Positions 1 to 64,000 of a DNA stretch of 64,000 nt are shown here, piece after piece. A program made the position numbers and the translations under genes. Numbering within the stretch: position 1 is the stretch's first letter; every line of letters starts with the position of its first letter. The notes beneath the pieces are model-generated. The model did no database searches and had not been told where the DNA came from. It saw only the letters and a list, made by a program, of their open reading frames with translations. Source of the stretch: a virus (taxonomy: Duplodnaviria; Caudoviricetes); IMG/VR virus record IMGVR_UViG_3300027917_004314. One strand, 5' to 3'.

Positions 1-147
1 CTTAAAAAATATCGTAAACGGGACCAGAAGGCGGATGATCTTGGATCTGCGGCCTTGAAAGCGATTCAAGATTTTATAGATTACTGGAAACTATTACAAA
101 AAGGCAAAGAGAGAAGGACTAAAGCTAAAAAAAGGAAAGGCAAATGA
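1..147 (+). CDS. 3' end of upstream hypothetical protein (partial)
   Basis: Open frame 1 from window edge (LKKYRKRD...KRKGK) ending TGA 145-147; next gene starts at 157. Confidence 0.6.
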   Translation, partial: LKKYRKRDQKADDLGSAALKAIQDFIDYWKLLQKGKERRTKAKKRKGK

Positions 148-156
148 CGAGGACAC

Positions 157-801
157 ATGGAACATAAGTGTGCATTCATTAGACGAGACGTAGATGGGAT
201 TAGACAATGCCCATTCGGGCTGCCTATTACACAAGCATGTGCGCATGCCGGTGACTCTGTGTCTTATATGTGCCCTTTAGAAACAATGCCGAAGGAAAAG
301 AGGGTGCTTGTAGAAAAGGCTAACAAAAGAGTATATGTTCACTACAAGACCGATTCCAGATGCTTGTATGCGTCTCACATTATAAAAAACAAAAATACAG
401 TGAATTGTAATTTTGGTGATACCGGTGCCGGCATGCAAGTTCCTACTTTTAGTGGGAGTCCATTATATCCACAAACATTTAGTGGGATTGGCCTTGATGG
501 ATTATACGCTTTTCCGCTTGGCTTCTACGCTGATAATAATGAGAGCCGGAATCTATTTCAAGGACTCTTTTCTCTTGTGGGTGGTAATACATACGATATT
601 ATTAAGGAAGCTTTTACGACAGATGATTTATTAAAATCTATCGCGAATAAACTTGAAAATAAAGAGCCACTTACTACTGAAGAGCAGTTATATTTAACGC
701 AGTATGTTTCTAGATGTAGACAAGATTATGAGCAGCGCAGGACTGATTCTGCAAAAGCATATGAATTAGCAGAAAAATGGAATCCAAGGAAGAGACTTTA
801 A
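157..801 (+). CDS. Hypothetical Cys-rich protein
   Basis: 214-aa ORF, GAGGA RBS, several spaced Cys in N-half, IIKEA motif. Confidence 0.75.
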   Translation: MEHKCAFIRRDVDGIRQCPFGLPITQACAHAGDSVSYMCPLETMPKEKRVLVEKANKRVYVHYKTDSRCLYASHIIKNKNTVNCNFGDTGAGMQVPTFSGSPLYPQTFSGIGLDGLYAFPLGFYADNNESRNLFQGLFSLVGGNTYDIIKEAFTTDDLLKSIANKLENKEPLTTEEQLYLTQYVSRCRQDYEQRRTDSAKAYELAEKWNPRKRL

Positions 802-822
802 ATATGGAGGCGCAGGAATAAC

Positions 823-1236
823 ATGGAGTTTGGGAGTGCTGCGATTACCGCTTTATTTGTAGGATTAATATGGACTCTTATTAAAGTCGTGGAGTTTTTT
901 GTTAGTGGCAAAAAACGAGGTATGACGCCAGAACAAGAGGAAATTTTGCGTCAAATAAATAGACATGTCAACAATTTGCATGAAATGCATTCTGTTTTTG
1001 ATGACAACCATGTTCCAAAGTGGTATGTCCCGGGAGAGTTGTTGACATTAATCAGAGAAACGCGTAGCACATTGGATGATTTGTCGCGCGAGTTAGATGA
1101 TTCTATGGACAAAATCGCTTCGGGCCAAGCATCATCTGTGCAGAAAATATCAGATTTGATAAACTCTCAAAAGCTTATGACCGAAAGACTTGGTGACTTA
1201 GTTACACTATGGTCAAAGCTTGGAAACTCAAAATGA
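823..1236 (+). CDS. Membrane-anchored coiled-coil protein (holin/spanin-like possible)
   Basis: N-terminal hydrophobic helix AAITALFVGLIWTLIKVVEFFV followed by KKR and a heptad-rich C-terminus. Confidence 0.6.
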   Translation: MEFGSAAITALFVGLIWTLIKVVEFFVSGKKRGMTPEQEEILRQINRHVNNLHEMHSVFDDNHVPKWYVPGELLTLIRETRSTLDDLSRELDDSMDKIASGQASSVQKISDLINSQKLMTERLGDLVTLWSKLGNSK

Positions 1237-1475
1237 CGGAGGATAAAGCGGTGACTTCGAACGCTAAAACCGGAATGATCTTGGAATCATATGAAATATC
1301 TATCGAGGCAGAAGAACGTCCGGCAGTCGTAAATATAATATATTTTGAAGAAGCTTTAGATACAGAGATCGCTAAGCTGCTGGAGATGCAAGCCATGGTA
1401 ATTAATAAAATAAAAAAAATATTGAATGGTAAGAACGGGGAAATCCGTACAACGGAGGACGTAAACAATGAGTAA
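1233..1475 (+). CDS. Hypothetical protein
   Basis: ATGA overlap with previous stop; overlaps next gene start; tight operon packing. Confidence 0.6.
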   Translation: MTEDKAVTSNAKTGMILESYEISIEAEERPAVVNIIYFEEALDTEIAKLLEMQAMVINKIKKILNGKNGEIRTTEDVNNE

Positions 1476-2259
1476 AGAAGAGGGACTTTTCACCGTTGCA
1501 GAAGATGAGAAACTTGAGAAAGAAATTATTTCTGTCGCAGAAGAAGAGCTAAAGGTAGAGGGCGACGTGCCCCATACTGAACCGACGTATAGAGTTCAAA
1601 CACCTCATCAAGAGAGTCCGGCATCTGACAAACCGAAAAGCTATCGGGAAACCAAAGATGTGAAACAATTTATGGATTTTTTGAAATCTGAGATGGCCAG
1701 GATTCCTGCGTTTGAGGCAGCTAGAGGAAATCAGTCTTTAATGGAAAGGAGCCTTGGCCAATGGAAATCACTAGATGGCCACTGCTCACAGGCCTTGAGG
1801 GGCGATTATGATGGCACCATTGATGTCGAAACTCTTGACAAAGCTAGACAGTTCATAGAGTCTACCATTGATGCTTTAGAAGATGCTCTACATGCTATGA
1901 CAGAAATGAAAAGATCTCGTAAAAAGCAACGCAGGCGTCGCGGCGAAGCCGATCATGATATGACCAAAGAGGCTACTGCACCACATTTTAGTGGTTTCCA
2001 GATGGTCATTACGCCGTTTCAGAGAGCTATTGTTGGTTCTTTAATAAATGGCAAGGTTTCTGGCGGCAGAAACATGGAGGAGCTGTACGAGGAAGCCACC
2101 AAGAAATATAAGCTAAATGATCGCGAGCAGCTCGAAATACTTGCCATTTTGGCCGACTTTGGCTATCCTATTTTCAAGGATAGGCTAAGGGTGGGAGATA
2201 GTGAAGATCCTTCTCGTGCCGAAGGATTCGGTGAATGGCAGAGTCAATATCAAGCTTAA
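1468..2259 (+). CDS. Hypothetical head-associated protein
   Basis: 263-aa ORF, GGAGG RBS, MTKEA motif preceding a conserved-looking C-terminal domain. Confidence 0.75.
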   Translation: MSKEEGLFTVAEDEKLEKEIISVAEEELKVEGDVPHTEPTYRVQTPHQESPASDKPKSYRETKDVKQFMDFLKSEMARIPAFEAARGNQSLMERSLGQWKSLDGHCSQALRGDYDGTIDVETLDKARQFIESTIDALEDALHAMTEMKRSRKKQRRRRGEADHDMTKEATAPHFSGFQMVITPFQRAIVGSLINGKVSGGRNMEELYEEATKKYKLNDREQLEILAILADFGYPIFKDRLRVGDSEDPSRAEGFGEWQSQYQA

Positions 2260-2286
2260 ATTTTTTTGAAAACGGAGATACACGAA

Positions 2287-4863
2287 ATGCCTTCAAAATA
2301 TGATCGTGAGTATGCTCGTGATATTCCACTACCAGACTGGCTAAAGGAATTTGCCGATAGCAACTTAGATAAAAGTGGCACCACCATCGAGGATATTAAA
2401 AACCTTTTCCACACGAAGAATGAACTAGACTCTGTAGAGGCTAGGGTAGAAGAACTTCGAGAAAGGGTCGGATTAGACGCCATAGAAAAAACAGCTGCAA
2501 AACAAAAAGAACTAATTCCTGGAGGGTTTGCAGAAGGCCAGCCTGATGAGAAATATGATAAAGAGCAGCTTGGTAAAGGTATAGGCGTCGAAATGGAGCA
2601 CACGCCGGATTGGGAAGTTGCAAAAGAGATAACAAAAGATCATCTAGAAGAGTCCGAAGATTTTAAAGATGGTGAGGGTGGAAAATATTACGACAAGCTC
2701 GATAAGGCAGAAGAAGAGATTAAGAAAGAAGTTGATAAAAAGAAGGCTTTGCGTATACAGCGGCTGATTACTTTGGCGGATTATTTAGACGAAGAGGGAT
2801 GTGTTAATGGTGCTAAATATATAGACACCTTAATACGTAAGCTTGCCGACATGGAGCGTCTGCCAATCATGGCTGATCCCATATTATGGTCGGACGAACA
2901 ATTATTAGAAGTTGTTAATACTCCTGGTCTTAGTGAAATGGCAGCCAAGAAGCAGGTACCACCAAGCACTGCAGAAGGAAAGGAAAAAAGTTTACTGCAA
3001 GCAGTCGTGGATGAGATTAATAAAAGAAATATTGCTCAGGGCTTAAAACCGCCGAATGTAGAAGCATGGAGAGAACGAGGATATTGGCTGCTTTATGGTC
3101 TAAATGGACAGTTATTGGGTATTTATAATAATGATAGTAAGGCTCAGATGGCCAAATCTAAATTAGCTGATATGTTTGCTGCGGGACAAAGTTTTAATAT
3201 GATAGGCGGTGAATATATGCCCTATCTTATACAGTATATCGCAGAAAAGGCTCTTAGTGCTGTTGCACCTGAAGGGGATGATGATAAGCGAGAGGCTTTT
3301 TTCTTTTCTGCGGAAGCTGCAGATATCCATGATGATGCCGCAGAGAAAGCACGTGAACTTTTAACTGATCCAGGACTCGCGCGCAAAAGAAAGGAGCATG
3401 CTGAAAAGCAAATACAAATTGTAAAAACGCCTTGGCATTTTGAGGAATATATAGACCCCAAAGCGATTCCAGAAGGTCAGATACCTACTGATGAAAATGC
3501 AGACGCTGCTTTCGAGAGTACTAAAAAGTTTAATTTGGACCCCCAAAATAATGAGCTGCCAATAGTAAGACCAAATATACATGACACTCAAAGACCAGGG
3601 AGAAAAGAGTTTGTTAAAGATTATGAACGTGAAATTGTTCAGAAATATCGCAGAAAAGAGAAGGGTCTTCCTACAAGCAAAGAGGAAAGTACGGATGATG
3701 GTTTCGAGTTGTCTTGTCGTCATGGATTTAGGCTATCCAAAAGGGCAATTAAATGGTATGCTCCAAAAGAAACAAGTCCTGTGGTTGGGCCATGGCAGAG
3801 TTATAAGTTGCCGCCAGGTGCTGGCACAACGCTTGAACCTATTTCTGAAGAAGAAATGTGGAGAAGGGAACAGGCTAAAAAGCCTCAAGTGGTAGAACCA
3901 GAGCCAAGAGAAACGAAAGAGCCTGAGGCAGAACCAGAGGAAGAGCCGGAAAGCACCATGTCATCGTGGTATTTAATGGCAGCATTTGGACAAGGACTTG
4001 GTTGGTTTAAGGAGAAACAGCATGCAGAAGATGCCAAGTGGGCGGTTGTTAACCAGTTTTCTGATCTCGATATAGATAAGTCGGGCAAAAGCGTATTGTT
4101 CAATTGTTTTAAGGATTATCTACAAAATCTGTGGAATCGCCAAATAACAAACTCCCACGTAAAAACGGAGTTAATAAATTTTGTTAACAGCACTACCAAC
4201 CAGGTATACATTGATGAAAGGGATTTAGCAGGACAAAAAGCGGTACAAATTTATGAAATTGTGGAGCACGCATTTGCACCACGTGGTGGGATATATGGAG
4301 AAGATGAACACCCAACTGGAGATTATATCGATTTAGCCGTGATTGCACTTAAAGGATTAGGCAGCCAATACGAACGAACACATCCTCTTTATCAAGTGCC
4401 AGCGGATGCTGAAGATGCTATAAGCGCAAGTGCTGAAAATGGCGAGAGAGTTATACAGGAAGTAATTAGGTGGGCTGAAAGAAGAGCCGGTCATTCTGCG
4501 ACCGCGCCATCTTATACTGATGATAATGTAATAAAAGCATTCTATTTGTCAAAACGTGCAAAAGAGAAGAGCATTTTCGAGCAATTCCCGAAGCTAGAAA
4601 CCTTTGTCCGAAATGTTTGTCGTTCTCGCGGCGGCTATGTAGAACTTCCGGCCATACAAACAATGATTAGAAATGAAAGACCAGAGAACATAGATGTACA
4701 TAATAAGGAACTAGTTGAGTTTATCAAAAAGTGTCTAAAAGAAAATAAACAAGAAGTTCAAGACGATAACACACACGATGGCGAGTTTGTATCTGAAATA
4801 AGGATGTATGATGATGATGGAAACAGAACTGTCTTTTACGAGCCACCTAGCGATATTATATAG
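2287..4863 (+). CDS. Internal head protein with DUF5661-like domain, helical-hairpin tag and two FxLSKRA motifs
   Basis: GGAG RBS before ATG 2287; GIGVEMEH...AKEITKDHL...YYDKL resembles DUF5661; LITLADYLDEEG tag at 2764; FRLSKRA 3727, FYLSKRA 4540. Confidence 0.7.
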   Translation: MPSKYDREYARDIPLPDWLKEFADSNLDKSGTTIEDIKNLFHTKNELDSVEARVEELRERVGLDAIEKTAAKQKELIPGGFAEGQPDEKYDKEQLGKGIGVEMEHTPDWEVAKEITKDHLEESEDFKDGEGGKYYDKLDKAEEEIKKEVDKKKALRIQRLITLADYLDEEGCVNGAKYIDTLIRKLADMERLPIMADPILWSDEQLLEVVNTPGLSEMAAKKQVPPSTAEGKEKSLLQAVVDEINKRNIAQGLKPPNVEAWRERGYWLLYGLNGQLLGIYNNDSKAQMAKSKLADMFAAGQSFNMIGGEYMPYLIQYIAEKALSAVAPEGDDDKREAFFFSAEAADIHDDAAEKARELLTDPGLARKRKEHAEKQIQIVKTPWHFEEYIDPKAIPEGQIPTDENADAAFESTKKFNLDPQNNELPIVRPNIHDTQRPGRKEFVKDYEREIVQKYRRKEKGLPTSKEESTDDGFELSCRHGFRLSKRAIKWYAPKETSPVVGPWQSYKLPPGAGTTLEPISEEEMWRREQAKKPQVVEPEPRETKEPEAEPEEEPESTMSSWYLMAAFGQGLGWFKEKQHAEDAKWAVVNQFSDLDIDKSGKSVLFNCFKDYLQNLWNRQITNSHVKTELINFVNSTTNQVYIDERDLAGQKAVQIYEIVEHAFAPRGGIYGEDEHPTGDYIDLAVIALKGLGSQYERTHPLYQVPADAEDAISASAENGERVIQEVIRWAERRAGHSATAPSYTDDNVIKAFYLSKRAKEKSIFEQFPKLETFVRNVCRSRGGYVELPAIQTMIRNERPENIDVHNKELVEFIKKCLKENKQEVQDDNTHDGEFVSEIRMYDDDGNRTVFYEPPSDII

Positions 4864-4865
4864 TC

Positions 4866-6719
4866 ATGGCATTTAAACAAAAAAGAAACGCTTTAGACGA
4901 CTGGAAACCAGAAAATAGTTTTGATTCTCTTAAGAGAGAATTTATGAAGGTCGATCCAGTTACTTTTGCAGAGACTTTCCTCACTCTTGATGGAAAGCCT
5001 TTTCGTATTACGGGCAACGGATGGAAATTCATAGCGGATATATATAGACATATCTCTGTGGTTTCAATGTCGAATGAAGGTAAGCCGGTCGTAATAGTGA
5101 AAGGCAGACAGGTCGGCGCGACAACCATGGCGTCTGCCATGGAATTGCACATGGTGGCAAGCGGAACATACGGAAGAAACGGACAACCTCCTGTTAGGGT
5201 AATGCATGCGTTTCCACAGTTGGAAATGATGCACGGCTTTGCCAAAGATAAGCTGGAAAAAATGATTTTAGAATCAATACAAATTCCAGATTTTGATGAC
5301 AAACATAGTCCAGGCAAAATGAAACCCTTCATTAATGCTCAGAAGGATTCGGCTAGAGACGCCACTGATGCACTGCGATATAAACAATTCAAGTATGGAA
5401 ATACTTTGTGGTGCGAATCAATAGGTAACGAGGGGACGAGAGTTATAGGTAGAACTTTTGACGTTTGTTTCTTCGACGAAGTCCAAGATATGAGCGAGGT
5501 GGCAATAGCCAAGACAATCAAGTGCCTTACTCGCGCTCAACACGGACCACAGCCTGGTGGGGTGCAAGTATTTTTTGGTACCCCAAGACAAAAGGGAACT
5601 TTATTCCATAGAATGTGGGAAGACTCAGATCAGCGCAGATATTATTTAAAATGTGCTGATTGCAAAAATTATTTCCTATTGTATACTCCTGGCTCTGACA
5701 AATGGGAAGAAGAAATTTGGTTATATGAAAATATAGTAAAATGTCCCAGCTGCGGCCATGAACAAGATAAAGTTATGGCGATTGAACATGGCAAATGGCT
5801 CCCTACGCCGGGCAAAGAAGATTCTAACTACATAGGTTTTCATTTTAATCAGCTATTTATTCCAGAATTTACTAAAGAAGTGATAGTAAAGGAAAAGCCT
5901 GAGCATAACACTAGAAACTCAGAAATGATTTTCAACAATGAAGTGCTCGGGGAGTTTCATTCTGGTGCCGGCCTTCCCATCACATTTGAAGAAATTTATC
6001 GGATGTGTAAAGATCAAGACCGTTCAGTACCAAAATTCATACCGAAGGGGGAAAGGCTTTCATACCTCGGTATGGACTGGGGAGGTAAACCAGACATAGA
6101 CAACGTTAAGAGAGGTCAATCTTTTTCTTGTGGCGTTGTGTTGACCGTAGACCATGACGAGAGATATCTCGTAGAATTCGGAGAAAAACTGAAACGATTG
6201 GATCGTGAAAGTAAGATGAGTTTTGTTGATGAAATGTTTCGCATATACGGCGTTAAGAACGCTATGGGCGATATTGGCTTTGCAGAAGACATTACTAACG
6301 ACCTCAAAATGAAGTATGGCGAGAAATATAAAAGTGTTAGGAGTTCCGGGATGGTTTCTGGTGGTGTAAAATATAATAGAGATGAATTAGAAATAGTGGT
6401 AGACAAAGATAAAATTATTGGAGAAGTCTTTGAATTGCTGAGGAGAGGCAGAATTAGATTTCCTTGGGCAAGTTATGAAAAAATTGCGTGGCTGATTAGA
6501 CATTGTTGCTCTATGGAAAGCAAAATCGTCACTAGACAGGGTCAGCCGCATCAGACATATATGAAGGGCAAAGAACAAAACGACGGACTTATGGCACTGA
6601 TTTACGCTTATTTGGCTTACAAATTTGATAAAACTCGTGGTTTTAAAGTAAATCCGAACGTGCCCAGCAGCACTATATTTCCAAAACCAGTTCTTGCATA
6701 TATACCAAAAAATATATAG
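4866..6719 (+). CDS. terL: Terminase large subunit
   Basis: Walker A-like VKGRQVGATT, Walker B FFDEVQD, GTP coupling motif, CxxC..CxxC zinc site, RNase H-like GMDWGG nuclease motif. Confidence 0.93.
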   Translation: MAFKQKRNALDDWKPENSFDSLKREFMKVDPVTFAETFLTLDGKPFRITGNGWKFIADIYRHISVVSMSNEGKPVVIVKGRQVGATTMASAMELHMVASGTYGRNGQPPVRVMHAFPQLEMMHGFAKDKLEKMILESIQIPDFDDKHSPGKMKPFINAQKDSARDATDALRYKQFKYGNTLWCESIGNEGTRVIGRTFDVCFFDEVQDMSEVAIAKTIKCLTRAQHGPQPGGVQVFFGTPRQKGTLFHRMWEDSDQRRYYLKCADCKNYFLLYTPGSDKWEEEIWLYENIVKCPSCGHEQDKVMAIEHGKWLPTPGKEDSNYIGFHFNQLFIPEFTKEVIVKEKPEHNTRNSEMIFNNEVLGEFHSGAGLPITFEEIYRMCKDQDRSVPKFIPKGERLSYLGMDWGGKPDIDNVKRGQSFSCGVVLTVDHDERYLVEFGEKLKRLDRESKMSFVDEMFRIYGVKNAMGDIGFAEDITNDLKMKYGEKYKSVRSSGMVSGGVKYNRDELEIVVDKDKIIGEVFELLRRGRIRFPWASYEKIAWLIRHCCSMESKIVTRQGQPHQTYMKGKEQNDGLMALIYAYLAYKFDKTRGFKVNPNVPSSTIFPKPVLAYIPKNI

Positions 6720-6728
6720 AGGTGACTA

Positions 6729-8750
6729 ATGGTAAATAGAAGGAATGATCGAAAACCCGCTAAGATTAGGGTGACGCCAAGAAGGGCTGCTGACGTTACG
6801 GAGTATAGAAAGGCCGAACTTTCAACAGATGTAGACAATGGGATTATATCAGAAGGTACGAGTTATGCCGGTAGTCGACTTAACAGGAGTAATCCTACAG
6901 TTGAGAATGCGCCGCTTGACAGTGATAGGCTAAATCGTGGTGCATGGCTTTCGTCTGGAGACAAGACGATTACCGAAACAAGGAAGAAAGTTAGTTTGAT
7001 TAATGGCGGTGCATCAAAAACTGCCGTTGGTGCTGTTGCACATAGTGATACATATTTGAAAACAGCTGCAGCAGAAGCAGCCAGAGAGTTACAAAAAACC
7101 GCTGCCTCTGTTGGATCTGTAGGTGGAACGGCAGGCACCTCTGCGGGGAGCACTGTAGAGAGACTTGCCCCAGAAGTTTATAGTCCGCTATTCACTATGG
7201 CAAATCTTAATTTGCCTCGTGATAGGATAACTATCAATGCCTGGTGCAGAAATTTTTTCTTATTGCATCCAATAGTAAGAAACGCAATTACATTACATGC
7301 AACATATCCTATCAGCAAATTAAATATAAAATGCCAGGATAAAAGGGTACTTCAATTTCACGAAGACATGATAGAGGAAATGGATTTGATGGGCGCGCTT
7401 GGAGATATTTCTCTCGAGTACTGGAAATTGGGCGAATGTTTCCCATACGCCGAGCTAGATGAAGAAAGAGGAAAATGGTCCAAGATCGTAGTTCAGAACC
7501 CGGACTATGTTCATGTGAAGAAAACTGTACTATCAGGTGATCCCATTATATCGCTAAAGCCTGATGCTGTACTCCAGCGTCTTGTAATGAGCAATAATCC
7601 TGCAGACATGCGACTTAGAAGACAGATTCCGGAGAAAATTATCTATCACGTTAGAGCGCGCCAAGATATACCGCTTGATAACTTTAATGTCTCTCATCTA
7701 AAGTTGCTTTCTAGTCCATACGATGTGAGAGGTACAAGCATTATAGTTAGTGCATTTAAAGACCTCATGCTCTATGACAAAATTCGTGAATCCAAATTTG
7801 CACAAGCGGACTCAATGATTAATCCTATTACACTCATTAAAGTGGGTGGCAACGAAGATGGCGACTATAGAGCAACGCAAGAGGATTTAGAGTTCTTCCG
7901 TGAAATTTTTGAAGAAGCCGAGTATGATAAGAATTTCAAGCTTATTACGCATGCCGGCGTAAAAGTAGAGCGTGTTGGTTATACTGGACAAGTATTAGAA
8001 ATTTCTGGAGATATGGAACTTATTATCAAAAACATTTATACTGGTTTGATGGTTCCTCCGGCAGTCGTTGACACTGAAAGTGCTGTTTACGCATCTGCTT
8101 CTATCGGCTTGGAAGTGTTAAGGCAAAGGTATTTCAATTTTAGAAATATGATGGCCAAGTGGCTTGTAAATAAGATTTTTGCTCCTATTAGTGAAATTCA
8201 AGGTTTTTACGAGTATAAAAACAAAGAGAAAAGATTAATAGTTCCAGAAGTAGAGTGGAATCATATGAATCTCTATGATCTACAAGACTATATTTCAAAT
8301 ATTACTGGCATGGTAAGCTCGAAACAGGCCTCTGTTCAAACTTTGTACCGCAGCATGGGGCTTAACTATGAGGATGAGAAAATAAAGATGCGACAAGAAT
8401 CCATTGACGAAGCCATACGCAGAAGGGAAGAGATGGCTCTTGGAACTATGACACTTACTGAATTGCGTTCGCTGGATCCAGAAAAGCCAATTATGGAAGC
8501 CATTGATTCTAGGGAACGAGAAGCTGAGCCTGCTGTTCCACCAGAAGCTGGTATGCCGGCGGGCGTTATGCCGCCGGGAGCCGAGATGGGAGCTGGTCCG
8601 TTGGGAGGTCTGCCAGAACTTGCTCCTCCGCCAGGAGGAGCGTTGGAAACGCCCCCAGGTGCGGGAGCCCCTCCAGGTGCTGGAGTTACACCGCCACTAG
8701 GGCCTGGAACCCCTGGCGGAGCAGGTGGGCCAGGCGGGCTAGGTGTATAG
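6729..8750 (+). CDS. Portal protein
   Basis: Immediately after terL; HPIVRNAI, GECFPY, SPYDVRGTSII segments typical of portals; Pro/Gly low-complexity tail. Confidence 0.85.
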   Translation: MVNRRNDRKPAKIRVTPRRAADVTEYRKAELSTDVDNGIISEGTSYAGSRLNRSNPTVENAPLDSDRLNRGAWLSSGDKTITETRKKVSLINGGASKTAVGAVAHSDTYLKTAAAEAARELQKTAASVGSVGGTAGTSAGSTVERLAPEVYSPLFTMANLNLPRDRITINAWCRNFFLLHPIVRNAITLHATYPISKLNIKCQDKRVLQFHEDMIEEMDLMGALGDISLEYWKLGECFPYAELDEERGKWSKIVVQNPDYVHVKKTVLSGDPIISLKPDAVLQRLVMSNNPADMRLRRQIPEKIIYHVRARQDIPLDNFNVSHLKLLSSPYDVRGTSIIVSAFKDLMLYDKIRESKFAQADSMINPITLIKVGGNEDGDYRATQEDLEFFREIFEEAEYDKNFKLITHAGVKVERVGYTGQVLEISGDMELIIKNIYTGLMVPPAVVDTESAVYASASIGLEVLRQRYFNFRNMMAKWLVNKIFAPISEIQGFYEYKNKEKRLIVPEVEWNHMNLYDLQDYISNITGMVSSKQASVQTLYRSMGLNYEDEKIKMRQESIDEAIRRREEMALGTMTLTELRSLDPEKPIMEAIDSREREAEPAVPPEAGMPAGVMPPGAEMGAGPLGGLPELAPPPGGALETPPGAGAPPGAGVTPPLGPGTPGGAGGPGGLGV

Positions 8751-8800
8751 ATGGTAGCAATTTTGAATATTATGAGGAAAAGGGATATTAAGGGTGAAAT

Positions 8801-9070
8801 ATGAAAAAGGAAGATGTAAATTTCAAAAAAGATTGTCAGAAATATCATGACTCAGTGTGTACGCTACTGAAACAAGGAAAAGTAAAAGAATCTAATGAGT
8901 TAATTGATAAAATAAGCAATTATCTTCGCCAATGGGAAGATTTTCAAAGGTCAGTATATATAAAAGTTAATGCTCTTAAATCTCTATATGCTGCTGTTGT
9001 TTTTGAACAAAGAAAAGCCGTTGAGAAAATTATAAAAGCTGGAGGCGACAGGAATAATGACCAAGAGTAA
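8801..9070 (+). CDS. Hypothetical protein
   Basis: 89-aa ORF with RBS-like AAGGGTG, overlaps next start. Confidence 0.6.
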   Translation: MKKEDVNFKKDCQKYHDSVCTLLKQGKVKESNELIDKISNYLRQWEDFQRSVYIKVNALKSLYAAVVFEQRKAVEKIIKAGGDRNNDQE

Positions 9071-10853
9071 AAATCCAGATGTACCTTCTGTAAAAGAGGC
9101 TGTTATGCTAGCAGACCTATTTGACAGTGTCGGGGAATATGAGACTGCCGCATTGTTGGATGAGTTTGTCAAACACGCCATGTCTGATGATATCATGAAA
9201 CAAGCGGGGTTTTGGTCTAACATTTTGAAACGCCTCAAGGGTAGATCTAAGAGAATTTTCTTCTCGGTGTATAGAGAACTTCATGATAAAGCAAAAGATG
9301 CACAAGAAGAACTTGATGCCGAAGTCAAAAGAATCAATGAGGATTTTAAGAGTGTTAAAAAACATCTTAAATTATATGAGTTAGTGGATTGGCGTTATGA
9401 AGCGCAAAAACTGGGCCTGGCAAACGTAGAGGAGATCATGTCTGGCTACGACCAAGCCTACGCTAAACTAATAGGGTTCTTTGACGTTCATAAAAAACCT
9501 GATGAAGAAATTTCCGAGGAAGAAAAACCAGAAGAAAAATTATCACCTATTGAAAAGTTACCTGGAAAACCTACAGGAAGACGCATACCTGGTGCAGAGG
9601 AGGGGTGGGTTAGGTTGGATCCACGTACTGCATCAATTCAGAAGAATGAGGAGACGGGTGACTTAAGAATCGATTTTGACAAGTTTCAAGACTATTTAGG
9701 AATCCATTTGGGTATGCCAGCGAAAAATAAAGTTAGATTTGTAGAACATCGCGGCAAATTGGGCAGACTTGAAGATTTAAAAGAGTTTATGGGAACTGAT
9801 ATCTGGAACATTATAAAAACTGATGATAAGTGGGTGTATTTATCTAAGACAGAACCAATCGTACCAGAGGAAGTGGCTATCGAGCCTGAAGAAGAAGAGG
9901 AAGTTGAAAGCCCATTTGATATAGTACCAACACTAGAACCGGAAAAAGAAGTGCCGGAAAAAAAGGTCACAAAAGAAAAACCGAGCCCGCCGCCGTCACC
10001 GCCGAAACCAGAAGAAGTTGCAGAAGAACGAATTGTCGAAGAAGAAGAAGAAGAGGTTCCTGAAGTGTCTGCATCATCTAAGATGGAACGGTTTATCGAA
10101 AAATATTATGATAGCAACATAACTGTAGATGGATTGTGGAAAGATATATATGGTATGATGCGCGAGGGCGTTTCGATTGATGAGGCGATAGAATCTGTCG
10201 AGGACATTTATGATTGGTATTCAGGCTTATCAGACTTGGATCGTGCCAGCATAGCGTTTGTGGCAAATAAATTGGTAAACAAGGGCGTCAGATTGTCTGA
10301 TGCACTTAGAAGACTAAAAATTAGTAAAGAGAAGGCTGAGACTTCCGAAGAGCCGGTTACAGAAGAAGAACTGGCGCCTACGAAGCCAGAAATTCCTGCC
10401 AAGCCGCCCGGTAAATCTTTTATGGAATGGTACAACTCTTTGGCACCTGAAGACCAACAGAAGGTAACCGAAGAGATTAATAGGCTGGTTGATGAAGGTC
10501 TGACTACAGAGCAAGCAAAAGAAAAGGTCCAGTCGATGGTGGCCATGCCAACCACGGAGCCAACTGCCGTGAGACCTAAAGTATGGGTAGAAAGGCCTGG
10601 CATGAGATGGCACAGTGCAGCAGCAAAGAGGGGCATGATAGGCTATGTACGAATACTTGAATCAAATGTCAAAGAGACCGACAGAATAGAGACCGACCCA
10701 GAAGTTATAGAATTTTTAAATTATCAGTCGCAGGGCAAACGTGTGGCAGCGTTGCCAGCCAACTGGCGAGAAATATTGACAGGATATCGCCAACAGCAAT
10801 CCCCAAGAACAGCACGAATGAGAAGAATAATGGAATTGCATACAACTTCATGA
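9057..10853 (+). CDS. Putative internal/ejection protein with helical-hairpin tag
   Basis: AVMLADLFDSVG...AALLDE tag at N-terminus, MKQA then amphipathic GFWSNILKRLKG, Glu/Pro-rich linkers. Confidence 0.7.
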   Translation: MTKSKNPDVPSVKEAVMLADLFDSVGEYETAALLDEFVKHAMSDDIMKQAGFWSNILKRLKGRSKRIFFSVYRELHDKAKDAQEELDAEVKRINEDFKSVKKHLKLYELVDWRYEAQKLGLANVEEIMSGYDQAYAKLIGFFDVHKKPDEEISEEEKPEEKLSPIEKLPGKPTGRRIPGAEEGWVRLDPRTASIQKNEETGDLRIDFDKFQDYLGIHLGMPAKNKVRFVEHRGKLGRLEDLKEFMGTDIWNIIKTDDKWVYLSKTEPIVPEEVAIEPEEEEEVESPFDIVPTLEPEKEVPEKKVTKEKPSPPPSPPKPEEVAEERIVEEEEEEVPEVSASSKMERFIEKYYDSNITVDGLWKDIYGMMREGVSIDEAIESVEDIYDWYSGLSDLDRASIAFVANKLVNKGVRLSDALRRLKISKEKAETSEEPVTEEELAPTKPEIPAKPPGKSFMEWYNSLAPEDQQKVTEEINRLVDEGLTTEQAKEKVQSMVAMPTTEPTAVRPKVWVERPGMRWHSAAAKRGMIGYVRILESNVKETDRIETDPEVIEFLNYQSQGKRVAALPANWREILTGYRQQQSPRTARMRRIMELHTTS

Positions 10854-10860
10854 GGGCTAT

Positions 10861-13800
10861 ATGGCTACAGTAGAGTATAAGTGTTCGTGGTGCAAAAATC
10901 CCATATCTGTAGAGGAAGACGAGAATGCCAACACTGACATTAAAGCCAGTGGTGTGTGCAGAGAGTGTGAGCTAAAACAATTAAAGGAGACAACCATTCC
11001 CATGACTAAGAGAAAGGTTTTTAGGTTTAGGGAAAGCGGCGTAAACGAATTGGCAGAAAAACTTGAAAATCGTTTGTCGACAATGATCGCTCGCGTTAGA
11101 GAGTTGGAATCAGAAAATGTAGCAGACGATTCGCTAGCGCCAGTGGCTTTAATGCGTTTGACTGAAATTAAAGATCCAGATGAACTTTTGAAAACATATG
11201 ATAGAGATGATATTATTATAGAGGAAAAGCTAGACGGATGGAAGGTTCAGGCCATCAAAAAGGACGGCGAGGTAAAGATATATAGTCGTAGAGGAGAAGA
11301 AAAGACAGAAAACTTTCCTGATATAATAAGTGCGCTTGGCAACCTGCCTGATGGCACGCTGGTAGAAGGCGAACTTGTATATTGGCACAACGGAAAACAA
11401 GATGTAGGAAAGGTTACATCGTTGGCTGGGAGTAAACCTGAAACATCGCTAGAAAAAGCTAAAGAGTTGCCCGGCACAATAAAAATACATTTGTATGACG
11501 TTCTATGGCATAAAGGAAAGAATGTTTCCAAAGAGTCTTTTTCTAAAAGAAGACAAACCTTGCAATCATGTGTTAAAACAAGCGATAGGGCACAACTAAC
11601 GAAACAATATCCATTTTCGGATTGGCAAAAGGCAATGAACGCTGCTGTTAAGAGTGGCGGTGAAGGAATAGTATTGAAAATCAAAGAAAAGGGCTATCAG
11701 TACAAACCAAAGGGACAGCAGGAACCAAAACCTAAAAATGTTATGTATAAATACAAGGGTGGTGTTGGGAAAAGCGAATCTGATGACTACGTTGTATATG
11801 ATTATGAAATAACAGAAAAGGGGAAACTTAAAGCCTTTTTTGGCCAGTATTATGGTGGCAAACTATACCATATTAGTGAGATTAGCAACTTTTCCAAGGA
11901 AAATGAAGAGACTATTAAAAATAAATTGAAAAAGGGTAATTTTGTAATTGAAATAGGATTTCAAGAGCGGCAGCCGGGAGGGCTTAGGCACCAAAAATTT
12001 GAGAGATTTAGAGATGATAAAAAGCCAAAAGACGCAACTATGCATGAATTTCATGTTGAAAACATAGATGAATTCAAAATGGCAGAAAAGAAAGCGTCAT
12101 TTTTATTGTCAAAAAGGGCAACTTATGCAGACGAATGGCTTAAAATTCTAGAGCAAGCTGTCATGCAACTATATCCCTCCGGCCTGCCACAAATTTCTGG
12201 TGTTGATTTTCCTGCCATATATTACTTGGTATCGAGGCTTGAATCAAACGATAGGAACGATGTAATTGGTGATGCTGGTAATTCATTTGGTAGAACTCAA
12301 GTACATGGCCCATATTTTATGAGATATCTTGCACAGGATCCCAGGATCAAGCATCTCACGGGTTTGTCTTCACAAGATTTAAAACAGATGGCTGACACGT
12401 GGATGCATACTAAAAGAAATCTCAGTGGTTTGTGGCAACAGGTACCAGTTGACCAAGACACGGCCAGGGCCTATATGGCCGATAAAAAGTTGGTGATCCA
12501 TAGAAAAGAAGGCACAACAATAAGGCGAAGTCCAACCAGTGGGCCGGGCATTATTAAGTTGCGTGGCGACAAATTTGTTGGATATATAATTAATTTGGAT
12601 AAGTTAAGACACATGGGACTTACGATTACCGACGGTGTGTTAAGCAAACTTCATCAAATTTGTAACACTTTCATAACTTGGGGCGTAGCTAATAGTGCTA
12701 TAGCTAAGCTATTTATTGCTCAGAAGAATCCTGTGGCACATGCAAAATTCCATAGGTCTTTTAACAGTAGAAATATAGGCAGAGACCCAGTTTTGCAATC
12801 CGTTATAGATAGTATTTCGCAAAAAGATTTTGCAAACAAGGTTAAGATAGTGACGTCTGATGTAGCCCGTTATGGATATGATACTACAGCGCCAGGAGCA
12901 TTTAATATATATCAGCTTATTTTTATAGCAAACGCTAGTGGTGCGGGTAGGGTAAGAGACTTTTTGCGCAATAGAAGGGCATTTGCTGCCGGTAACCTCC
13001 ATTACATCCAGAGTAGCAGATTTAAACGAGCCATGAGGTGGATTCAAAGAGACCCGAAAATGCCCGCCAATGTACAATACATTGCGCGACTCTTATTGAC
13101 TGATTTACCTCCGCAGGGTGGTATGGCCGGATTTGTTTCGCGAAAGTTCTCAAATATAGATTTTCCTCTAAGCAAAAAGGTCTATGCCAGCGAAGCAGAG
13201 GAAGAGTTTGAAAAAGAAGAAACCACTGATCCGGCAAAGCCATGGTTTATAATAGAACTAGAGGATGAATTTTTTACAAAGTTGCGCCAGCTAATAGGCG
13301 AAGATGCCACGGTGCTAATTATAGTAAGAAAAAAATTATCTGAACGTGTTGGCAAAGAATTAGAGGAATATGAGCTTATCCCGCTTTATAGGCAAGACAT
13401 TATAAAATACATTACGGAAAATGTAGAAGATATTAAGTCTAAATTGTTGAATCCAGATTACAATCCGTTTGTCGAATATCTGTTAAGAAATTGGGATATT
13501 AAGCTTATAGCTCCTAAGTCTGTCGCAATGCCTACGGAACTAGGGCCAACCGATAGAGACGATGAATTTTTTGAAGAAGAGACCAAACCAGAAGCAGTCC
13601 CGTGGCGGCCAAAATTGGGGAACCAATTGATTTCAAAGAGGGCTGATTATGTAAAACCGGGCACTTTATATTTCCCTGGACAATACGCTGATGCAATTAG
13701 ATCTGGCAAACGCAGGATGACCATAAGGCCAAATGATGTGCCTGTCCAAATTGACGAGGTAATAAGATGTATTACTTACTCTGGTGGAGTTATTTGTGAC

Positions 13801-16800
13801 GTCAAAATAGTTGCCAAAAATGTAATGAGTATTAATCGCATAGGTAAAGCTTATGGCAGTCGTATGGCTAAATCATTGGCACAAAAATTTGGTCCTAAGA
13901 AAAGATTTATAGTTATTAAGTTTGAGCCTGTAGATAACCTTAATGCTGCAGATGACGATGACGACAATAATGAAGAGAAAATGTCTGAAGTACTAATAGA
14001 CAAGGATAAAAAACTTACAAGAGGCCAAATTAAAACGCACTATTCGAAACCAGCGATTCGTAAAAAAATAATGTCGCGCATCAAAGACAACCCTGTGATA
14101 GTATATATCGGTACTGGTACCAACGAAAAGATCTTGAAACGCAATCATGATGGTAAGGAAATTATAATAACAAATGATGACCCGCAAAAAGACGAAGACT
14201 CTAACAATTATTTCTATTGGGTTAAAAGGAGAGTGTTGTCGTTTCACCAAGTGTTTGGCACTAAAACCAATTTGGGCTTCGTTGATTTAGACATACATGG
14301 AGACTTTCCTCTATCTAAAGCTAAAAAATATGCGAACGAAATCAGCAAGGCCATTAAAAATAAGTATAATGTGGGTACTACCATTTTTCAAAGCGGTGGT
14401 AGTGGTTTACATGTAGAGTTTAAACTCAGCAGCGAAATGTCTATAGACAAGCTTCGCGGCGAGCTTAAGAAAATGTTGGATGCCATTAACGAAGATTGGG
14501 GTGATGTGACAACTGGTGTTGTAAAAGGTAGTGGGATGAGATCTGATGTGTCTACCCTACATAATAAGGGTAGCATTAGAGTGCCGGGTTCTTTTGGTGA
14601 AAGTCACGGAAACGTGAAAAAATCAGTAGGTTCTGAACAAGATACTGCTGAGAACAATTATAACAATGGCGGCTTCGGACAATTATATACGCAAGAAATA
14701 ACCGAGCCGTTTCCAGATCCGCTAAAAGAGGTAGCCCCAATGCAGGGTGAGGGGCCAGTTGATAGTTATATAGGATATAACACCGTAGAGGACGGAAAAT
14801 TTGCCTCAGCTAAGAAAAAAGTACTTATGTTGGTGGCACCAAAAGAATTCTATGAGCCTGAGTATTTTATCCCTCGCAGAATTTTTGCGGAAAAATATGG
14901 TTTTGATGTGTCAGTAGTTTCTAGTGGCCATAGCGCTGTTGGTGCTCAAGGAACTGAAATTGCAGTAGTTCCAATATCTGAAATAGATGTGGCCGACTTT
15001 GATTCTTTCTTTGTGGTTGGCGGCAAAGGGATGGTGGAGTTTTCCAAAGACAAAGATGCACAAAAATTGCTGAAAACTTTTGTTCGTAAGAAAAAACCTG
15101 TAGCCATGATTTGCCATGGTCCACTTCTTGCTGTTGAAACTGGTATTATAAAGGGCAGACAAGTTACTGGGTGGCCAGATATTGTGGGCAAAGTACGCAG
15201 AGCTAAGGGTACCTGGACTGGGATGCCGGTAGAAAGAGACGGGCTGCTGTTTACTGCAATTGGCCCAGAAGACGCAGAAAACTTATCTATAGTCTTATCA
15301 GAATTTCTCAAAGGAGAAAAAACACTCGTTCCTGTGAAAGAGAAATTTCTTGATTGGAAAGAGGCCTCGCAGGTAATAAATAGTATTTGGAAATTTGCTG
15401 CTGGCCTAAGTGACGAAGAAGAGCTGGCCAGATTGATGAGAGAACAGCAAGAGGAAATAGAAGAAGAGGAAGAAGGGGAAGAAGAGAAAGAGGTCATGAT
15501 TCCTGAGGATAAGGAAGCGCTCATAGAAATGCAGCATCGAGAGGAGTTGCTCAGGAGACAACAGCAAATAGAAAGATCACGCGCTGAAAGGGAACGTCGT
15601 GAAGAACAGGAAATGGAAAGGCGTCGAGAATTGCCCGAAGAATATGAGGAAGAGGAACCCGAGCTAGAAAAACCCAGAGCAGTAAAGTTTAAGGATATCG
15701 TACAAATTGAGAAAGAAGAGGAAGAACCGCTGGCCGAAGAAGAGGGCCTGGAACCATCGGAAGAATTTAGCCGAATGTTATCCTCTGTAAAAGAAGAATT
15801 GTCTAGTATACTAGAAGATATTGGGGATTTTGGTGAAGACCCCAATATGGCAGAACCAGAAGAAGATGAAGAAGAAGATTACGAGTCAACAATGGAGAAG
15901 GCGCCAGAAACTATTTTTGGAATTAAACTAAAAAGTCCAACCGACAAATCTGGCCAAGTACTTGACCGATGGTTTGAGAAAAACGAAATTGTCATGCCAG
16001 AAATGTCCGAGGGGGCCAGGAAGCTATTTACAATAAAAAACATGAAAGATGGTGCTTCTTTAACGAAACTGTTTAGCGATCCTTTGGCATGGGATATCCT
16101 GCACGAAGAACCCCACCTGTTGCAAAATTGGATTTTGCCAGCTCTGATCGTGGGTATAGGACAAAGATGGTTCAACAACAATGGTAGTAGACCACAACTT
16201 GGTACTAAAAAATTTAAAAATGTTGGTAGAACGCCTTTTGGCATGTTTGATGAAGATGACCTAGCCCTTCTCAAAAAAGGTGCAACAATAGAGGAGCTGC
16301 CCAGTGCCAGGAAGTATATACGCATGATAAATCAGTTGGTGACCAAATATGCTAACTATTATTTCTCGTATGGGTATAGGAGAAGTAAAAGAAATCCACA
16401 AGGTGCTTTACCTATAGGTGGTTATATATATAAGGCCTTAGGAAGGGCTATGACTAAAGAAATTGCTGAAGTTAAAGGTTTCAAGGAAATAAGGTTTCCT
16501 GTTTGTGCTGTGTGTAAGGCAAAACAAAAGAACGAGAAAATGATTCTTCGAAGCATGGTTAAAGTCGCTGACAAACCAGCCAGATGGGAGTGTGAGACTT
16601 GCAAAAGAGAGCATGAAGCAAATAGTTTCTTAATTGATGAATTAGAACAAAGACTTAGGACAATAGAAGACAGTGCCGGTGGGCTAAAAACTAGAATAGA
16701 ACAAGATAAGGTTGCTGTAAAAGATTTGGAAGACGAAGAGGCAATCGAACGACTTACCAATAAAATTGAAGATCGGACCCAAAGGTTAACCTCGTTTATT

Positions 16801-19017
16801 ATAGAGTCTGATTCAATCAAGAAAAAACGTGACGAGTTAAATAATACGCAGAAAATATTAAGCGGACAATTAGCAGTTCCATATTGGCATACTTGGTGCC
16901 CGAACACAACTTGTCCCGGCCGCAAAGTGCCTCTCACTTCAATAAATTGGGACGCAGATGTGTGGAAAAGTGATGCCGAGGGTGCTTTAGCGGCTAGGTT
17001 ATATGAAAGATATGGTATTAAAAGACCTGGCATGATGGAGGCCGTTGATGAGCCAACTGCGAAGCCAATAAAAAGAAAAATCTCTTCGCAGCACATTCCG
17101 CCAGAATGGCTACTAGATGTAGAGTTTATATGTCCACATGATGGTATTAAATTTACGCTAAGGGATAGTAAATATAAGGGGCACAGAAATCTAGGCGGGT
17201 TTTTGTGGGAGCCATATCGAAGGTTGGAGTGGGCTACTATGCATGAAGCTGCCCCCAAAGAAGTAGAAGTGGCGATTGCTATGGCCGGCGCCGAAGAGAA
17301 AATGGATGCTGAGTTGTCAAAAGTACTTTTCACACATTTGTCCTTAATTGGCAGAACAGTTTTCTCGCGTGAAAAAAGGAAAAAAGATCAACAATTTGTA
17401 GAGTGGTTAACAGGTCAGCTCAAGTTACATAAGTACAACCTGGAAAAAGTTAAGCAAATTCCTATCTATAGCTCCAAGCAGAGAGAGAAAGTGTTGTATG
17501 ATATAATAAAAGATTCTTCTAATCTAGATCCTTTGTCTTTCGTGGCTTGGCTTACGGAGACTGCCATAGCTGGCAAGTTTGTTCAAGATAGAGAGAAAGA
17601 TATTGGCCAGGAAAACTTTGTACTAAAGACAACGAGAAATCAGCGTAGAGACGAGATATATATACCTATTTTACAAAATTGGGTTGACAAAATGCTTTCT
17701 GAAGAAAACGGATTTGAGAATTATAGAATAGAGGACATGTTAACCAACCATCTTGAAGATGGACTCTACGGTGATGGACCAGGAACTTTCTTTGTTGCAA
17801 AGATTGAAGATGGTGTGTTGCCACATAGGGCAACCAAGAAGCACGAAGGAGTGTTTGGCTTTAGATGCAATCTTATGCTTTCTGTGAAGTTTCCTGCAAA
17901 ACCAAAATATAGTGTGCCAATACATAAAGGCATTGAGGGATTTGAAGAAGAATATTTAGATGAGTTAGAACAAAAAGAAAGAATACGAGCAAGTAGGACT
18001 GCAGAGTCAGGTTTGTATCCTCGTATGCTGAGAGTTATTGGCGTGTGGCAGCTGTCACCAGGACAAGTTGAATCTGTTCTTAAACAAGCCAATGGCGAGG
18101 CGATGCTGAAAGGCGAAGCATGCATAGCGAAGGGTCCAGGTGGTACCGGCCTGCATACGTTTGCTTTAAACAACCAAGATAAAAATATAGTCGGCGATAT
18201 GGTTGGGCACGATTTTTATGTTGCTACACTAGATAAAGACGAGACATCTTTGTCTGTAGGAGATTATGTTCTGGTACAAGCTTTACTTATGCCAGGAGAT
18301 TACTGGTGGGCGCCAATTGCTATGGTCCAAAATCTAAGAAAAGAGAGCGACACAGCTAGAAATATCTTTGGTAGACTTGGTGCTCTAATATCTGACGAAG
18401 TGTCACCAGAAGAAGATAGAAGACTGCTGCAAGAATTTGTGCAGGATGTTAAGGAATATGGTGATGACCCGAAAGAAATGGAAATGATCGTTGGAGATTT
18501 AATTGATAGGTTTGAGGCAGCAAGAAAAAAGAAAAGGTCGTCGTTTATTCTTAGCGTTAGAGAAGCAAAAGATCCTCTATCAAAATATAAACAAAAACGA
18601 GAGTTTGATGAGACTCCTGAACCCGAAGGCGAAGTCTCTAAAGAGAATAAACATCGATTTGTGATTCAAAGACACGTAGCTGAAAAAGTTGGTGAACATT
18701 GGGATCTACGACTAGAAAACAATGAAGGTGCCTTATCGTCTTGGTCTATACCAAAACATAAGTTTCCTAAAGATAAAGAGAAACTGTTGGCCGTCAAAAC
18801 GGAAGACCATCCAATATCTTATATGAAATTTAAAGGAGAGATTCCGGAGGGCTACGGTGCTGGTAAAGTAGAAATTCATGATAGCGGCACATTTGAGGAA
18901 GTAGAATGGAACGACTCGAAAATAGTTTTTAAGCTTAAAGGAGAAAAAGAGAAAGGGACATATAAGTTATTTAGAACCGATGGGAAAAATTGGATGATCA
19001 TGGAACATTACGGATAG
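10861..19017 (+). CDS. ligD: 2718-aa polyprotein: ATP-dependent DNA ligase + lysozyme/SLT-like + ASCH + LigD primase-polymerase + DJ-1/PfpI + unknown Zn block + LigD 3'-phosphoesterase
   Basis: Ligase EEKLDGW (11221), EGEL, YDVL, EGIVLK, OB fold; LES..GD..S.G..Q and NASGAGRV (SLT-like); YADAIRSGKRRMTIR (ASCH); DLD, SGGSGLH (AEP); ICHG (PfpI Cys 15112); FVIQRH..HWDLRLE..EDHP..GYGAG (PE). Confidence 0.9.
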   Translation: MATVEYKCSWCKNPISVEEDENANTDIKASGVCRECELKQLKETTIPMTKRKVFRFRESGVNELAEKLENRLSTMIARVRELESENVADDSLAPVALMRLTEIKDPDELLKTYDRDDIIIEEKLDGWKVQAIKKDGEVKIYSRRGEEKTENFPDIISALGNLPDGTLVEGELVYWHNGKQDVGKVTSLAGSKPETSLEKAKELPGTIKIHLYDVLWHKGKNVSKESFSKRRQTLQSCVKTSDRAQLTKQYPFSDWQKAMNAAVKSGGEGIVLKIKEKGYQYKPKGQQEPKPKNVMYKYKGGVGKSESDDYVVYDYEITEKGKLKAFFGQYYGGKLYHISEISNFSKENEETIKNKLKKGNFVIEIGFQERQPGGLRHQKFERFRDDKKPKDATMHEFHVENIDEFKMAEKKASFLLSKRATYADEWLKILEQAVMQLYPSGLPQISGVDFPAIYYLVSRLESNDRNDVIGDAGNSFGRTQVHGPYFMRYLAQDPRIKHLTGLSSQDLKQMADTWMHTKRNLSGLWQQVPVDQDTARAYMADKKLVIHRKEGTTIRRSPTSGPGIIKLRGDKFVGYIINLDKLRHMGLTITDGVLSKLHQICNTFITWGVANSAIAKLFIAQKNPVAHAKFHRSFNSRNIGRDPVLQSVIDSISQKDFANKVKIVTSDVARYGYDTTAPGAFNIYQLIFIANASGAGRVRDFLRNRRAFAAGNLHYIQSSRFKRAMRWIQRDPKMPANVQYIARLLLTDLPPQGGMAGFVSRKFSNIDFPLSKKVYASEAEEEFEKEETTDPAKPWFIIELEDEFFTKLRQLIGEDATVLIIVRKKLSERVGKELEEYELIPLYRQDIIKYITENVEDIKSKLLNPDYNPFVEYLLRNWDIKLIAPKSVAMPTELGPTDRDDEFFEEETKPEAVPWRPKLGNQLISKRADYVKPGTLYFPGQYADAIRSGKRRMTIRPNDVPVQIDEVIRCITYSGGVICDVKIVAKNVMSINRIGKAYGSRMAKSLAQKFGPKKRFIVIKFEPVDNLNAADDDDDNNEEKMSEVLIDKDKKLTRGQIKTHYSKPAIRKKIMSRIKDNPVIVYIGTGTNEKILKRNHDGKEIIITNDDPQKDEDSNNYFYWVKRRVLSFHQVFGTKTNLGFVDLDIHGDFPLSKAKKYANEISKAIKNKYNVGTTIFQSGGSGLHVEFKLSSEMSIDKLRGELKKMLDAINEDWGDVTTGVVKGSGMRSDVSTLHNKGSIRVPGSFGESHGNVKKSVGSEQDTAENNYNNGGFGQLYTQEITEPFPDPLKEVAPMQGEGPVDSYIGYNTVEDGKFASAKKKVLMLVAPKEFYEPEYFIPRRIFAEKYGFDVSVVSSGHSAVGAQGTEIAVVPISEIDVADFDSFFVVGGKGMVEFSKDKDAQKLLKTFVRKKKPVAMICHGPLLAVETGIIKGRQVTGWPDIVGKVRRAKGTWTGMPVERDGLLFTAIGPEDAENLSIVLSEFLKGEKTLVPVKEKFLDWKEASQVINSIWKFAAGLSDEEELARLMREQQEEIEEEEEGEEEKEVMIPEDKEALIEMQHREELLRRQQQIERSRAERERREEQEMERRRELPEEYEEEEPELEKPRAVKFKDIVQIEKEEEEPLAEEEGLEPSEEFSRMLSSVKEELSSILEDIGDFGEDPNMAEPEEDEEEDYESTMEKAPETIFGIKLKSPTDKSGQVLDRWFEKNEIVMPEMSEGARKLFTIKNMKDGASLTKLFSDPLAWDILHEEPHLLQNWILPALIVGIGQRWFNNNGSRPQLGTKKFKNVGRTPFGMFDEDDLALLKKGATIEELPSARKYIRMINQLVTKYANYYFSYGYRRSKRNPQGALPIGGYIYKALGRAMTKEIAEVKGFKEIRFPVCAVCKAKQKNEKMILRSMVKVADKPARWECETCKREHEANSFLIDELEQRLRTIEDSAGGLKTRIEQDKVAVKDLEDEEAIERLTNKIEDRTQRLTSFIIESDSIKKKRDELNNTQKILSGQLAVPYWHTWCPNTTCPGRKVPLTSINWDADVWKSDAEGALAARLYERYGIKRPGMMEAVDEPTAKPIKRKISSQHIPPEWLLDVEFICPHDGIKFTLRDSKYKGHRNLGGFLWEPYRRLEWATMHEAAPKEVEVAIAMAGAEEKMDAELSKVLFTHLSLIGRTVFSREKRKKDQQFVEWLTGQLKLHKYNLEKVKQIPIYSSKQREKVLYDIIKDSSNLDPLSFVAWLTETAIAGKFVQDREKDIGQENFVLKTTRNQRRDEIYIPILQNWVDKMLSEENGFENYRIEDMLTNHLEDGLYGDGPGTFFVAKIEDGVLPHRATKKHEGVFGFRCNLMLSVKFPAKPKYSVPIHKGIEGFEEEYLDELEQKERIRASRTAESGLYPRMLRVIGVWQLSPGQVESVLKQANGEAMLKGEACIAKGPGGTGLHTFALNNQDKNIVGDMVGHDFYVATLDKDETSLSVGDYVLVQALLMPGDYWWAPIAMVQNLRKESDTARNIFGRLGALISDEVSPEEDRRLLQEFVQDVKEYGDDPKEMEMIVGDLIDRFEAARKKKRSSFILSVREAKDPLSKYKQKREFDETPEPEGEVSKENKHRFVIQRHVAEKVGEHWDLRLENNEGALSSWSIPKHKFPKDKEKLLAVKTEDHPISYMKFKGEIPEGYGAGKVEIHDSGTFEEVEWNDSKIVFKLKGEKEKGTYKLFRTDGKNWMIMEHYG

Positions 19018-19044
19018 CGGATGAATAGAAAAATCCAGGTCTTC

Positions 19045-19054
19045 CTACTAATAA
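19045..19054 (+). promoter_or_regulatory. Variant of putative phage promoter motif (CTACTAATAA)
   Basis: One mismatch to CTATYAATAA; intergenic, 45 nt before ATG 19100. Confidence 0.4.
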
Positions 19055-19099
19055 AGAAATATCAAATTGCATACTTAGCGATATTGGAGACTTCGAATT

Positions 19100-19399
19100 A
19101 TGGGTGTCGCAGAATTTATTGAGAACAAATTTATTGGCAAAATCCTCTGCATTTTCTTAGGTGAACATGCAGAAACCATCACATATGATCAGGCGTGGGC
19201 TGCAAATAAGGAATTTTTCAAAGGAATTGTACTCGACGTTACCGAAGGTGTTTTAACTCTCGATGTCCAAAACATAGGTGCGATTTATATAAATTGTGAA
19301 CAAATACAATCTTTTTGGGAAGAACCCTTTGATTACCACAGGGCAGTGCACACATCTATAACACGCAGATTAGTTGGAGCTAGGCGCAAGGACATATAA
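19100..19399 (+). CDS. Small beta-barrel protein (Sm/SH3-like possible)
   Basis: GGAG RBS; pattern KGIVLDV..GVLTL....GAIYINCEQI resembles an Sm-like fold. Confidence 0.55.
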   Translation: MGVAEFIENKFIGKILCIFLGEHAETITYDQAWAANKEFFKGIVLDVTEGVLTLDVQNIGAIYINCEQIQSFWEEPFDYHRAVHTSITRRLVGARRKDI

Positions 19400-19410
19400 C
19401 GGGAGCAAAT

Positions 19411-20064
19411 ATGAATGATAGTATCACCAAAATAGCCAAAATTGTTAAAAGAAAAGGCAAATGGTGTGTAATTGGGCATAAAAAAACAAAGGGGAAATAT
19501 CGCAATTTTGGTTGTTATGACTCAAAGGAAGAGGCAAAAAAGCGACTTGGGCAGATTTATTTGTTTAAATTAAAAAAAGCCGAGTTGTTGAAAACTCTAA
19601 TTCAGGTCTCCGACCAATTAGATAAGCGCGGCATCATCCATATTGCCGATGCACTTACCGGCTGTATTGAATCTATTGCTTCCGAAGATTCAGAAAACCA
19701 GTCTGTTATTAAGCTCGGCAAAATTATTTGTCTTTTAAAAAAGAAAGGGGAAAATGAACTAGCAGAAGCCGTTGATAATTTACTACCAGACGTCTTAAAG
19801 CTCGAATGTGTTGACTGTGATATAGAAATTCCCAAGTCCAGGAAAAGGATCTCTGCTCTAAGAGCTTACAACATAGTACAAACGCTTCATAGAAAATATG
19901 TTGAAGGTATGATAGACGAAAATTGTTTTGAGTATTCCAAAATGGAAGAACTAAGAGCCATGCTTAAAGAAGGGTTTTCATTTCCTGCGCCGCCATCATA
20001 TAATGCATTGCCAGAAGATGTCGACAATTGGTGGGATCATTTTTTAAAACGAGGTGACAAATAA
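19411..20064 (+). CDS. Internal head protein, basic N-terminal domain plus helical-hairpin tags
   Basis: KGKWCVIG..NFGCYDSKEEAKKRL N-domain; LIQVSDQLDKRG and LLKKKGENELAEAVD hairpin-like segments. Confidence 0.7.
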   Translation: MNDSITKIAKIVKRKGKWCVIGHKKTKGKYRNFGCYDSKEEAKKRLGQIYLFKLKKAELLKTLIQVSDQLDKRGIIHIADALTGCIESIASEDSENQSVIKLGKIICLLKKKGENELAEAVDNLLPDVLKLECVDCDIEIPKSRKRISALRAYNIVQTLHRKYVEGMIDENCFEYSKMEELRAMLKEGFSFPAPPSYNALPEDVDNWWDHFLKRGDK

Positions 20065-20328
20065 ATGGTAATTAACAAACTCTCCGATAAGGCAAAAGTG
20101 GCGCTGCTTGGAAAACTAGATGCCATTATAGAAAATGATCCTCAAATCGAGGCCGATGATTCTATGGTTCTGTTGGCAGAGTTGGCGGATAGATTAGACG
20201 CCGAAGGTTTTTGTGAAGCAGCTAACGAGATAGATGCACTTATCGAACAAAAGAATAAAAAACTTAAAAGACCTGGGCGAATGAAAGCTAAAGAAATAAG
20301 ACAAAAATTCGCCAAGAATAAAAAGTAA
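20065..20328 (+). CDS. Small protein consisting mainly of the helical-hairpin tag
   Basis: LAELADRLDAEGFCEAANEIDALI; TAAATG coupling to neighbours. Confidence 0.75.
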   Translation: MVINKLSDKAKVALLGKLDAIIENDPQIEADDSMVLLAELADRLDAEGFCEAANEIDALIEQKNKKLKRPGRMKAKEIRQKFAKNKK

Positions 20329-20685
20329 ATGGGAAACAATTTTAGGTTATCCAACAGAATAGAAAAAACAGTGCAGACGCCAGCTCAGCGTACAGCTGAG
20401 TCATTGTTCAAAATTATTCAATTTATGTTTTATAGAGTGCCCGATAAGAATAAAGCGAAATTTCTGTCAAGAGTTAGAGGAAAAATAGTTAAATTAAATC
20501 CGGGTGCTTTGGGAACAAAACCGTTGCCGCCAACAGCAGCAATAGGTCAGGCAATCGGGCTGGCTAAAAATCTATTATATGGCCTTAACCCTAATTTTAT
20601 TCAAGAAGTTTTATCGGAGTTGGTAAAACTGTTATCTACAACTCCGCAACCAATAAAGCCTCTACCGCCGAGTGCTGGGGCATAA
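20329..20685 (+). CDS. Hypothetical protein with N-terminal FRLSNRI motif
   Basis: 118-aa ORF, TAAATG coupling. Confidence 0.7.
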   Translation: MGNNFRLSNRIEKTVQTPAQRTAESLFKIIQFMFYRVPDKNKAKFLSRVRGKIVKLNPGALGTKPLPPTAAIGQAIGLAKNLLYGLNPNFIQEVLSELVKLLSTTPQPIKPLPPSAGA

Positions 20686-20689
20686 ATAT

Positions 20690-22681
20690 ATGTTTTATAT
20701 CAGTAAAAGAGCTGCCTGGATGCGAAGCATATGGATTAATCCAGACGATGGTTCCACGATACAAGTAGATGGCAAGACCCATGACGATGTGTTTTTTGAA
20801 CATATCGATCAGTTTGGAGATGCTGTACCTGAAGACATCAAAGAAATAATTAAGAGAAGGGAAGAAAAACCAGAGCACTCAGAAAAAGCTTACGAGATTT
20901 TGGATGGTCTAAAAGAGAGTTGGCCCAGAATTACAATATTTGGCAGTGAAGTTGGCCTAGACATGCCAGATAAATCTAATCTATTGTTGCACTTTGCACA
21001 ACAAACACTTATGAAAAGTGGGCTTAGATATGGATCCATGACAATCAACTTTGGTGTCGGCGGCTTTATCGAAGATGTTTCGTATGATGATTTTATACGA
21101 GCTGACAGGTGGTCTGATATTTTAAAGCCATATAGGTCGTTTATCACTGCGTTTGCATTGTCAAAGCGTGCCCAGGAACCGATAATTCCTACTCCGCATA
21201 TTGTGATCGAACCATACGAGCCTGCAATCGCAAAGGCACTTACTAGAATACCAAACCATTTAAAAATGAACGTCACAAAAGTAGTAGTTCACAGTGGTGG
21301 CGGTTCTGGTCATATGGGGCATGTCGAAATGGGCCCTGGGAAAGATCCAAGAGAGATACATATCTTTAAAGATAGGATCCGAGAAAAGGTGCGTCAAATG
21401 TTCGGTACTATACAACCTACAGCACAGCAGCTAGAACAAGCAACAGAACGCGCCTTGATTGAAACCATCATACACGAAACGGGACATATAGGACCGACAA
21501 GAACCCAAGAACAGATTTTACAAGGTCCGTTCTTTGGAGAACCAGAGGCCGAAGCACTCGTCAGACAGCAGCTGCCGACAATTGCATCGTTTGAAGATGC
21601 ATTGGTGAAGGCATCCCTTGATTTGGAAGAGATTAGAGAGAAGCTATTACCAAATGCTCCTATTGGAGAGCCTAACTTGCACTTTGTGGCTCAATCCATG
21701 AACCAAAAAAAATATTATCTTGTCAAGAGTGGAGTCCGTCTACTCACAGGTGGCGATATAAAACCCGCCGCAATCGAAATTAAAGAGGCAGAACAATTTA
21801 ATAATATCGCTTCTCGAAACATCAAAGTTTCTAAAATTATTGGAGTTATTGCGGCAGAAGTAGGAGTTCATCCATATAACGATTTGAATTTTGTGGTTGC
21901 TTTGGCAAAATGGCAAGATTGCAACGGTTTAGAGCCTACTGGCAAATTAGATGCTGGTACTTTATCCAAGCTTGGTAAAAATCATAGTCACTTAGAGACC
22001 CCTAAAAATTTTGGTGTTGTGGTTCCTCAACACCTGTATCGTGGCGCAATAATTGAGAATATGAAACAACTAGAAGCGTTGCGTGATAGGTTTGGTGTAC
22101 AAAGGGTTGTTTCCCTGCACAACCACCCTGATATAACTAGGATGTGTCACATCGCTGGTTTAGAACATGTTGTAGCACCTTTAGAAACAGGATCGCCAAG
22201 TGACTTTGGTAGAAAAATTCTTGGAAAATCCATTTCTAGCTTTTTAAAAGAAAAACCAACATATATTCATTGTTTTTATGGTCAAGACCGCACAGGAGGC
22301 GTTGTAGCGCGCTTCAGGACGGAAACTGGATGGCCATGTGAAGCAGCCTATGCAGAAGCAAAAGCTTATGGTTTTAAAGACATGTTTGCCGATCTTATCG
22401 ATTGGTTTTCTGAGCCATGCGGCAAGCCACCAGTTGATACCGATAAGATAAGGAAATTATTGAAGAATAAATCTCCTTATAAGAATCCAGAAACTTCACA
22501 ACCTCTAGAACAGTCGTTATTGGAACCCCACCTAAATCCAGTTCCTAATGATATGCCATTTGGCAATCCATATCAAGATGCTAGTGAACATGTCTATGTT
22601 ACGTGGGCTGATACTATTAACAGCGTGGCGCCAACAGGGATTTTAAGCATTCCTGTGCCATCAGGGAGTACGGGCATATGA
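20690..22681 (+). CDS. Multidomain protein: zincin-like HExxH domain + peptidoglycan-binding-like + protein tyrosine/dual-specificity phosphatase
   Basis: IIHETGH (21473); KWQDCNGLEPTGKLD (PG_binding_1-like); HCFYGQDRTG = CX5R P-loop (22268); FYISKRA at start, FALSKRA at 21152. Confidence 0.8.
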   Translation: MFYISKRAAWMRSIWINPDDGSTIQVDGKTHDDVFFEHIDQFGDAVPEDIKEIIKRREEKPEHSEKAYEILDGLKESWPRITIFGSEVGLDMPDKSNLLLHFAQQTLMKSGLRYGSMTINFGVGGFIEDVSYDDFIRADRWSDILKPYRSFITAFALSKRAQEPIIPTPHIVIEPYEPAIAKALTRIPNHLKMNVTKVVVHSGGGSGHMGHVEMGPGKDPREIHIFKDRIREKVRQMFGTIQPTAQQLEQATERALIETIIHETGHIGPTRTQEQILQGPFFGEPEAEALVRQQLPTIASFEDALVKASLDLEEIREKLLPNAPIGEPNLHFVAQSMNQKKYYLVKSGVRLLTGGDIKPAAIEIKEAEQFNNIASRNIKVSKIIGVIAAEVGVHPYNDLNFVVALAKWQDCNGLEPTGKLDAGTLSKLGKNHSHLETPKNFGVVVPQHLYRGAIIENMKQLEALRDRFGVQRVVSLHNHPDITRMCHIAGLEHVVAPLETGSPSDFGRKILGKSISSFLKEKPTYIHCFYGQDRTGGVVARFRTETGWPCEAAYAEAKAYGFKDMFADLIDWFSEPCGKPPVDTDKIRKLLKNKSPYKNPETSQPLEQSLLEPHLNPVPNDMPFGNPYQDASEHVYVTWADTINSVAPTGILSIPVPSGSTGI

Positions 22682-22953
22682 TCGACGAAGAAACCATTAC
22701 TATAGTTGCAAATCTCAGAAATACACTAAATAGACGCGGATTTACACGGTCCGCTGCAGAAATTAATGAAATTTTATATCAACTTATAGAAGATCGATAT
22801 GCACTGGAACCTGAGGAGGAAGAGGAAGATGAGGCTAGTGACGCCTTTGTAGCATCAAATATCGTTGGATTACGAGGAGATGTGCAGCCCGAACAACCTT
22901 GGGGTGGTTGGGGCGTTAACCCATTTTTTCACGATCCGGGAGAGCCCAACTAG
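22678..22953 (+). CDS. Small protein with degenerate helical-hairpin tag
   Basis: IVANLRNTLNRRGFTRSAAEINEIL; ATGA overlap. Confidence 0.65.
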   Translation: MIDEETITIVANLRNTLNRRGFTRSAAEINEILYQLIEDRYALEPEEEEEDEASDAFVASNIVGLRGDVQPEQPWGGWGVNPFFHDPGEPN

Positions 22954-22981
22954 CAATCTATAGCACAAAACTATTTGAAAT

Positions 22982-22991
22982 CTATTAATAA
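22982..22991 (+). promoter_or_regulatory. Putative phage promoter motif CTATTAATAA
   Basis: Recurrent intergenic motif upstream of the protease-scaffold block. Confidence 0.55.
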
Positions 22992-23039
22992 AATTTCATA
23001 ATTTTGCGGCAATTACGCTTATGTTTAACGCGAGGACAT

Positions 23040-23663
23040 ATGGTTCAAAAGCTAGCAAATTTACCACAACGATCATCTGAAATATCTCCAGAGGAGAAAG
23101 ACGCAGCCAAAAAGGTCCTTCAGGCCTTTAAGAAATTTTTGCGTCTGCTTTGGGCTGCCAAGCAGCACGATGATCGTTTAATTAATGTTTTTGAAAAAAA
23201 TGAAAACGCCGATTCAGCGGCACTTTTCGAAATAAGACACCTTCTTCGAAGATATCAAAAAGATGGCAAAGATAGGTATACAAAACTAATTGTAATGTTT
23301 GCTGGACAGAAAGATGAAAATATGGAACTGATAGAGAAGGGGATAATTCACCTTCTGCAACCGCTAGAAAAAGATACAACGACTAGGCAAATCAAAACGG
23401 CGTTGCAAGACGCAATGCAGCAATTGGCTGAGTTTGTAGAAGAATTTCTCGAATTGTTTGAGGATTTTAACAACAAAGATCAAATTAAAAATATAATTAA
23501 TGTTGCAAAGAAATCTGAGAAAATTATTCAAAGCATAGAAAACACAATAGAAAAACAGATGAGGCCGCATTTCGAGAAGAACATATTGGGTCCGAGAAAA
23601 ATTAGTAGTATACGCAGCCGAATTCGTAGAAGGGCTCGACTTATTACTATGCTGGAGGCATAA
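23040..23663 (+). CDS. Hypothetical helical protein
   Basis: GAGG RBS before ATG 23040. Confidence 0.7.
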   Translation: MVQKLANLPQRSSEISPEEKDAAKKVLQAFKKFLRLLWAAKQHDDRLINVFEKNENADSAALFEIRHLLRRYQKDGKDRYTKLIVMFAGQKDENMELIEKGIIHLLQPLEKDTTTRQIKTALQDAMQQLAEFVEEFLELFEDFNNKDQIKNIINVAKKSEKIIQSIENTIEKQMRPHFEKNILGPRKISSIRSRIRRRARLITMLEA

Positions 23664-23801
23664 ATGATTATTAAGCACTCTGATGCCAAAATTGATTCTG
23701 TCTATACCGACAAGGAGACGGCACAGGAAGATATCAAAAAGAAGGCCAATATAGAAAAATCTGAGGAAAAAGAGACTAATACTGACGACGAGAGGGATTA
23801 A
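23664..23801 (+). CDS. Small acidic/basic protein (45 aa, not in ORF track)
   Basis: MIIKHSDAKIDS...DDERD; TAAATG junctions at both ends, GGAGG upstream. Confidence 0.55.
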   Translation: MIIKHSDAKIDSVYTDKETAQEDIKKKANIEKSEEKETNTDDERD

Positions 23802-26800
23802 ATGGCCATATTTAAAACTGCTCAGTTGGAAGTTAGACAGGTACATAATACAGATTTAATGGCATCCTCCAAGCCCATGGAGGCTCTACTCCTTGGCTCT
23901 GAGGCAGCGAAAGCTGACGAACAAATAAAACAACGTTTTGTTAAATTCGCCCAACATTTGAAAAGAGTTGCGCCAAAGGCCAAGGATTTCCTGTACTTTA
24001 GTTGTATTATGATGCATGCAGCAGAGGCTGCACTAATTGATCAGAACACCGGCTTGCCGGTAAAGAATGGTGAAGACGAAGTTACGTCCGAATGGAAAAT
24101 AGATAACAAGGGATCCTGGAAATGGGCCTGTTCTGATCCGAACATTAAGCCTTATAAAAACAACAACGGCGATATTTTTCCAGAAGTAGAGCTTAAAAAA
24201 GCTTATAGAAAATGGATTGGTCGCCCCCTTTGCAAAGATCATCAAAGCGGTTCCGTTGATGGTATTCGTGGTATCATCGTAGATACTTATTATGATGACA
24301 AACGCAAAAGAGTTATTGCCCTATGCGCTCTGGATAAAATTAATTATCCAGATCTTGCTAGAAAAGTTTCTACAGGTTATGCTACAAATGTTTCTATGGG
24401 CACAGCAGTTGGCATATCTATCTGTTTTGAGTGTGGCAATATCGCAAGGGTAGAGGCCGATTATTGTCCATGCGTCAAAACTAAGAAAACTTATGGTGAA
24501 ATTAATATTGACCTCTCGCCCATTGAGTTGAGCCTGGTAGTCACGGGCGCAGATCCTCAAGCCAAATTGAGGAATGTAATCGCCAGTCTTGAAAAATATT
24601 CTAATGAAAAGGGTGAAAGAATTAAGGAACTTAAAAGAGCTGGTTGTGTTACACCAGATGAACTGACGAGGTTGGAGAATGAGATAGTTGATTTAAGGAA
24701 TACTGTGAGAGCAGCAACCAACCTCATGTTTTATAAAGCCGCAGCTGTTGGGCCTGGTGCTGAAAACATAGAACAGGCGAGGAATTTAGGAGAAGTTCTA
24801 AAACATCTGACCAGTCCAGAAGCAAGAAAAAAAGTCGAAAACATTATTACTTCTCTATTAGAAGAGGTCCCTGCAGAAGAGCCAGTTGAGGTGGAACCAG
24901 CAAGTGCTACTCCAAGCACCAAAGATATGGGAGATACTGAAAAAGGGTACACCGGATCCAACTCTGATACTGGACCGCCAGAGTGGTCACCAGAGAGAAC
25001 TGATATTATGAGAATGACCAGTGATAAAACTGCTGATTTAGGAATACAAATAAACGCTATTAATAAGAAGCTGGACGCCATGGAACTTGCACTTCGTGAC
25101 ATGGCAACGGGCGTCCAGGAAGTCACAACACATAAGGAGGAGCAATCAATGTCTGACAAAGAGCTTCGTCAAAGGGCAGCTGCCCGTCGTGCAATGTTTC
25201 AAAAATCTGCCTATCATCAGGGTGGGGGGGATTTGAATGATCCAGCTAATCTTCCATATCCCGTTGATCCATTGAATGATCAACTCAAGACGAAAGGAGA
25301 CAAGCAGATGGAGGGTCAGGGTATGGAGCCTGGAAATGATGGTCTGCACCCAGGTTATGACAGCTTTGGCCAATCCGAAGAGTCCCTAAAGAAAATGCTT
25401 TCTAGGGCTGAATTAGAAGAGAGAAAGATGCGCAGACACGCATTCATGAAGCAGGCTGAGGAGCCAGCGCAAGAGCTGGAGACCAAGAAAACGCCTAGCG
25501 GTGCCACCGTTGCAAAAACCCCGGACGGAAAGGTTATTATGCTTAACAATGATGGCACATACAATGAAGTGGACGATACCCAGATCCAACAGGCTAGAGA
25601 CCTAGTCAAAATGGTTGGTAGGGGCACTCCATCACCCACCAAGAAAGAAGCCTATTGGCAAGGTGGTGGCGGTGTTAATGAGCCACAAACTTATCCGGTT
25701 GACCCCATGAATGATAAGTTGAAAACTGATGGCGATAAGCAAATGGAAGGACAGGGTATGGAGCCAGGTAACGACGGCCTGCACCCAGGTTACCAGAGCT
25801 ATGGTAATGAAGAAGCTCTAAAAAAGAAGCTTCTCCGCGCTCAGCTTCGCGCTAAGTTTATTGTAGCCTACAAAAATGAAGATAAGACTGTCATTGACAA
25901 GAAAAATTCTCGTTGGGAAATCTATGCTGGCCCAGATAAGATTCTTGAGGCGACTGGCGCAGAGATCTACGAGGATGAGCTAGAACAGAATTGGGAATTG
26001 CTGGCGAGCAAAGAGTGGGGTCGCAAGGCAATCGCAGCTATTCGAGAGAAAGGTTTCGAACGTGTAGCATGGTTGTTGAAGGGAGAAAGTCTTGAAAAGA
26101 CTGCTCAGCCACCAATGCCTCCACCCACAGCAGGTGGCGAAAAGCCAATGCCGCCTCCTCCAGCAGTCGAAGGGCTACCAGAAGCTGCTCCTGAGGAAGA
26201 GGCGAAGGATCCTGTTCAATCAGCTCTAGATACGCTATCTGAGAGTTTGGAGAGCGCAGAGAAGGCTATGGGCGATCTTAAGGATGCCCTTGAGGAAGTA
26301 ACTGGCAAATCAGAAGGTGCTGAGCTTCCAGATGTTGGTGGCGCCGAGGCCGACGATGCAGAGCAACTTGCAATGGCAGAAGTCGCATCTCAGATCAAGG
26401 AAGTATATTCTGGCCTAGATGAAAGCGCAGATGAGCTGGCTATGCTAGCTGAGTCGCTTGAATCACGTTTCAAGGCTGGAAAGGGTTCAGAGGATGCGGT
26501 AACCGCCGAACTTCTTCGTCTTGCGCCTGAGGCAGTAAACGAGAGTGCTGAACTTCGCAGAGAAGCATCCCTTGTTATTGATGCCGCCAAGAAGAAAGAA
26601 AAGAAGGAAGAGGAAGAAGATGAAAAAGAGGAGAAAGAAGATGACAAGAAAGATAAGAAGGGCAAGGGCAAACTGCCGCCTGCTCTTGAAAAAGCTATAG
26701 AGAAGAAGAAAGAAAAGAAGGAAAAGAAAGAAGACAAGAAAGAAGATAAGGAAGAGAAAGAAGATGAGGAAGAGAAAGGGGAGAAAAAAGAAAAGAACAA

Positions 26801-27959
26801 CAATGGTAAAAAGAGCAAAGCAGAAGTTTTGTTAGAGAATCTGTTGAAGGCTCGTGCCGCAAAGCGTCGTGAGTTAGTCCGTGAGGCTGATGAAGAGGTG
26901 GCAGAGTCGTATGCTGCTGAAGGCATGACTAAAGCTGATGTTGAGAAGATTGTTAAAGACCTCCTAGATGAAATGGGCGTTACCTCGGAATTTATGAAAG
27001 AAGAAATGGAGGAACCAGAGCATGCTCCTGAGGAAGAGGCTCTTGTAGTAGAGGAGCCAGCCGGTGAGCTTGAAACTTTGATGGAAGGATCTCCAGAAGC
27101 GTCAGATGGCCTAGAACTCGAGCTTTCTCAGATGCTAGATGATTTGAATGCCCTAGAAGATCAGGCTGTAGAACAGGAGGCTGATAGTGTTCCTGTCCCA
27201 GTTGGTGATTTAACTGTCGATGCTGAAGCTCGTAAAGCATGGCGTGAGAGAGTAGCTGCTGAGGTTGGCGCCAAGTATCAACTTTCTCTTGATCAGGCTG
27301 TAACAGTTGATTCCGATATGCCAGCTAAGTTCCATCCACAAGGTGGCCACGATCTTGAAAGGTTGGACATTTCCCCATCCGATCAGGGAGCATATTTTGA
27401 GACTATCGTCGAGCAGCATGATAAAATCATGAAGGAAGTTCAGAATCTTCCAAAAGTTAGAGAAGCCATGGAGCATCTGGGCGGGCTGCTTAAGAATGGT
27501 ACGCTGACCATTGATGATCTAGACGATGTTAAGAAGTTGAAGGCACTTGCGGTGGATCCTGAAGCTGCCAAGTATTGGAAAACCTACTTTGGTGAGGGAG
27601 ACGCCGAAAGCAAGAAATTTGGAAACGAACTCACTCAAGAATATACAAAGAAGAAGTCTGAGGCAAATCTAGACGAACAGCGCGTGAAACTGAGCAGAGC
27701 ATATGACATCGCTCTTGATATGCAAGAAAAGGGCATGATAGCTGACGATCGCGCAACCTTGGAAAAGCAAGTTAATGAGATTATGAGCTTTGATAACAAG
27801 AGCTTTGAATCTTTCAAACGTGCACTTTCCCGTGTAGCTAAGCCAGCACAGGTAAAAACAGCAGCTCCGGCACTTAATGTTGGGGTTAGCTCTGAAGATT
27901 TGGGCGAAGGAGTGACTTCTCCAGAGAACCTGGCAGATCAGCTTAGGAAAATGTGGTAA
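23802..27959 (+). CDS. Prohead (maturation) protease fused to long scaffold
   Basis: NNNGDIF..ELKKAY..WIGRPLCKDH, VSMG (putative Ser), CxxC insertion, IELSLV..GADPQA; followed by acidic coiled-coil, K/E-rich tract and internal duplication. Confidence 0.85.
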   Translation: MAIFKTAQLEVRQVHNTDLMASSKPMEALLLGSEAAKADEQIKQRFVKFAQHLKRVAPKAKDFLYFSCIMMHAAEAALIDQNTGLPVKNGEDEVTSEWKIDNKGSWKWACSDPNIKPYKNNNGDIFPEVELKKAYRKWIGRPLCKDHQSGSVDGIRGIIVDTYYDDKRKRVIALCALDKINYPDLARKVSTGYATNVSMGTAVGISICFECGNIARVEADYCPCVKTKKTYGEINIDLSPIELSLVVTGADPQAKLRNVIASLEKYSNEKGERIKELKRAGCVTPDELTRLENEIVDLRNTVRAATNLMFYKAAAVGPGAENIEQARNLGEVLKHLTSPEARKKVENIITSLLEEVPAEEPVEVEPASATPSTKDMGDTEKGYTGSNSDTGPPEWSPERTDIMRMTSDKTADLGIQINAINKKLDAMELALRDMATGVQEVTTHKEEQSMSDKELRQRAAARRAMFQKSAYHQGGGDLNDPANLPYPVDPLNDQLKTKGDKQMEGQGMEPGNDGLHPGYDSFGQSEESLKKMLSRAELEERKMRRHAFMKQAEEPAQELETKKTPSGATVAKTPDGKVIMLNNDGTYNEVDDTQIQQARDLVKMVGRGTPSPTKKEAYWQGGGGVNEPQTYPVDPMNDKLKTDGDKQMEGQGMEPGNDGLHPGYQSYGNEEALKKKLLRAQLRAKFIVAYKNEDKTVIDKKNSRWEIYAGPDKILEATGAEIYEDELEQNWELLASKEWGRKAIAAIREKGFERVAWLLKGESLEKTAQPPMPPPTAGGEKPMPPPPAVEGLPEAAPEEEAKDPVQSALDTLSESLESAEKAMGDLKDALEEVTGKSEGAELPDVGGAEADDAEQLAMAEVASQIKEVYSGLDESADELAMLAESLESRFKAGKGSEDAVTAELLRLAPEAVNESAELRREASLVIDAAKKKEKKEEEEDEKEEKEDDKKDKKGKGKLPPALEKAIEKKKEKKEKKEDKKEDKEEKEDEEEKGEKKEKNNNGKKSKAEVLLENLLKARAAKRRELVREADEEVAESYAAEGMTKADVEKIVKDLLDEMGVTSEFMKEEMEEPEHAPEEEALVVEEPAGELETLMEGSPEASDGLELELSQMLDDLNALEDQAVEQEADSVPVPVGDLTVDAEARKAWRERVAAEVGAKYQLSLDQAVTVDSDMPAKFHPQGGHDLERLDISPSDQGAYFETIVEQHDKIMKEVQNLPKVREAMEHLGGLLKNGTLTIDDLDDVKKLKALAVDPEAAKYWKTYFGEGDAESKKFGNELTQEYTKKKSEANLDEQRVKLSRAYDIALDMQEKGMIADDRATLEKQVNEIMSFDNKSFESFKRALSRVAKPAQVKTAAPALNVGVSSEDLGEGVTSPENLADQLRKMW
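25203..25847 (+). repeat. Two ~70-aa coding repeats in the scaffold (25203-25415, 25644-25847)
   Basis: KSAYHQGGG..YPVDPLNDQLKTKGDKQMEGQGMEPGNDGLHPGY and KEAYWQGGG..YPVDPMNDKLKTDGDKQMEGQGMEPGNDGLHPGY. Confidence 0.95.
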
Positions 27960-27970
27960 AAGCAATTACT

Positions 27971-28010
27971 TAAGGGGTCTCGGGGAATCTTCCCCGAGGC
28001 CCATTCCTTA
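27971..28010 (+). promoter_or_regulatory. GC-rich intergenic stem-loop after protease-scaffold gene
   Basis: TAAGG-GGTCTCGGGGA-ATCT-TCCCCGAGGCC-CATT-CCTTA; no clean U-tract. Confidence 0.7.
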
Positions 28011-28027
28011 TTCTCAAGGATTTGAAA

Positions 28028-28204
28028 ATGAAACTTACTAAAAAGGAAAGGGTACAGGAGATACTATCTCTGAAACAATTTGGGCTTCTGCCTGAGGAAA
28101 TTGAGGCATATTTTGAATTCTTTGATGAAGTTGATGAGAAAAAGGCAAAACGTGTTTTTGTTTTGAACAGTAAATCTAAGGACGCGGGAGAGAAACGAGA
28201 TTGA
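28028..28204 (+). CDS. Small hypothetical protein
   Basis: AAGGA RBS before ATG 28028. Confidence 0.55.
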   Translation: MKLTKKERVQEILSLKQFGLLPEEIEAYFEFFDEVDEKKAKRVFVLNSKSKDAGEKRD

Positions 28205-28229
28205 AAACTATCTATTGGAGGTTTACAAA

Positions 28230-29048
28230 ATGACAAGCCTAAAGCGACAAGACGCTGATGAAATTATAGACGCAATGGCTAGGGCTCTTGGGGGTGATAT
28301 GTTCAAAGCGGCTTCGGTAGAGAAAGAAGCCCAAGGAATGAGCATAGAGCTATTGATGGCCCTTATGCATGAAGAATATAGGAAAGGCAAAGCGCAATAT
28401 GATTCTATGGATGAAGCGCAGGCAAGCAAGGCGGTATCTACCAAAGTGTGGAACGAGAATTTGGAAGATATTCAGGCACAAGAAAATAAAGAGCCTGGCT
28501 TTTTAGAGAGGGCTGCTGATCTGAGAGACAGCTATATGGTTCCAAAAAGAGCTGCCGATGATGGTGCTGCTGAACAACCTTGCGACGATTGCGACGAACA
28601 AATGGCACAAGACCAGCCAGAACGAGAAGCTCAGACTTCTCTAGCTATTGACTTTGCAATGGGTCATCTAGTGAAGATAGCTGATGCTCTTGATAACAAG
28701 GGTTTTGCCGGTGTGGCCAGCATTGTAGATGAAACAATCGAGAAATTAGCAAAAAAAAAAGTAAAAAAAAAGTATAAAACTTGGGAAGGAAAAGACGAGA
28801 AGTCGCCCAAAGGAGCAGAATATAAGGCTCCCAAGGAGTGGTTTGACAAAATGAAGGCAGATGTCAAAAAGAAGAATCCTGACTACTCTGCCAAAAGAAT
28901 TAGAGAGATTGTCGGAGATATTTGGGACAATGAGCTTAGCGAAAAGAAACGCAAATCTATCCTTAAAAAGTATGAAAAGGGTGGCAAGGAAAAGAAAGCT
29001 GAAGATGAAAGACCCGCTAAGCTTGCTAAATCCAAAGATCAAGACTAA
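28230..29048 (+). CDS. Internal protein: KxA motifs, helical-hairpin tag, basic HMG-box-like C-terminus
   Basis: GGAGG RBS before ATG 28230; HLVKIADALDNKG tag; KKNPDYSAKRIREIVGDIW. Confidence 0.75.
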   Translation: MTSLKRQDADEIIDAMARALGGDMFKAASVEKEAQGMSIELLMALMHEEYRKGKAQYDSMDEAQASKAVSTKVWNENLEDIQAQENKEPGFLERAADLRDSYMVPKRAADDGAAEQPCDDCDEQMAQDQPEREAQTSLAIDFAMGHLVKIADALDNKGFAGVASIVDETIEKLAKKKVKKKYKTWEGKDEKSPKGAEYKAPKEWFDKMKADVKKKNPDYSAKRIREIVGDIWDNELSEKKRKSILKKYEKGGKEKKAEDERPAKLAKSKDQD

Positions 29049-29069
29049 TAACATAAAAGGGAGAACCGT

Positions 29070-29765
29070 ATGCTTCGAATTATACAAGCCGGAAATGCAC
29101 TCCCCTTCAGTTATCCAGTTGATAGTTCAAGTTCATTTCAACCCGGTCAGATAGCACAACTTAAGTTGGTAGGTCAAGACATTGTTGCCGGATTATCAGA
29201 TGGAACTGCTCCATTGGGAATTATCGACGATATCCGTACGACCGCATTTACTCAAACAGTAGTGGATGAGATTGTTGTTATACCTGGTGTTGATATCACT
29301 ACTGATGGGTATAACAATTTTTATAATGGAGCAGATTCTAAGCAAGAACTTAATAATGCTGGATTGATACAATCTAGTTTTGTTGCCGATTATGAAGGTT
29401 TAGTTCTTAATCCAACTAATGGTATTTTGACCCTTCCGGCTAACAGCTTGCTGAACTATGACAGTGATGGTGATAACTTAGAAGATAGTGTTAGAACTAT
29501 CGTTAACTATGTATATCAAGTACCTTCGCTGCCTGGCGATGATACAACAATTGGTAGTAATAGAATAACTGTTTGGTTTCAAAGAGGGATTTTTGCTACA
29601 GATCAGTTCGATTCGCTACAGCGATATCCATTAAATGCAACATTATTTGTAAGTTCAGAAGGAAAGTTAACTACAAGTCAGGCGACGGCGGACCATCCTG
29701 GTGTAGCTATAGTTACCGGTCCTCCAAGTGCAATAGAAGGTACGTTAGAATTTATGTGGTTATAA
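29070..29765 (+). CDS. Head decoration/cement-like protein (paralogue 1)
   Basis: Beta-rich; FQPGQIAQL..PLGIIDD..GSNRITVW..GIFATDQFD pattern typical of beta-tulip decoration proteins near capsid genes. Confidence 0.65.
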   Translation: MLRIIQAGNALPFSYPVDSSSSFQPGQIAQLKLVGQDIVAGLSDGTAPLGIIDDIRTTAFTQTVVDEIVVIPGVDITTDGYNNFYNGADSKQELNNAGLIQSSFVADYEGLVLNPTNGILTLPANSLLNYDSDGDNLEDSVRTIVNYVYQVPSLPGDDTTIGSNRITVWFQRGIFATDQFDSLQRYPLNATLFVSSEGKLTTSQATADHPGVAIVTGPPSAIEGTLEFMWL

Positions 29766-29775
29766 TGGAGGCGTA

Positions 29776-30141
29776 ATGACTTTTTCAAAAGAGGATAAGG
29801 CTGCGTGGCTCAATAGCGAGGTTATGCAAGAGCTTGAAAAACTTGGTGAGAGCGTCCTTAATGGGCCACCTCCCGAGGCTTTCGAGCCGCTAGAGAATGT
29901 TGCAGCTGCTGAAACATGGGAAGACGAAGACTTGGAAGAAAAAATAACTGAAGCCGTTAAAGAATTTGAGCAGCCTGTAGTTCCAATTGAGAAAGAGTTT
30001 GTTGTTGCGTATAACAAGCGTCTTCTTGCAAACATAGAAAAGATTGCGTATCATCTATCAGACAAAAAAAACATTACGGCTGCATATAGAGTAGAACAAT
30101 CATTAAGACAACTTAAAGCTTTGTTGCGGGAGGAAAATTAA
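29776..30141 (+). CDS. Small scaffold-like protein: WxxSEVMQE leader + helical hairpin
   Basis: GGAGG RBS; AAWLNSEVMQELEK resembles the start of 34046; ends right after the hairpin tag. Confidence 0.75.
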   Translation: MTFSKEDKAAWLNSEVMQELEKLGESVLNGPPPEAFEPLENVAAAETWEDEDLEEKITEAVKEFEQPVVPIEKEFVVAYNKRLLANIEKIAYHLSDKKNITAAYRVEQSLRQLKALLREEN

Positions 30142-32892
30142 ATGCGCAATTTAAATATAGGCGGATCTTGGGAGGAAGAGTTCTATAAGATAGCATCTGA
30201 GAAAGGATGGATCGTAAAAGAAGCTGTTGAGCCCGAGCCCGCAACAGCACAAGAAGAAGGTTTGGAGTTCGAGCCGACTGTGGTTAGTGTGCCTAGGGCT
30301 GGGAAAACTATTTGGGATTTGCAGCAGATTCTTCAAGTAACGGTACCTACCATGCCGCTTAGCAAAGAGGGGGGGCCGGATGGTAAGTGGGGTCCTATGA
30401 CAGCCAGAGCATGGAATGCGCTGGCTAGTCAAGTTAACGCCAAGAAGGGAGATTTGGTGTTGACGGATGTCAACCCAGATGGTAGCGAACTTCCGATTTT
30501 AGACCAAATGAGGTGGGTTATAGCAGGGATGCCAAGTGGCACTTCCGAAGATATAGTTAAGGAGCTTCAAGGTGCCGGTGCTGCTGCAAAGGTGGACGAT
30601 GATATGAAAACTACAGCCTTTATAGTTCAAGAACTGATTTCTTTAGCTGGCGACCTAGAAGAAATGGGAGAAGTCGAGGCCGCTGTAGCTGTCGATAAAC
30701 AAATATCCATTTATAAGGAAGCGCTGGATAAGTTGTATGATGTAACTGGTGAAACAGGAGAACAGCTTGTCGAGCAGGCTCATCCGGGCGGCGGCCCTAC
30801 TATTGTCCCGGCAAAGGAAGAGGGCGGCAAAGTCGAGACTATTGTAGAAGAACAGAAGAAAAGTATCGACAAGGCAACTAAGAAGCCTACTGGTAAATAT
30901 GCCCAACTGATGCTTAATCTAATTGCTACCGCCAATAGCCTTGAGGATGAGGGTAGGACAGAAGAAGCCCAAATGGTGGATCAAACATTACGAGAACTGT
31001 TAGAGACACCCCCTTTCGCGGGTAGGGGTACAGCTTCCGAGACGGCTGGCTCCGAGGATTCGAAAGTCTCGGGCTTAGAGAAAACAGCGTTTATACAAGA
31101 GGGCATTCCTAGCGATATTAAAGACTTTCTCGGTCACCTTCGAGAGGATAAAGGAAATGTTGATAGGTTATATTGGCCTGCAATGGATGGGGTTATAAAC
31201 AAGCTTTCTCCACACATTGCCATATTTGAAAGAGTCGAAAAGTTAGATTTTACTAAAGAAGCAAATGTTAAGAAAGCTCAAAGAGCGGCTGTATTGTTGT
31301 ATAAAACTTTATTGCAGGCGCTTGGACCGGTATATACCATTGCAGAAAATAACAGATTATTAAGTAGAGGTATGATTCTTAAAAAGAGATTTTATGATAT
31401 TTTTACCTCTTTGAAGGAATTGCTTAGCGGTGCCTCATATGCAGCTAAAGAATTTGGTCCGAAAAAAGCTCCAAAACCGGCTCCGGCTGTCGCCAAGAAG
31501 CCTGAGTCTCAAATCCTTAGAAATTATAGGTCTGCTTTGCGAAGAGTGCTTAAAGTAATGGAAAACCCTGATTATAAGCTTCTGAATATTCTTGGTAAGG
31601 GTGATAGAAAAGCTGGCAGGCGCAAAGCTTTTGAAATTGAGAATATAATAAAAACAGAACTAAAGAAACACTACGATAAAATCCAGGCTGGAGACAGACT
31701 CGATGCGCTTTATAACAAAACTATAAAGCCCCTACAGACCCATGGAATTATTATTGCCTCGGCAAAGGAAGAGCTTGTAAAGGAAGCTGATCTTGGAATT
31801 TCTATTGCACCCAAGGAAAAGCCATCAAAGAAAAGGCCCGCGAAAGGTAAAGCCGTAGAGATAGATCCATTGGTGAAGACGTTTCAACAGGCAGCGATGG
31901 CGCTACATGGGCCAAATGCAGTCGGACCAAAGAAAGATGATGGTAAGTGGGGGCCTAGCACGAAAGGTGCCTATGAAAAGGTGATGGCTGAACTTCGTAA
32001 GGTAAAGCCAGATGCAAAAGTTTTCCCGGCACAACCAACGCCGCAATCGTTGAACTGGGGTATATATATTGCAGAACGGTTGGCTCAAATGAAAGGTGCT
32101 GCTCTTGGTTTGCCGCAAGATATGGACATTCCATATACAGATAAAATAAAGTTCAAGCTTAGAGAACTCGCAGATCCGAGAGCTTTTCTTACTACACTAG
32201 CTGGATTTAGGACGCAAAATGTTCTACCCGATGTACATACCGGAGAAGAAACCGCAGAAGCTTTTACAATACTTGCAAAGTTGTATAACAAACTTACTAG
32301 AGGCAAGGAATATAGAGAAAATCTAACGTTTAGTAGTGGAGTTGTCGGAGTTGCCGACAAGGCCGCAAAAGTTGTTTTTGATACTTTTAAGCAATTATAT
32401 AACATGCCTGGTGGCAAACAGAGTTATGAGGGATTGGTTAAAAAGAGAACGCCCGCAGCAAAAAAGGCTCCAAAGAAAACTCCAGAAGCACGCATGGATT
32501 TGTCATGGGCGGCACCAGGGCGCGAAAGAACCGAAGAGTTAGATACACCAGATAAAGTCGCTGTAGCGATTCGCGGATTGCCATTTATGGAGTTCTTGGC
32601 TCAAGTAGATGCATTTGAAGAAATCGCTTTGAACGCATCTAGATATGACAAAAGTCTTCGTGGATTTTGGGGCGAGACGGTTCCATATGGAAGTGAAACT
32701 CCCAAACAACGAAGAGAAGTGGCAAGGAAATTTTTGAAAAAACTTAAGACCAGAGCTGGACGTCTATATAGCGCTTTGGGCAGGGTTCAAGGAGAGTTTT
32801 TAGCTAAATATAACAAAAGGGATTTCTTAAATTTTGTACACCACATGCAGACTTATTTTGTAGCATTGAGGCAATTAGCAGAGGCATTATGA
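30142..32892 (+). CDS. Putative ejection/internal protein with two hairpin tags, two PG-binding-like motifs and candidate -1 frameshift
   Basis: DGKWGPMT and DGKWGPST motifs; tags at 30634 and 30919; C_CCT_TTC at 31011. Confidence 0.75.
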   Translation: MRNLNIGGSWEEEFYKIASEKGWIVKEAVEPEPATAQEEGLEFEPTVVSVPRAGKTIWDLQQILQVTVPTMPLSKEGGPDGKWGPMTARAWNALASQVNAKKGDLVLTDVNPDGSELPILDQMRWVIAGMPSGTSEDIVKELQGAGAAAKVDDDMKTTAFIVQELISLAGDLEEMGEVEAAVAVDKQISIYKEALDKLYDVTGETGEQLVEQAHPGGGPTIVPAKEEGGKVETIVEEQKKSIDKATKKPTGKYAQLMLNLIATANSLEDEGRTEEAQMVDQTLRELLETPPFAGRGTASETAGSEDSKVSGLEKTAFIQEGIPSDIKDFLGHLREDKGNVDRLYWPAMDGVINKLSPHIAIFERVEKLDFTKEANVKKAQRAAVLLYKTLLQALGPVYTIAENNRLLSRGMILKKRFYDIFTSLKELLSGASYAAKEFGPKKAPKPAPAVAKKPESQILRNYRSALRRVLKVMENPDYKLLNILGKGDRKAGRRKAFEIENIIKTELKKHYDKIQAGDRLDALYNKTIKPLQTHGIIIASAKEELVKEADLGISIAPKEKPSKKRPAKGKAVEIDPLVKTFQQAAMALHGPNAVGPKKDDGKWGPSTKGAYEKVMAELRKVKPDAKVFPAQPTPQSLNWGIYIAERLAQMKGAALGLPQDMDIPYTDKIKFKLRELADPRAFLTTLAGFRTQNVLPDVHTGEETAEAFTILAKLYNKLTRGKEYRENLTFSSGVVGVADKAAKVVFDTFKQLYNMPGGKQSYEGLVKKRTPAAKKAPKKTPEARMDLSWAAPGRERTEELDTPDKVAVAIRGLPFMEFLAQVDAFEEIALNASRYDKSLRGFWGETVPYGSETPKQRREVARKFLKKLKTRAGRLYSALGRVQGEFLAKYNKRDFLNFVHHMQTYFVALRQLAEAL
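31011..31073 (+). promoter_or_regulatory. Candidate programmed -1 ribosomal frameshift signal (slippery heptamer + pseudoknot)
   Basis: In-phase C_CCT_TTC 31011-17; 7-nt spacer; stem 31025-35/31044-53; loop CCGAGAC pairs with GTCTCGG 31066-72; -1 TAG at 31023-25. Confidence 0.65.
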
Positions 32893-34046
32893 CCAATATA
32901 TTAACTACTAATAATGACAAGCAAATTATTAGAGAAGCTGACATGTTGGCAAATTTTGTATCTGGTGCTTTAGGTAGAGTTAAAGACGATATCAATTTAA
33001 GGGAGAAGCCCTTTGAGACAATCTTCACCGTAATGACTCCAGTAATTGCCCTCAGGTTTGGGTTTCTTTTAGGTAGTATTATAATTGCCGCTGATTATGC
33101 ATTTGGTGCTGGGCCAAGTGCTCTTGGAAGGATGATAGACAACTACCTCAAGATGGGTGGCGCAAAAGACGTGGCGCAAATGGATCTTTCGGAATCTAAC
33201 CTTGAAAAGGCATCAACGTTTTCTCTAGGACAAATTTGGTCTACGCTACAGTCGAAAGCAGGATTAGAATCTAAATCAACGCTTCAAGATATTATGATGG
33301 TTAAAGGATGTATTACACCAAATGACGTAAAGACAGCCTTTTACGTTGGTTTATATAAAGAATCTCAACCTTGGGGATATAGAAGGCCTTGGTTTGGTAG
33401 TAGATATTCGAGGTATTGGGGTACCAGAAGTGGATTTTTTAGAAGGTTTATGAGTGGTGTAAGGTATGGTGGTAGGCTCCCATTTTTCTCAGCTGCACTG
33501 CTTGGATTGTTAAAAGCAGTTGCTAGCGGCTTGGCGATTTTTATGTTGACCGGCGGCGTTGCTAAAATGGTTGGTCTTAAGAGCAAAAAAGAACGGGAAA
33601 TCCGTAAAGAGACTCCATCTGCTTTCAAGTTTCATGATGACGATCCGTTGCTTCCTAGCAAACTGAAGTCTCAGACAATGCAATATTATTCTAATGTTGC
33701 AGGAGATGTAGAAGATACATTAATAAAATTTTTGGATACTTCGGTAGCCAATTTTTCTAGAGCTTTTCAATCTGTAAATGGAATGCCACTAAAGGGCTCG
33801 GCAAAAATGAAATCTGTTTTACAAGATGTAGAGCTTTTAAATTGGGGCACTTTAAATGAGATTAATAAAAGAAAAGCATTTGTGGCTCCAAGAGTAATTA
33901 ATTTGGCGAAAAAATTATTACCAGAAGCACAATATGAAAGAGTTAAAGCGACACCATTGATAAAGAAGAAGCCGTTGCCGACACCAGTTGAAAAAGAATC
34001 GCCAAAAATTGAGGAGTTGTCGGGACTTCTTCAAGGAGCGCATTAA
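32889..34046 (+). CDS. Putative membrane-spanning ejection protein
   Basis: Two long hydrophobic Gly/Ala-rich segments and an Arg/aromatic-rich tract; lies among tagged internal proteins. Confidence 0.6.
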   Translation: MTNILTTNNDKQIIREADMLANFVSGALGRVKDDINLREKPFETIFTVMTPVIALRFGFLLGSIIIAADYAFGAGPSALGRMIDNYLKMGGAKDVAQMDLSESNLEKASTFSLGQIWSTLQSKAGLESKSTLQDIMMVKGCITPNDVKTAFYVGLYKESQPWGYRRPWFGSRYSRYWGTRSGFFRRFMSGVRYGGRLPFFSAALLGLLKAVASGLAIFMLTGGVAKMVGLKSKKEREIRKETPSAFKFHDDDPLLPSKLKSQTMQYYSNVAGDVEDTLIKFLDTSVANFSRAFQSVNGMPLKGSAKMKSVLQDVELLNWGTLNEINKRKAFVAPRVINLAKKLLPEAQYERVKATPLIKKKPLPTPVEKESPKIEELSGLLQGAH

Positions 34047-35440
34047 TGTACAAAGAATGGGAAAGCAGCGGCGTTATGCAAGAATTTCTAAAAGTCGCTG
34101 CAAAATCGGGTTTGATAACATCAGATCTACAACAAAAAGAACTAGCTGGTAATGCCGACGAGGAGACGCCTGTAAAAGATCACAGGAGATATGAACCTAC
34201 CGAAGAATACGAGCTAGAGGTAGAGGGTGGAAATTTAGTTGAGAAAGCTCACCCAGAACAAGCGTGGACGGCCAAACAAAGTCCCATAATGAATAGTATG
34301 GGCGAAGGAAGTCTTGTAGAAAACATTGAAGAACAGCAAAAAAAAGATATCGAGGTCGCAACCAAGATGCCTAGCGGCGCATTGCCTGGCATTCATGCCT
34401 CGATGGTTTCTGAGTTGATTAAACTTGCTGATCGGCTTGATGGAGAAAACAAGACTAAAGAAGCAGCAAGAATTGATGAAACGATTGAGAGGCTTGGCCG
34501 CCTCCCTTTCGCCGATAGCCGCCCGCGCATTAAAGAAGGCGGTTGGTTTGCGCCAATCGTACTTTTAATTACTACTGTAGCACCACTCGCTTGGGATTAT
34601 TTTTTTAACAAAGGTAAAATAACAACCACTAAAGGCAAACCTGATGTGGGGAAAGGTAGAGTTGTTAGGACAAGGAAAGCTCCAATGGGTAGGGTTGGCA
34701 AAGTTATTACCACAATAGGACTTGGTTTATCAGCGTTAACCTTGCTAGGAAAAAAGATCACAAGCGTGCAAGAAGGCATTAAAAAAGACACGAAAGATCT
34801 ACATGATGTGCTACAAAAGGCAGCACCAGAATCAGCTGCAGCAGCTCAGGCTGCGGCGAAATTAGCACCATATATCAAAGAACTTGAACAAAAGCCAACA
34901 AAGCCAGAAGATTATACGAGATATCGGCAAAAGGTTATAGAACTTAAGAGCTTATTGCCATCTATCAGGAAACACATAGACGACGCATTGTCTACTGACA
35001 TCGAGGCTGGCCTTTGGACATGGACAGGGTTAGATTTACACTCTAGAATAGCTGAAAAATTGAATACTTGGGAAGCCGACCTGGAAGCCGTAAAAACGAA
35101 GGGGGCTAGGTTAGATGCTGTGGCGGCAGAAGAATATCGACGGACGCCAATGGTTATGGAGGGCGTTTATGGTTTGCAACAAGTGCTAACACTAAATGGT
35201 CTGCTTTCTAAAAATCAAATAAGTGGTGCGATGGATGATGTGACGCTTAAAGCGACACAGCAGCTAGAGAAACGCTTAGACACAGACACTGATACTCTCT
35301 ATAGTAAGAAAATTATTAGGCGAAAACCAAAGGATGGTTTTGCTGGCAAAATAGTTAGAAACGGCCAATTGGTTATGAGACCTGAAAAATTGCAGAGGAT
35401 CATAAGTCTTATAGACCAACTTAAAGCCAAAATGGGTTAA
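34046..35440 (+). CDS. Putative ejection/internal protein, N-terminal paralogue of 30142, candidate -1 frameshift
   Basis: WESSGVMQE leader, AHP..ATKMPSG module, LIKLADRLDG tag, C_CCT_TTC at 34504, hydrophobic segments, PG-binding-like LQQVL..SGAMDDVT. Confidence 0.75.
   Translation: MYKEWESSGVMQEFLKVAAKSGLITSDLQQKELAGNADEETPVKDHRRYEPTEEYELEVEGGNLVEKAHPEQAWTAKQSPIMNSMGEGSLVENIEEQQKKDIEVATKMPSGALPGIHASMVSELIKLADRLDGENKTKEAARIDETIERLGRLPFADSRPRIKEGGWFAPIVLLITTVAPLAWDYFFNKGKITTTKGKPDVGKGRVVRTRKAPMGRVGKVITTIGLGLSALTLLGKKITSVQEGIKKDTKDLHDVLQKAAPESAAAAQAAAKLAPYIKELEQKPTKPEDYTRYRQKVIELKSLLPSIRKHIDDALSTDIEAGLWTWTGLDLHSRIAEKLNTWEADLEAVKTKGARLDAVAAEEYRRTPMVMEGVYGLQQVLTLNGLLSKNQISGAMDDVTLKATQQLEKRLDTDTDTLYSKKIIRRKPKDGFAGKIVRNGQLVMRPEKLQRIISLIDQLKAKMG
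34504..34553 (+). promoter_or_regulatory. Candidate programmed -1 ribosomal frameshift signal
   Basis: In-phase C_CCT_TTC 34504-10; stem AGCCGCC/GGCGGTT 34517-23/34538-44; loop GCGCA pairs with TGCGC 34549-53; -1 TAG at 34516-18; GAGG 11 nt upstream. Confidence 0.6.
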
Positions 35441-35528
35441 ATTCTTAACCATTTCAACCAGTTAGTTAATTTACCAAATTATACGCTTTTTTAAGAATAC
35501 GCCATAAGTAGTTAATATTTATAAGAAT

Positions 35529-35538
35529 CTATCAATAT
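35529..35538 (+). promoter_or_regulatory. Putative phage promoter motif CTATCAATAT
   Basis: Intergenic, upstream of decoration protein and major capsid genes. Confidence 0.55.
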
Positions 35539-35617
35539 TAAAATATAGAAATGTAATCCCTGTTAGGGAATTGGATCAAAGACAATAAAATAAAAATCTT
35601 TTCGGAGGATATAGAAC

Positions 35618-36271
35618 ATGGCTCTTTATATTTACCAGTCAGGAGTCCAACCACTAGGACAGTTTGACGCTCTAGATGGCTATCTCGACGGAACTTATGA
35701 CACCATCCTTGGTGGTGAAATTGGCACCGTTTTCGCAGCTGCTAGGACCGTTTCCGCCAGCGAAAAAGCCGCATACGACGTACTTGATGGTTATACCAAC
35801 GCAACTGATCAGTACCGCCCTGCGATCGCTAACAGTATTGATGCATCTACTACACGCCCACTATGGCTACTTGATGATGGTACAGCCGGATATGGCACTC
35901 TGTTTGGCCAGGTAATTGGTACTCCAGTCGGACTTTCCACCACTGGAACCAATCTCGGACCTCACACCGCTGCTGCAAGTGGCAAGGTCACTTGTTGGGA
36001 CAAGCCAGGTCTTTACGCAGTTTCTGTTGACGCAGTTGACACTTCTGCCGACGGTCTGGTACTCACCAACGTTAATTGTGACCCCGCTGCTGCGATTCAG
36101 CCACAGCATGATGGTACTCTGACCGTATCTACAGCTTCTACTGCTGTTGATGTCACAGTTGGTCGATTCATGGAATTTGAGACAAGCCCGTTCTTGGTAA
36201 CCACTCCACCTTCATTGGTCGGTGCTACCGAAGCGGCAGTAAGAGTTGTATTTAGCTACATGGTAGAGTAA
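35618..36271 (+). CDS. Head decoration/cement-like protein (paralogue 2)
   Basis: GGAGG RBS; directly upstream of MCP; ILGGEIG..LLDDG..SGKVTCW..PGLYAV parallels 29070. Confidence 0.7.
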   Translation: MALYIYQSGVQPLGQFDALDGYLDGTYDTILGGEIGTVFAAARTVSASEKAAYDVLDGYTNATDQYRPAIANSIDASTTRPLWLLDDGTAGYGTLFGQVIGTPVGLSTTGTNLGPHTAAASGKVTCWDKPGLYAVSVDAVDTSADGLVLTNVNCDPAAAIQPQHDGTLTVSTASTAVDVTVGRFMEFETSPFLVTTPPSLVGATEAAVRVVFSYMVE

Positions 36272-36306
36272 TAAGAAATAGTAAGAATAAAGACAATAGT
36301 GATTCC

Positions 36307-36338
36307 AAGGATTCCCCCCTCTTAAAGAGGGGGGCCTT
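36307..36338 (+). promoter_or_regulatory. GC-rich stem-loop just upstream of MCP RBS
   Basis: AAGG-ATT-CCCCCCTCT-TAA-AGAGGGGGG-CCTT, followed by AGGAGG at 36351. Confidence 0.7.
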
Positions 36339-36367
36339 AAAAATAACAATAGGAGGACAAAGGCACT

Positions 36368-37399
36368 ATGTCGTTATTTAGTACATATGGAAAACAAGGC
36401 GAGCTGAATGCGAGTTCCGTTAGAGATGCTCTTGCGAACATTGTGAAGTACGCTAGCGTACTTGACGATTTGGCCCCTGCAAACCAGGGTCTAGCGCAAC
36501 AGCCATCCTATACGGATGATCAGCGTAACGAGCTTATTAAGCGCGCTTTGATGACGCAAGAAGGCAAGATTGCTCTTGGCCAGGCAATGGCCAATCCGAT
36601 CCGCAGAAACTTGGATTATCAAGGAGTGGGCCGGAGAGTTTTGGTTGTCGACCCGTTGCCCCAAGGTGCTCTTCCTGTATACGACCGCGATATCGATGTC
36701 GCAGCTACCGTTGTTTCTAGCAATGGTTCTGCTCCAGAGAGCCGCGTGTTCGGTGACAGGGTGACTGTACCTGAGTTTGAGGTTGTTTCTAATCCTACTG
36801 TGCGTATTGCTGAGGTAAGAAGGCGTCGTTTTAACGTGATCGACCGTGCTCAGCAGAAGGCAAGGCAAGAGATCCAGGCACAAGAAGATGCTAACATTTT
36901 CGCGTCCCTCGATTTCGCAGCCGATGCAACGCTTGGTGGAGAGAACACTGCCCAGGATATTGCTGATGCGGGACTTCTAAAGCGTGACCTTTCCGAGATT
37001 AAGGTTCAGGTAGACCGTTGGGACCTTGTAACTACTAAGTTCCTCATGAATATCATTGAATTTAATGACATTCTGAATTGGGCAACTGGTGGTGGCCAAG
37101 GATCTAATGGCGGCGAGGTTGATCCTGTTACGATGAGAGAGATCCTTCAGACTGGTCTATATGCCCACATCTGGGGTGCAGACATCATCGTTTCTAAGAT
37201 CGTCCCAGTCGGAACCGTTTTCGGAACCGCCGATCCAGAGTTCGTAGGTGTTATGCCTGTCCGTCAGGACATCGAGGTACTACCTGCCGATGAGCCCAAG
37301 CAGCTAAAGCTTGGTTGGGTTATCTCTGAGATCATCGGAATCGGCATCGTCAACCCACGCGGTTGCGCTGTTGGTCGTAAGTCTGTTGCTGTTGGCTAA
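36368..37399 (+). CDS. Major capsid protein (HK97 fold)
   Basis: Strong AGGAGG RBS; 343 aa; follows decoration gene; RRNLDYQG..DPLPQGALPVYD, FNVIDRAQ..IQAQED, GWVISEIIGIGIVNP pattern; strong terminator after. Confidence 0.88.
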   Translation: MSLFSTYGKQGELNASSVRDALANIVKYASVLDDLAPANQGLAQQPSYTDDQRNELIKRALMTQEGKIALGQAMANPIRRNLDYQGVGRRVLVVDPLPQGALPVYDRDIDVAATVVSSNGSAPESRVFGDRVTVPEFEVVSNPTVRIAEVRRRRFNVIDRAQQKARQEIQAQEDANIFASLDFAADATLGGENTAQDIADAGLLKRDLSEIKVQVDRWDLVTTKFLMNIIEFNDILNWATGGGQGSNGGEVDPVTMREILQTGLYAHIWGADIIVSKIVPVGTVFGTADPEFVGVMPVRQDIEVLPADEPKQLKLGWVISEIIGIGIVNPRGCAVGRKSVAVG

Positions 37400-37425
37400 T
37401 ACCCAAGTAACTAAAACTTAATAAG

Positions 37426-37465
37426 AAAACGGGCTATCTTGGATGGGTAGCCCGTTTTTACTTTT
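37426..37465 (+). terminator. Rho-independent terminator after MCP
   Basis: AAAACGGGCTA...TAGCCCGTTTT perfect 11-bp stem followed by T-rich tract. Confidence 0.85.
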
Positions 37466-37466
37466 A

Positions 37467-37476
37467 CTATCAATAA
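37467..37476 (+). promoter_or_regulatory. Putative phage promoter motif CTATCAATAA
   Basis: Directly after the MCP terminator, restarting the next block. Confidence 0.6.
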
Positions 37477-37561
37477 TTTAGAATACTATTAACTCATATA
37501 TTAGCGGACTATAGGGTGTTGAGGTTGGTGTAGAGTCAGCGTGTTGGTGGGGGTGTATGAT

Positions 37562-38014
37562 ATGAGTAGTTTTGGTTCTCCAGCTAGATGTTATGGAAAA
37601 ACATATATTGCTAGTGGTGGTAATACAGAATTAATAGATGCGGACACATGGTACCAAATAGATGGTGCCGCTTATAGCAGCACTATTTGCTATTATTTTC
37701 ATCAAACTGATGCTAGTAGTGCTATGCAATATCGTAGGCTAAGTCCAAGAAGAGTTTATTTAAGAGCAACGATATCTGCATCCTCAAACAAAGCAGACAA
37801 CTTTCATTTTGGTTTTGCAAGGAATGGAGCGGTTATTAGTGATAGCTGTATTGATAGGCAGATTAACGCTCTTGGGGAAAAGGCAAGCGTTTCTATAATT
37901 TGGACCTTATGTTTGTACAATAATGATATAGTATCAATAGTGGTAAAATCTACGGTACAGAATAATGCGACTCTAACGACTGACCACGGTGTTTTTGTTG
38001 CAACTAGTATATGA
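37562..38014 (+). CDS. Beta-sandwich structural protein (C1q/TNF-like possible)
   Basis: Alternating beta-strand pattern; ATG 37562. Confidence 0.6.
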   Translation: MSSFGSPARCYGKTYIASGGNTELIDADTWYQIDGAAYSSTICYYFHQTDASSAMQYRRLSPRRVYLRATISASSNKADNFHFGFARNGAVISDSCIDRQINALGEKASVSIIWTLCLYNNDIVSIVVKSTVQNNATLTTDHGVFVATSI

Positions 38015-38050
38015 TACATTCCCCCAAAAAAATGAAATATGGAGGAAAAG

Positions 38051-39295
38051 ATGAGTGGTTTTGCCGGAAGAAGTAGCTTCTTGACTGACGCAGACGGTGC
38101 GTTTATCACTAGTTTTCAAGATGAATCTAAAGATGCATTCACTCGCCTGAGAGTTTCAAACAATCATTTGCTTTTAACATCGCAACAGACTTTTGATTCT
38201 TTACCGTTAGTATGGGATACGGAGCTAACAGGTTCTGCTTCAACGTTGTTTTTGCCAGACGAATCAACTACATCGTTGATCGTAACCGGGGATTTAGGAG
38301 ACAAAGTAATCAGACAAACAAAGCGTTATTGGCTTTATCGTGCTGGGCAAGGGCACAATATTCATATGACGTTCGGAGATGGATATCAAGCAGCCGGTAT
38401 TAGAAAACGAGTTGGGTATTTTGATGGATATAATGGAATATTTTTAGAAATCACAGAGAATGATATAGCTGTGGTATTGCGTTCATATACATCTGGTATT
38501 GTTGAAGAACGGCGTATTACACAAAAAAACTGGAATTTTGATCATTTAGATGGTACCGGTAGGAGTGGCATCACGTTAGATTTAACAAGCACCCAAATCT
38601 TTCATATTGATTTTCAATGGCTTGGAGTTGGTAGGGTACGCACCGGTTTTGATATTGGTGGTAAAACATATTATATACACATATTTGAGAACGCTAACAG
38701 ATATCCCTCTGTATACATGAGTACAGCGACACTACCTTGCCGATATGAAATAGAGGCGGTTGATGATTGTCTGGGTGGAACATTAAATCACATATGTAGT
38801 TCCGTATTCAGAGAAGGTGGTGATGAAGAAGAGGGTATTCGTACGTCAGCTACTACTGGCTTTGCGGCAACGACAGCGACAACCACGCAACGCAGTGTAT
38901 TATCCCTTCGTTTAAGAAGTTCTCATATACGTGGATTTTTACAACCAATTAACTCGTTGATCAACAATCGCGGCACTGAGAGCGTTAGATGGGACGTGGT
39001 ACTTAATCCAACGCTTGATGGCACGCTTTCCTGGATTAACATAGGACAATCCGCACAGCAATCTATAACGCAGCTAAATTATACTGCTGGTAGTGGTCAT
39101 CGTATAGCATCTGGATACGTTAATGCAGCGGTGGGGGTAGTAACAAATAAGCAGGTAGCGAACTCGGATATAAACTCCATATTGGGTGTTGCGGCAGATA
39201 TAGGAGGAACATCTGACGTTTTGTCAATAATTGTAGAGTCTTCTACTGGCAGCCAAACAATTGATGCTATTTTATCGTTTTTAGAATTATTTTAA
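38051..39295 (+). CDS. Beta-rich virion protein (DAFxRLRVS type, lectin-like)
   Basis: GGAGG RBS before ATG 38051; DAFTRLRVSN, FQWLGVGRVR motifs; 2 DGY. Confidence 0.7.
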   Translation: MSGFAGRSSFLTDADGAFITSFQDESKDAFTRLRVSNNHLLLTSQQTFDSLPLVWDTELTGSASTLFLPDESTTSLIVTGDLGDKVIRQTKRYWLYRAGQGHNIHMTFGDGYQAAGIRKRVGYFDGYNGIFLEITENDIAVVLRSYTSGIVEERRITQKNWNFDHLDGTGRSGITLDLTSTQIFHIDFQWLGVGRVRTGFDIGGKTYYIHIFENANRYPSVYMSTATLPCRYEIEAVDDCLGGTLNHICSSVFREGGDEEEGIRTSATTGFAATTATTTQRSVLSLRLRSSHIRGFLQPINSLINNRGTESVRWDVVLNPTLDGTLSWINIGQSAQQSITQLNYTAGSGHRIASGYVNAAVGVVTNKQVANSDINSILGVAADIGGTSDVLSIIVESSTGSQTIDAILSFLELF

Positions 39296-39310
39296 AATGA
39301 TATCAAAAAT

Positions 39311-39320
39311 CTATCAATAA
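39311..39320 (+). promoter_or_regulatory. Putative phage promoter motif CTATCAATAA
   Basis: Intergenic, 26 nt before ATG 39347. Confidence 0.6.
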
Positions 39321-39346
39321 CCAATCATAATTATAGGAGTTTGTGA

Positions 39347-39634
39347 ATGAGCAAATGGAATTATTTTGATGTTGTAACCGTTGACGGGTACGATTTTCCT
39401 GTTGTACCGCAAGCTAATTTTAGTTTTCTTTCTACTGCAATCAGCTTTCTAAACAGGAGTAGTTACGTCATAGAATATTCTTTTGATGGTACAACTTTAC
39501 ATGGGGATCTAAACCCTTCTGACAGTTCTAGTGGAGTAATGTGTGACAACCGTGTAGAAAGCAAAGTATGGTTTAGGGCAGTTGATGGGTATGGAGATGT
39601 AAGAGTCGAGGCTTGGGGGAACTCTGGTAGATAA
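39347..39634 (+). CDS. Small beta-sandwich virion protein
   Basis: AGGAG RBS; two DGY motifs in 95 aa. Confidence 0.7.
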   Translation: MSKWNYFDVVTVDGYDFPVVPQANFSFLSTAISFLNRSSYVIEYSFDGTTLHGDLNPSDSSSGVMCDNRVESKVWFRAVDGYGDVRVEAWGNSGR

Positions 39635-39939
39635 TGTCTTTTATTAAACGTTCAGATGGCACGACCGTTTATGCTGGCAGACACCCAACTGTACGTCCGT
39701 CATTAGCTGAGATTAGGCACGGTGGTGCTGCGACTAATGAACCAGAGAGCCCAGAAGAAAAAATGTGGCTAAAACAGGTTGTGGCAGCCATGATGCCTTT
39801 TGGTGAAGCTGCTGCTTTTGATTATTATCCAAGCGAGGAAGCGGAAATTATTTCCATGTTGTGGGGCATTTATTATAATACCTGTCCTACTGTTCGAAGA
39901 GATTTCAACGACGAATATTTTAGCCCATCAGATCATTAA
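39634..39939 (+). CDS. Hypothetical protein
   Basis: TAATG overlap; 101 aa. Confidence 0.6.
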   Translation: MSFIKRSDGTTVYAGRHPTVRPSLAEIRHGGAATNEPESPEEKMWLKQVVAAMMPFGEAAAFDYYPSEEAEIISMLWGIYYNTCPTVRRDFNDEYFSPSDH

Positions 39940-39950
39940 GAGGGAAAATA

Positions 39951-40205
39951 ATGGGGATGAAAAGCGAGAAAGAAGTTAGAGAAGGATTGATGAATCATGC
40001 GCGTCGTATTGGGGCGCAAGCTGACTTGCAACATTTATTTGACAAATGGGATAGAGCTATTGCGCTTGCCCCGGCAAACGAAAAATTAGACATGGCAAGA
40101 GCAGCAATTTTAGAAGTGCAGGCCCTTCTAGATATCCATGCCAAAGATGGGCTTACAATAAATAATGAGATAGTTATTCCTATGACGTCTAAGGAGAAGA
40201 AGTGA
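39951..40205 (+). CDS. Hypothetical protein
   Basis: GAGGG RBS; 84 aa. Confidence 0.65.
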   Translation: MGMKSEKEVREGLMNHARRIGAQADLQHLFDKWDRAIALAPANEKLDMARAAILEVQALLDIHAKDGLTINNEIVIPMTSKEKK

Positions 40206-40417
40206 GTAATTATAGTATACAAATACGCGGCAATACTATTAAAGTTGATGGACTGCCAATCAAAAGAATTCCCAAAGACAAAACGTGTATCATCGACGGT
40301 TTTTATATTGAAAATGGAAGAATTATAAAGCATGGAGTGTTTAAATTGGTCCCAAAACGAGATGGGGCAACATATATAATTACAAATAATATTATTAAAC
40401 GCACTGACGTGTGTTAA
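40202..40417 (+). CDS. Hypothetical protein
   Basis: GTGA overlap with AAGGAG RBS; 71 aa. Confidence 0.55.
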   Translation: MSNYSIQIRGNTIKVDGLPIKRIPKDKTCIIDGFYIENGRIIKHGVFKLVPKRDGATYIITNNIIKRTDVC

Positions 40418-40456
40418 AAAGTCACTATTCGAGTGGCAAAAAAAGGAGAAGGAAAA

Positions 40457-40953
40457 ATGACAGAACAAGTTAAGAATGGAGTAGTCGTTTGGTCGTAGGC
40501 CCCTTGGTGCAGTAATGTGCCAAGAGCATTGGGTGAATTGCTGGGAACCTCAGCACGTAACGGTGGTGGCAATCAGCAGCCAAGTTTGTGAAGTTTATTT
40601 AGTAGCAAAAAGGTTCAGAGACTAGAAAAGTGAGTAGAACAGCGATAATCTTTTCCACGAGCGCCCGATATCCTTTTAGGATAAAAATATAGTCCGACAC
40701 TCTAAAGAAATTTAGAGATCTGGTTTAAACGTCCAGAGCAACAGATGTTAACGACAAAAGAGGAATTGGATTTATTAAGCCTGATGCTGGAGATGATGAC
40801 ATGTTTGTCCATTTCAGCAACATCGTCGGTGAGCCAGGTAAGTTTAAGTCTTTGACCGCCGGTCAGAGAGTATCTTTTACTATCGGAGCCAACAATAAGG
40901 GTCCTCAGGCAGAAAACGTAGTAATTCTAGAAGAACCAAGTACGGAAGTATAA
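40457..40953 (+). CDS. csp: Cold-shock domain protein, spliced: join(40457..40493,40748..40953), 80 aa
   Basis: AGGAG RBS; splicing restores NGVVVW-F-NDKRGIGFI (RNP1) and DMFVHFS (RNP2), GQRVSF, KGPQAENV. Confidence 0.92.
40494..40747 (+). ncRNA. ORF-less group I self-splicing intron (254 nt) in the csp gene
   Basis: Follows exon U, ends in G; P GAATTGCTGGGAA, Q AATCAGCAGCC, R GGTTCAGAGACTA, S AATATAGTCC; GNRA-capped hairpins CTTGGTGCA-GTAA-TGTGCCAAG and CTCTAAA-GAAA-TTTAGAG. Confidence 0.93.
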
Positions 40954-40974
40954 TCAAAAGGAATTTTTGCAAAC

Positions 40975-41439
40975 ATGCCGAGATATAGAGCTGTGCACCA
41001 CAAGAAGCGGGAGCCAGAACGAGATAGGTACATATTACGGAATACTTCTAAGTATGATATTAACCTGGGTGATTTAAGGTACAAGATCCCTGCTGGGCAA
41101 GCTAGAGACTTATTGTCGCCAACAGCACATCTAGAACTTGAAGATATTATGTTATCCGTAGCTTCTGGATCTATTAGCAAAAGGCTAGGGAAAACCCTGA
41201 TTGTAGCATACAGCACTTTAACACCAGCTCCGCCTTCATATGAGGAGGCGGAGCCCTCTCGTGTATCATTTCCACAAAGGATCAAGTCTTCTATTATATT
41301 GGGTGTTGGCGATGTAGATGAAGAAATCAAAAGCCTTATATTGTCTGAAGACGAAGAATATCTTAAAAAACTAGAAGAAGGTGATCTGTTTGATGGCAGT
41401 GAAGTGGCGCCTATCATAGCCAAGGGGGAAGATTCATAA
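40975..41439 (+). CDS. Hypothetical protein
   Basis: 154-aa ORF, AAGGA upstream, TAATG overlap with next gene. Confidence 0.7.
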   Translation: MPRYRAVHHKKREPERDRYILRNTSKYDINLGDLRYKIPAGQARDLLSPTAHLELEDIMLSVASGSISKRLGKTLIVAYSTLTPAPPSYEEAEPSRVSFPQRIKSSIILGVGDVDEEIKSLILSEDEEYLKKLEEGDLFDGSEVAPIIAKGEDS

Positions 41440-41756
41440 TGTTAAGACCCAAAAAAATCTGTGAAATTTGTAGTTTCCCGAAAAGCAATGTATTGCACAG
41501 GCACCACATTGTTCCTAGACAAGACGAAAGATGCACCAATTCGGACGGCAATTTAGCTATATTATGCCCCACTTGTCATTCTTTGGTACATTCGGGACAT
41601 TTTGTTATTATTGGTGTATATCCATCTACAAGTGGGCAACAGCTTGTGTGGTTTAAAAATGGCGAGGAGCCGCCGTTTCCAAAAGAATTTTGGTTTATTA
41701 AGGAAAATCCACTGGTTAAAACGTTAAAAGGCGACGAGGATGATCTGCCAGACTAA
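41439..41756 (+). CDS. Free-standing HNH endonuclease
   Basis: CEIC..LHRHHIVP..NLAILCPTCHSLVH, intact HNH residues. Confidence 0.85.
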   Translation: MLRPKKICEICSFPKSNVLHRHHIVPRQDERCTNSDGNLAILCPTCHSLVHSGHFVIIGVYPSTSGQQLVWFKNGEEPPFPKEFWFIKENPLVKTLKGDEDDLPD

Positions 41757-41765
41757 GGAGAAAAA

Positions 41766-42047
41766 ATGGAAGAAAACCGTAAAGTTATTGAATTGACTCA
41801 GGAAGAAGAGGAAAATATAAGGACGATTTTAACGCTTATAGAGAAGCAAAAAGCGGCTCTCGGCGTATTGCGTCGTCAATATTTAGATTCTGAAAAGAAA
41901 TTATTTGAGGCATTAGAGAAGGCCGAGTCTGATTATGTTTCGCATGTTAATATGCTTTCTAAGATGAAGAAAGTACCTACCTCAGACGAAAGATGGGTGT
42001 TCGACCCCTCCGCCTGCGTCTTCAGAAAAATAGAAGATAATCAGTAG
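41766..42047 (+). CDS. Small coiled-coil protein
   Basis: AAGGAG RBS; heptad pattern. Confidence 0.7.
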   Translation: MEENRKVIELTQEEEENIRTILTLIEKQKAALGVLRRQYLDSEKKLFEALEKAESDYVSHVNMLSKMKKVPTSDERWVFDPSACVFRKIEDNQ

Positions 42048-42074
42048 ATTAGCTGCCCTCCAAAACTCTTCTAT

Positions 42075-42084
42075 CTATTAATAA
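42075..42084 (+). promoter_or_regulatory. Putative phage promoter motif CTATTAATAA
   Basis: In the AT-rich intergenic gap before the fibre/appendage block. Confidence 0.55.
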
Positions 42085-42195
42085 ATACTTATTATTTGTG
42101 ATAGCTCTTCGTTTGTATATCAATTAGATGTACAAATGTCATTATTATCTATGTGTTTGATAATATTAGATAAACCTATCATTTGGGGAATATAG

Positions 42196-42699
42196 ATGCA
42201 CAGGGAATGCGGTGATTGCACGGTATGTTGTTATGTTGGTGGCGTACCAGAGCTTGGAAAGCCTGCACATAAAAAGTGCTGCTATGAGAACAAAGGATGT
42301 TCTATTTACAATAGTCGAGAACGCCCGTCAATTTGTAATAATTTTCAGTGCGCTTGGTTACGTGGTATAGGGTCAGAGAATGATAGGCCTGATATCAACG
42401 GCGTAATGTGTTCTGATAATTTTTTAAATGGTGGCCATTGGGTTTTTGTGATTGAATTGATTCCTGAGGCGGCAACTACTAGCGGGTTATCAATGGTAAA
42501 ACAGCTTGTAGAATGTTTTGATATTCCAGTAATAATTTCTAACTACGATTCTATACCCCCGAATGATACTGGTGACCGCGTAATAATTAAAGATTCACTA
42601 AAAACAAGATCTAAGAAATTAATGGGAGAATTGATTCAATACCTAGACGATGATAAAGTTATGGGTATTTATAAGTTAACAAATGGCAGTAACTTTTGA
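42196..42699 (+). CDS. CxxCxxCC (YkgJ-like) metal-cluster protein
   Basis: RECGDCTVCC..KCC..GCSIY..RPSICNNFQCAW. Confidence 0.75.
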   Translation: MHRECGDCTVCCYVGGVPELGKPAHKKCCYENKGCSIYNSRERPSICNNFQCAWLRGIGSENDRPDINGVMCSDNFLNGGHWVFVIELIPEAATTSGLSMVKQLVECFDIPVIISNYDSIPPNDTGDRVIIKDSLKTRSKKLMGELIQYLDDDKVMGIYKLTNGSNF

Positions 42700-44848
42700 T
42701 GGGGAAAGAATTGCAGATGCCGAAGTATCGAACCCAACAACTCCGGTGCCTGGTTTGTGGGAAGATGTTGGCGGCGGCGCTGCAACCGAGGAAACAGACT
42801 TTTTTTACCAGGGTAGCGGTTCTATATCGGAGCAGGTGAAAGCAGCTGAGTTCGGCATTTGTTTTATCCCAAGTGCTTTGACATATGACGCAGGCGGGTA
42901 CTTTTTCCTGCTGAAAGGAATTGTTACCACAAGCGGTTTGCTTGAGACAGCACGCATTAATGGTCAAAAATTTGAAATTGGATCTGGAGCCACTGCGGGA
43001 TCAGGCAAACCTACTAATTATCATCAATGGTATACATATGTTCAAAGCACATATCCGCCTACTACCAGTTGGATTATACATTTGTTTGATGTAAATGAAA
43101 TAGGTTTTATTGATAATACAAATGGCACAGTATCGGCATCTGCAATTAATTACTGGGGCGAAGTGGCTACAATGACCGGGAATGTTAAGTCACAGAATGT
43201 AGCAATGGACGCAATTGAATATATTGGGGTAGGAAAAGGATTAACGTGGAGCGGAGCTAACGGTGAATTTGCAGATTTTACAGACTTTGACGAGGGCACA
43301 ACAAGTAATAGATATGGAATTATAACTACCAAGGGTGGCGTTTTATATGTGCTGGGTACGCTAACCATTGGCAGCTCAACAGCTACATCTTTTGTTGACT
43401 CCAATCAGAAACTTATTTTTCCATGGACATATGTTGGCGAGGGAGCGCTTGGCGTTACATTTGATTTACAAAACGCCTCTACTGATATTGACTTAAGTGT
43501 ATGTTCATTTACTGGTAATGGACAATCTTCGGTCAAAAAGTTTTTTGATACATATTTACAAGTTGATGCCGGCAACGATGACATCACAGTACCATTTCAT
43601 GGTTGGGAAACAGGAGATTATGTAGAATATTCTGATGAATATGGGACGCATAATATAGGTCTTACCGACGGAAGTAGTTATTGGGTATATGTAATAGACG
43701 ATAGTACAGTAGCTATTCATTCGTCAAGATCTAATGCTTTTTCTGACACTTCGCGAGTTGATTTATCGATTGGTGCGGATCCTGGGGAAAATCATTCTCT
43801 GACACGTCAACCTGATAATAGAATAGATTTCACTGTCAGCGATAACGACGGATCATTAGACCTAGCTTCGTGCATTATAGAAGGTGTGCGCAATATGACG
43901 TTGACGTCAGCATGCTCCATTACTAGTGGATTTATCCAAAACATTGGTAATATTGATGCATCAACGGCAACTATAACAGGTGTCTCTATTAGTGATGCCA
44001 CGCTTTCAGAGGGTGTTGCTTTATTTAGCCCTCTAACAACATTGAGTAATATTACAGAATGTGAATTTACCTCGGATGGATATGGGCACGCCTTTGAGTT
44101 GATATCTACTGGTTCTACTGATTCGAATGCCAATGAGTATAGTGGCTATTGGACACCAACAATTAGTGGAGATTCTTATGGTTGGGAATTTGCTACAGAT
44201 ACTGGTGTAGACGATAGTACAGATATTATTACAACTAATGCTGCACACGGATTTGCAACCGGGGATGCGGTATATTATAACGACGAAGGTGGCACCGATT
44301 CTATAGGTTTAACAGACGGATATAAATACTATGTTAATGTTGCCAGCAGCACCACTTTTAGTGTGCATAATACTAGAGCTGCAGCAGTTGCAGGGACGCA
44401 AAAAATTGACCTGATCGATGGTTATGGTGAAACACACGCTGTATATTCTAGTAATGCCACACTCTATAATAATTCCGGCGGCTCTGTAACTATTAATGTA
44501 TTAAATGACGGCGATTCCCCCAGCGTAAGAAATGGTACTGGCGCTTCAACCTCTGTTGTAAACACAAAAACTCTAACAGTTACATGTTTAAATGCTTCTG
44601 GAAATGGCATCGAAAACGTCCGCGTAAGGATTGAAGCTTTGGCAGACGGATCTCTTATTAGTGAAGGATATACGAATGCCAGCGGCGTATATCAGGACAC
44701 TTCTTACAGCTTTACAGTTGAGGTTAATGTTAAGATAAAGGCCAGACTTAAAGGGTTTAAATTTAATGAGGCATCAGATACTATTACTGCAGGTGGATTG
44801 TCTGTGCCTTTTACAATGATTAAAGATACGGCAGTTGATCTGCCATAA
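42683..44848 (+). CDS. Virion appendage/fibre-like protein with two HG..TGD.V.Y..IGL.DG..Y.V repeats
   Basis: Thr/Ser/Gly/Asp-rich beta protein; duplicated small beta domain; C-terminal Ig/prealbumin-like domain; 3 DGY. Confidence 0.65.
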   Translation: MAVTFDGERIADAEVSNPTTPVPGLWEDVGGGAATEETDFFYQGSGSISEQVKAAEFGICFIPSALTYDAGGYFFLLKGIVTTSGLLETARINGQKFEIGSGATAGSGKPTNYHQWYTYVQSTYPPTTSWIIHLFDVNEIGFIDNTNGTVSASAINYWGEVATMTGNVKSQNVAMDAIEYIGVGKGLTWSGANGEFADFTDFDEGTTSNRYGIITTKGGVLYVLGTLTIGSSTATSFVDSNQKLIFPWTYVGEGALGVTFDLQNASTDIDLSVCSFTGNGQSSVKKFFDTYLQVDAGNDDITVPFHGWETGDYVEYSDEYGTHNIGLTDGSSYWVYVIDDSTVAIHSSRSNAFSDTSRVDLSIGADPGENHSLTRQPDNRIDFTVSDNDGSLDLASCIIEGVRNMTLTSACSITSGFIQNIGNIDASTATITGVSISDATLSEGVALFSPLTTLSNITECEFTSDGYGHAFELISTGSTDSNANEYSGYWTPTISGDSYGWEFATDTGVDDSTDIITTNAAHGFATGDAVYYNDEGGTDSIGLTDGYKYYVNVASSTTFSVHNTRAAAVAGTQKIDLIDGYGETHAVYSSNATLYNNSGGSVTINVLNDGDSPSVRNGTGASTSVVNTKTLTVTCLNASGNGIENVRVRIEALADGSLISEGYTNASGVYQDTSYSFTVEVNVKIKARLKGFKFNEASDTITAGGLSVPFTMIKDTAVDLP

Positions 44849-44865
44849 AATGTTTGGAGGGGCAT

Positions 44866-45153
44866 ATGCATTCAAAAATAGTGAGTGCTGCTATTTGTCC
44901 ATCGTGTGGTGTTGAAGTAGAAAATTATAAATGTCGTTTGTGTGGGGCTAGGTTGACCATTAATAGTGTTTCTGGGAATGCTATATGGATGCGAAATGGA
45001 CGAGTTGTATCAGCATTTAAAGACGAGAAAAAGGCTTATGTGGAAATGGCTAAAAGATATGGCATACCAGAAGAGAGGTGGCCAGAAAGATTTAGGTCAA
45101 GCAGTGAAGATCCCGAGGCATCATTAGATAAAGATGCCTCAGATAAAGAATAA
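44866..45153 (+). CDS. Zinc-ribbon protein
   Basis: GGAGG RBS; CPSC..CRLC. Confidence 0.7.
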   Translation: MHSKIVSAAICPSCGVEVENYKCRLCGARLTINSVSGNAIWMRNGRVVSAFKDEKKAYVEMAKRYGIPEERWPERFRSSSEDPEASLDKDASDKE

Positions 45154-45197
45154 TATTCGGGCAAAATGATTTGTCCAAATAACGGAGGATTTATGGA

Positions 45198-48100
45198 ATG
45201 GCTATATCTGATGATTGGGATTTTAATTTCAGCGACAAGGTTATAAGTCATATTGATGGTTATCTAAAATATGATGGAGGTTCAGGAACTGCACCAGTTG
45301 TTGGTGATATGGTAATAGGTAACACGAGCGGAGCCATTGGTAAGGTTTTACAAATTGATGGCGGTCTTCCCGCAGGCGGCCTGACGTTAACCAACACAGT
45401 GGGGTTGTTCCAAGACGATGAAACTTTAGACATTTTAAGTTATGTTGACTTTTATGGAGTTGGCAATGGTGGATTTGCGGTTGGAGATACCATTGTTGAT
45501 CAGGTATCTGGAAGTATAGATGTAAAATTTATTGAATATAATATAGGAACTTCGGAAGGTGGGTCTACTGCCGGCTTCGGGAGAATGTATGGCAACAACA
45601 TGTCTCTATTCACTCACTATTCACCACTTGATATTAGTGGCGGTACTTCATCAGTCGCAATAGCATATGGTATAGGTGAAGATAAAGATGGGTATTTGAC
45701 GGCAGATGTCAACGAAACCCTTGAAGTCCCCGGCACGCCAAACACAAACAATTGTATTATTCTACATTATGAGAATGGTACTATAGCGATCCCAGAAGAT
45801 GCTCGCATCTCTGATGGATATGATGCCGAAGGTTTTGCACAAGCAGTGTTTGGGTCAACGGTTATTGGTTCCATTCGCGTAATTGATAGTGACACAACTG
45901 CCGGAGTTTGGGATGATGGGTATGAACTAACAATAGAGGATGTTGTATTTTATGATAACTTGGTAGCTGGTAAAGTGTTTTCTGCTGGAGACGTTGTAAA
46001 AGGTGATACGTCTGGTGCAAAGGGCAGGGTTTTATCTGTCATCACAGATTCCGGTACTACAGGTAAATTAATTCTTGCTAACAAGTCTGGCACGTGGGAT
46101 CATACAACGCCCGATAATATACAGGTTTTGCAGGCAGACGATACATATCTCTCGTATGCCGAAGTAGCCAATAACACATTCACGTTGTACGCGGCCGATA
46201 TCAATATACCAAATGGTGTACGTGATACGCAACGAGAAGATCAAGGTGGTATATATGGGCCAGGCTCATTAAATATTGTAAGATCTGCAAATGCTTTATA
46301 TTCATATGCAATGGATTTGTTTGATGAATTGGCCCAATTGGATGATGACCCAGCATTTGAAGGTAACGTTAGGGATCAGTTATATACAGTTCTAAATAAT
46401 TATGTTATCCCAGATCTCAGCTTTAGGTTTTTAGAAAAAGGGTCTTTTAAGGACACGGGTAACAACAACATATTCACAAATATTCAAACAACGGGCGCTA
46501 TCGCTGATATTAGAGACAATGCATACTTCTATAACACAACTAACCCAACTCCGCAGCCGGATATGTATGTGGAACAAGACGGGGTGGTTGTACGACAAGA
46601 TTGGCTGGAAGGAAATCTTAACATTCTGCTAAAAACCAAGACATCTACAGATCCTAAATATATTGATCCGGCCGTTGAAGCCCTGGGCCAAGTAATTGAC
46701 GGCGGTGCTTTTACTGTTCACGTCAGGCCATATCGTCGTACATATGACTCTAACGAAGTTACACAGATTGGTGGTATCGCTGTTGTGGCTCTTGGTAATG
46801 CTGTAGACTTGAACAACACTACTGGGCAATATTCAGTTTCTTTTACAAGCGGTGTTGGAACTCCATTTACTGTTGGGGAAGAGGCAACTACGACCGATGG
46901 TAAAAGAATTGTTATAGTTACAAGTGATACTGGGGCAAGTGGTGATGTGACCTATGTTCTTAAATCAGACACCAATTTGGTTAATACGGACGTTTTTACG
47001 GGGGTGGTAAGTGGCGCTTATGCAACCGCAAGCACTCCGACTACGCTTGTGGCTGGATATGATGAAGATATTCGTGTTATGGTTGTACAACGTCGTTTCA
47101 CTGGCGGCACAACTAGTAGCGGCCCATTCGTTTATGGGGAGTGGATACAACAACTCGCGTCCGGTGCTGACGGATATTTTATGGAAGATGATAGTGGTAC
47201 AATATATATTGAAGAAAGTAACGGGACATTTACTGGAACAGACACTCTAACAGGATATATATCTGGAGCTACAAATACTCCGACTGCCACTGCGGCATAT
47301 TCTACTGTTCCAAAAGATATTGGTGGTGGTGTTGGTGATAAGAATTATACGGCCGTTGTTTCTGCTGATGTTACTGATGCCGATCCTCAAACTGTCGCGA
47401 ATGTATATGAGTGGTGGAAATTTATCACAAGAAAAGAGGCAAGCAACTATCAGGTAAAAACTGCTGGCGGACTATATACTGCATACACGCCAGGTAATAT
47501 TTATCGTAGGTTACAGTCGACATTCGCTGAAGTGCGTGGCGCGTCGCCGTTCGGCGTTAAGGCTGGTGCTCTTGTTATTGGTGCCCAGGGTGTGTTCATC
47601 CAAAAAGAAACACTTGACCCGAATGACATTCGTTCCATCCAGTTGACGGACAATCTCGGTAATGTTTATGATCCTCCGAACTTGCAAGCCTTGGTTGTAA
47701 CTAACATTACATCCGGCGTTCGCGTGGCTGTATATCGCTCAACTGGTGTTGGCAACGAAGACATTTTGCGTACCGAATTCGCTGTTGGGTCGGTAGGCAC
47801 ACATAATCAGTCATCTGATAGTACTGTTCTTGTAAAAGCTAATACAAGATCTGTTAGCCCGTTACCTTCAGATATACCAGACGAGGGAGTTTTAAGAGTG
47901 CTGGATCCAAGCGATACAGGGAATTATTTAAGATTTCCATATAGTTCTGTAGACAGAACAACTAATGTTTTTACATTAACTGCTGGCACAATTGGAGATG
48001 TAACAGGAGGTGTAGACTTAGTTGAGGATGATAACGTTCATGTGGTTTTGATCGAAGAAGAATCTACAGGCACTTCGGTTTCTAATACAATTCAATATGT

Positions 48101-48233
48101 AGCCAATATCCCATTGTTTGTAAGAGCCCGAATTAAAGGTAAGGTGCCATTCAAGACGACTTCTACGTTCACCACAATCGGTGCTTCTGTCGGCGCCGTT
48201 CTGAACCCAGATACTGTTGTAAATCTGCCGTAA
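45198..48233 (+). CDS. Large beta-rich virion structural protein
   Basis: GGAGG RBS; internal G..F.VG(D/E)..G..SGA repeats; 5 DGY. Confidence 0.7.
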   Translation: MAISDDWDFNFSDKVISHIDGYLKYDGGSGTAPVVGDMVIGNTSGAIGKVLQIDGGLPAGGLTLTNTVGLFQDDETLDILSYVDFYGVGNGGFAVGDTIVDQVSGSIDVKFIEYNIGTSEGGSTAGFGRMYGNNMSLFTHYSPLDISGGTSSVAIAYGIGEDKDGYLTADVNETLEVPGTPNTNNCIILHYENGTIAIPEDARISDGYDAEGFAQAVFGSTVIGSIRVIDSDTTAGVWDDGYELTIEDVVFYDNLVAGKVFSAGDVVKGDTSGAKGRVLSVITDSGTTGKLILANKSGTWDHTTPDNIQVLQADDTYLSYAEVANNTFTLYAADINIPNGVRDTQREDQGGIYGPGSLNIVRSANALYSYAMDLFDELAQLDDDPAFEGNVRDQLYTVLNNYVIPDLSFRFLEKGSFKDTGNNNIFTNIQTTGAIADIRDNAYFYNTTNPTPQPDMYVEQDGVVVRQDWLEGNLNILLKTKTSTDPKYIDPAVEALGQVIDGGAFTVHVRPYRRTYDSNEVTQIGGIAVVALGNAVDLNNTTGQYSVSFTSGVGTPFTVGEEATTTDGKRIVIVTSDTGASGDVTYVLKSDTNLVNTDVFTGVVSGAYATASTPTTLVAGYDEDIRVMVVQRRFTGGTTSSGPFVYGEWIQQLASGADGYFMEDDSGTIYIEESNGTFTGTDTLTGYISGATNTPTATAAYSTVPKDIGGGVGDKNYTAVVSADVTDADPQTVANVYEWWKFITRKEASNYQVKTAGGLYTAYTPGNIYRRLQSTFAEVRGASPFGVKAGALVIGAQGVFIQKETLDPNDIRSIQLTDNLGNVYDPPNLQALVVTNITSGVRVAVYRSTGVGNEDILRTEFAVGSVGTHNQSSDSTVLVKANTRSVSPLPSDIPDEGVLRVLDPSDTGNYLRFPYSSVDRTTNVFTLTAGTIGDVTGGVDLVEDDNVHVVLIEEESTGTSVSNTIQYVANIPLFVRARIKGKVPFKTTSTFTTIGASVGAVLNPDTVVNLP

Positions 48234-48262
48234 GTTGGCTCATTTAATGTGAAGGAAGTACT

Positions 48263-50815
48263 ATGGCTGAACTTACTGAGCTTTGGGTTGACTGGGTTAA
48301 CACACCTAGGATTATATGGGTTGGTGCGCCCACAACAGAAGTAACTGTACAAGATCTAATCGACACTATTCGTGGCAGATTAGAAGTTGACATGGGCGCG
48401 CTTGACGATCCCACATTAATATCCGAGGCTGGAGGTAAACAGTTTCTTGGCGGAACCACCTATGTGGGACTCACATTAGAACTCAACAATGCGGTGGTTG
48501 CTTTTGAGGCAAGAACCGAGACCTTCGTAGATGGTTATATTACCACACCTGATGCTTACGGTAGCGGCACTTTAAGTTTAATCGACGAATATGCCACCTT
48601 TGTTACGTCCGGCATAACTGCGGGAATGATTGTTTTCAATCATGGTGATGACTCAAAGGGAACCATTTTATCTGTTCGTAGCGAAACCGAACTAATTACA
48701 ACACCGTTGACCGGTGGAACTGATAATCAATATGATTTGGGTGATTTATATCATATATATAATGTCGTAGGATGTGAAATATCTGGCGGCAACTTAGTGT
48801 CTGTTGATTATGACGGTTATAGTATTTCTCAAATTTTACCTACCTTTGGTACTCACGTAAAGGTTACTGCGGCAAGTTCTGCTACACAAACGGAAGATGA
48901 ATTAGTTAGGCATTCTAGTTATGGTGACGTTGTAACACTAGACGTTTATAATAAAACTGGCAGGGCTCAGTCCGGAACGATTTTTCCCGTAGGTACAAAG
49001 AAAGCTCCATGTAACAATGTGTCTGATGCTCTTACCATTGCCTCAGAAAAAGGTTTTGATACAATATTTATCCTTGGCAATGCTGTTTTTGGTTCTGGAC
49101 ACAATGTAGAAAATAAGATCGTTATCGGACAGAGCACCAATGTTTCTGAGATCACTATTCAATCTGCTGCCGAGGTGCGTGGCGCAGAATTTCGAGATAT
49201 GTATTTGCATGGGATATTGGACGGGGAATCGTGTATCCATAATTGTACTGTTGGTGATTTAGATTATCTAGAGGGTTGCATCTCCAACTGTATGTTAATT
49301 GGCACTATTACTCTCGGTGGCTCGGCAAGTACTCAGCTGGTAAAATGCACAGATGGTTTACCTGGTGTTGGCGTGCCCACTATAGATATTGGCGGCTCTG
49401 GACGCGATCTTGGTGTGTGGGGATATCACGGCGGAATTAAGCTTATAAATAAAACTGGCCCAGAGAGCGTTAGTGTGAATATGGATACCGGCAGATTAAT
49501 TTTGGACTCTACTATTACAAACGGATCCATTTTGGTCAAGGGCGTGGGTCTTATAGAAGATAATAGCGGACCAGACGCATATGTTGATACAAATGGCTTG
49601 GTAGGTGGGCCAACGATAAAAGATTTTGTGTGGGACGCATATAGAGCTGATCATACGATTTCAGGCACTTTTGGTGGTGACTTTTCTGATGCTGGAGCTA
49701 CTGTTGAAGAGATTGATGCTTATCTATCTGCCAATCATGGATATACCAGCTGGGAAGGATCTGGAGATCCAAATGCAATCGCTGATGCCGTATGGGATGA
49801 ATTAAGATCTGGCCACGCAGTTTCAGGTTCGTTCGGAGAATCAATCAGATTAGATTCAGCGGGTCTAGAACAATCTGCGATAGGAGAAATAGACGCTTAT
49901 TTGTCATCCATCCATGGATATACCAGTTGGGAAGGATCCGGAGACCCATATGCAGTTGCAGCAGCTGTATGGGACGAGTATAGATCAGGACATACAACAC
50001 CAGGCACCTTTGGTGGCGATTTCTCAGATGCTGGAGCTACTGTTGAAGAGATTGATGCTTATCTATCTGCTATTCATGGATATGGTAGCTGGGAAGGATC
50101 TGGAGATCCAAATGCAATAGCAGATGCAATTTGGGATGAGTTAAGGTCAGGCCATACTGTCTCAGGTTCGTTCGGAGAATCAATCAGATTAGATGCTGCC
50201 GGCTTGGAAACAGATGCCGTAGTAGAGATTGATGCTTATTTGTCATCCATCCATGGATTCGGAAACTGGGAAGGTGCTGGAAATGCTGGCGTAATTGCAG
50301 ATGCAGTTTGGGATGAATACAGAGTTGGTCACACAGTTCCTGGCACTTTTGGTGGTGATTTCTCAGATGCTGGCGCTACTGTTGAAGAGATTGATGCTTA
50401 TCTATCTGCTATTCATGGATCTGGGAACTGGGAAGGGTCTGGAGACCCATATGCAGTGGCAGACGCTGTATGGGAAGAAGACCTGTCAGCCCATCAAGTG
50501 ACTGGGTCTGCTGGAAAAATTGTGAGCGACGGTTACGCTGTATCGAATACTATATATACTGATGTCACCGCGATAGCTGTTCAAATAACCAGGGTGCTTG
50601 GGTTGGAACATGAAAATGCATTTTTAGATAATACTACTTACGACAGTAATGGACAACTGCTTGCACTTAGACTTAGAATATTCGATTCTAAAACAAATGC
50701 GGAAGCAGCCCAGGATGGCGGCTCAGAGACAACTGGTTTAATAGCGACATATACTGTTGAATCAGAATATGAATCACTAGGAAGAATGAAATTTTATAGG
50801 ATGGTGAAACAATAA
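48263..50815 (+). CDS. Fibre-like virion protein with alternating His-containing repeats
   Basis: AAGGAAG RBS; beta-helix-like middle; A/B repeat stalk; 3 DGY. Confidence 0.7.
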   Translation: MAELTELWVDWVNTPRIIWVGAPTTEVTVQDLIDTIRGRLEVDMGALDDPTLISEAGGKQFLGGTTYVGLTLELNNAVVAFEARTETFVDGYITTPDAYGSGTLSLIDEYATFVTSGITAGMIVFNHGDDSKGTILSVRSETELITTPLTGGTDNQYDLGDLYHIYNVVGCEISGGNLVSVDYDGYSISQILPTFGTHVKVTAASSATQTEDELVRHSSYGDVVTLDVYNKTGRAQSGTIFPVGTKKAPCNNVSDALTIASEKGFDTIFILGNAVFGSGHNVENKIVIGQSTNVSEITIQSAAEVRGAEFRDMYLHGILDGESCIHNCTVGDLDYLEGCISNCMLIGTITLGGSASTQLVKCTDGLPGVGVPTIDIGGSGRDLGVWGYHGGIKLINKTGPESVSVNMDTGRLILDSTITNGSILVKGVGLIEDNSGPDAYVDTNGLVGGPTIKDFVWDAYRADHTISGTFGGDFSDAGATVEEIDAYLSANHGYTSWEGSGDPNAIADAVWDELRSGHAVSGSFGESIRLDSAGLEQSAIGEIDAYLSSIHGYTSWEGSGDPYAVAAAVWDEYRSGHTTPGTFGGDFSDAGATVEEIDAYLSAIHGYGSWEGSGDPNAIADAIWDELRSGHTVSGSFGESIRLDAAGLETDAVVEIDAYLSSIHGFGNWEGAGNAGVIADAVWDEYRVGHTVPGTFGGDFSDAGATVEEIDAYLSAIHGSGNWEGSGDPYAVADAVWEEDLSAHQVTGSAGKIVSDGYAVSNTIYTDVTAIAVQITRVLGLEHENAFLDNTTYDSNGQLLALRLRIFDSKTNAEAAQDGGSETTGLIATYTVESEYESLGRMKFYRMVKQ
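49628..50520 (+). repeat. Coding tandem repeat A-B-A-B-A(+partial), period 339 nt (54+59 aa)
   Basis: GCTGG(A/C)GCTACTGTTGAAGAGATTGATGCTTATCTATCTG at 49691, 50030, 50369; unit VWD..R..H..GxFG..EIDAYLS..HG..WEG.G. Confidence 0.95.
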
Positions 50816-51138
50816 TGTCAGTGGCACTGGCCATAGCGACTAGAGGTATAATTTGTTTTTCAACTGTCGGGGCACCTGTCCAAGGCTTAGTATCTTGTGA
50901 TTCACCAGACATTCAAGATTTTATTGATTTAAGGCCAGACATTGCAAGCTCTGAAGAGCTTAGTCCAACAATATCAGATACAACGCCAGTTGTAGAGTCA
51001 ACAGGGCAGCGCATTACGGAGATTGTAGAGGGAGATAATTTAGTGCCGAGAATATCCAGCTCTTCAGACCTAACGCCAACTATAACCAGTGGTGAGGAAT
51101 TAATACCATCTGTAACCATTGTGGAGGATGATGATTAA
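50815..51138 (+). CDS. Small acidic Ser/Thr-rich protein
   Basis: TAATG overlaps; repeated (L/I)xP.I motifs. Confidence 0.6.
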   Translation: MSVALAIATRGIICFSTVGAPVQGLVSCDSPDIQDFIDLRPDIASSEELSPTISDTTPVVESTGQRITEIVEGDNLVPRISSSSDLTPTITSGEELIPSVTIVEDDD

Positions 51139-52295
51139 TGGCTGTTATTAAACTGCAAATAAGCGTAAGCCAGATTACAAACGTTATATCATTATTTGAT
51201 AAAATTCAAGTGCAGCGCTCTAAATTGGGTGATCCGTATACAGATGCAGAGTTTATTACTGCTGATGCCGCAACCGCTCCAACCATGACAGGCACACAGG
51301 TGGGTCCATTTGATTTTTTACAAGGCACAACTCTTGAAATTCAGGTTGATGGCGGAGACACTCAAACTGTTACTTTTACAGCCACAAACCCAATACCAAT
51401 CTCAACAGTTGTCTCGACATTTAATGGAACTGTTACCGGAGCCGTTGCCTCTGATGGATACGGAAGGTTGGTTATAACTGGAGCTAATACAGGAACTGAT
51501 GGAACACTTAGAATAGTTGGTGGCACATCTTTGTCTGTACTCGGTTTTACTACAGATCAGGAAGCTAATGGGCAGGACCCACATGTTACTCTGGTGGCTG
51601 GTACATCATCATATGAGTACGACGATTCCAGTGGAGCTACCACTTATTACTATAGAACACGATATTATAACTCTTCATCAGGCGTTTTCAGCGATTACTC
51701 TGCTTGGGCACTTGGAACCTCAGACGACCCAGACGGTGATCAGATAGGTGATGCGGCACGAATTTCATATACTGAGGATGAAATCCAAGGAATAAATATA
51801 TTGTTAAGTATGCTAAAAGCTAGGCTCAAGAACGACATTGAGGTGGAAACCACAGATGCTTTTGGAAATGTTACATACACACAATGTAGTGTGTTCACAG
51901 ACGACGAGTTAACATGGTTTTTAAGATGTAGCTTAAGTGAGTTCAATCAAACTCCACACTTTACAGATTTTACGTTTGATATGGAAGTTATTTATGATAG
52001 GTTTGCCTATATAATTGTAGAGGGCGCATTCATATTGGCTATGGCAGCACAGATGTTGATAGAGGCTGGGCGTGAATTTACAATCACCGATAACGGTATT
52101 ACAATGAACCCACCGCCGCTGTCGACTGTTCTAAATAATGAACTTAGCCAATTTGTCTCAAGACATACTGAAATGTTACATAAAATTAAGTGGAGCATTA
52201 AACCAACTCCATTGGGTTTTGGTGGGTTCAGAGTGTTGGCCGTGTCTCCTAATTTTATGAGATTAAGGCATTTGAGGCAAAGGAGAATTGTATGA
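51138..52295 (+). CDS. Putative head-tail adaptor/neck protein with N-terminal beta insertion
   Basis: C-terminal helical LKARLK..FTDDEL..LSEFNQTP..REFTITDNG pattern; position before head-closure gene. Confidence 0.55.
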   Translation: MAVIKLQISVSQITNVISLFDKIQVQRSKLGDPYTDAEFITADAATAPTMTGTQVGPFDFLQGTTLEIQVDGGDTQTVTFTATNPIPISTVVSTFNGTVTGAVASDGYGRLVITGANTGTDGTLRIVGGTSLSVLGFTTDQEANGQDPHVTLVAGTSSYEYDDSSGATTYYYRTRYYNSSSGVFSDYSAWALGTSDDPDGDQIGDAARISYTEDEIQGINILLSMLKARLKNDIEVETTDAFGNVTYTQCSVFTDDELTWFLRCSLSEFNQTPHFTDFTFDMEVIYDRFAYIIVEGAFILAMAAQMLIEAGREFTITDNGITMNPPPLSTVLNNELSQFVSRHTEMLHKIKWSIKPTPLGFGGFRVLAVSPNFMRLRHLRQRRIV

Positions 52296-52531
52296 TAGTT
52301 AAGAAATATATAACGTATTTGGGTATAGAGAAACCATCAACCCCCGCTCAAGTAAATATGGAAATAAGCGGATTAAAACATGCTATTAGAGTGGCAGAGG
52401 AAATGATAGCTAGTTTGGAACAATCTCTAGCAATAGTTGATCTAAGACAAGAGGAGATGACGCTTAATGAAAAAACACAAAAAGAGGGCACAAATTCGAA
52501 AGTTAGTACAAAAATTGAAGAGACAACTTAA
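52292..52531 (+). CDS. Small coiled-coil protein
   Basis: ATGA overlap; heptad segment. Confidence 0.5.
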   Translation: MIVKKYITYLGIEKPSTPAQVNMEISGLKHAIRVAEEMIASLEQSLAIVDLRQEEMTLNEKTQKEGTNSKVSTKIEETT

Positions 52532-52949
52532 AAAAGAAGACCCTTTTTTAGACAAGTGTAAAAAGTATAATAGAGATCCAGACTTCGTGGATAGTGTAAA
52601 AATTAGTTTTGAGCCTCTAGATGTGTCCGCCAAAACGATAAATGGCGATATTATCATAAATGAACAGCTCTTAGATGCGGGAGATTGGGATGACATTATG
52701 CGATATGTCGTACATGAAATGACACACGTGATGCAACAAGAGGCTGGCAAGGTTGATGGGGTTATAGATGAAGCTGATTATCTGGAAGATGAGAATGAGA
52801 TTGAGGCATTCAATGCACAGATGGAGTACATGGATGAGCATGTGCCTAAAGAAGAGTTGCAAGAGTACCTGGAAAATCTGCTTGACCACCACGGGGTAGA
52901 AGGGAAAGAAAGAAGAAAAGTGTTACGAACTCTAACAAAAGATATTTAA
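52467..52949 (+). CDS. Zincin-like metallopeptidase
   Basis: VVHEMTHVMQQ plus downstream YL...EIEAF third-ligand motif; GAGGAG RBS. Confidence 0.75.
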   Translation: MKKHKKRAQIRKLVQKLKRQLKKEDPFLDKCKKYNRDPDFVDSVKISFEPLDVSAKTINGDIIINEQLLDAGDWDDIMRYVVHEMTHVMQQEAGKVDGVIDEADYLEDENEIEAFNAQMEYMDEHVPKEELQEYLENLLDHHGVEGKERRKVLRTLTKDI

Positions 52950-52969
52950 GTAAATGAGGTTTTGTTCTA

Positions 52970-54964
52970 TTGGCTCAATTTACAAATTTTTCTCCAGCAT
53001 CTGGTCAGACTGGCGTTGCTCGGACCGCAACAATTAGTTTCACTATTTTAGAGGGAGCAGCCGGCGCACAGATTAATACGCTGTCAACCTCTGTGGATGG
53101 GACATTTGCCATACAAAACGGCATTTTTGTGAATGGTTATAATGGCAGCATTTTTGCAGGCGTAGGAAAATACGTAGTTGGTATCTACCCAAAGAGCCCG
53201 GATTTTCTAGAAGCTGCCGCTCAAATTGATGCCTACATGGCAATTAGAGATTCCTACGATGTGTTGGATTCCTACAGTTATGCATTCTTTACCACTGGAT
53301 ATGTTGCAGACCCGGGCGATCCGGATCCAGCCCCAGAAGTAGACCCAAGAGCCTGCGATCTTACGAAACCGTTTTTCACGCCAACAGATCTTGGTTTGTC
53401 TGCCATTCTCGATGCAGGAGTTGGTACAGAAGTAGACGTAAGTTGGAAACCAGCGTATCCAAGTAACGAGAATAATTTAGTTTTCTATAATCTATATTAT
53501 TCTACGTTGAGAGAGCAAGTATTTGATGGATACCCAGATTTTCTAGTTGTAGATACAGAAGCTACCATTGGTGGTTTGCCACCAGGTGATCAACACTTTT
53601 TTGGTGTTAGGGCCACTGAGCTTAACCCATTAAATGTAACTATATCTGGTCTTAATCAAGCTGGGACAGATATGTATTACTATCCGGAGGCATTAGTAGA
53701 TGCATATTTTGATCAATATGCTATGTTCGTCCCAGCAGACTCGGTAAGTGGATTTCCTTTGTTTGGCACATTGGTTGTTAATGATGAATTAATCAGATAT
53801 GGTTCTAAACAGCTGTCGCCAGCTGGATTTAATGTTTCTGCCAATGGCAGAGGATATGCCGACACGGGCGCAGAAGCACATAGGGCTGGCGCACTTATCC
53901 GATTATACTGGGGTAAAGAAGATAAGAATACAATTACCGCTCAGGCAACGCCTACTTTCCAGAAGCCAAATTTAGCACTGACCTATGTTTTTGGTGATGG
54001 GTATGGGAATGATGGAAGAAGAGATGGGTACGACGGATATGCCAACACTGATGGTTACTTAAGATTGCGACAACAAGAGTTTGATAACATTACAACAGAT
54101 ACCACAAATAACGATGAACAGGGAGACTTCAACCGTTTTGATTATTGTGGTACATGGCGCACAATGTCGCCACAAAGTTTTATGCAAGGTCAATGTCGAG
54201 GTAGTTATTTTGGTGGCGCCCAAGTGCGTATCGATAATAATGGAGATAGGCATTTAGTAAAAGAATCTGATTTTCAGACGCATATGCTTCAACGAGAAGA
54301 GTTGTTGCTCGAACAAACCGGAGAGCCTTTTGTACTTATGCGCAGGATGTGGACAGGAGCCAAATGTCCATGCGTTATGTTACGGAGAGAACATCAGGAT
54401 GCTAGATGCCAAATATGTTTTGGCACAGGATTTGTACAGGGGTACATACAATTCTTCAATCCAAGAAGGGGTGATAGACGAATACTTGTTAGAATTGACC
54501 CCGCAACGGATGATGTAGATATTGTAGATCGCGGAGGTCTAGAACCCAAGTATGAGCCAAGCGGGTGGACATTACCGTTTCCTGCCATAAAAGACAGGGA
54601 CGTGTTAATTAGATTTAACGAAAACAATACAGAGGAATTTAGATATGAAATACTGGATGTAACCAGGCAGCGCGTTTTATTCTTGCAAAGCGGCGCACAA
54701 AAATTTAGAATGAAAAGATTTCCCAAAAGTGACATTATCTATCAATTTCCTGTAGTTAGAGATGTAAGCCCGACGCCTGGCACGCTGACTACCACATTAA
54801 CAGCTGCGCCTGGGATCGTGGCACATTCACATCAGATTGTTGTTTTACAAGGCACAGCTATTGCGACACTGAAGGCGGCCACACAAGAAAGCGAAGGACA
54901 CAATCACGTAATATATAATGGTATAGTGCAGTCAGTGCTTGGACACACACATACCATTCCATAA
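52970..54964 (+). CDS. Neck/head-closure-like protein with Ig/FN3 domains, Zn finger and His-rich tip
   Basis: GEPFVLMRR..CPC..CQICFGTGF; C-terminal HSH/HNH/HTH; DGY cluster; TTG start. Confidence 0.65.
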   Translation: MAQFTNFSPASGQTGVARTATISFTILEGAAGAQINTLSTSVDGTFAIQNGIFVNGYNGSIFAGVGKYVVGIYPKSPDFLEAAAQIDAYMAIRDSYDVLDSYSYAFFTTGYVADPGDPDPAPEVDPRACDLTKPFFTPTDLGLSAILDAGVGTEVDVSWKPAYPSNENNLVFYNLYYSTLREQVFDGYPDFLVVDTEATIGGLPPGDQHFFGVRATELNPLNVTISGLNQAGTDMYYYPEALVDAYFDQYAMFVPADSVSGFPLFGTLVVNDELIRYGSKQLSPAGFNVSANGRGYADTGAEAHRAGALIRLYWGKEDKNTITAQATPTFQKPNLALTYVFGDGYGNDGRRDGYDGYANTDGYLRLRQQEFDNITTDTTNNDEQGDFNRFDYCGTWRTMSPQSFMQGQCRGSYFGGAQVRIDNNGDRHLVKESDFQTHMLQREELLLEQTGEPFVLMRRMWTGAKCPCVMLRREHQDARCQICFGTGFVQGYIQFFNPRRGDRRILVRIDPATDDVDIVDRGGLEPKYEPSGWTLPFPAIKDRDVLIRFNENNTEEFRYEILDVTRQRVLFLQSGAQKFRMKRFPKSDIIYQFPVVRDVSPTPGTLTTTLTAAPGIVAHSHQIVVLQGTAIATLKAATQESEGHNHVIYNGIVQSVLGHTHTIP

Positions 54965-54974
54965 AGGAGTTAAA

Positions 54975-55367
54975 ATGAGCGAAGAAGATATTTTGGAAGA
55001 CATCATAGAAGACTATGAGCGCATATTAGGTATAGTTACTAACAGATTAAACCAATTAAAGACACTTAAGAAAAGAAAGAATGCTAACATAAAGTATCAG
55101 CATACAGGTGTAAATCACTCAGTGGGTGATTTGGTGGCTGAAAAAAGACGGCAGGTAATGGCAGATATAGAAAAGATGAAGGCGCAGGCCAGAGAACAAG
55201 CTAGAAAAACACAAGAAGAGGCAGATAAAAAAGTAGCAGAAATAAAAGCGATGCCCAATTTTCCAAATATTGAGCTGCCGATTGTTGATATAGAAAAGAT
55301 GAAGGCGCAGGCCAGAGAACAAGCTAGAAAAACACAAGAAAGAGAGGATAAGAAAAATGGCAGATGA
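54975..55367 (+). CDS. Coiled-coil protein with internal duplication
   Basis: AAGGAG RBS before ATG 54975. Confidence 0.7.
   Translation: MSEEDILEDIIEDYERILGIVTNRLNQLKTLKKRKNANIKYQHTGVNHSVGDLVAEKRRQVMADIEKMKAQAREQARKTQEEADKKVAEIKAMPNFPNIELPIVDIEKMKAQAREQARKTQEREDKKNGR
55164..55340 (+). repeat. Perfect 54-bp direct repeat (55164-55217, 55287-55340)
   Basis: GATATAGAAAAGATGAAGGCGCAGGCCAGAGAACAAGCTAGAAAAACACAAGAA twice, in frame (DIEKMKAQAREQARKTQE). Confidence 0.95.
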
Positions 55368-55752
55368 GAAAAATGGAAATGAATTGAAAATATATACAAA
55401 ATATCAATCTAGGAAATGGCAGCTCGTTGTTGTAGTGTTAGCAATCGCAACGCTTGGCTTGTTTGTTCCGCCAGTTTTAAGTCTTTTTGTCTTTAAAATG
55501 CCACAGGCATTTTTCATTATTACTGGTACCGAGTGGGTATCAGTGGTGACTTTAATAGTTGCAGCATACTTTGGCGCAAACATTTGGCAGAAGCACGTGG
55601 AGAGGCGGGGATTTGGCGGAGGTATGATGCCGTATGGCGGTTTTGGTATGTCTGGAGTAGAGGAAATTGAAGAAATATCTGGTATAGATGCAAGAGGTTC
55701 TGCGCCAGATTATGAAGAAGAAATACGACCAAATGAAGAGGGAGAAGCTTAA
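55357..55752 (+). CDS. Two-TM membrane protein (holin-like)
   Basis: Two hydrophobic helices, charged termini. Confidence 0.55.
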   Translation: MADEKNGNELKIYTKYQSRKWQLVVVVLAIATLGLFVPPVLSLFVFKMPQAFFIITGTEWVSVVTLIVAAYFGANIWQKHVERRGFGGGMMPYGGFGMSGVEEIEEISGIDARGSAPDYEEEIRPNEEGEA

Positions 55753-55825
55753 TTTATCCGTTTTTTGGCAGGAGATTATAGATTTTGCTTGATAAATAGA
55801 TAAATATTTTGGAGGCTTATAAAAC

Positions 55826-58800
55826 ATGACTGATAGCCAATATCCTGACAGCATTGACGATGACGTAGTTTTGCCAAGAGTAGATGATAATATAACAGAG
55901 ATTGGTGGCGAGGCTATTAACGGCTGTCGAAGTGCTATATTTAATATAGAAGAGACCTTGGGCACTAATCCACAAGGCACAGCGGCTGATGTAGCTACAA
56001 GATTGGCAGAGTCTTTAAATCCAGACGGCAGTATTAAAGCATCTGCACTATCTAGTGTTGGTTTGGTAACACTACCCATAGATAATGCTCAGGTTGGCAC
56101 CAACGCTGGCATTGAAGAATCAAAACTAGATTTAGACTATTCCACTGCTACATTAAGACAACTCATTGCATCTTTGGATGCATTTATAATGTCAATAAAC
56201 AACCGGCTGATTATTGATATAAGTAATCTTACGCAGCACGTTGCGCATCCATCAGCCTATGGTCGCCACAGGACCAGCGACATAGACGGATATACAGGAA
56301 AATATTCTTCATACAATGCCCAAGGAATGATCGATGACCTTGATACAAGGTTAATTAATCATGTCACTGACACCATTGACGCCCACGATGCCAGTGCAAT
56401 ATCATTTGTTGACACGGGTTTAACTATAAGTGCAGATGATGTGCAAGAAGCTCTTGAATTGTTAGATGAACTTCAAGCTACGCTTATGACAAAACATAGA
56501 GATGATATGCACAGTAACGGCATATTAAAGGAGCAAGAAGTTTATGTTGATGGCTATGTCCACTCAACTGCGATTCTTAGCGATCTGCCAATTTCAGCAG
56601 TTAGCCCTGGTGATACATCCATTACGTTTACTGGCGGCCCGATAGCTGCTTTAGCACAAGTCTCAAGGGGCGATAAAATCGAAGTCACAATTGGTGGACA
56701 GACATTCGTCAAGTATGTAGAGAGTGTGGTAACTATCAGCGATTCTGTTTTATTTTTTGGTGTTGCTCCATTTGGTGGTAGTGGCGCAACAGCTTCTATC
56801 TACTATGCATCTGAAGAAATTATTGCCCCCTCCGCTTTAATGATGGCAATTAAGAAAAAAGCAAGTGGAACGCAAGAAGCTACTGTGCAGATAATACACC
56901 CCAGTGCTCCTTATCTCTTAAGTAGTGGAATTGATACTGGACAACTTTCTCCAACCGTTAAAAATATCCAAGTTAAATGGCCAACTGGTTATGCGGAAAT
57001 TGACGCATACGGTGCTCTAAATACATATACTTCGTCTGCTGATCCAAGCACATGGACCACAGAGGTCTTAGCTCTTGCCCTTAACGAATCGTTTAGACCA
57101 GATGGCATTCTGGCTTCTTCTGTAGGATTGCCGCTTCTTGCTTTTACATATCGTGGAGAACTTGGGCTTGCATATGATGAACCCGATGGCTATCTAATTG
57201 CTGAAGCTCCAGGTTCTGGGAACAGCGCCTGGGCAGCACTAGGATTTACTGGTGTTGAAGAGGCCTATAGTCTTGGCCCAAGGAGATTCTACATTGACGG
57301 GTACGAGTTTACTGGCATTAGAACCATACTTAATGGGACTGGTAAAGTAGAAGGCGGCTCGCCAGAATTGATTGAAGATATTAATGTGGATTTAACTGAT
57401 CTTGGCATACCGAATCAGGGTGTTGTTAGGGTAACTGGCAGCTCAGGTGATGGCACTTACATATTCAATGCGACAACATCGTCAACCATCAGAATTGATG
57501 AATATCCGCTATTTTCAGTTGATCCATCGGTCGATGTGAAAATATACGCGGATCATTTTACGACAGGTGTTGCCACCAAAACCCTCTATGAGCTGTTTCT
57601 AGATGCATATGAAAATGGCCTGGCAGAATTAAGAGGTTCTGCAAGAGTGGAGTATAGTAACACTGCTGGTGCATCACCTGATTGGCCTGAAGATTGGTTT
57701 GATGTAGTCGATGTTTCTAGGACATTTGGTGCCAGTGAAAAGCGCATAGAATATAGAGAAGGAGCACTAACTTTAGGGGACAGATCTGGCGCTACAGGTG
57801 TCACAAACACGGGGCCTGCCGTATTGCTTCCAACCTCTAATGAAGAAGGATTTAGATTTAAATTGTATGATGGTAATGGAGTAGATTACTTAGAAATAGA
57901 AATAGCCGAAGGTGATTACGTAGGTGAAACCAACGTAAATGCGATTGATGTTGAGGTATTGTCAAGAGCAAGTGAAGAAAGATATGTACAAGTGGCGACG
58001 GTATTATATGATACTAATGATCTCAAATATTTAAGCGATAAACGTTTATTTGGGAGTGTTGGAAGAAGAGACGTCCGTGACGACTATACAAGAGATTATA
58101 TCACTTATCCAACCTCTCTGTTAAGAGGAAATGGCATTATTTATGGATTAGAGGTTTTTGATTCTTCGACTGATGTTGGCATTAAGGGTGGGCAAGTCGT
58201 AGTCGATGGTATTATATACGCAGTAGAAAGCACTGTCATCACGTGCCCAAAAAATTATTCTTTTACTACATATAATTTATTTGTTGATAATACAGGCAAA
58301 TTAAGGTTGTTAGAAGACAATCAGTACATTTATGGAGTTATTTCTACACCACCCATAGAAGAAATAGTTCAGAGCAAAGATAAGACGCTATTAGCTCAAG
58401 TCGTAGTAGATTTTAATAATAATGTGGATAGTATTTCTGATTACCGTAGGTTTGTTGGAGATGTAGATAATAATTTTGAACTTATATTAGAAAATAACGA
58501 TGGATATAATGTAACACATGGAACTTTTTCAACATTCGGATCTGTAATAAATTGGATTAATCTCCATGATTCTGCGGGGTTACCAATACCGAGATTAATA
58601 AGGTTGCGTGGTAATATTGATATAGATGTAAGTGACGGCACTACGCCCATTTCTTTTCCAGATGGTATTACATTTGCTGGTGATGCAACTAGTTGGGACG
58701 ATACCACTACTATGTCTACTATAACGTTGAGTGGTATTACGAGCAGCGGTGTTATACGGCCTGGTGATGGGTTTACTATGAAGAACATAAAGATCGATTT

Positions 58801-60829
58801 TACGTCGGGTGCAACTGTTAAGTATTTAGTGGGAAGTAGTATTACCGACCTTACCAACATGACTCTGGAAAACTGTGTTTTTGCTAACATAGCCGACGAA
58901 AACGGACTTATGGAAACAATTCGTGGAAAAACCATGTCGAATGTTAATATTGTAGGGTGCTCTTTTGAATATACCGAAAATTTTCAAGGCGGCTTTGCAA
59001 TTACATGTACAAGCACCGTAGATAATTTGTTTGTATCTAATTGTCTCTTTACTTGTACAGATATAGATGAGAGCATCGTTTTCATGTCTTTTAGTGGGAC
59101 AACAACCAGGATGACGGTACTAAACACTAAATTTGAGAGTTCGGCGCGCTTATCTACTTGGGCCATTGGTGCATTGTTCGGATCCATTGAACACTCATTA
59201 ATAGATAATTGTGTATTTGATATTACCTCTTATCCTGGTGCTATAGCGGATGGTTATTTTGGTATAGCAACTAGTGATATGACTAATACGACCATTTCAA
59301 ATTGTAGGTTTATCGATAGTGGTGCTGGTGATAAAAATATGTATGGTGTGCTCGGCCCAGGAGAAAATACAACAATTAGTGGCTGTTCTTTTGAGGATCA
59401 GCTAATAGGAGTGGTAGCTAGCAACGATGCGTACGGCATAATAATAAGTAATAATATCTTTGATGGAATTGGAACAGCAGCGATTAATGCCAATACACAC
59501 ATGGGCGGTATGATTATCGAAAAGAATTTTTTCAGGAAAACCGCGAAGAGAGAAGCAACAGATGTGTTTATTACCCTAAAAGATCCAGAACATGCGACAA
59601 TCAGGGACAATCTCTTTATAATGTCTGCATCAGATGGAAATTATGGCGAGATGATTCAAATTACTAATACAAGTAAGTCTACTGCTATTATAAACAACTA
59701 CTTGTTTAACACCGCCGCATCTGGACAGGGTTTTGAAGTTGGAATATATTTTGACGGTGATGCCGGAACACAAGGTGCTGACCACAAGTTGGACTGTATT
59801 CTGAACAACCACCTCTATAATTTTGGCGGCGGCAACGCTATTCCCATATCAATTACCAATGGTAATGAAACACTAATAAGTGGTAATAAAACCTTTGGTA
59901 CAACCACCGGTGGTATATATATGTTTGATTGTAAGTGGGCCACTATTGTTGATAATTCCCTTATGTGTAATATAGGTACAGCGCCAGTGTTAGAAATAGA
60001 TGGTAGCGGCGGCGGCGGCGTTGGTGAAGCATTCAATTTAATTAGCCAAAACACTTTTCATAATGCTCAGTCCGCCGGGCTGGATAATATTGTAGAAATA
60101 ACGGCAAATGGTGGAGAGAGGGTTATTTTCTCCAACAATATTGTAAGACAATATGTCTCCACTAGCTTCGCACTTGTTCTTATACAAACCAATTTTGTCG
60201 AATGCATAGGAAACTTCTTTTCATGTTATATTGCAAATAATACATATATGTTGAATGTTAGTGGTACATACGCTCTGGTTGCACTAAACAATCTAGCAGC
60301 TAACACGTTCCCATATTCTGGTGGTCGAATAAGTGTATCTGATGACACAAGTGTAGATTTTATGAATAAGGGTGGTACATACTACTCTGTAATACCTATG
60401 TCGCGAGCTTTCCCGGATACTGGTTCGTCTTGGGCAATTTATGCTGCTTCTAACCCACATAAGCTTGAACTAACAAATCCCAGTGGAACAAGTGAAGAAG
60501 CTTACATAGAATTCTCCAATTTGGATGTTCCAACGCATGCTAGGATAGTCCAATTAGACGTAAATGCACAAGTATCTGCAACAGACGATCTTGCAGTTAC
60601 ATGGTATAAAGATGATTGGGAGGGGGGTTCTAGTGCTGGCGATACTATCAGTCTTGCCACCAACCCAGATTCAACTGGTGCATATCTAACTTTTGATGTT
60701 GTGCCAAGTTCTGGTAATGATCCACAATATATGATGAATGACGAAGTACATCTAATAAAATTCCGTACAGACGATCCACTATCTGGGGCCGTATGGGTGG
60801 CGGGACTTAGAATTAAATACATATTGTAA
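55826..60829 (+). CDS. Large tailspike/baseplate-associated protein with parallel beta-helix
   Basis: GGAGG RBS; N-terminal YPDSID..NIEETLG anchor; long C-terminal Asn/Ile-rich beta-helix repeats (I.NC.F, I.NN.F); 6 DGY. Confidence 0.7.
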   Translation: MTDSQYPDSIDDDVVLPRVDDNITEIGGEAINGCRSAIFNIEETLGTNPQGTAADVATRLAESLNPDGSIKASALSSVGLVTLPIDNAQVGTNAGIEESKLDLDYSTATLRQLIASLDAFIMSINNRLIIDISNLTQHVAHPSAYGRHRTSDIDGYTGKYSSYNAQGMIDDLDTRLINHVTDTIDAHDASAISFVDTGLTISADDVQEALELLDELQATLMTKHRDDMHSNGILKEQEVYVDGYVHSTAILSDLPISAVSPGDTSITFTGGPIAALAQVSRGDKIEVTIGGQTFVKYVESVVTISDSVLFFGVAPFGGSGATASIYYASEEIIAPSALMMAIKKKASGTQEATVQIIHPSAPYLLSSGIDTGQLSPTVKNIQVKWPTGYAEIDAYGALNTYTSSADPSTWTTEVLALALNESFRPDGILASSVGLPLLAFTYRGELGLAYDEPDGYLIAEAPGSGNSAWAALGFTGVEEAYSLGPRRFYIDGYEFTGIRTILNGTGKVEGGSPELIEDINVDLTDLGIPNQGVVRVTGSSGDGTYIFNATTSSTIRIDEYPLFSVDPSVDVKIYADHFTTGVATKTLYELFLDAYENGLAELRGSARVEYSNTAGASPDWPEDWFDVVDVSRTFGASEKRIEYREGALTLGDRSGATGVTNTGPAVLLPTSNEEGFRFKLYDGNGVDYLEIEIAEGDYVGETNVNAIDVEVLSRASEERYVQVATVLYDTNDLKYLSDKRLFGSVGRRDVRDDYTRDYITYPTSLLRGNGIIYGLEVFDSSTDVGIKGGQVVVDGIIYAVESTVITCPKNYSFTTYNLFVDNTGKLRLLEDNQYIYGVISTPPIEEIVQSKDKTLLAQVVVDFNNNVDSISDYRRFVGDVDNNFELILENNDGYNVTHGTFSTFGSVINWINLHDSAGLPIPRLIRLRGNIDIDVSDGTTPISFPDGITFAGDATSWDDTTTMSTITLSGITSSGVIRPGDGFTMKNIKIDFTSGATVKYLVGSSITDLTNMTLENCVFANIADENGLMETIRGKTMSNVNIVGCSFEYTENFQGGFAITCTSTVDNLFVSNCLFTCTDIDESIVFMSFSGTTTRMTVLNTKFESSARLSTWAIGALFGSIEHSLIDNCVFDITSYPGAIADGYFGIATSDMTNTTISNCRFIDSGAGDKNMYGVLGPGENTTISGCSFEDQLIGVVASNDAYGIIISNNIFDGIGTAAINANTHMGGMIIEKNFFRKTAKREATDVFITLKDPEHATIRDNLFIMSASDGNYGEMIQITNTSKSTAIINNYLFNTAASGQGFEVGIYFDGDAGTQGADHKLDCILNNHLYNFGGGNAIPISITNGNETLISGNKTFGTTTGGIYMFDCKWATIVDNSLMCNIGTAPVLEIDGSGGGGVGEAFNLISQNTFHNAQSAGLDNIVEITANGGERVIFSNNIVRQYVSTSFALVLIQTNFVECIGNFFSCYIANNTYMLNVSGTYALVALNNLAANTFPYSGGRISVSDDTSVDFMNKGGTYYSVIPMSRAFPDTGSSWAIYAASNPHKLELTNPSGTSEEAYIEFSNLDVPTHARIVQLDVNAQVSATDDLAVTWYKDDWEGGSSAGDTISLATNPDSTGAYLTFDVVPSSGNDPQYMMNDEVHLIKFRTDDPLSGAVWVAGLRIKYIL

Positions 60830-60838
60830 GGAGAGAGA

Positions 60839-61288
60839 ATGACCAATAAGTCTGGTTTAGAATTAATAGAAGAGTTGGTGGAAAAGGTTTCGTTGCTCAA
60901 TAAACGGCTTGAAATCATCGAACAAAATACCAAGGAAATATTAAATAGGGCCAATGGGTTCCAAAACAAAACGGTAGTAGCGCAATTAAAACCGTCAACC
61001 AACACTGGCAAAAAACCAATCAGTGTTGTGGGTTCTAAAGTAATTGGAAAGATTAAAAATGAAGAGGGTAAGGCTATAAGCGGTGTACATATAACAATCA
61101 CGAATGAACATGGCCACGTAGTAAAAGAAACTAAAACAAATAGAGCCGGCGACTGGATGAGTTTTTTGCCACCTGGTAAATATGAAGCAAATTATTTTCT
61201 AGAAAACATGATAGACGCCAAAGTGGGTTTTATCGTTACGCAAGAGCAGAGGCTTATTAGGGTAGCCCAACCCAAAAAGGGAGGATAA
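60839..61288 (+). CDS. Coiled-coil + carboxypeptidase-regulatory-like domain protein
   Basis: GKIKNEEGKAISGVHITI..TNRAGDW..LPPGKY. Confidence 0.7.
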   Translation: MTNKSGLELIEELVEKVSLLNKRLEIIEQNTKEILNRANGFQNKTVVAQLKPSTNTGKKPISVVGSKVIGKIKNEEGKAISGVHITITNEHGHVVKETKTNRAGDWMSFLPPGKYEANYFLENMIDAKVGFIVTQEQRLIRVAQPKKGG

Positions 61289-61294
61289 CGCTTA

Positions 61295-62050
61295 ATGGTA
61301 ACGGATCACCGCGTTTACAGTGATTTATTCGACCTTGCAAATTTTGTCCGCCAGGTAGCGGTTTCGCAGGGAAAAAATTTACTTATTGACACTTTAAGGG
61401 AACACTTTAAAGCGGATAGATTCTACAGGTATACTACAGATGCGTTTGGTTTCCCGTTAACGCCAGACATGACAGATCTTCCTGCAGACATTCAAGAAGA
61501 CCGTACTACTAGGATATTTATTGGCGACGTATTCAGATACGATAAACGTTACTGGCCCGCTATAGTGGTTAGGTACGGATCTGGAAAATATAAGCCCGTG
61601 AGTTTCAACCAGAATCAAACTGTTAGATACAGAATGGATTTGGTCTTAGATGGATACGGTGGGCGTTCCTATGTTAATGTTCCAACACACCATGTAGTAG
61701 CTGGCGCATGGGAGCAAACATTTGAGATTTTAATAGCTTCTGAAGCCATACCGGATAGAGAAGAGCTTACTGATATCGTGTCTTCGTTCTTGATAGGTAA
61801 AGCGAGACAAGAGCTTTACGAAGCCGGTTTGTTTGTTAGAGGCGTCTCCATGAGTGGGGAACGTGAAGAAGAGTGGGGCAATGACAAAGTGTATTTGCAA
61901 AGTATCACCGTTGAAGCTTACTCTGAGTGGAGGCGAGAAATACCGATAGATAATCTGGTCGAAACTATAAATTTCTGTTTTAACTACGGTTTGTTTGGAT
62001 CAGGAGAATATTCGATAGATACTATTACAGTAGACGTTTCAGACACCTAG
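61295..62050 (+). CDS. Putative tail terminator/completion protein
   Basis: GGAGG RBS; located just before sheath; beta pattern WEQTFEILI..REELTD..ITVEAYSEW. Confidence 0.6.
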   Translation: MVTDHRVYSDLFDLANFVRQVAVSQGKNLLIDTLREHFKADRFYRYTTDAFGFPLTPDMTDLPADIQEDRTTRIFIGDVFRYDKRYWPAIVVRYGSGKYKPVSFNQNQTVRYRMDLVLDGYGGRSYVNVPTHHVVAGAWEQTFEILIASEAIPDREELTDIVSSFLIGKARQELYEAGLFVRGVSMSGEREEEWGNDKVYLQSITVEAYSEWRREIPIDNLVETINFCFNYGLFGSGEYSIDTITVDVSDT

Positions 62051-62544
62051 TTTCCTTTTTCCCATTTTCGAATGGCGCTACAATTTTTACATAACAACAC
62101 ATAGTGCTTTACTTTTTCTCTCAGTTTATGTAACGACATATTTCTTGCTTTGCTTAGCCTAAAAATGTCATTTTCTGAATAAAATTCATATACTGGTAGT
62201 GGATAAGGTATTTTACAATCGTTACATACCCCGCCCCTTTCCTGAATCATCCTTTCTAACTTCTCTTCATATTTAAGATTTTTTACCTCTTCTTGACATA
62301 TTATACAATAACTAAAAGGTTTCCCACTAGTCTTTCTAATATAAAATTGCTCCTTGTCTTTGATTTTTTGGCACCTTGCACAGTATGCTTCATTGCTGTT
62401 TAACTTAATAATATAGGACCTGGTATTCCGACTGCCAAGCGGCGAGCACTCTAGGCAAAACTTTCTGCCGGACAGGTTTATGATTTTATTATCTATTTTA
62501 ACACTGCTGGGGAAATTTTTGTTACAATTTTTACAAGTAAGCAT
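62047..62544 (-). CDS. Zinc-finger-rich HNH-like endonuclease, apparently degenerate
   Basis: Six CxxC pairs; GGVCNDC..YEF..LLCKNC scaffold but catalytic His residues replaced; GAGG RBS; only supported minus-strand gene. Confidence 0.65.
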   Translation of the reverse strand: MLTCKNCNKNFPSSVKIDNKIINLSGRKFCLECSPLGSRNTRSYIIKLNSNEAYCARCQKIKDKEQFYIRKTSGKPFSYCIICQEEVKNLKYEEKLERMIQERGGVCNDCKIPYPLPVYEFYSENDIFRLSKARNMSLHKLREKVKHYVLLCKNCSAIRKWEKGN

Positions 62545-62570
62545 ATCAACACCTCATTGAATATTATGTT

Positions 62571-62580
62571 TTATTGATAG
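62571..62580 (-). promoter_or_regulatory. Putative phage promoter motif CTATCAATAA (minus strand)
   Basis: TTATTGATAG on +; 26 nt upstream of the minus-strand gene start. Confidence 0.6.
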
Positions 62581-62624
62581 AACTCAAGTATGCTATTATA
62601 AGGAAAAGGCTAATAATTTCAAAT

Positions 62625-62634
62625 CTATCAATAA
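62625..62634 (+). promoter_or_regulatory. Putative phage promoter motif CTATCAATAA
   Basis: Upstream of the tail sheath gene. Confidence 0.6.
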
Positions 62635-62683
62635 AAAATCATTGATCTGAAAGAATATACATATATTCTGGAGGATACTATAA

Positions 62684-64000
62684 ATGCCAAATATACCAGG
62701 TATTTCGGGATACATACAGCCAACTGTCGTTTCTCGTGTTCGTACTTTGCAAAGAGCTTTGTCCATTCCTGGTGGACTTCGTGTACTTAGCATCGTTGGA
62801 GAGGGCAGGCAAGAAGAGCTAATTATAGATGCTGCCGTAGGGGATGGAACTGATGGCTTTGACCCAACTTTCACCACCACTCCTACTGAAGGATATGGAA
62901 GGTTTTTTAAAACTTCAAATACTAACTTAGTAGAGAATCGCACTACGTTGTTGCTTAATGGCTCAGAATTGCGCGTGCTGGAAGCAGAAAATGACGGGAC
63001 TTCTTTTTCATCGCAATATGACGCCAGATTGGACCCAGCTACCGGAGAGATCGAGCTTCAAAGCGCCTCTATTGTAGACCAAGGAGGGTTGCTTTACGCG
63101 GTGGGATCTGGTAACACTGGGGACGGATATCTATCTACGCCAGTACTAACTGATACCAATGCACCACCAGAAATATGGACCATACGGTGTGTTAGTGTGC
63201 TAAGAGATAGCTATGGTGCAGCAATCAGAGGGCAGGCAACTTTTACAGCGAAAGGTAGTGTGAGTGGCTCTCTTGCAGATGAATATGGCCAAACATATAC
63301 CTGGAGAAGTGATGGCACCACAACTGATAACGGTATATTGTCATTTGCTATTTTTAACTTGTCTCCAAATACTCCATTTGAAGTCGGCGACAGGTTTACG
63401 ATAGAAGTAGACAGCAAGGTTCTGCAATCAAGGGATAGCCTTGAGGCAAGGTATATTGCAACAGCAGATCTAAATGATCCGACGACATATACCGAACCAA
63501 GTCAGCTATTTACAAAATATGGCACTCCTAGTACAGAAAACACTCTGTCGTTGGGTGCGCAAATGGCTTTTGAGAACGGGGCTACATCGATCTTGGCAAT
63601 GCAAGCCAAGCCCCCAATGCCAAGAAGGACATCTGAAATTGTTCTGCCAGCTTATAACAGCGTAACCGGCCGGGGTGGCGCAACAGGTAACTCTGACCCA
63701 GATGACCTTATTTTCCCAATAGAAACTCCGGGCAAACCAGATACGGATACTGTTGTACATTTCTTTATTCTGGGTACAGATGGCACAGAAACGCAGATTT
63801 TCCCAAACAAAGTAAACTTTTATAATCCAGATATCACTGACGCCTTCTCTCAATATGAGGAAACTGGTGTGAGTACAAATCTGATGGCTGAATTTATGGA
63901 TCCTTCACAAAGTGGCACTCCATTCAGCTACACAGTGGTAACGGATGACAGGATTGAACAAAGTGCCAGCGATGGATATGTCGCCCCTATTGGTGTGGGA
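62684..64000 (+). CDS. Tail sheath protein (partial, runs off window; not in ORF track)
   Basis: GGAGG RBS; open frame to the edge; N-terminus MPNIPGISGYIQPTVVSRV typical of sheath proteins, with beta insertion domains; 2 DGY. Confidence 0.75.
   Translation, partial: MPNIPGISGYIQPTVVSRVRTLQRALSIPGGLRVLSIVGEGRQEELIIDAAVGDGTDGFDPTFTTTPTEGYGRFFKTSNTNLVENRTTLLLNGSELRVLEAENDGTSFSSQYDARLDPATGEIELQSASIVDQGGLLYAVGSGNTGDGYLSTPVLTDTNAPPEIWTIRCVSVLRDSYGAAIRGQATFTAKGSVSGSLADEYGQTYTWRSDGTTTDNGILSFAIFNLSPNTPFEVGDRFTIEVDSKVLQSRDSLEARYIATADLNDPTTYTEPSQLFTKYGTPSTENTLSLGAQMAFENGATSILAMQAKPPMPRRTSEIVLPAYNSVTGRGGATGNSDPDDLIFPIETPGKPDTDTVVHFFILGTDGTETQIFPNKVNFYNPDITDAFSQYEETGVSTNLMAEFMDPSQSGTPFSYTVVTDDRIEQSASDGYVAPIGVG

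What the first reader, a model, noticed from the sequence alone, without database searches (positions are those of the whole stretch)
2764..34498. A ~28-aa helical-hairpin tag shared by about nine internal proteins
Consensus LxxLA(D/N)xL(D/E)xxG....A..(V/I)D..(I/L)..L occurs at 2764, 9099, 19597, 20173, ~22700, 28668, 30034, 30634, 30919 and 34415 in otherwise dissimilar proteins. Two tiny genes (20065, 29776) are little more than the tag. I saw none in terminase, MCP, decoration, neck or tail proteins. It is a plausible capsid-targeting or scaffold co-assembly module, analogous in role to the T4 capsid-targeting sequence but structured.
Basis: partly seen in the sequence, partly recalled or inferred. 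Interest (0 to 1): 0.8.

Follow-up and report, generated by a model that had tools for sequence, protein, structure and literature searches.

The report
Portable two-helix tag on megaphage head-module proteins
An uncultured giant phage from marine sediment attaches the same 31-36-residue acidic two-helix module to at least nine otherwise unrelated proteins, nearly all encoded among its head-assembly genes; the module is real, widespread in related metagenomic phages and undescribed, and most likely docks proteins into the young capsid, though its partner is unknown.

Summary
The motif is real. A profile built from tags of other phages finds 8 copies in 7 window proteins (E 1e-6 to 2e-9) and 3 more copies in 2 proteins elsewhere on the 161-kb contig. 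Reversed and shuffled controls give none. Two claimed copies (about 22700 and 30034) fail.

The consensus is (I/V)xxL(I/V)xLA(N/D)xLDxxGxxxEA(D/N)x(V/I)DxxI. AlphaFold2 folds it as a helical hairpin.

It matches no Pfam, PHROG or PDB family, yet 1,382 representative metagenomic proteins carry it, often in 2-3 copies and often at the extreme N-terminus. It is absent from Bacillus phage G and three other relatives.

In four genomes where terminase and capsid genes could both be placed, 35 of 39 copies lie in the block from about 10 kb upstream of the terminase gene to just before the capsid gene. That block also holds the head protease-scaffold gene. One conserved 75-residue tagged protein lies outside the block.

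Prohead docking is the best reading (about 0.45), but it is inferred. No partner was found. The largest candidate cargo proteins lack the tag, and tag-only proteins suggest multivalent assembly. A TPR-like register is suggestive, not significant.

This scan found the same tag earlier on other DNA (e1-5362322, e1-5378386).

The parts
2746..2853 (+). Tag copy, aa 161-196 of the 865-aa protein 2266-4863, which lies just upstream of the terminase gene
   Evidence: 32.0 bits, E 1.3e-8 with the foreign-tag HMM. Leave-one-out E 1e-7.
9081..9188 (+). Tag copy at the N-terminus (aa 9-44) of the 598-aa protein 9057-10853, which follows the portal gene
   Evidence: 25.8 bits, E 1.1e-6. Orthologues after the portal gene in L006, L011, L013, L014 and L016 keep an N-terminal tag. 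Marginal in the 7-sequence leave-one-out test.
19579..19686 (+). Tag copy, aa 57-92 of the 217-aa protein 19411-20064. A possible half copy lies near 19741.
   Evidence: 24.9 bits, E 2.2e-6. The second stretch scores 6.4 bits and is not significant.
20155..20262 (+). Tag copy, aa 31-66 of the 87-aa protein 20065-20328, which is the tag plus a basic tail
   Evidence: 35.9 bits, E 7.9e-10.
28650..28757 (+). Tag copy, aa 146-181 of the 277-aa protein 28215-29048, followed by a Lys-rich region
   Evidence: 31.7 bits, E 1.6e-8. Weak sub-threshold HMG_box hit at aa 209-262, E 0.0033.
30616..30723 (+). First tag (aa 159-194) of the 916-aa protein 30142-32892
   Evidence: 34.7 bits, E 1.9e-9. AF2 hairpin with block-mean pLDDT 81-87. 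34 homologues keep two tags 92-99 aa apart, mostly 95-96.
30901..31008 (+). Second tag (aa 254-289) of the 916-aa protein 30142-32892
   Evidence: 33.3 bits, E 5.1e-9. AF2 hairpin with block-mean pLDDT 71-84.
34397..34504 (+). Tag copy, aa 118-153 of the 464-aa protein 34046-35440. This protein is a paralogue of 30142 over 94 aa around the tag.
   Evidence: 34.7 bits, E 1.9e-9. BLASTP 39% over 94 aa to 30142.
4866..6719 (+). Large terminase subunit (context; no tag)
   Evidence: Pfam GpA_ATPase 1.6e-16. phrog_675 1.3e-57.
6729..8750 (+). Portal protein (context; no tag)
   Evidence: phrog_16240 2.8e-58. 35% identity to the phage G portal.
10861..19017 (+). 2718-aa multi-domain protein with ligase, ASCH, Prim-Pol-like, DJ-1/PfpI and LigD phosphoesterase domains. 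Candidate packaged cargo that lacks the tag.
   Evidence: Pfam hits. No tag hit.
23802..27959 (+). Head maturation protease domain (about aa 46-262) fused to a roughly 1100-aa E/K/A-rich extension that is probably the scaffold. No tag.
   Evidence: phrog_18299 head maturation protease 1.4e-10. 35% identity to phage G gp19, which the paper 10.1101/2024.12.16.628780 calls a head maturation protease. Composition.
36368..37399 (+). Major capsid protein (context; no tag). It marks the downstream end of the tagged block.
   Evidence: phrog_2522 1.4e-76. 54% identity to the Bacillus phage G major head protein.
22678..22953 (+). 91-aa protein. The claimed tag at about 22700 is not supported.
   Evidence: 0.1 bits with the tag HMM.
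29776..30141 (+). 121-aa protein. The claimed tag at about 30034 is not supported.
   Evidence: -3.5 bits with the tag HMM.

Best explanation
The tag is a self-contained, acidic helix-Gly turn-helix protein-docking module of 31-36 residues. Its nearly invariant positions are L4, A8, L11, D12, G15, A20 and D24. It is specific to a clade of uncultured megaphages related to phage G and has been shuffled onto many unrelated proteins.

About 90% of copies are encoded in the head-morphogenesis block, around the prohead protease-scaffold gene and ending just before the capsid gene. The module therefore most likely recruits its carriers into the assembling prohead, where they would become internal proteins, some ejected into the host later.

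Docking would occur through the broad hydrophobic face of the hairpin, flanked by the conserved Asp residues, onto a conserved basic or helical partner in the scaffold or shell. Two or three copies per protein would give avidity.

Shown: the module exists, it is portable, it folds as a hairpin in models, and it has this phyletic and genomic distribution. Inferred: the destination (prohead) and the mode of binding.
For: The module is real and significant: 11 copies on the contig, 0 in reversed or shuffled controls.

It is portable. The carriers are otherwise dissimilar. 1,382 representative proteins carry it, and almost none of them has a Pfam domain.

Each tag folds as a helical hairpin in AF2: block-mean pLDDT 71-87 across the two tags of 30142, and four helices for the tandem tags.

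Copies cluster in the block from about 10 kb upstream of TerL to the MCP start:
- own contig: 10 of 11
- G001: 9 of 10
- G002: 9 of 10
- G003: 7 of 8
Binomial P ranges from 1e-5 to 2e-3 per genome, and no copies lie downstream of the MCP in three of the four. An independent 29-kb contig (L030) shows the same layout: portal, protease-scaffold, three tagged proteins, MCP.

The block holds the head protease fused to a scaffold-like extension.

The carriers look like ejected proteins. The 30142 family carries PG_binding_1 (P0019, 30.9 bits against a cut-off of 23). The untagged neighbour 32889 has two hydrophobic segments. 28215 and 20065 have basic tails.

Orthologous carriers keep the tag in the same position across phages.

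The tag is acidic: mean net charge -2.3 over 345 tags.
Against: There is no virion proteomics for any tag-bearing phage, and no partner has been identified.

The largest cargo candidates in the block have no tag (2718-aa polyvalent protein, 669-aa phosphatase-like protein, protease-scaffold).

One conserved tagged family of about 75 aa is encoded far from the head genes, beside a VWA protein and an Eco29kI-like nuclease. A TARA contig has four tagged genes next to a helicase.

Multi-copy and tag-only proteins are not what a simple address label predicts.

No conserved cleavage-type motif follows the tag.

The block boundaries used for the clustering test were chosen after seeing the data, and copies within one protein are not independent.
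Confidence: 0.45

Rival explanations
1. Self-pairing 'sticker'. Tags bind each other rather than a separate receptor, with two hairpins forming a ROP-like four-helix bundle or a short TPR-like stack. Single-, double- and triple-tag proteins and tag-only linkers would then knit into a multivalent internal protein network, a core or inner body that co-assembles with the prohead.
For: Two adjacent tags of the 255-aa protein are modelled as one compact four-helix unit (AF2 pLDDT 74, pTM 0.59). Its best structural matches are up-down four-helix bundles, including a single-chain ROP variant (Z 8.1-9.6).

About 6 of 11 helix-A positions and 5 helix-B positions are hydrophobic, more than one hairpin can bury on its own (inference).

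Tandem spacings of 34 and 37-39 aa recur, and proteins of 62-139 aa consist of 2-3 tags only.
Against: The two tags of 30142, which lie 95 aa apart, are not packed together in AF2 (pTM 0.31, linker pLDDT <50).

The Z values are in the range the tool calls generic for helical bundles.

Conserved like-charged Asp residues at positions 12 and 24 flank the hydrophobic face, which disfavours symmetric pairing unless cations bridge them (inference).
Confidence: 0.2
2. A general-purpose TPR-like interaction motif with no common destination. Each protein would use its hairpin for its own fold or partner, and the clustering in the head block would reflect local duplication and shuffling among neighbouring genes.
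For: The conserved positions fall in the TPR register (compared with the TPR consensus from my own knowledge).

The only PDB sequence hits are designed TPR proteins, aligned in register (E 0.17).

The ESM Atlas model of the tandem region has TPR clusters as its nearest structures (TM 0.81-0.83 by query).

A few carriers have unrelated domains such as ferritin, AP2, zinc ribbon or EF-hand.
Against: Seven positions stay invariant in 89-97% of 345 copies across unrelated carriers, which argues for one shared partner or function.

No Pfam TPR model hits at E<=10, and hhalign probability against a consensus TPR is 6%.

Tag positions and the head-block concentration are conserved across genomes whose MCP identity to this window falls to 64%.
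Confidence: 0.15
3. The tag acts after ejection. It would gather injected proteins on a common host or phage hub inside the infected cell, such as the envelope, the entry site or the incoming DNA, rather than loading them into the capsid.
For: Some carriers have peptidoglycan-binding motifs or basic tails. The conserved small tagged protein is encoded among non-structural genes.
Against: Nothing points to a host partner. The tag occurs across many phages that presumably have different hosts, with invariant residues, which fits a phage-encoded partner better.
Confidence: 0.1
4. Chance or compositional resemblance between amphipathic helices.
For: The motif is short.
Against: E-values of 1e-6 to 3e-11 with a profile built from other genomes. 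No hits in reversed or shuffled controls. 1,382 database proteins at E<=1e-3 against 1.8 billion representatives.
Confidence: 0.01

Closest known systems
Capsid targeting sequence (CTS) of phage T4 internal proteins (IPI-III, Alt; Mullaney and Black 1996, as summarised in PMC7697877)
   Same: A short portable element shared by unrelated proteins that are encoded with, or assembled into, the head. The proposed role is to load cargo into the prohead before DNA packaging.
   Different: The T4 CTS is about 10 residues, strictly N-terminal and removed by the head protease (PMC7697877). This tag is 31-36 residues and folds as a hairpin. It is internal or C-terminal in most copies, often repeated 2-3 times, and is not followed by a conserved cleavage-type motif. 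There is no sequence similarity.
C-terminal helix-turn-helix coat-binding domain of the phage P22 scaffolding protein (from my own knowledge; not tested here)
   Same: A small helical hairpin that docks a protein onto the inside of a procapsid.
   Different: The P22 hairpin is basic, unique to the scaffolding protein and C-terminal. This tag is acidic, portable across many proteins and absent from the presumed scaffold.
Encapsulation peptides of bacterial microcompartments and cargo-loading peptides of encapsulins (from my own knowledge; not tested here)
   Same: Short helical tags at the N- or C-termini of diverse cargo proteins, joined by linkers, that recruit cargo into a protein shell. Microcompartment peptides also promote cargo self-association.
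   Different: Those are single amphipathic helices or short extended peptides in cellular compartments, not two-helix units, and there is no sequence relation.
Tetratricopeptide repeat (TPR, 34-aa helix-turn-helix)
   Same: The unit length and the register of conserved small and hydrophobic positions agree (4, 7, 8, 11, 15, 20, 27, with Pro shortly after helix B). Tandem spacing of 34 aa occurs. Designed TPR proteins are the only PDB sequence hits (E 0.17), and TPR clusters are the nearest structures to the ESM Atlas model.
   Different: No Pfam TPR hit and hhalign probability of 6%. Units are mostly solitary or widely spaced rather than in arrays of three or more. The invariant Asp12 and Asp24 have no TPR counterpart. 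The AF2 tandem model resembles a plain four-helix bundle.
ROP-type helical-hairpin dimers (four-helix bundle made of two hairpins)
   Same: Two tags in tandem are modelled as an up-down four-helix bundle that superposes on a single-chain ROP variant (1yo7, Z 8.1).
   Different: The match is in the generic range for helical bundles. Pairing between separate molecules is not shown.

Membership tests
T4-type capsid targeting sequence | About 10-residue peptide at the extreme N-terminus of the cargo | tested here: not met
   The module is 31-36 aa. Only 1 of 8 window copies and 79 of 318 database copies are N-terminal.
T4-type capsid targeting sequence | Followed by a head-protease cleavage site that removes the tag | tested here: not met
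   No conserved motif in the 25 residues after the tag, beyond the end of helix B and family-specific signals. The cleavage specificity of this protease is unknown.
T4-type capsid targeting sequence | Sufficient to load a foreign protein into proheads | not testable with these tools
   Needs an experiment.
TPR repeat (Pfam clan TPR) | Significant match to TPR profile models | tested here: not met
   No Pfam family at E<=10 for any of 11 tags. PDB profile search gives designed TPRs only at E 0.17.
TPR repeat (Pfam clan TPR) | 34-aa register of small and hydrophobic positions 4, 7, 8, 11, 20, 24, 27 and Pro32 | tested here: inconclusive
   L4, L7, A8, L11, G15, A20 and I27 agree. Position 24 is an invariant Asp instead of an aromatic residue. 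The consensus is from my own knowledge.
TPR repeat (Pfam clan TPR) | Tandem arrays of three or more repeats forming a solenoid | tested here: not met
   Among the top 151 hits, 133 have 2 copies and 17 have 3. Most spacings are 60-450 aa, and only 27 adjacent pairs are at 31-46 aa.
P22-type scaffolding coat-binding hairpin | Basic C-terminal hairpin on the scaffolding protein itself | tested here: not met
   Tags are acidic (mean charge -2.3). The scaffold-like extension of 23802 has no tag.
ROP-like hairpin dimer | Two hairpins associate into a four-helix bundle | tested here: inconclusive
   Tandem tags are modelled as a four-helix unit (pTM 0.59), with Z 8-9.6 to four-helix bundles. Distant tags in one protein are not packed. 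Intermolecular pairing is untested by experiment.
New tag family itself (as defined by alignment A4 and the foreign-tag HMM) | Match to the consensus with L4, A8, L11, D12, G15, A20 and D24 | tested here: met
   Eight window sites score 24.9-35.9 bits. The sites at 22700 and 30034 fail.

The most novel reading that the evidence does not exclude
The hairpins are mutually pairing 'stickers'. Single-, double- and triple-tag proteins, together with tiny tag-only linkers, would polymerise into a multivalent protein network inside the megaphage prohead. That would be a structured, modular cargo-loading and core-building system with no described counterpart. One conserved 75-aa tagged protein encoded elsewhere could act as a cap or regulator of the network.
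Probability: 0.2. Interest if true: 0.85.

Novelty: new variant of a known kind. Interest (0 to 1): 0.66.

Why it matters
Giant phages package many proteins with their DNA, but outside T4 the signals that load them are essentially unknown. This is a sharply conserved, structured, portable module found on more than a thousand dark-matter proteins of uncultured megaphages.

If it is the loading signal, three things follow:
- It gives a sequence rule for predicting the packaged and ejected proteome of these phages from metagenomes.
- It gives a handle for finding the receptor in the procapsid.
- It offers a possible tool for encapsidating foreign proteins.

If instead the tags pair with each other, it would be a new way of building an internal protein body. 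Either way the family deserves a domain definition.

Tried and rejected
**Binding tests**
- Complex prediction with the 9057 N-terminus (aa 1-62) plus the 87-aa protein 20065: no verdict (score 0.01, folds under pLDDT 50). This says nothing either way.
- The second AF2 job, on 30142 aa 142-302, did not bring the two tags together.

**Searches for a known family**
- Pfam on the tags and on 94 carriers: nothing informative.
- PHROGs on the carriers: nothing informative.
- Foldseek against PDB with the tandem model: no match at E<=0.001.
- AFDB clusters and the atlas shape search: generic helical bundles only.

**Searches for the tag elsewhere**
- tblastn of a three-tag protein against 50,697 GenBank phage records: no match.
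- Profile search of phage G, Rctr197k, LR745208 and Tunturi_5: no tags. The same tool found 6-12 tags in each of five relatives.
- The search for homologous proteins with the 87-aa protein: only itself.
- Literature search: no paper on this tag.

**Ideas dropped**
- That the N-terminal extension of the capsid protein, missing in phage G, is the receptor. The tag-less virus Rctr197k has a similar extension.
- That a cleavage motif follows the tag. None is seen.

**Uninformative context**
- Contexts of P0017, P0007 and P0020 were too short to use.
- Sequencing runs: the DNA holders are marine sediment metagenomes, probably the source sample. No RNA holder is listed.


Full report
**Setting.** The window is bases 64001-128000 of a 161-kb viral contig. 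Almost all of its genes are on the + strand. The identical 87-aa protein of gene 20065 also sits on a 460,921-bp contig, so the phage is probably a megaphage and only part of it is held here. The DNA is held by marine sediment metagenome runs, probably the source sample.

The capsid protein (36368-37399; phrog_2522, 1.4e-76) is 54% identical to the major head protein of Bacillus phage G, its closest cultured relative.

The gene order in the window is:
- an 865-aa protein (2266-4863)
- large terminase (4866-6719)
- portal (6729-8750)
- a 598-aa protein (9057-10853)
- a 2718-aa protein with ligase, ASCH, Prim-Pol-like, DJ-1/PfpI and LigD-phosphoesterase domains (10861-19017)
- several small genes
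- a 669-aa protein with a phosphatase-like domain (20672-22681)
- a 1385-aa protein (23802-27959)
- further unknown proteins
- a β-rich acidic protein (35618-36271)
- the capsid protein

The N-terminal part of the 1385-aa protein is the head maturation protease. It matches phrog_18299 at 1.4e-10 and is 35% identical to phage G gp19, which the paper 10.1101/2024.12.16.628780 calls a head maturation protease. The remaining 1100 residues or so are E/K/A-rich and look like a fused scaffold (inference).

I then built an essentially independent profile from 345 tags of other phages and metagenomic proteins. With it, all 11 copies on the contig score 24.9-40.4 bits, E 2e-6 to 3e-11. Reversed translations and five shuffles of the same six-frame set give no hit at E<0.01. 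The claimed copies at about 22700 and 30034 score 0.1 and -3.5 bits and are not members.

The window therefore holds 8 copies in 7 proteins. The contig adds 3 more: two adjacent copies in a 255-aa protein 4.2 kb upstream of the window, and one at the N-terminus of a 79-aa protein at genome 15706. No copy lies in terminase, portal, protease-scaffold, capsid protein or anything downstream to the contig end. Apart from a 94-aa stretch shared by 30142 and 34046, the carriers have no other mutual similarity.

**What the module looks like.** Column frequencies over the 345 tags give (I/V)xxL(I/V)xLA(N/D)xLDxxGxxx(E/A)A(D/N)x(V/I)Dxx(I/L). The most conserved positions are L4 95%, A8 94%, L11 91%, D12 89%, G15 96%, A20 97% and D24 95%. 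The tags are acidic, with a mean net charge of -2.3 overall and 0 to -7 for the copies on this contig.

AlphaFold2 with family alignments gives these models:
- For the two adjacent tags of the 255-aa protein: four helices (6-19, 23-35, 41-57, 61-74), mean pLDDT 74, pTM 0.59.
- For residues 142-302 of protein 30142: two hairpins, block-mean pLDDT 81-87 for the first and 71-84 for the second, joined by a disordered linker, overall pTM 0.31.

Each tag is therefore a helix-Gly turn-helix hairpin. Adjacent tags are modelled as one compact unit, and distant ones are not brought together.

**Distribution.** A profile search of 1.84 billion representative proteins found 1,382 at E<=1e-3 and 65 at E<=1e-10. 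The top 150 almost all carry 2-3 copies. In 80 of the 151 proteins scanned, which include the window's own 87-aa protein, the first tag starts within the first ten residues. Over 318 copies, 79 are N-terminal and 31 are C-terminal. Spacings peak at 34 and 37-39 aa for tandem copies, and at 95-96 aa for the 30142 family. Proteins of 62-139 aa consist of nothing but two or three tags.

Of 94 carriers scanned against Pfam, only a handful have any domain: three PG_binding_1 and single cases of ferritin, AP2, zinc ribbon and EF-hand. Neither Pfam nor PHROGs recognises the tag. tblastn of a three-tag protein against 50,697 phage records finds nothing.

The tag is absent from phage G, Rctr197k, LR745208 and Tunturi_5. 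The same search finds 6-12 copies in each of five closer metagenomic relatives. All of the 16 loci fetched through the portal protein that extend far enough carry tags.

**Where the tagged genes lie.** I placed terminase and capsid genes in the relatives and counted copies in the block from 10 kb upstream of the terminase gene to the start of the capsid gene:

| Genome | Copies in block | Block share of record | Binomial P |
|---|---|---|---|
| Own contig | 10 of 11 | 26% | 1e-5 |
| G001 | 9 of 10 | 16% | 8e-7 |
| G002 | 9 of 10 | 15% | 3e-7 |
| G003 | 7 of 8 | 31% | 2e-3 |

None lies downstream of the capsid gene in the first three. The block limits were chosen after seeing the data, and copies within one protein are not independent, so these P values are indicative only.

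An independent 29-kb contig repeats the pattern: portal, protease-scaffold (1148 aa), three tagged proteins with 1, 2 and 3 tags, then the capsid gene.

The single outlier in each genome is mostly the same thing. It is a conserved protein of about 75 aa with an N-terminal tag and an RDPRxPY tail, found on the own contig and in G001, G002 and G005. On this contig it sits beside a VWA protein and an Eco29kI-like nuclease.

Orthologous carriers keep their tags in place. The protein after the portal always starts with one. The 30142 family keeps two tags about 95 aa apart around a highly conserved linker.

**What the carriers are.** Most are unknown. In the 30142 family one member carries PG_binding_1 above threshold (P0019, 30.9 bits) and three are below it. 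The untagged neighbour 32889 has two strongly hydrophobic segments. 28215 and 20065 have Lys/Arg-rich tails, and 28215 has a weak HMG-box hit at E 0.003. These features fit proteins that act on the envelope or on DNA, as ejected or internal proteins do. That is inference.

**Mechanism.** The best reading is a docking module that brings its carriers into the assembling prohead. Four things support it: the head-block concentration, the neighbouring protease-scaffold, the positional conservation, and the very high conservation of surface Asp residues, which argues for one conserved partner. About half of the helix positions are hydrophobic. That is more than an isolated hairpin can bury, so the module must pack against something (inference).

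What it packs against is open.
- A common receptor is favoured by the invariant acidic residues.
- Pairing of tags with each other is suggested by the tandem model, whose best structural matches are up-down four-helix bundles, including a single-chain ROP variant (Z 8.1-9.6, in the generic range). The tag-only proteins point the same way.

I dropped the idea that the N-terminal extension of the capsid protein is the receptor, because tag-less Rctr197k has a similar extension. No conserved motif that could be a cleavage site follows the tag, so a T4-like tag-and-cleave scheme is not supported by sequence.

Three observations weigh against a simple address label: the largest candidate cargo proteins lack the tag, many proteins carry several copies, and one conserved tagged protein lies outside the head block.

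**Comparison with known systems.** In role, the nearest is the T4 capsid targeting sequence, a roughly 10-residue N-terminal peptide removed by the head protease (PMC7697877). This tag fails the CTS defining features that could be tested: length, position and an adjacent cleavage site. It works like a CTS at most; it is not one.

In shape, the nearest are the P22 scaffolding hairpin and the encapsulation peptides of microcompartments and encapsulins. Both comparisons are from my own knowledge and were not tested here.

In sequence pattern the tag falls in the register of the 34-residue TPR motif. The evidence for this:
- The only PDB sequence hits are designed TPR proteins, aligned in register, at a non-significant E of 0.17.
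- The ESM Atlas model of the tandem region has TPR clusters as its nearest structures, TM 0.81-0.83 by query.

The evidence against:
- No Pfam TPR model hits.
- hhalign gives 6% probability.
- My AF2 model looks like a plain four-helix bundle.

TPR kinship is therefore a lead, not a finding.

**Novelty and earlier notes.** No paper or family describes the tag. This scan has already reported the same kind of tag on other genomes (e1-5362322, e1-5378386), with the same open question about the partner.

- the exact census for this window
- rejection of two claimed copies
- the quantified head-block clustering in several genomes
- identification of the protease-scaffold fusion inside the block
- the conserved out-of-block small tagged protein
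- the TPR-like register
- the four-helix model of tandem tags

Noticed in passing
window 23802-27959: The head maturation protease is fused to an E/K/A-rich extension of about 1100 aa, probably the scaffold. The extension holds a near-perfect internal repeat of about 72 aa (aa 467-541 and 614-685, core DKQMEGQGMEPGNDGLHPGY). The fusion is conserved in an independent contig (L030, 1148 aa).
   Followed up: partly
window 10861-19017: A 2718-aa protein in the head block combines an ATP-dependent ligase, ASCH, a weak LigD Prim-Pol match, DJ-1/PfpI and a LigD 3'-phosphoesterase. It looks like a polyvalent, possibly packaged, DNA-repair protein, and it has no tag.
   Followed up: partly
genome 15706-15945 (L002:7706-7945); L022, L023, L024: A conserved family of about 75 aa with an N-terminal tag, an extra helix and an RDPRxPY...GVPGPQ tail. 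It is encoded far from the head genes, beside a VWA protein and an Eco29kI-like restriction nuclease. It is the only tagged gene outside the head block in four genomes.
   Followed up: partly
G001:C1:187659-192111 (relative): The capsid gene of a relative is split into four pieces over 4.5 kb, with stop codons between them. This suggests introns or inserted homing elements in the capsid gene.
   Followed up: no
window 30565-31047 and alignment A6: The linker between the two tags of the 30142 family is more conserved than the tags themselves (LYDITGETGEQLIxxAHPGGGPTxxPAKEEGGKVETIVEEQKK, then PF after tag 2). A related AHP...EEQQKK stretch precedes the tag of 34046. Its function is unknown. Another first-stage note proposes a -1 frameshift at the conserved Pro-Phe codons (e1-5390266), which I did not test.
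   Followed up: no
window 20672-22681: A 669-aa protein in the head block with sub-threshold matches to dual-specificity/tyrosine phosphatase families at aa 443-569. It is a candidate ejected effector, and it has no tag.
   Followed up: no
window 6729-8750: The portal ends in a 70-residue Pro/Gly/Ala-rich tail (aa 600-673). Residues 583-652 resemble part of a 514-aa protein encoded upstream at genome 60625-62169 (39% over 72 aa).
   Followed up: no
window 32889-34046: A basic 385-aa protein (pI 9.7) with two strongly hydrophobic segments (about aa 44-71 and 197-228), lying between two tagged genes just upstream of the capsid genes. It is a candidate membrane-inserting ejection protein, and it has no tag.
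   Followed up: no
L021 (TARA ocean contig, 5.6 kb): Four consecutive tagged genes (553, 132, 93 and 74 aa) lie directly downstream of a ResIII/Helicase_C helicase. This shows that tagged genes also occur in arrays whose head context is not visible.
   Followed up: no

Follow-up and report, generated by a model that had tools for sequence, protein, structure and literature searches.

Why should one short peptide recur, in different codons, at the borders of unrelated enzyme domains near the head genes of a huge uncultured phage? The window analyzed here is a stretch of 64,000 nt (IMGVR_UViG_3300027917_004314) within a 161-kb record, and the original prediction had read the recurring peptide, FxLSKRA, as a probable polyprotein cleavage or packaging signal.

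A recurrent junction peptide

All ten proposed peptides translate exactly as claimed, each inside a long plus-strand ORF (Table 1); the eight from 3703 to 20341 lie in frame 0, and those at 20693 and 21152 in frame 1. The seven-residue consensus is F-x-[L/I]-S-K-R-[A/S/G] and its conserved core is [LI]SKRA, which makes the earlier description of a peptide ending in K-x-A uninformative. We found [LI]SKRA six times in the ORFs of the window, compared with 0.039 expected from 2000 within-ORF shuffles, the kind of control that the original prediction had proposed; for SKRA the numbers are six observed and 0.30 expected. In the whole record (53.5k aa of ORFs) [LI]SKRA occurs only at the same six sites, all within 17.5 kb of head-module genes. 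A PSSM trained solely on the relatives' sites recovered these six at >=12 bits (approximately 1.0 expected) and five sites at >=15 bits (0.17 expected). The recurrence of the peptide is thus confirmed as real and far above chance, and our literature searches returned no published description of it.

The codons do differ between copies, as had been noticed: the six use TCC, TCA or AGT for Ser, AGG, CGT or AGA for Arg, and CTA, TTG, ATT or ATC for Leu/Ile. At 57 distinct sites from the window and related loci, Ser is encoded by TCN (44) or AGY (13) and Arg by AGR (31) or CGN (26). All synonymous codon families are in use at the motif sites, in agreement with a signal at the peptide level.

Table 1. 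Motif copies, their carrier proteins and other features discussed in the text.
Feature	Coordinates	Strand	Description
FELSCRH	3703..3723	+	Weak variant, one residue upstream of FRLSKRA; PSSM <9 bits
FRLSKRA	3727..3747	+	Canonical; residues 488-494 of 865-aa pre-terminase protein; PSSM 17.5 bits
FYLSKRA	4540..4560	+	Canonical; precedes conserved C-terminal ~100-aa module of 865-aa protein; 21.4 bits
FLLSKRA	12100..12120	+	Canonical; residues 414-420 of 2718-aa polyvalent protein, after DNA ligase module
FPLSKKV	13162..13182	+	Decayed copy; relatives have AFLSKRG or FLISKRA at the same junction
QLISKRA	13624..13644	+	Residues 922-928 of 2718-aa protein, 9 aa before ASCH
FILSVREA	18544..18567	+	Decayed copy just before LigD 3'-phosphoesterase; FKLSKRA here in L011
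FRLSNRI	20341..20361	+	Decayed N-terminal copy, residue 5 of 118-aa ORF (start 20329)
FYISKRA	20693..20713	+	N-terminal copy, immediately after ATG at 20690; zincin-phosphatase protein
FALSKRA	21152..21172	+	Residues 155-161, linker between N-terminal domain and zincin domain
865-aa carrier protein	2266..4863	+	Upstream of large terminase
2718-aa polyvalent protein	10861..19017	+	Ligase, SLT-like lead, ASCH, Prim-Pol-like, DJ-1/PfpI, LigD phosphoesterase
663-aa carrier protein	20690..22681	+	N-terminal domain, zincin metallopeptidase fold (HETGH), PTP-type phosphatase
Folded domain of 663-aa protein	21185..21988	+	Residues 166-433; first part (about 166-299) zincin fold; candidate processing peptidase
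Prohead protease domain	23919..24671	+	About residues 40-290 of 1385-aa protein (ORF at 23802); candidate processing peptidase
Major capsid protein	36368..37399	+	phrog_2522, 1e-76; no canonical motif

Position at domain borders and fate in relatives

The genes run in the order terminase, portal, 598-aa ORF and polyprotein, with the capsid protein downstream. The single 2718-aa ORF contains ligase, ASCH, DJ-1/PfpI and LigD phosphoesterase domains that pass Pfam cut-offs, with the ATP-ligase at residues 103-286 and ASCH at 937-1024. A copy had been placed between ligase and SLT: it does follow the ligase, and this junction is canonical in about 15 of 24 homologues, but the SLT identity of the next module is an Atlas lead only, and Pfam, PHROGs and PDB phmmer searches were all silent on it. 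The other predicted positions, directly before ASCH, before the phosphoesterase (a degenerate copy here), just ahead of the zincin fold with its HExxH motif and at two protein N-termini, were borne out (Table 1). At the pre-ASCH junction relatives carry GMLSKRA (L003) or AMISKRA (L004), and at the 4540 junction FKLSKRA (L008) or FHISKRA (L016). Since relatives are canonical at the junctions of the weak variants at 13162, 18544 and 20341 (LPISKRA replaces FRLSNRI in the L020 orthologue of the 118-aa ORF), we regard these three as decayed copies; FELSCRH at 3703, unlike them, has no support from relatives. Not all domain borders are marked, as residues 929 to 2561 of the polyprotein contain no site.

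In the AF2 model of the 663-aa protein, pLDDT falls below 50 only in the two motif segments (residues 1-8 and 151-165), which flank two confident domains, and at the cut C-terminal end of the modeled piece; the motif is thus predicted to be located in disordered, flexible linkers. Among homology-block breakpoints, 15.5% lie <=15 aa from a motif, against 3.8% upon random placement (null maximum 6.3%).

The motif is present in 28 of 32 polyprotein homologues, in one to five copies each, and most of the 31 zincin-phosphatase homologues have it too, either at the N-terminus (M-FxLSKRA) or at a junction. Across the 63 proteins of both families we counted 132 [LI]SKR sites where 4.8 were expected; 107 are internal, with Ala as the next residue in 84, and the residues ahead of the core are variable and Lys-rich. 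The zincin-phosphatase family has the consensus N-terminus MxFxLSKRA, and about 20 of its 31 members start with Met, zero to three residues and the motif, as M-FYISKRA does at 20690. In some N-terminal copies the last residue is M, D or P and not a small one. In a 301-kb relative, all five copies share a strand and fall within 12.4 kb.

Several relatives differ from this pattern. In G002 the phosphoesterase is an ORF of its own that starts right after the motif position, in P0056 and P0052 the zincin begins without the motif, and terminal motif remnants are degenerate in relatives; from these cases, modules appear to function without it. The motif decays or vanishes where a module is lost or separately encoded. 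P0014, P0023, P0030 and the contig of L007/L021 keep the polyprotein and have no motif, and clade genomes without the polyprotein are also without zincin and motif.

The motif is restricted to head-module cargo proteins. We found no canonical motif or PSSM match in the capsid protein, putative scaffold, portal or protease protein, and no canonical motif in an N-terminal alignment of the capsid protein from 80 relatives. An ELI[KS]RA stretch of the capsid protein was considered as a copy and rejected, as it belongs to a conserved helix also found in phage G gp27.

Candidate peptidases and the meaning of the motif

Two predicted peptidase folds with intact catalytic residues lie near the motif. 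At 23802, where a protease domain had been predicted, a T4-gp21-like domain is indeed encoded: it matches phrog_18299, head maturation protease (1e-9), its top Foldseek matches are T4 gp21 (prob 0.98, E 3.5e-3) and herpesvirus proteases, and His147 and Ser198 are invariant in 40 sequences. The other fold is the zincin of the 663-aa protein, with a VIA Z of 9.5 to zincin-like 3e11, zincins in nearly all top rows, and HExxH plus a downstream Glu invariant in 31 homologues.

Taken together, the sequence comparisons make it probable that the motif is the recognition and cleavage signal of a phage-encoded endopeptidase on head-module cargo polyproteins. The cutting itself, the enzyme, the timing and the bond are all what we infer. 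Such an enzyme would cut the cargo at exposed inter-domain linkers bearing the motif, so that its modules, among them the ligase, wall-lytic, ASCH/Prim-Pol/DJ-1, phosphoesterase and zincin-phosphatase ones, would become separate proteins carried in the virion. As the enzyme we tentatively favor, at somewhat less than an even chance, the T4-gp21/assemblin-fold serine protease at 23802, which forms the N-terminus of the 1385-aa protein and would act within the procapsid; the copies directly behind an initiator Met would in that case be short cleavable leaders, as in the T4 capsid-targeting sequence. Cutting at K-R|A would fit the sharp end of conservation at the small residue, and cutting at [LI]-S-K|R-A would place an aliphatic residue at P3, as in gp21 and the assemblins.

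The claim of a cleavage or packaging signal is partly supported, by the linkers, the module borders, peptide-level selection, the limitation to the head module and the N-terminal leader. Against cleavage stand the motif-free major capsid protein, putative scaffold, portal and protease protein, a situation unlike that in T4 and phiKZ, as well as the unmarked domain borders and the lineages that keep the polyprotein without the motif. The assignment to the protease at 23802 is further weakened by the zincin, equally close to the motif and a serious rival. If the embedded zincin (residues about 166-299) were the enzyme, it would act in cis as well as in trans, either before packaging or following injection, as Iyer et al. 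2017 (PMC5512222) proposed for the metallopeptidase domains of polyvalent proteins. It would probably cut before a hydrophobic residue (F or L) and leave FxLSKRA as a new N-terminus, in keeping with the separately encoded modules that start with M-FxLSKRA. The confirmed fold with its invariant residues speaks for it, as does the motif lying 2-12 aa upstream of the first zincin strand, internally or N-terminally, in most of the 28 members where this strand can be located. The presence of the motif in cargo alone would also suit a protease that is dedicated to polyproteins and recognizes a long, specific site, and the same authors name the metallopeptidase as the hub domain of polyvalent proteins. 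However, self-processing by such metallopeptidases is only predicted, the adjacent motif is disordered and not docked in the AF2 model, and the PSSM scan of the window gave no motif C-terminal to the zincin, between it and the phosphatase, the motif being on its N-terminal flank. The L021 lineage has an intact HExxH zincin but no canonical motif, and the joint absence of polyprotein, zincin and motif, which would otherwise argue for the zincin, carries no information, as these genomes are missing the cargo set as a whole. We consider this enzyme rather unlikely.

Rather unlikely, too, is a dual role in which FxLSKRA both captures cargo and is cut. The inactive prohead protease, fused to a scaffold-like tail of roughly 1100 aa, would bind FxLSKRA chains via its substrate groove, carry them into the assembling procapsid and cut the tag once activated. 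An uncut peptide that docks to a capsid-interior, scaffold, portal or DNA partner for head loading or ejection of the module is quite improbable. The conserved N-terminal copies would have no domain to separate, those ending in M, D or P would be poor cleavage sites and fit binding better than cutting, and the exposed, disordered position would suit docking; but most copies are internal and precisely at module borders, up to five per protein are needless for loading one chain, modules encoded on their own can do without the motif, and conservation stops sharply at the small residue, typical of a P1' position. The conserved Ser followed by two basic residues, and a PTP-type phosphatase in the same gene set, could point to a modification site, for instance one where the Ser is phosphorylated or the Lys or Arg modified, or to a degron that host machinery would read once the protein is injected; we identified no kinase or transferase in this analysis, the link to module borders and the motif loss on gene fission would stay unexplained, and we regard this as extremely improbable.

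Relation to known systems and significance

T4 gp21 cuts at L/I-x-E, and phiKZ gp175 and SPN3US gp245 cut at S/A/G-x-E; in T4 and phiKZ the same motif serves structural proteins too. Internal proteins of T4 carry a capsid-targeting sequence, an N-terminal leader of about 10 aa ending in a gp21 site. In the RNA virus polyproteins, proteases of the 3C or NIa type recognize sites of about seven residues, and the Prp consensus is an LNLQFF-type P-side sequence before Ala. Processing by a host Prp-type enzyme (L27-like leader, as in phage 80alpha) was rejected, as there is no LNLQFF pattern upstream of the core.

Cutting of ejection proteins at short consensus motifs is known for prohead proteases, both in T4 and in the phiKZ/SPN3US group (PMC5694885, PMC10052503). 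Our phage resembles these phages in having an assemblin-fold serine protease in the head module, a short consensus peptide common to several unrelated head-module proteins, and large cargo proteins with several sites. Compared with theirs, our motif has a greater length and a much higher specificity (5-7 fixed positions), and it is basic instead of acidic; it is absent from capsid protein, putative scaffold and portal, and would separate whole enzyme modules instead of trimming propeptides. As in the T4 capsid-targeting sequence, the peptide comes directly after the start Met in cargo proteins with genes of their own, and it is conserved in front of modules that differ, but the leader has only 5-8 residues, the peptide is also used internally, and targeting is putative. 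A high-information site repeated at module borders, with the protease module preceded by its own site, recalls RNA virus polyproteins; the folds here are zincin or assemblin, the virus is a DNA phage, and the products would be virion cargo and not a replication complex.

Polyvalent proteins combine two to 15 unrelated, mostly catalytic domains per polypeptide, and proteolytic release of these domains was predicted, as passages of the paper describe (Iyer, Burroughs, Anand, de Souza, Aravind 2017, PMC5512222). The multi-domain 2718-aa ORF, phage-encoded beside portal and other virion genes, is like the proteins portrayed there in joining many unrelated catalytic domains in one chain, and the zincin metallopeptidase is likewise a companion domain. 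The passages of that paper on cleavage, processing and linkers define no junction or cleavage motif; the difference here is a specific delimiter peptide at module borders.

Polyvalent proteins are common among phages and conjugative elements, and the 2017 paper predicted that processing turns them into separate effectors; a recognition site for this processing was found defined neither there nor in our literature searches. A sharply defined conserved delimiter makes the prediction directly testable, would let one predict from sequence alone which mature products a giant ORF gives, and may provide a new protease with a matching sequence-specific tag. It would also explain how modules made as one chain, some acting on the wall and others in DNA repair, could end up in different compartments, and it shows how megaphages shuffle enzyme cassettes behind a junction that stays constant. 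If the peptide proved both to load and to be cut, it alone would decide capsid entry, with the modules behind it freely swappable, and megaphages would have a programmable cargo-loading code together with a new, highly specific protease/site pair.

The motif in the late-gene block

The window is a late-gene block on the + strand of a large uncultured phage, and its main features are collected in the table. The 161-kb record that holds it is ~40% complete according to CheckV, and a 461-kb contig also carries a polyprotein identical to the 2718-aa polyvalent protein of the window, so the source is probably a megaphage of at least 400 kb. Among cultured phages Bacillus phage G is closest; its capsid protein is 54% identical, and its gp19 is a homologue of the protease. 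The portals of relatives have 1000-1440 aa (L007:997-4149, L010:6053-10381, L011:8117-12343, L014:8363-12625, L016:10001-13177) and align with the 673-aa portal of the window in two or three blocks, with breaks at window residues ~174, 238 and 356; the pattern suggests that the relatives carry one or two large insertions, perhaps inteins, without counterpart in the window.

Main features of the window, in genome order
Feature	Position	Strand	Length, domains and matches
Motif carrier before the terminase	2266-4863	+	865 aa
Large terminase	4866-6719	+	GpA_ATPase, 1.6e-16
Portal	6729-8750	+	673 aa
ORF	between portal and polyprotein	+	598 aa
Polyvalent protein (polyprotein)	10861-19017	+	2718 aa; ATP-dependent DNA ligase, ASCH, weak Prim-Pol match, DJ-1/PfpI, LigD 3'-phosphoesterase
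Several small ORFs, then zincin-phosphatase protein	downstream of polyprotein; the latter 20690-22681	+	663 aa, PTP-type phosphatase
Protease protein	23802-27959	+	1385 aa; N-terminus matches head maturation protease
More large ORFs, then major capsid protein	capsid 36368-37399	+	

The original prediction named ten peptides, six with the core [LI]SKRA and four weaker variants, and every one of them is present where it was placed. It also proposed a comparison with shuffled sequence; when each window ORF was shuffled, 0.039 copies of the core [LI]SKRA were expected and 6 observed. The 161-kb record (53.5k codons) has no copy beyond these six, and a PSSM trained only on the sites of relatives recovered exactly the same six window sites at >=12 bits. 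Three of the four weak variants are decayed copies at sites that are canonical in relatives. As had been claimed, the copies differ in their codons: at 57 distinct sites, taken from related loci as well as the window, Ser and Arg are each encoded freely from both of their codon families, and selection therefore acts on the peptide and not on the DNA. The same codon diversity excludes a DNA-level repeat, and the lack of relationship between the flanking modules rules out descent from a shared duplicated domain.

PSSM scans and alignments revealed no canonical motif in the capsid protein, the putative scaffold, the portal or the protease protein. Two similar peptides were rejected: ELIKRA in the capsid protein belongs to a structural helix common to phage G, and ELKRAG after the protease domain lacks conservation as a site. 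An N-terminal extension of ~48 aa on the capsid protein (window 36368-36511) is conserved in 80 related contigs, but phage G gp27 lacks it. This extension contains one of the two copies of the hexapeptide PSYTDD in the 161-kb record (36506-36523), 9 aa upstream of ELIKRA; the other lies in the 865-aa protein (4510-4527), 10 aa upstream of FYLSKRA, and is not conserved in that protein's relatives.

Conservation in related phages

Related IMG/VR loci were located by way of the portal (16) or the protease protein (five). In them the peptide recurs at matching junctions, namely behind the ligase, ahead of ASCH and of the phosphoesterase, within the protein preceding the terminase, and at the beginning of the zincin-phosphatase protein. 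Ahead of the phosphoesterase the window itself retains only the decayed FILSVREA. Among database homologues, 28 of 32 polyproteins have one to five copies, and most of the 31 zincin-phosphatase proteins either start with Met, 0-3 residues and the motif or have it internally, the family consensus N-terminus being MxFxLSKRA. In 63 homologues [LI]SKR was observed 132 times against 4.8 expected; 23 of these sites lie no more than 20 residues from the N-terminus, 2 are close to the C-terminus and 107 are internal. Of the internal sites, 84 are followed by Ala and the others often by Ser or Gly. The logo reads F (~60%), x, L/I, S, K, R, A, with a Lys-rich but otherwise variable upstream flank and no conservation past the Ala.

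The distribution extends to a 301-kb relative with five copies in 12.4 kb on one strand (0-1 for a reversed-pattern control), and to the more distant megaphage G002, which has the variant x-P-[LI]-S-K-R-A. Some lineages retain the polyprotein without the motif. Neither the first 40 kb nor the whole genome of Bacillus phage G is enriched in the motif, and its virion proteome (PMC12484599) therefore cannot decide on cleavage.

Linkers and module borders

In an AlphaFold2 model of residues 1-440 of the zincin-phosphatase protein, two confident domains are seen; the only segments with pLDDT below 50 are residues 1-8 (MFYISKRA), residues 151-165, which include FALSKRA, and the cut C-terminal end. 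In an all-against-all BLAST of the 63 homologues, 15.5% of homology-block ends lay <=15 residues from a motif, compared with 3.8% for random placement (maximum 6.3% in 200 trials), a figure that is descriptive, as the HSPs are non-independent. In locus L017 the zincin protein begins with M-FYLSKRA at the place of the second, internal site in the window; the window protein is therefore longer by a 150-aa module flanked by two motifs. This module (window 20714-21151) has weak gelsolin-like structural matches (Z ~5-6) and no sequence family.

Where a module stands alone, the motif may be missing: the phosphoesterase of G002 is a separate ORF that begins directly after the motif position without the motif, and two zincin-phosphatase family members begin at the zincin domain without it. 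After loss of a downstream module, a degenerate remnant is found at the C-terminus. The motif marks some, but not all, domain borders. Searches of Pfam and PHROGs with nine inter-motif modules gave no assignment, and a PDB sequence search with the module after the ligase gave no match.

A 118-aa ORF and the zincin-phosphatase ORF overlap in different frames in the window (20329-22681), with the motif at this variable boundary; in L021 (5718-7526) they are fused in frame, and in L017 (4703-7279) only one in-frame stop codon lies between them. The polyprotein homologues P0003 and P0006, from different contigs, share a near-identical C-terminal tail, F-S-[IL]-S-x-R-[AS]-S-Y-stop, which in one follows the phosphoesterase and in the other precedes it.

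Candidate proteases and proposed processing

The sharp bounds of the motif, its exposure, its high information, its repetition at module borders of virion-associated polyproteins and its dispensability when a module stands alone are what would be expected of the site of a site-specific endopeptidase. Of the cleavage or packaging signal originally predicted, a conserved junction and leader signal is well supported; cleavage by a site-specific endopeptidase is probable, and no enzyme is assigned. Two predicted peptidase folds with apparently intact catalytic residues are encoded beside the motif carriers. The motif may be cut by the prohead protease domain that forms the first 300 residues of the 1385-aa protein. 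These residues match a PHROG head maturation protease and have His147 and Ser198 invariant across 40 homologues. A PDB sequence search with this domain gave no match; among PDB structures its AlphaFold2 model matches T4 gp21 and the herpesvirus assemblins best, and although the E-values are marginal, the family is consistent. Precedent favours this domain: maturation by the prohead proteases of T4 and of the phiKZ/SPN3US group includes the cleavage of ejection proteins at consensus motifs (PMC5694885, PMC10052503), and the present system would work in a similar way. T4 internal proteins also have a short N-terminal targeting leader with the cleavage site at its end. In the prohead-protease class, however, structural proteins share the motif, whereas here only cargo proteins have it, and the capsid protein, the putative scaffold, the portal and the protease itself do not.

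This cargo-only distribution favours a dedicated cargo protease, for which the candidate is the zincin metallopeptidase at residues ~166-299 of the 663-aa protein. Its fold is that of a zincin by structure comparison (Z 9.5 to 3e11, with zincins in nearly all of the top rows), HExxH and a downstream Glu are invariant, and in most family members the motif lies 2-12 residues upstream of the first zincin strand. It also fits the dedicated cargo protease that Iyer et al. proposed, in general terms, for polyvalent proteins (PMC5512222). Co-occurrence favours neither protease over the other, as motif, zincin and polyprotein are missing together from G001 and G003, two megaphage records of the clade.

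Other enzymes were considered. DJ-1/PfpI is unlikely to be the processing enzyme, as 11 motif-bearing homologues lack PF01965 in the polyprotein; cleavage by host Prp (L27-type) or at dibasic sites in the manner of omptins was set aside for a P-side mismatch; and Peptidase_S78 and ClpP were not found in the 161-kb record, itself ~40% complete. The prohead protease domain is joined to a long acidic, repeat-containing tail in ~200 lineages. In the window this tail has, at 25200-26400, two near-identical Gly/Pro-rich repeats of ~60 residues with KQMEGQGMEPGNDGLHPGY, ~160 residues apart, followed by long acidic and Lys/Glu-rich low-complexity stretches.

The motif carriers match polyvalent proteins as defined at the sequence level. 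A full-text literature search for the peptide gave no relevant match, and the passages of the 2017 polyvalent-protein paper (PMC5512222) returned by a term search define no junction motif.

We propose that a phage-encoded endopeptidase would cut virion-associated polyproteins at the motif between modules. Cleavage at K-R|A would fit the abrupt end of conservation at a small residue, while [LI]-S-K|R-A would fit the aliphatic-x-x pattern of gp21 and assemblins; if the enzyme is the zincin, a cut before F or L would be more likely. Conservation of the N-terminal copies throughout the family shows that they are not mere relics, and we argue from them that the motif may act not only as a separator but also as a handle by which the enzyme binds or the protein is loaded.

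What the first reader, a model, noticed from the sequence alone, without database searches (positions are those of the whole stretch)
10861..19017. Giant polyprotein carrying all three LigD NHEJ domains plus SLT, ASCH and PfpI in the head gene cluster
Ligase (about 11140-12060), AEP polymerase (about 13980-14630) and 3'-phosphoesterase (18568-19014) are the three bacterial LigD modules, with recognisable catalytic motifs. Here they are scattered through one 2718-aa ORF with a lysozyme-like domain, ASCH and DJ-1/PfpI, between portal and prohead protease. The inference is a packaged and injected repair kit that circularises or mends the incoming genome (e.g. after restriction or Cas cuts) or supports infection of stressed hosts. 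No Ku gene is visible in the window.
Basis: partly seen in the sequence, partly recalled or inferred. Interest (0 to 1): 0.85.

Follow-up and report, generated by a model that had tools for sequence, protein, structure and literature searches.

The report
Phage head-module polyprotein of DNA-repair enzymes
A huge uncultured phage from marine sediment encodes, between its portal and head-protease genes, one 2718-residue protein that strings together a DNA ligase, an end-joining polymerase, a 3'-end-cleaning enzyme and other modules, separated by a repeated seven-residue tag, so it looks like a repair kit that is packed into the capsid and cut up, although packing has not been shown.

Summary
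ORF 10861-19017 (+) is one uninterrupted 2718-aa frame. Two separate Logan run assemblies of one sample, probably the window's source, span it without a difference. 22 of 31 metagenomic homologues carry ligase, polymerase and phosphoesterase in one ORF, so it is not a chimera.

- **Modules confirmed:** ATP-dependent DNA ligase, ASCH, an NHEJ-type AEP polymerase, DJ-1/PfpI and a LigD-type 3'-phosphoesterase. Their catalytic motifs are conserved across the family.
- **Weaker calls:** the ligase is closer to Lig1/archaeal ligases than to the LigD ligase domain. The "SLT" domain is only weakly supported.
- **Ku:** absent from this record and from four related ones.

New findings:
1. A heptapeptide, FxLSKRA, sits in disordered linkers at module borders (76 copies against 2.6 expected). 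In this genome it occurs only in three head-module proteins, and in relatives also at N-termini.
2. The invariant 870-aa Zn-ribbon/coiled-coil core has no fold match. It is a paralogue of a gene in the phage's own SbcCD–exonuclease–polymerase module.
3. Relatives encode the same modules as separate genes.

Best reading (about 0.55): a capsid-targeted, protease-processed cargo polyprotein that heals and seals the incoming genome. Packaging, cleavage and substrate are inferred. Earlier first-stage notes on this same DNA flagged the motif; the scan has no record of it on other DNA.

The parts
10861..19017 (+). Giant 2718-aa ORF (P0001), including the stop codon
   Evidence: Two Logan contigs span it with 0 differences.
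10861..10995 (+). N-terminal CxxC...CxxC Zn-ribbon-like segment (aa 1-45)
   Evidence: Read directly from the translation. Present in 9 of 31 homologues.
11146..12060 (+). ATP-dependent DNA ligase, nucleotidyltransferase + OB (aa 96-400), with motifs I, III, IIIa, IV, V and VI
   Evidence: Pfam E 2e-28. PHROG 114. PDB 2hiv E 1e-16, including motif VI. Motifs kept in 23-26 homologues.
12100..12120 (+). FxLSKRA linker motif, copy 1 (aa 414-420), between the ligase and the lysozyme-like domain
   Evidence: Lies in a stretch with pLDDT below 50.
12190..13137 (+). Lysozyme/SLT-like domain with a large insertion (aa 444-759). Assignment is weak.
   Evidence: for; against.
13162..13182 (+). Degenerate linker motif copy (F-P-L-S-K-K-V, aa 768-774)
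   Evidence: Low-pLDDT linker.
13240..13512 (+). Small helical domain of unknown function (aa 794-884)
   Evidence: Model pLDDT 83-91. No fold match listed.
13624..13644 (+). Linker motif copy (Q-L-I-S-K-R-A, aa 922-928) directly before ASCH
   Evidence: Low-pLDDT linker.
13660..13932 (+). ASCH domain, YqfB-like (aa 934-1024)
13990..14622 (+). NHEJ-type archaeo-eukaryotic primase-polymerase domain (aa 1044-1254). Motif I D1142/D1144, motif II H1184, motif III D1229.
   Evidence: Motif residues invariant in 28/28.
14815..15288 (+). DJ-1/PfpI domain (aa 1319-1476) with the Cys-His nucleophile elbow (C1418-H1419)
   Evidence: Pfam E 5e-30. PDB AtDJ-1D 1e-20, PfpI, YhbO, PH1704. Cys kept in 18/22.
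15358..15930 (+). Glu-rich acidic region, very variable between homologues (aa 1500-1690); not modelled
   Evidence: Translation. Low alignment coverage and identity.
15931..18525 (+). Family-defining core (aa 1691-2555): two Zn-ribbon clusters (C1882/C1885/C1911/C1914; H2010/C2013/C2018; C2091) around a roughly 90-residue antiparallel coiled-coil hairpin. No known fold. Paralogue of G000:40281-42332.
   Evidence: Invariant columns. Model pTM 0.70. No match in PDB, AFDB, BFVD or Atlas. Paralogy.
18544..18564 (+). Linker motif copy (F-I-L-S-V-R-E, aa 2562-2568) directly before the phosphoesterase
18568..19014 (+). LigD-type 3'-phosphoesterase (aa 2570-2718). H2605, H2613, D2615, R2617, E2619, H2650 and Y2654 are invariant.
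   Evidence: Pfam E 2e-25. PDB 3p43 E 3e-32, 3p4h, 2lj6, 5dmp, 3n9b. Invariant in 29/29.
2266..4863 (+). 865-aa multi-module protein upstream of TerL with two FxLSKRA copies (nt 3727-3747 and 4540-4560)
   Evidence: Weak DUF5661 hit.
20672..22681 (+). 669-aa protein with a PTP-like phosphatase domain and two FxLSKRA copies (nt 20693-20713 near the N-terminus; 21152-21172)
   Evidence: Homology to relatives starts just after the second motif.
23802..27959 (+). 1385-aa protein with a head-maturation-protease-like segment (aa about 120-229); candidate processing enzyme
   Evidence: PHROG 18299 E 1e-9 and PHROG 2774 E 2e-14. No PDB sequence match.
4866..8750 (+). Terminase large subunit (4866-6719) and portal (6729-8750), which anchor the head module
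36368..37399 (+). Major capsid protein
   Evidence: PHROG 2522 E 1e-76

Best explanation
The ORF encodes a cargo polyprotein of the phage head.

Its modules, in order, are:
- a minimal ATP-dependent DNA ligase;
- a lysozyme-like domain;
- ASCH;
- an NHEJ-type primase-polymerase;
- DJ-1/PfpI;
- an acidic spacer;
- a Zn-ribbon/coiled-coil core duplicated from the phage's own replication/recombination module;
- a LigD-type 3'-phosphoesterase.

The modules are joined by disordered linkers that carry a conserved [A/S]-x-F-x-[L/I]-S-K-R-A tag.

Proposed mechanism:
1. The protein is made late with the head genes.
2. It is taken into the prohead through this tag, which also marks two other multi-enzyme proteins of the head module.
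3. A protease cuts it at or next to the tag. The prohead protease encoded 5 kb downstream is the candidate.
4. The released enzymes leave the capsid with the DNA.
5. In the cell the phosphoesterase cleans 3'-phosphate or ribonucleotide ends, the polymerase fills gaps or extends annealed ends, and the ligase seals them. Nicks, gaps or breaks in the entering genome are thus mended without host enzymes and without Ku. The core is the best candidate for holding the DNA.

Shown here: domain identities, conserved catalytic residues, the motif and its restriction to head-module proteins, synteny, the paralogy of the core, and the split-gene relatives.

Inferred: packaging, cleavage, ejection, and the substrate.
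For: Domain identities.

Catalytic residues invariant or nearly so in 23-29 homologues down to about 35% overall identity.

Synteny: the order TerL-portal-orf89-orf598-giant-orf99-orf217-orf87-orf118-orf669-orf219-protease is kept, with occasional gaps, in 10 IMG/VR loci on contigs up to 340 kb and in L012.

The motif:
- 76 copies in 31 family proteins against 2.6 expected from shuffles. Phe at -2 from the [L/I] was not part of the search pattern yet occurs in 52 of 76 copies.
- The four copies in this protein lie in linkers with pLDDT below 50.
- In homologues, extra inserted modules are each flanked by extra copies.
- In the whole 161-kb record, PSSM hits occur only in three head-module ORFs.
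- In 12 related loci there are 39 copies on the coding strand against 1 on the opposite strand, several at extreme N-termini.
- Codons differ between copies, so selection acts on the peptide.

Modules work apart:
- In L010 the gene is split into Lig+lysozyme-like+ASCH+AEP and DJ-1+core+PE.
- In L015 the core and PE+2H are separate genes.
- The orf669 slot holds Topo IB + 2H phosphoesterase in a relative, so the head module carries interchangeable nucleic-acid end-processing enzymes.

Precedent: polyvalent proteins delivered with phage or plasmid DNA (PMC5512222).

From my own knowledge: T4 internal proteins carry a roughly 10-residue N-terminal capsid-targeting sequence that the prohead protease removes.
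Against: - No proteomic, structural or experimental evidence that any family member is in a virion.
- Bacillus phage G, the nearest cultured phage (portal 35% identity), has no such gene.
- The core's paralogue sits among SbcCD, a Cas4-like exonuclease and the DNA polymerase. That would equally fit an intracellular repair or replication role.
- The ligase is the only DNA ligase found in this 161-kb fragment and in a 75%-complete relative, so it might be the phage's general ligase.
- The lysozyme-like domain, the main hint of passage through the wall, is weakly supported.
- The protease assignment rests on one PHROG hit at E 1e-9.
- FxLSKRA matches no published cleavage specificity known to me.
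- A Glu-rich 190-aa tract is unusual for packaged DNA-binding cargo.
Confidence: 0.55

Rival explanations
1. It is an intracellular enzyme complex that is never packaged. It is made late beside terminase and portal and repairs nicks, gaps and ends in replicated DNA just before or during packaging, or it serves as the phage's general ligase and gap-filling set. FxLSKRA sites simply release the enzymes in the cytoplasm.
For: - The core paralogue lies in the SbcD-SbcC-exonuclease-polymerase module.
- The only ligase detected in G000 and G001 is this one.
- No virion evidence exists.
Against: - A second ATP-ligase-like ORF exists in the 84%-complete relative G002.
- The gene keeps a fixed place inside the head morphogenesis block in all 11 loci.
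- The tag is shared only with other head-module proteins.
- There is a lysozyme-like lead.
Confidence: 0.22
2. The kit works on RNA rather than DNA. It heals and seals host or phage tRNA/mRNA cut by anticodon nucleases or other RNA-targeting defences, as the T4 Pnkp/Rnl system does.
For: - Family variants and neighbours carry 2H/LigT phosphoesterase domains.
- The ASCH relative YqfB acts on N4-acetylcytidine.
- The Pfam RNA_ligase model also touches the ligase domain (E 5e-5).
- LigD phosphoesterases act on 3' ribonucleotide ends (my own knowledge).
Against: - The ligase has an OB domain with motif VI, and its best matches are DNA ligases.
- The polymerase is closest to DNA end-joining polymerases.
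- Topo IB in the sister protein is a DNA enzyme.
Confidence: 0.1
3. FxLSKRA is not a cleavage site. It is a docking or targeting peptide, or a site for a host protease such as the L27-processing cysteine protease Prp, and the protein acts as one 300-kDa machine.
For: - Some copies lie at the extreme N-terminus, where cleavage would remove only about 8 residues.
- There is a loose likeness to the L27 site MLxx(D/N)LQ(F/L)F'A(S/H)KK (PMC9405229), which phage 80alpha capsid and scaffold proteins reuse (PMC5744158, listed).
- The nearest cultured relative, phage G, is recorded on a Bacillus host, and Firmicutes use Prp.
Against: - The upstream LQ of the Prp site is missing.
- No Prp gene is present in the record.
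- The motif flanks every inserted module.
- The modules occur as separate genes in relatives, which argues that they function apart.
Confidence: 0.12
4. The ORF is an assembly chimera or a fusion of adjacent genes caused by sequencing error.
For: In some relatives the same modules are two or more genes.
Against: - Two separate Logan run assemblies span all 8157 nt with no difference. They come from one sample that may be the window's own source, so they are not independent of it.
- A second sample from another study holds 16 contigs at 99% identity or more.
- 22 of 31 homologues have ligase, AEP and PE in one ORF in the same order, at 35-81% identity.
Confidence: 0.01

Closest known systems
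Bacterial LigD (Ku-dependent NHEJ ligase: POL, PE and LIG domains in one 650-850-aa protein)
   Same: - One polypeptide combines an ATP-dependent ligase, an AEP polymerase and a 3'-phosphoesterase.
- The PE matches P. aeruginosa LigD PE and archaeal PEs at E 1e-23 to 3e-32, with all metal and phosphate ligands kept.
   Different: - The ligase is nearer to Lig1/archaeal ligases.
- The three modules are spread over 2700 aa with five other modules between them.
- No Ku in this record or in four related records.
- The gene is encoded in a phage head module.
- The modules are delimited by a tag motif.
Polyvalent proteins of phages and conjugative elements (Iyer, Burroughs, Anand, de Souza, Aravind 2017, PMC5512222)
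   Same: - Very large proteins with many unrelated enzymatic domains.
- Encoded with virion genes next to the portal.
- Proposed to enter the host with the DNA and to be cut into active pieces.
   Different: - That survey does not mention LigD, DJ-1 or ASCH, and mentions ligases only as RNA ligases.
- No MuF domain or Zn-metallopeptidase domain was found here.
- The FxLSKRA delimiter and the core family are not described there.
Mycobacteriophages Corndog and Omega, which encode Ku and use end joining to circularise their genomes (Pitcher et al. 2006, as cited in PMC4351075)
   Same: A phage brings part of an end-joining system for its own genome.
   Different: - Those phages supply Ku and borrow the host LigD. 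Here the phage supplies the LigD-like enzymes and no Ku.
- Those genes are not in the head module, and the proteins are not fused.
Capsid-packaged, protease-processed internal proteins (T4 IPI-III with their capsid-targeting sequence; P1 Dar/Ddr antirestriction proteins; N4 virion RNA polymerase; T7 gp16 with its transglycosylase domain)
   Same: - Head-module genes whose products are loaded into the prohead.
- Some are trimmed by a protease, then ejected to act first in the cell (P1 DdrB and N4 vRNAP as described in PMC5512222; T4 and T7 from my own knowledge).
- A short tag that also occurs at N-termini resembles the T4 targeting sequence in logic.
   Different: - No sequence or fold relation was found.
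- The cargo here is a repair set rather than an antirestriction protein or an RNA polymerase.
- The tag is internal and repeated as well as N-terminal.
Stand-alone archaeal and bacterial NHEJ parts (Methanocella PolDom 5dmu, PE 5dmp; Korarchaeum and Methanosarcina PE 3p43, 3p4h; mycobacterial Prim-PolC)
   Same: These are the best sequence and structure matches for the POL and PE modules. They show that the modules work as separate proteins, as they would after cleavage.
   Different: They are cellular genes, mostly linked to Ku or to base-excision repair. None is viral or tagged.

Membership tests
Bacterial LigD | AEP polymerase domain of the NHEJ clade | tested here: met
- Atlas rows are all LigD or LigD_Prim-Pol.
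- Motifs I-III are invariant.
- By sequence alone the Pfam LigD_Prim-Pol hit is below its cut-off (16.7 against 27.4 bits).
Bacterial LigD | 3'-phosphoesterase (LigD_N) domain with the His/Asp/Arg/Tyr active site | tested here: met
   Pfam 89.6 bits against a cut-off of 31.1. PDB 3p43 E 3e-32 and 2lj6 E 1.5e-23. Seven active-site residues invariant in 29/29.
Bacterial LigD | ATP-dependent ligase domain (nucleotidyltransferase + OB, motifs I-VI) | tested here: met
   Pfam 99.7 bits. Motifs I, III, IIIa, IV, V and VI conserved.
Bacterial LigD | Ligase domain belongs to the LigD clade rather than another ATP-ligase clade | tested here: not met
   Best PDB matches are S. solfataricus and other archaeal ligases and human LIG1 (E 1e-16 to 1e-10). 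The Mtb LigD ligase domain 1vs0 reaches only E 9e-4 at 21.9 bits. No tree was built.
Bacterial LigD | Works with Ku; a ku gene in the same genome, usually adjacent | tested here: not met
   PF02735 finds nothing in G000 or in four related records estimated 25-84% complete. None of the records is complete, and the host is unknown.
Bacterial LigD | Compact two- or three-domain protein of about 650-850 aa | tested here: not met
   2718 aa. Ligase at 96-400, POL at 1044-1254, PE at 2570-2718, with five other modules between them.
Polyvalent proteins (PMC5512222) | Many unrelated enzymatic domains in one polypeptide of a phage or conjugative element | tested here: met
   At least six recognisable enzyme or enzyme-like modules.
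Polyvalent proteins (PMC5512222) | Encoded among virion or DNA-transfer genes (portal/MuF neighbourhood) | tested here: met
   Lies two genes after the portal and before the protease and capsid genes, conserved in 11 loci. No MuF domain was detected.
Polyvalent proteins (PMC5512222) | Delivered into the recipient cell with the DNA | not testable with these tools
   Needs virion proteomics or infection experiments.
Polyvalent proteins (PMC5512222) | Built-in or associated peptidase that releases the domains | tested here: inconclusive
   - The DJ-1/PfpI module has the Cys-His elbow. However, it is absent from about 9 of 31 members that still carry the motif.
- A head-protease-like protein lies 5 kb downstream.
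SLT / GH23 lytic transglycosylase | Match to the family profile | tested here: not met
   No PF01464 hit at E up to 10 in six frames. None in the Pfam scan. None in the PDB by profile.
SLT / GH23 lytic transglycosylase | Lysozyme-like fold with the catalytic Glu-Ser motif | tested here: inconclusive
   - E461-S462, T479-Q480 and Y684 are invariant in at least 28 homologues.
- Language-model neighbours are SLT/Destabilase/SLT_4 at 0.89-0.93.
- The domain was not folded alone.
ASCH | ASCH beta-barrel fold | tested here: met
DJ-1/PfpI | Profile match and nucleophile-elbow cysteine | tested here: met
   Pfam 105 bits. Cys1418-His1419 aligned with the same pair in AtDJ-1D. Cys kept in 18/22.

The most novel reading that the evidence does not exclude
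This is a Ku-independent end-joining machine delivered by the virion. The Zn-ribbon/coiled-coil core, a duplicate of a protein from the phage's SbcCD-exonuclease-polymerase module, takes the place of Ku by holding or bridging DNA ends. The ligase, NHEJ polymerase and 3'-phosphoesterase are cut from the same capsid-packed polyprotein at FxLSKRA tags. They rejoin the injected genome after restriction or CRISPR cuts, or circularise it. FxLSKRA would be a general 'pack and cut' address used by this phage clade to load interchangeable enzymes into the head.
Probability: 0.2. Interest if true: 0.9.

Novelty: new variant of a known kind. Interest (0 to 1): 0.72.

Why it matters
- **A new counter-defence route.** If the protein is packed and ejected, phages can carry their own break-repair enzymes into the cell. 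That differs from the known strategies of hiding, modifying or shielding DNA, and it bears directly on how huge phages survive restriction and CRISPR cutting.
- **A natural test of Ku-free end joining.** The system shows LigD-type polymerase and phosphoesterase working without Ku. It offers a candidate new end-binding protein family: the core has only 93 cluster representatives among 1.84 billion and no known fold.
- **A possible loading tag.** If the FxLSKRA tag proves to be a pack-and-cut signal, it would be a simple handle for loading foreign proteins into capsids. It would also help annotate cargo proteins in uncultured phages.
- **Value of the map alone.** Even if packaging fails, the module map, the split-gene relatives and the paralogy give a clear case of how giant phage proteins are assembled from cassettes.

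Tried and rejected
- **Close relatives in cultured phages.** None by DNA or protein. The short core relative P0052 also has no match.
- **Sequence profiles against the PDB.** Nothing usable for the AEP segment or the lysozyme-like segment. Only structure resolved the AEP.
- **Fold of the core.**
  - Foldseek PDB, AFDB clusters, BFVD, Atlas by shape and the exhaustive VIA search gave only coiled-coil hairpin look-alikes (CT398, HP0958, Rad50, IpaB). I do not treat these as homology.
  - The Atlas look-up of the short paralogue gave nothing, because the Atlas's own model has pLDDT 0.36.
- **SLT by Pfam in six frames.** Nothing.
- **Prp protease.** Not encoded. The likeness of the motif to the L27 site is loose, so I keep it only as a minor rival.
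- **PDB sequence search with the protease segment.** Nothing.
- **Exact-sequence look-up of P0001.** The record is withheld, so the 460,921-bp contig named could not be read.
- **DNA-level repeat as the source of the motif.** Rejected because the codons differ between copies.
- **A 155-nt Logan contig suggesting a 2094-nt skip (15872 to 17967).** It rests on 21-22 nt of low-complexity Glu-rich sequence on each side with unrelated letters between. I disregard it.
- **Complex prediction.** Not used. I claim no specific protein-protein contact.
Full report
**1. Is it there?**

The frame 10861-19017 (+) is open for 2718 codons from an ATG. Pfam places these domains above their cut-offs:
- an ATP-dependent DNA ligase domain at aa 103-286 (E 2e-28);
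- DJ-1/PfpI at aa 1319-1476 (E 5e-30);
- the LigD 3'-phosphoesterase at aa 2603-2705 (E 2e-25).

ASCH (aa 937-1024) and LigD_Prim-Pol (aa 1119-1215) score just below their cut-offs.

The surrounding genes are the terminase large subunit (4866-6719), the portal (6729-8750) and an unknown 598-aa protein. After the giant ORF come four small genes, a 669-aa protein with a PTP-like phosphatase domain, a 1385-aa protein with a head-maturation-protease-like segment (23802-27959), and the major capsid protein at 36368-37399.

**2. Is it an artefact?**

No.
- Two separate Logan run assemblies cover all 8157 nt in single contigs (142 kb and 12 kb) with no difference. Both come from one marine-sediment sample that may be the window's own source, so they are not independent of it.
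- A second sample from another study holds 16 short contigs at 99% identity or more.
- The protein database returns 31 homologues of 1530-3386 aa at 30-80% identity, on contigs up to 340 kb. 22 of them have ligase, AEP and PE in one ORF in the same order.

**3. What genome is this?**

The window is bases 64001-128000 of a 161-kb IMG/VR record labelled 'provirus' and estimated 40% complete. Nearly all coding is on one strand and GC content is flat at about 0.41. The same protein is also recorded on a 460,921-bp contig. The record looks like part of a huge phage rather than a prophage. The nearest cultured phage is the 497-kb Bacillus phage G (portal 35% identity), which has no comparable gene between its portal and capsid genes.

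**4. The modules**

I aligned the family (A1), cut it into segments, and modelled aa 405-1265 and aa 1691-2565 (pLDDT 77 for both; pTM 0.43 and 0.70).

*Polymerase.* The AEP segment (aa 1044-1254) is an NHEJ-type polymerase.
- Archaeal and eukaryotic PriS score about 12, CAPP about 11 and PrimPol about 8.5.
- The Atlas shape search returns only LigD-type clusters, plus two viral clusters of stand-alone 231-233-aa proteins.
- D1142, D1144, H1184 and D1229 are invariant in 28/28.

*Phosphoesterase.* It matches archaeal stand-alone PEs and P. aeruginosa LigD PE at E 3e-32 to 2e-18. All seven active-site residues are invariant in 29/29.

*Ligase.* It has motifs I, III, IIIa, IV and V and an OB domain with motif VI. 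It has no large N-terminal DNA-binding domain. By sequence it is much nearer to archaeal and human Lig1-type ligases (E 1e-16 to 1e-10) than to the LigD ligase domain (E 9e-4). So two of the 'three LigD modules' are LigD-type, and the third is a generic minimal ATP-dependent DNA ligase.

*DJ-1/PfpI.* It keeps the Cys-His elbow.

*The 'SLT' segment (aa 444-759).* This is a confidently modelled, mostly helical domain. It fails every profile test. Three things still point to a divergent lysozyme-like domain:
- invariant Glu-Ser, Thr-Gln and AYN-like motifs;
- SLT/Destabilase/SLT_4 neighbours in language-model space;

I rate it likely but unproven.

**5.

The only region present in all 31 family members is aa 1691-2565. 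It holds every invariant column of the full alignment, including three Cys/His clusters. The model is compact (pTM 0.70), with Zn-ribbons around a roughly 90-residue coiled-coil hairpin. Nothing in the PDB, AFDB clusters, BFVD or the ESM Atlas resembles it beyond the hairpin.

A profile search of 1.84 billion representatives finds only 93 relatives. They fall into three groups:
- giant proteins like this one;
- stand-alone cores of about 870-920 aa;
- about 40 clusters of 600-690-aa proteins that align over the whole core except the hairpin (hhalign probability 99.9, E 1e-33).

The short relatives always sit in a DNA-metabolism block, in this order: SbcD, SbcC, dNMP kinase, a Cas4-like exonuclease, a sigma factor, the short relative itself, a trigger-factor-like protein, and DNA polymerase. 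This genome has exactly such a paralogue at G000:40281-42332, outside the window, and so do three related records. The core is therefore a duplicated copy of a replication/recombination-module protein of the same phage clade. That makes a DNA-binding role more likely than a purely structural one. Its function is not shown.

**6. The tag**

The family consensus repeats a short peptide at module borders. After I saw the title of an earlier first-stage note about a 'tag-and-cleave' cargo system, I tested this quantitatively.
- The pattern [LIMF]-S-[KIV]-R-[AEG] occurs 76 times in the 31 proteins, against 2.6 expected from shuffles.
- Two residues before the [L/I] of that pattern, which was not part of the search, Phe occurs in 52 of 76 copies. 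This gives [A/S]-x-F-x-[L/I]-S-K-R-A.
- This protein has three strict copies and one degenerate copy. They lie after the ligase, after the lysozyme-like domain, before ASCH and before PE. All are in linkers with pLDDT below 50.
- In homologues that carry extra modules, each insert is bracketed by extra copies.
- In the whole 161-kb record a position-specific scan hits only three ORFs, all in the head module: the 865-aa protein before TerL, the giant, and the 669-aa PTP-like protein. A reversed-sequence control gives one hit.
- In 12 related loci there are 39 copies on the coding strand and 1 on the other strand. Several lie at the very N-terminus of proteins.
- Codons differ between copies, so the peptide is what is conserved.
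- Homology of the 669-aa protein to its relatives starts just after its second tag.
- In one relative that slot holds a Topo IB + 2H-phosphoesterase protein with the same tags.

**7. Modules as separate genes**

In L010 (a 340-kb contig) the gene is split into a 1298-aa ORF (ligase, lysozyme-like, ASCH, AEP) and a 1772-aa ORF (DJ-1, core, PE and more). In L015 the core is an 872-aa gene followed by a 380-aa PE+2H gene. The modules evidently work apart, as they would after cleavage.

**8. Ku and other ligases**

PF02735 finds nothing in this record or in four related records of 25-84% estimated completeness. No NAD-dependent ligase was found in any of them. The giant's ligase is the only ATP-dependent ligase in G000, G001, G003 and G004. 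G002 has a second one.

**9. Reading**

The best-supported picture is a head-module cargo polyprotein. It would be tagged for loading, cut at the tags, and released with the DNA to clean, fill and seal damaged ends of the entering genome. Step by step:
- Gene position, the restriction of the tag to head-module proteins and the modular cut-points are shown.
- Loading, cutting by the downstream protease, ejection and the DNA substrate are inferred.
- The closest concept is the polyvalent protein class of Iyer et al. (PMC5512222), which does not include LigD, DJ-1 or ASCH modules.
- The closest enzymology is bacterial LigD.
- The closest phage precedent for end joining is the Ku of mycobacteriophage Corndog (PMC4351075), which is the mirror image of this case.
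- The main rival is an unpackaged late repair or replication complex. The core's paralogy and the lack of another ligase in some records favour that rival.

**10. Verdict**

This is a new variant of known kinds (polyvalent cargo proteins; LigD-type repair). It has two new elements worth testing: the FxLSKRA delimiter and the orphan core family.

Noticed in passing
L012:3978-8186 (and L001, L003-L007, L009, L010 portal matches): In most relatives the portal gene carries an in-frame insertion of about 1.1 kb at residue 355 or 237. In L012 the insertion has Intein_splicing and LAGLIDADG_3 hits, so it is a portal intein. The window's own portal (6729-8750) has none.
   Followed up: partly
G000:C1:40281-42332 (outside the window, 21.7 kb before its start; L019:8281-10332): A 683-aa paralogue of the giant protein's core. 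It lies between a sigma-factor-like gene and a trigger-factor-like gene (phrog_26774), inside an SbcD-SbcC-dNMP kinase-exonuclease...DNA polymerase block. It has no Pfam or PHROG family.
   Followed up: yes
window 20672-22681: A 669-aa head-module protein with a Cys-phosphatase (PTP/DSP-like) domain at aa about 443-569 and two FxLSKRA tags. The equivalent gene in L012 (22231-25272) instead encodes Topoisomerase IB + 2H phosphoesterase. The slot therefore carries interchangeable nucleic-acid enzymes.
   Followed up: partly
window 2266-4863: An 865-aa protein just upstream of the terminase with two FxLSKRA tags and a weak DUF5661 hit. DUF5661 also occurs in the family relative P0032, together with 2H and Topo I domains. 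A piece of it is fused to the C-terminal ORF in L010.
   Followed up: partly
window 23802-27959: The protease-like segment (aa about 120-229) is only a small part of a 1385-aa protein. The remaining roughly 1100 aa have no family and may be a scaffold or more cargo. No FxLSKRA copy lies in it.
   Followed up: no
whole record G000 (161,010 bp): IMG/VR labels the record 'provirus'. However, every large ORF but one is on one strand, GC content is flat and no cellular flank is visible. The same protein is also recorded on a 460,921-bp contig. It is probably a trimmed piece of a phage of about 400-460 kb.
   Followed up: partly
window 19100-19399: The 99-aa gene directly after the giant ORF has a DUF6897 hit (E 7e-7). 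It follows the giant gene, or its last split piece, in every related locus examined.
   Followed up: no
Atlas clusters (not in the window): There are viral clusters of stand-alone 231-233-aa proteins whose predicted fold matches this AEP module at TM 0.74-0.76. Free-standing phage versions of the NHEJ-type polymerase therefore exist.
   Followed up: no
window 28215-29048: A 277-aa head-module protein with a weak HMG-box hit (E 3e-3, aa 209-262). It could be a DNA-bending protein among the head genes.
   Followed up: no
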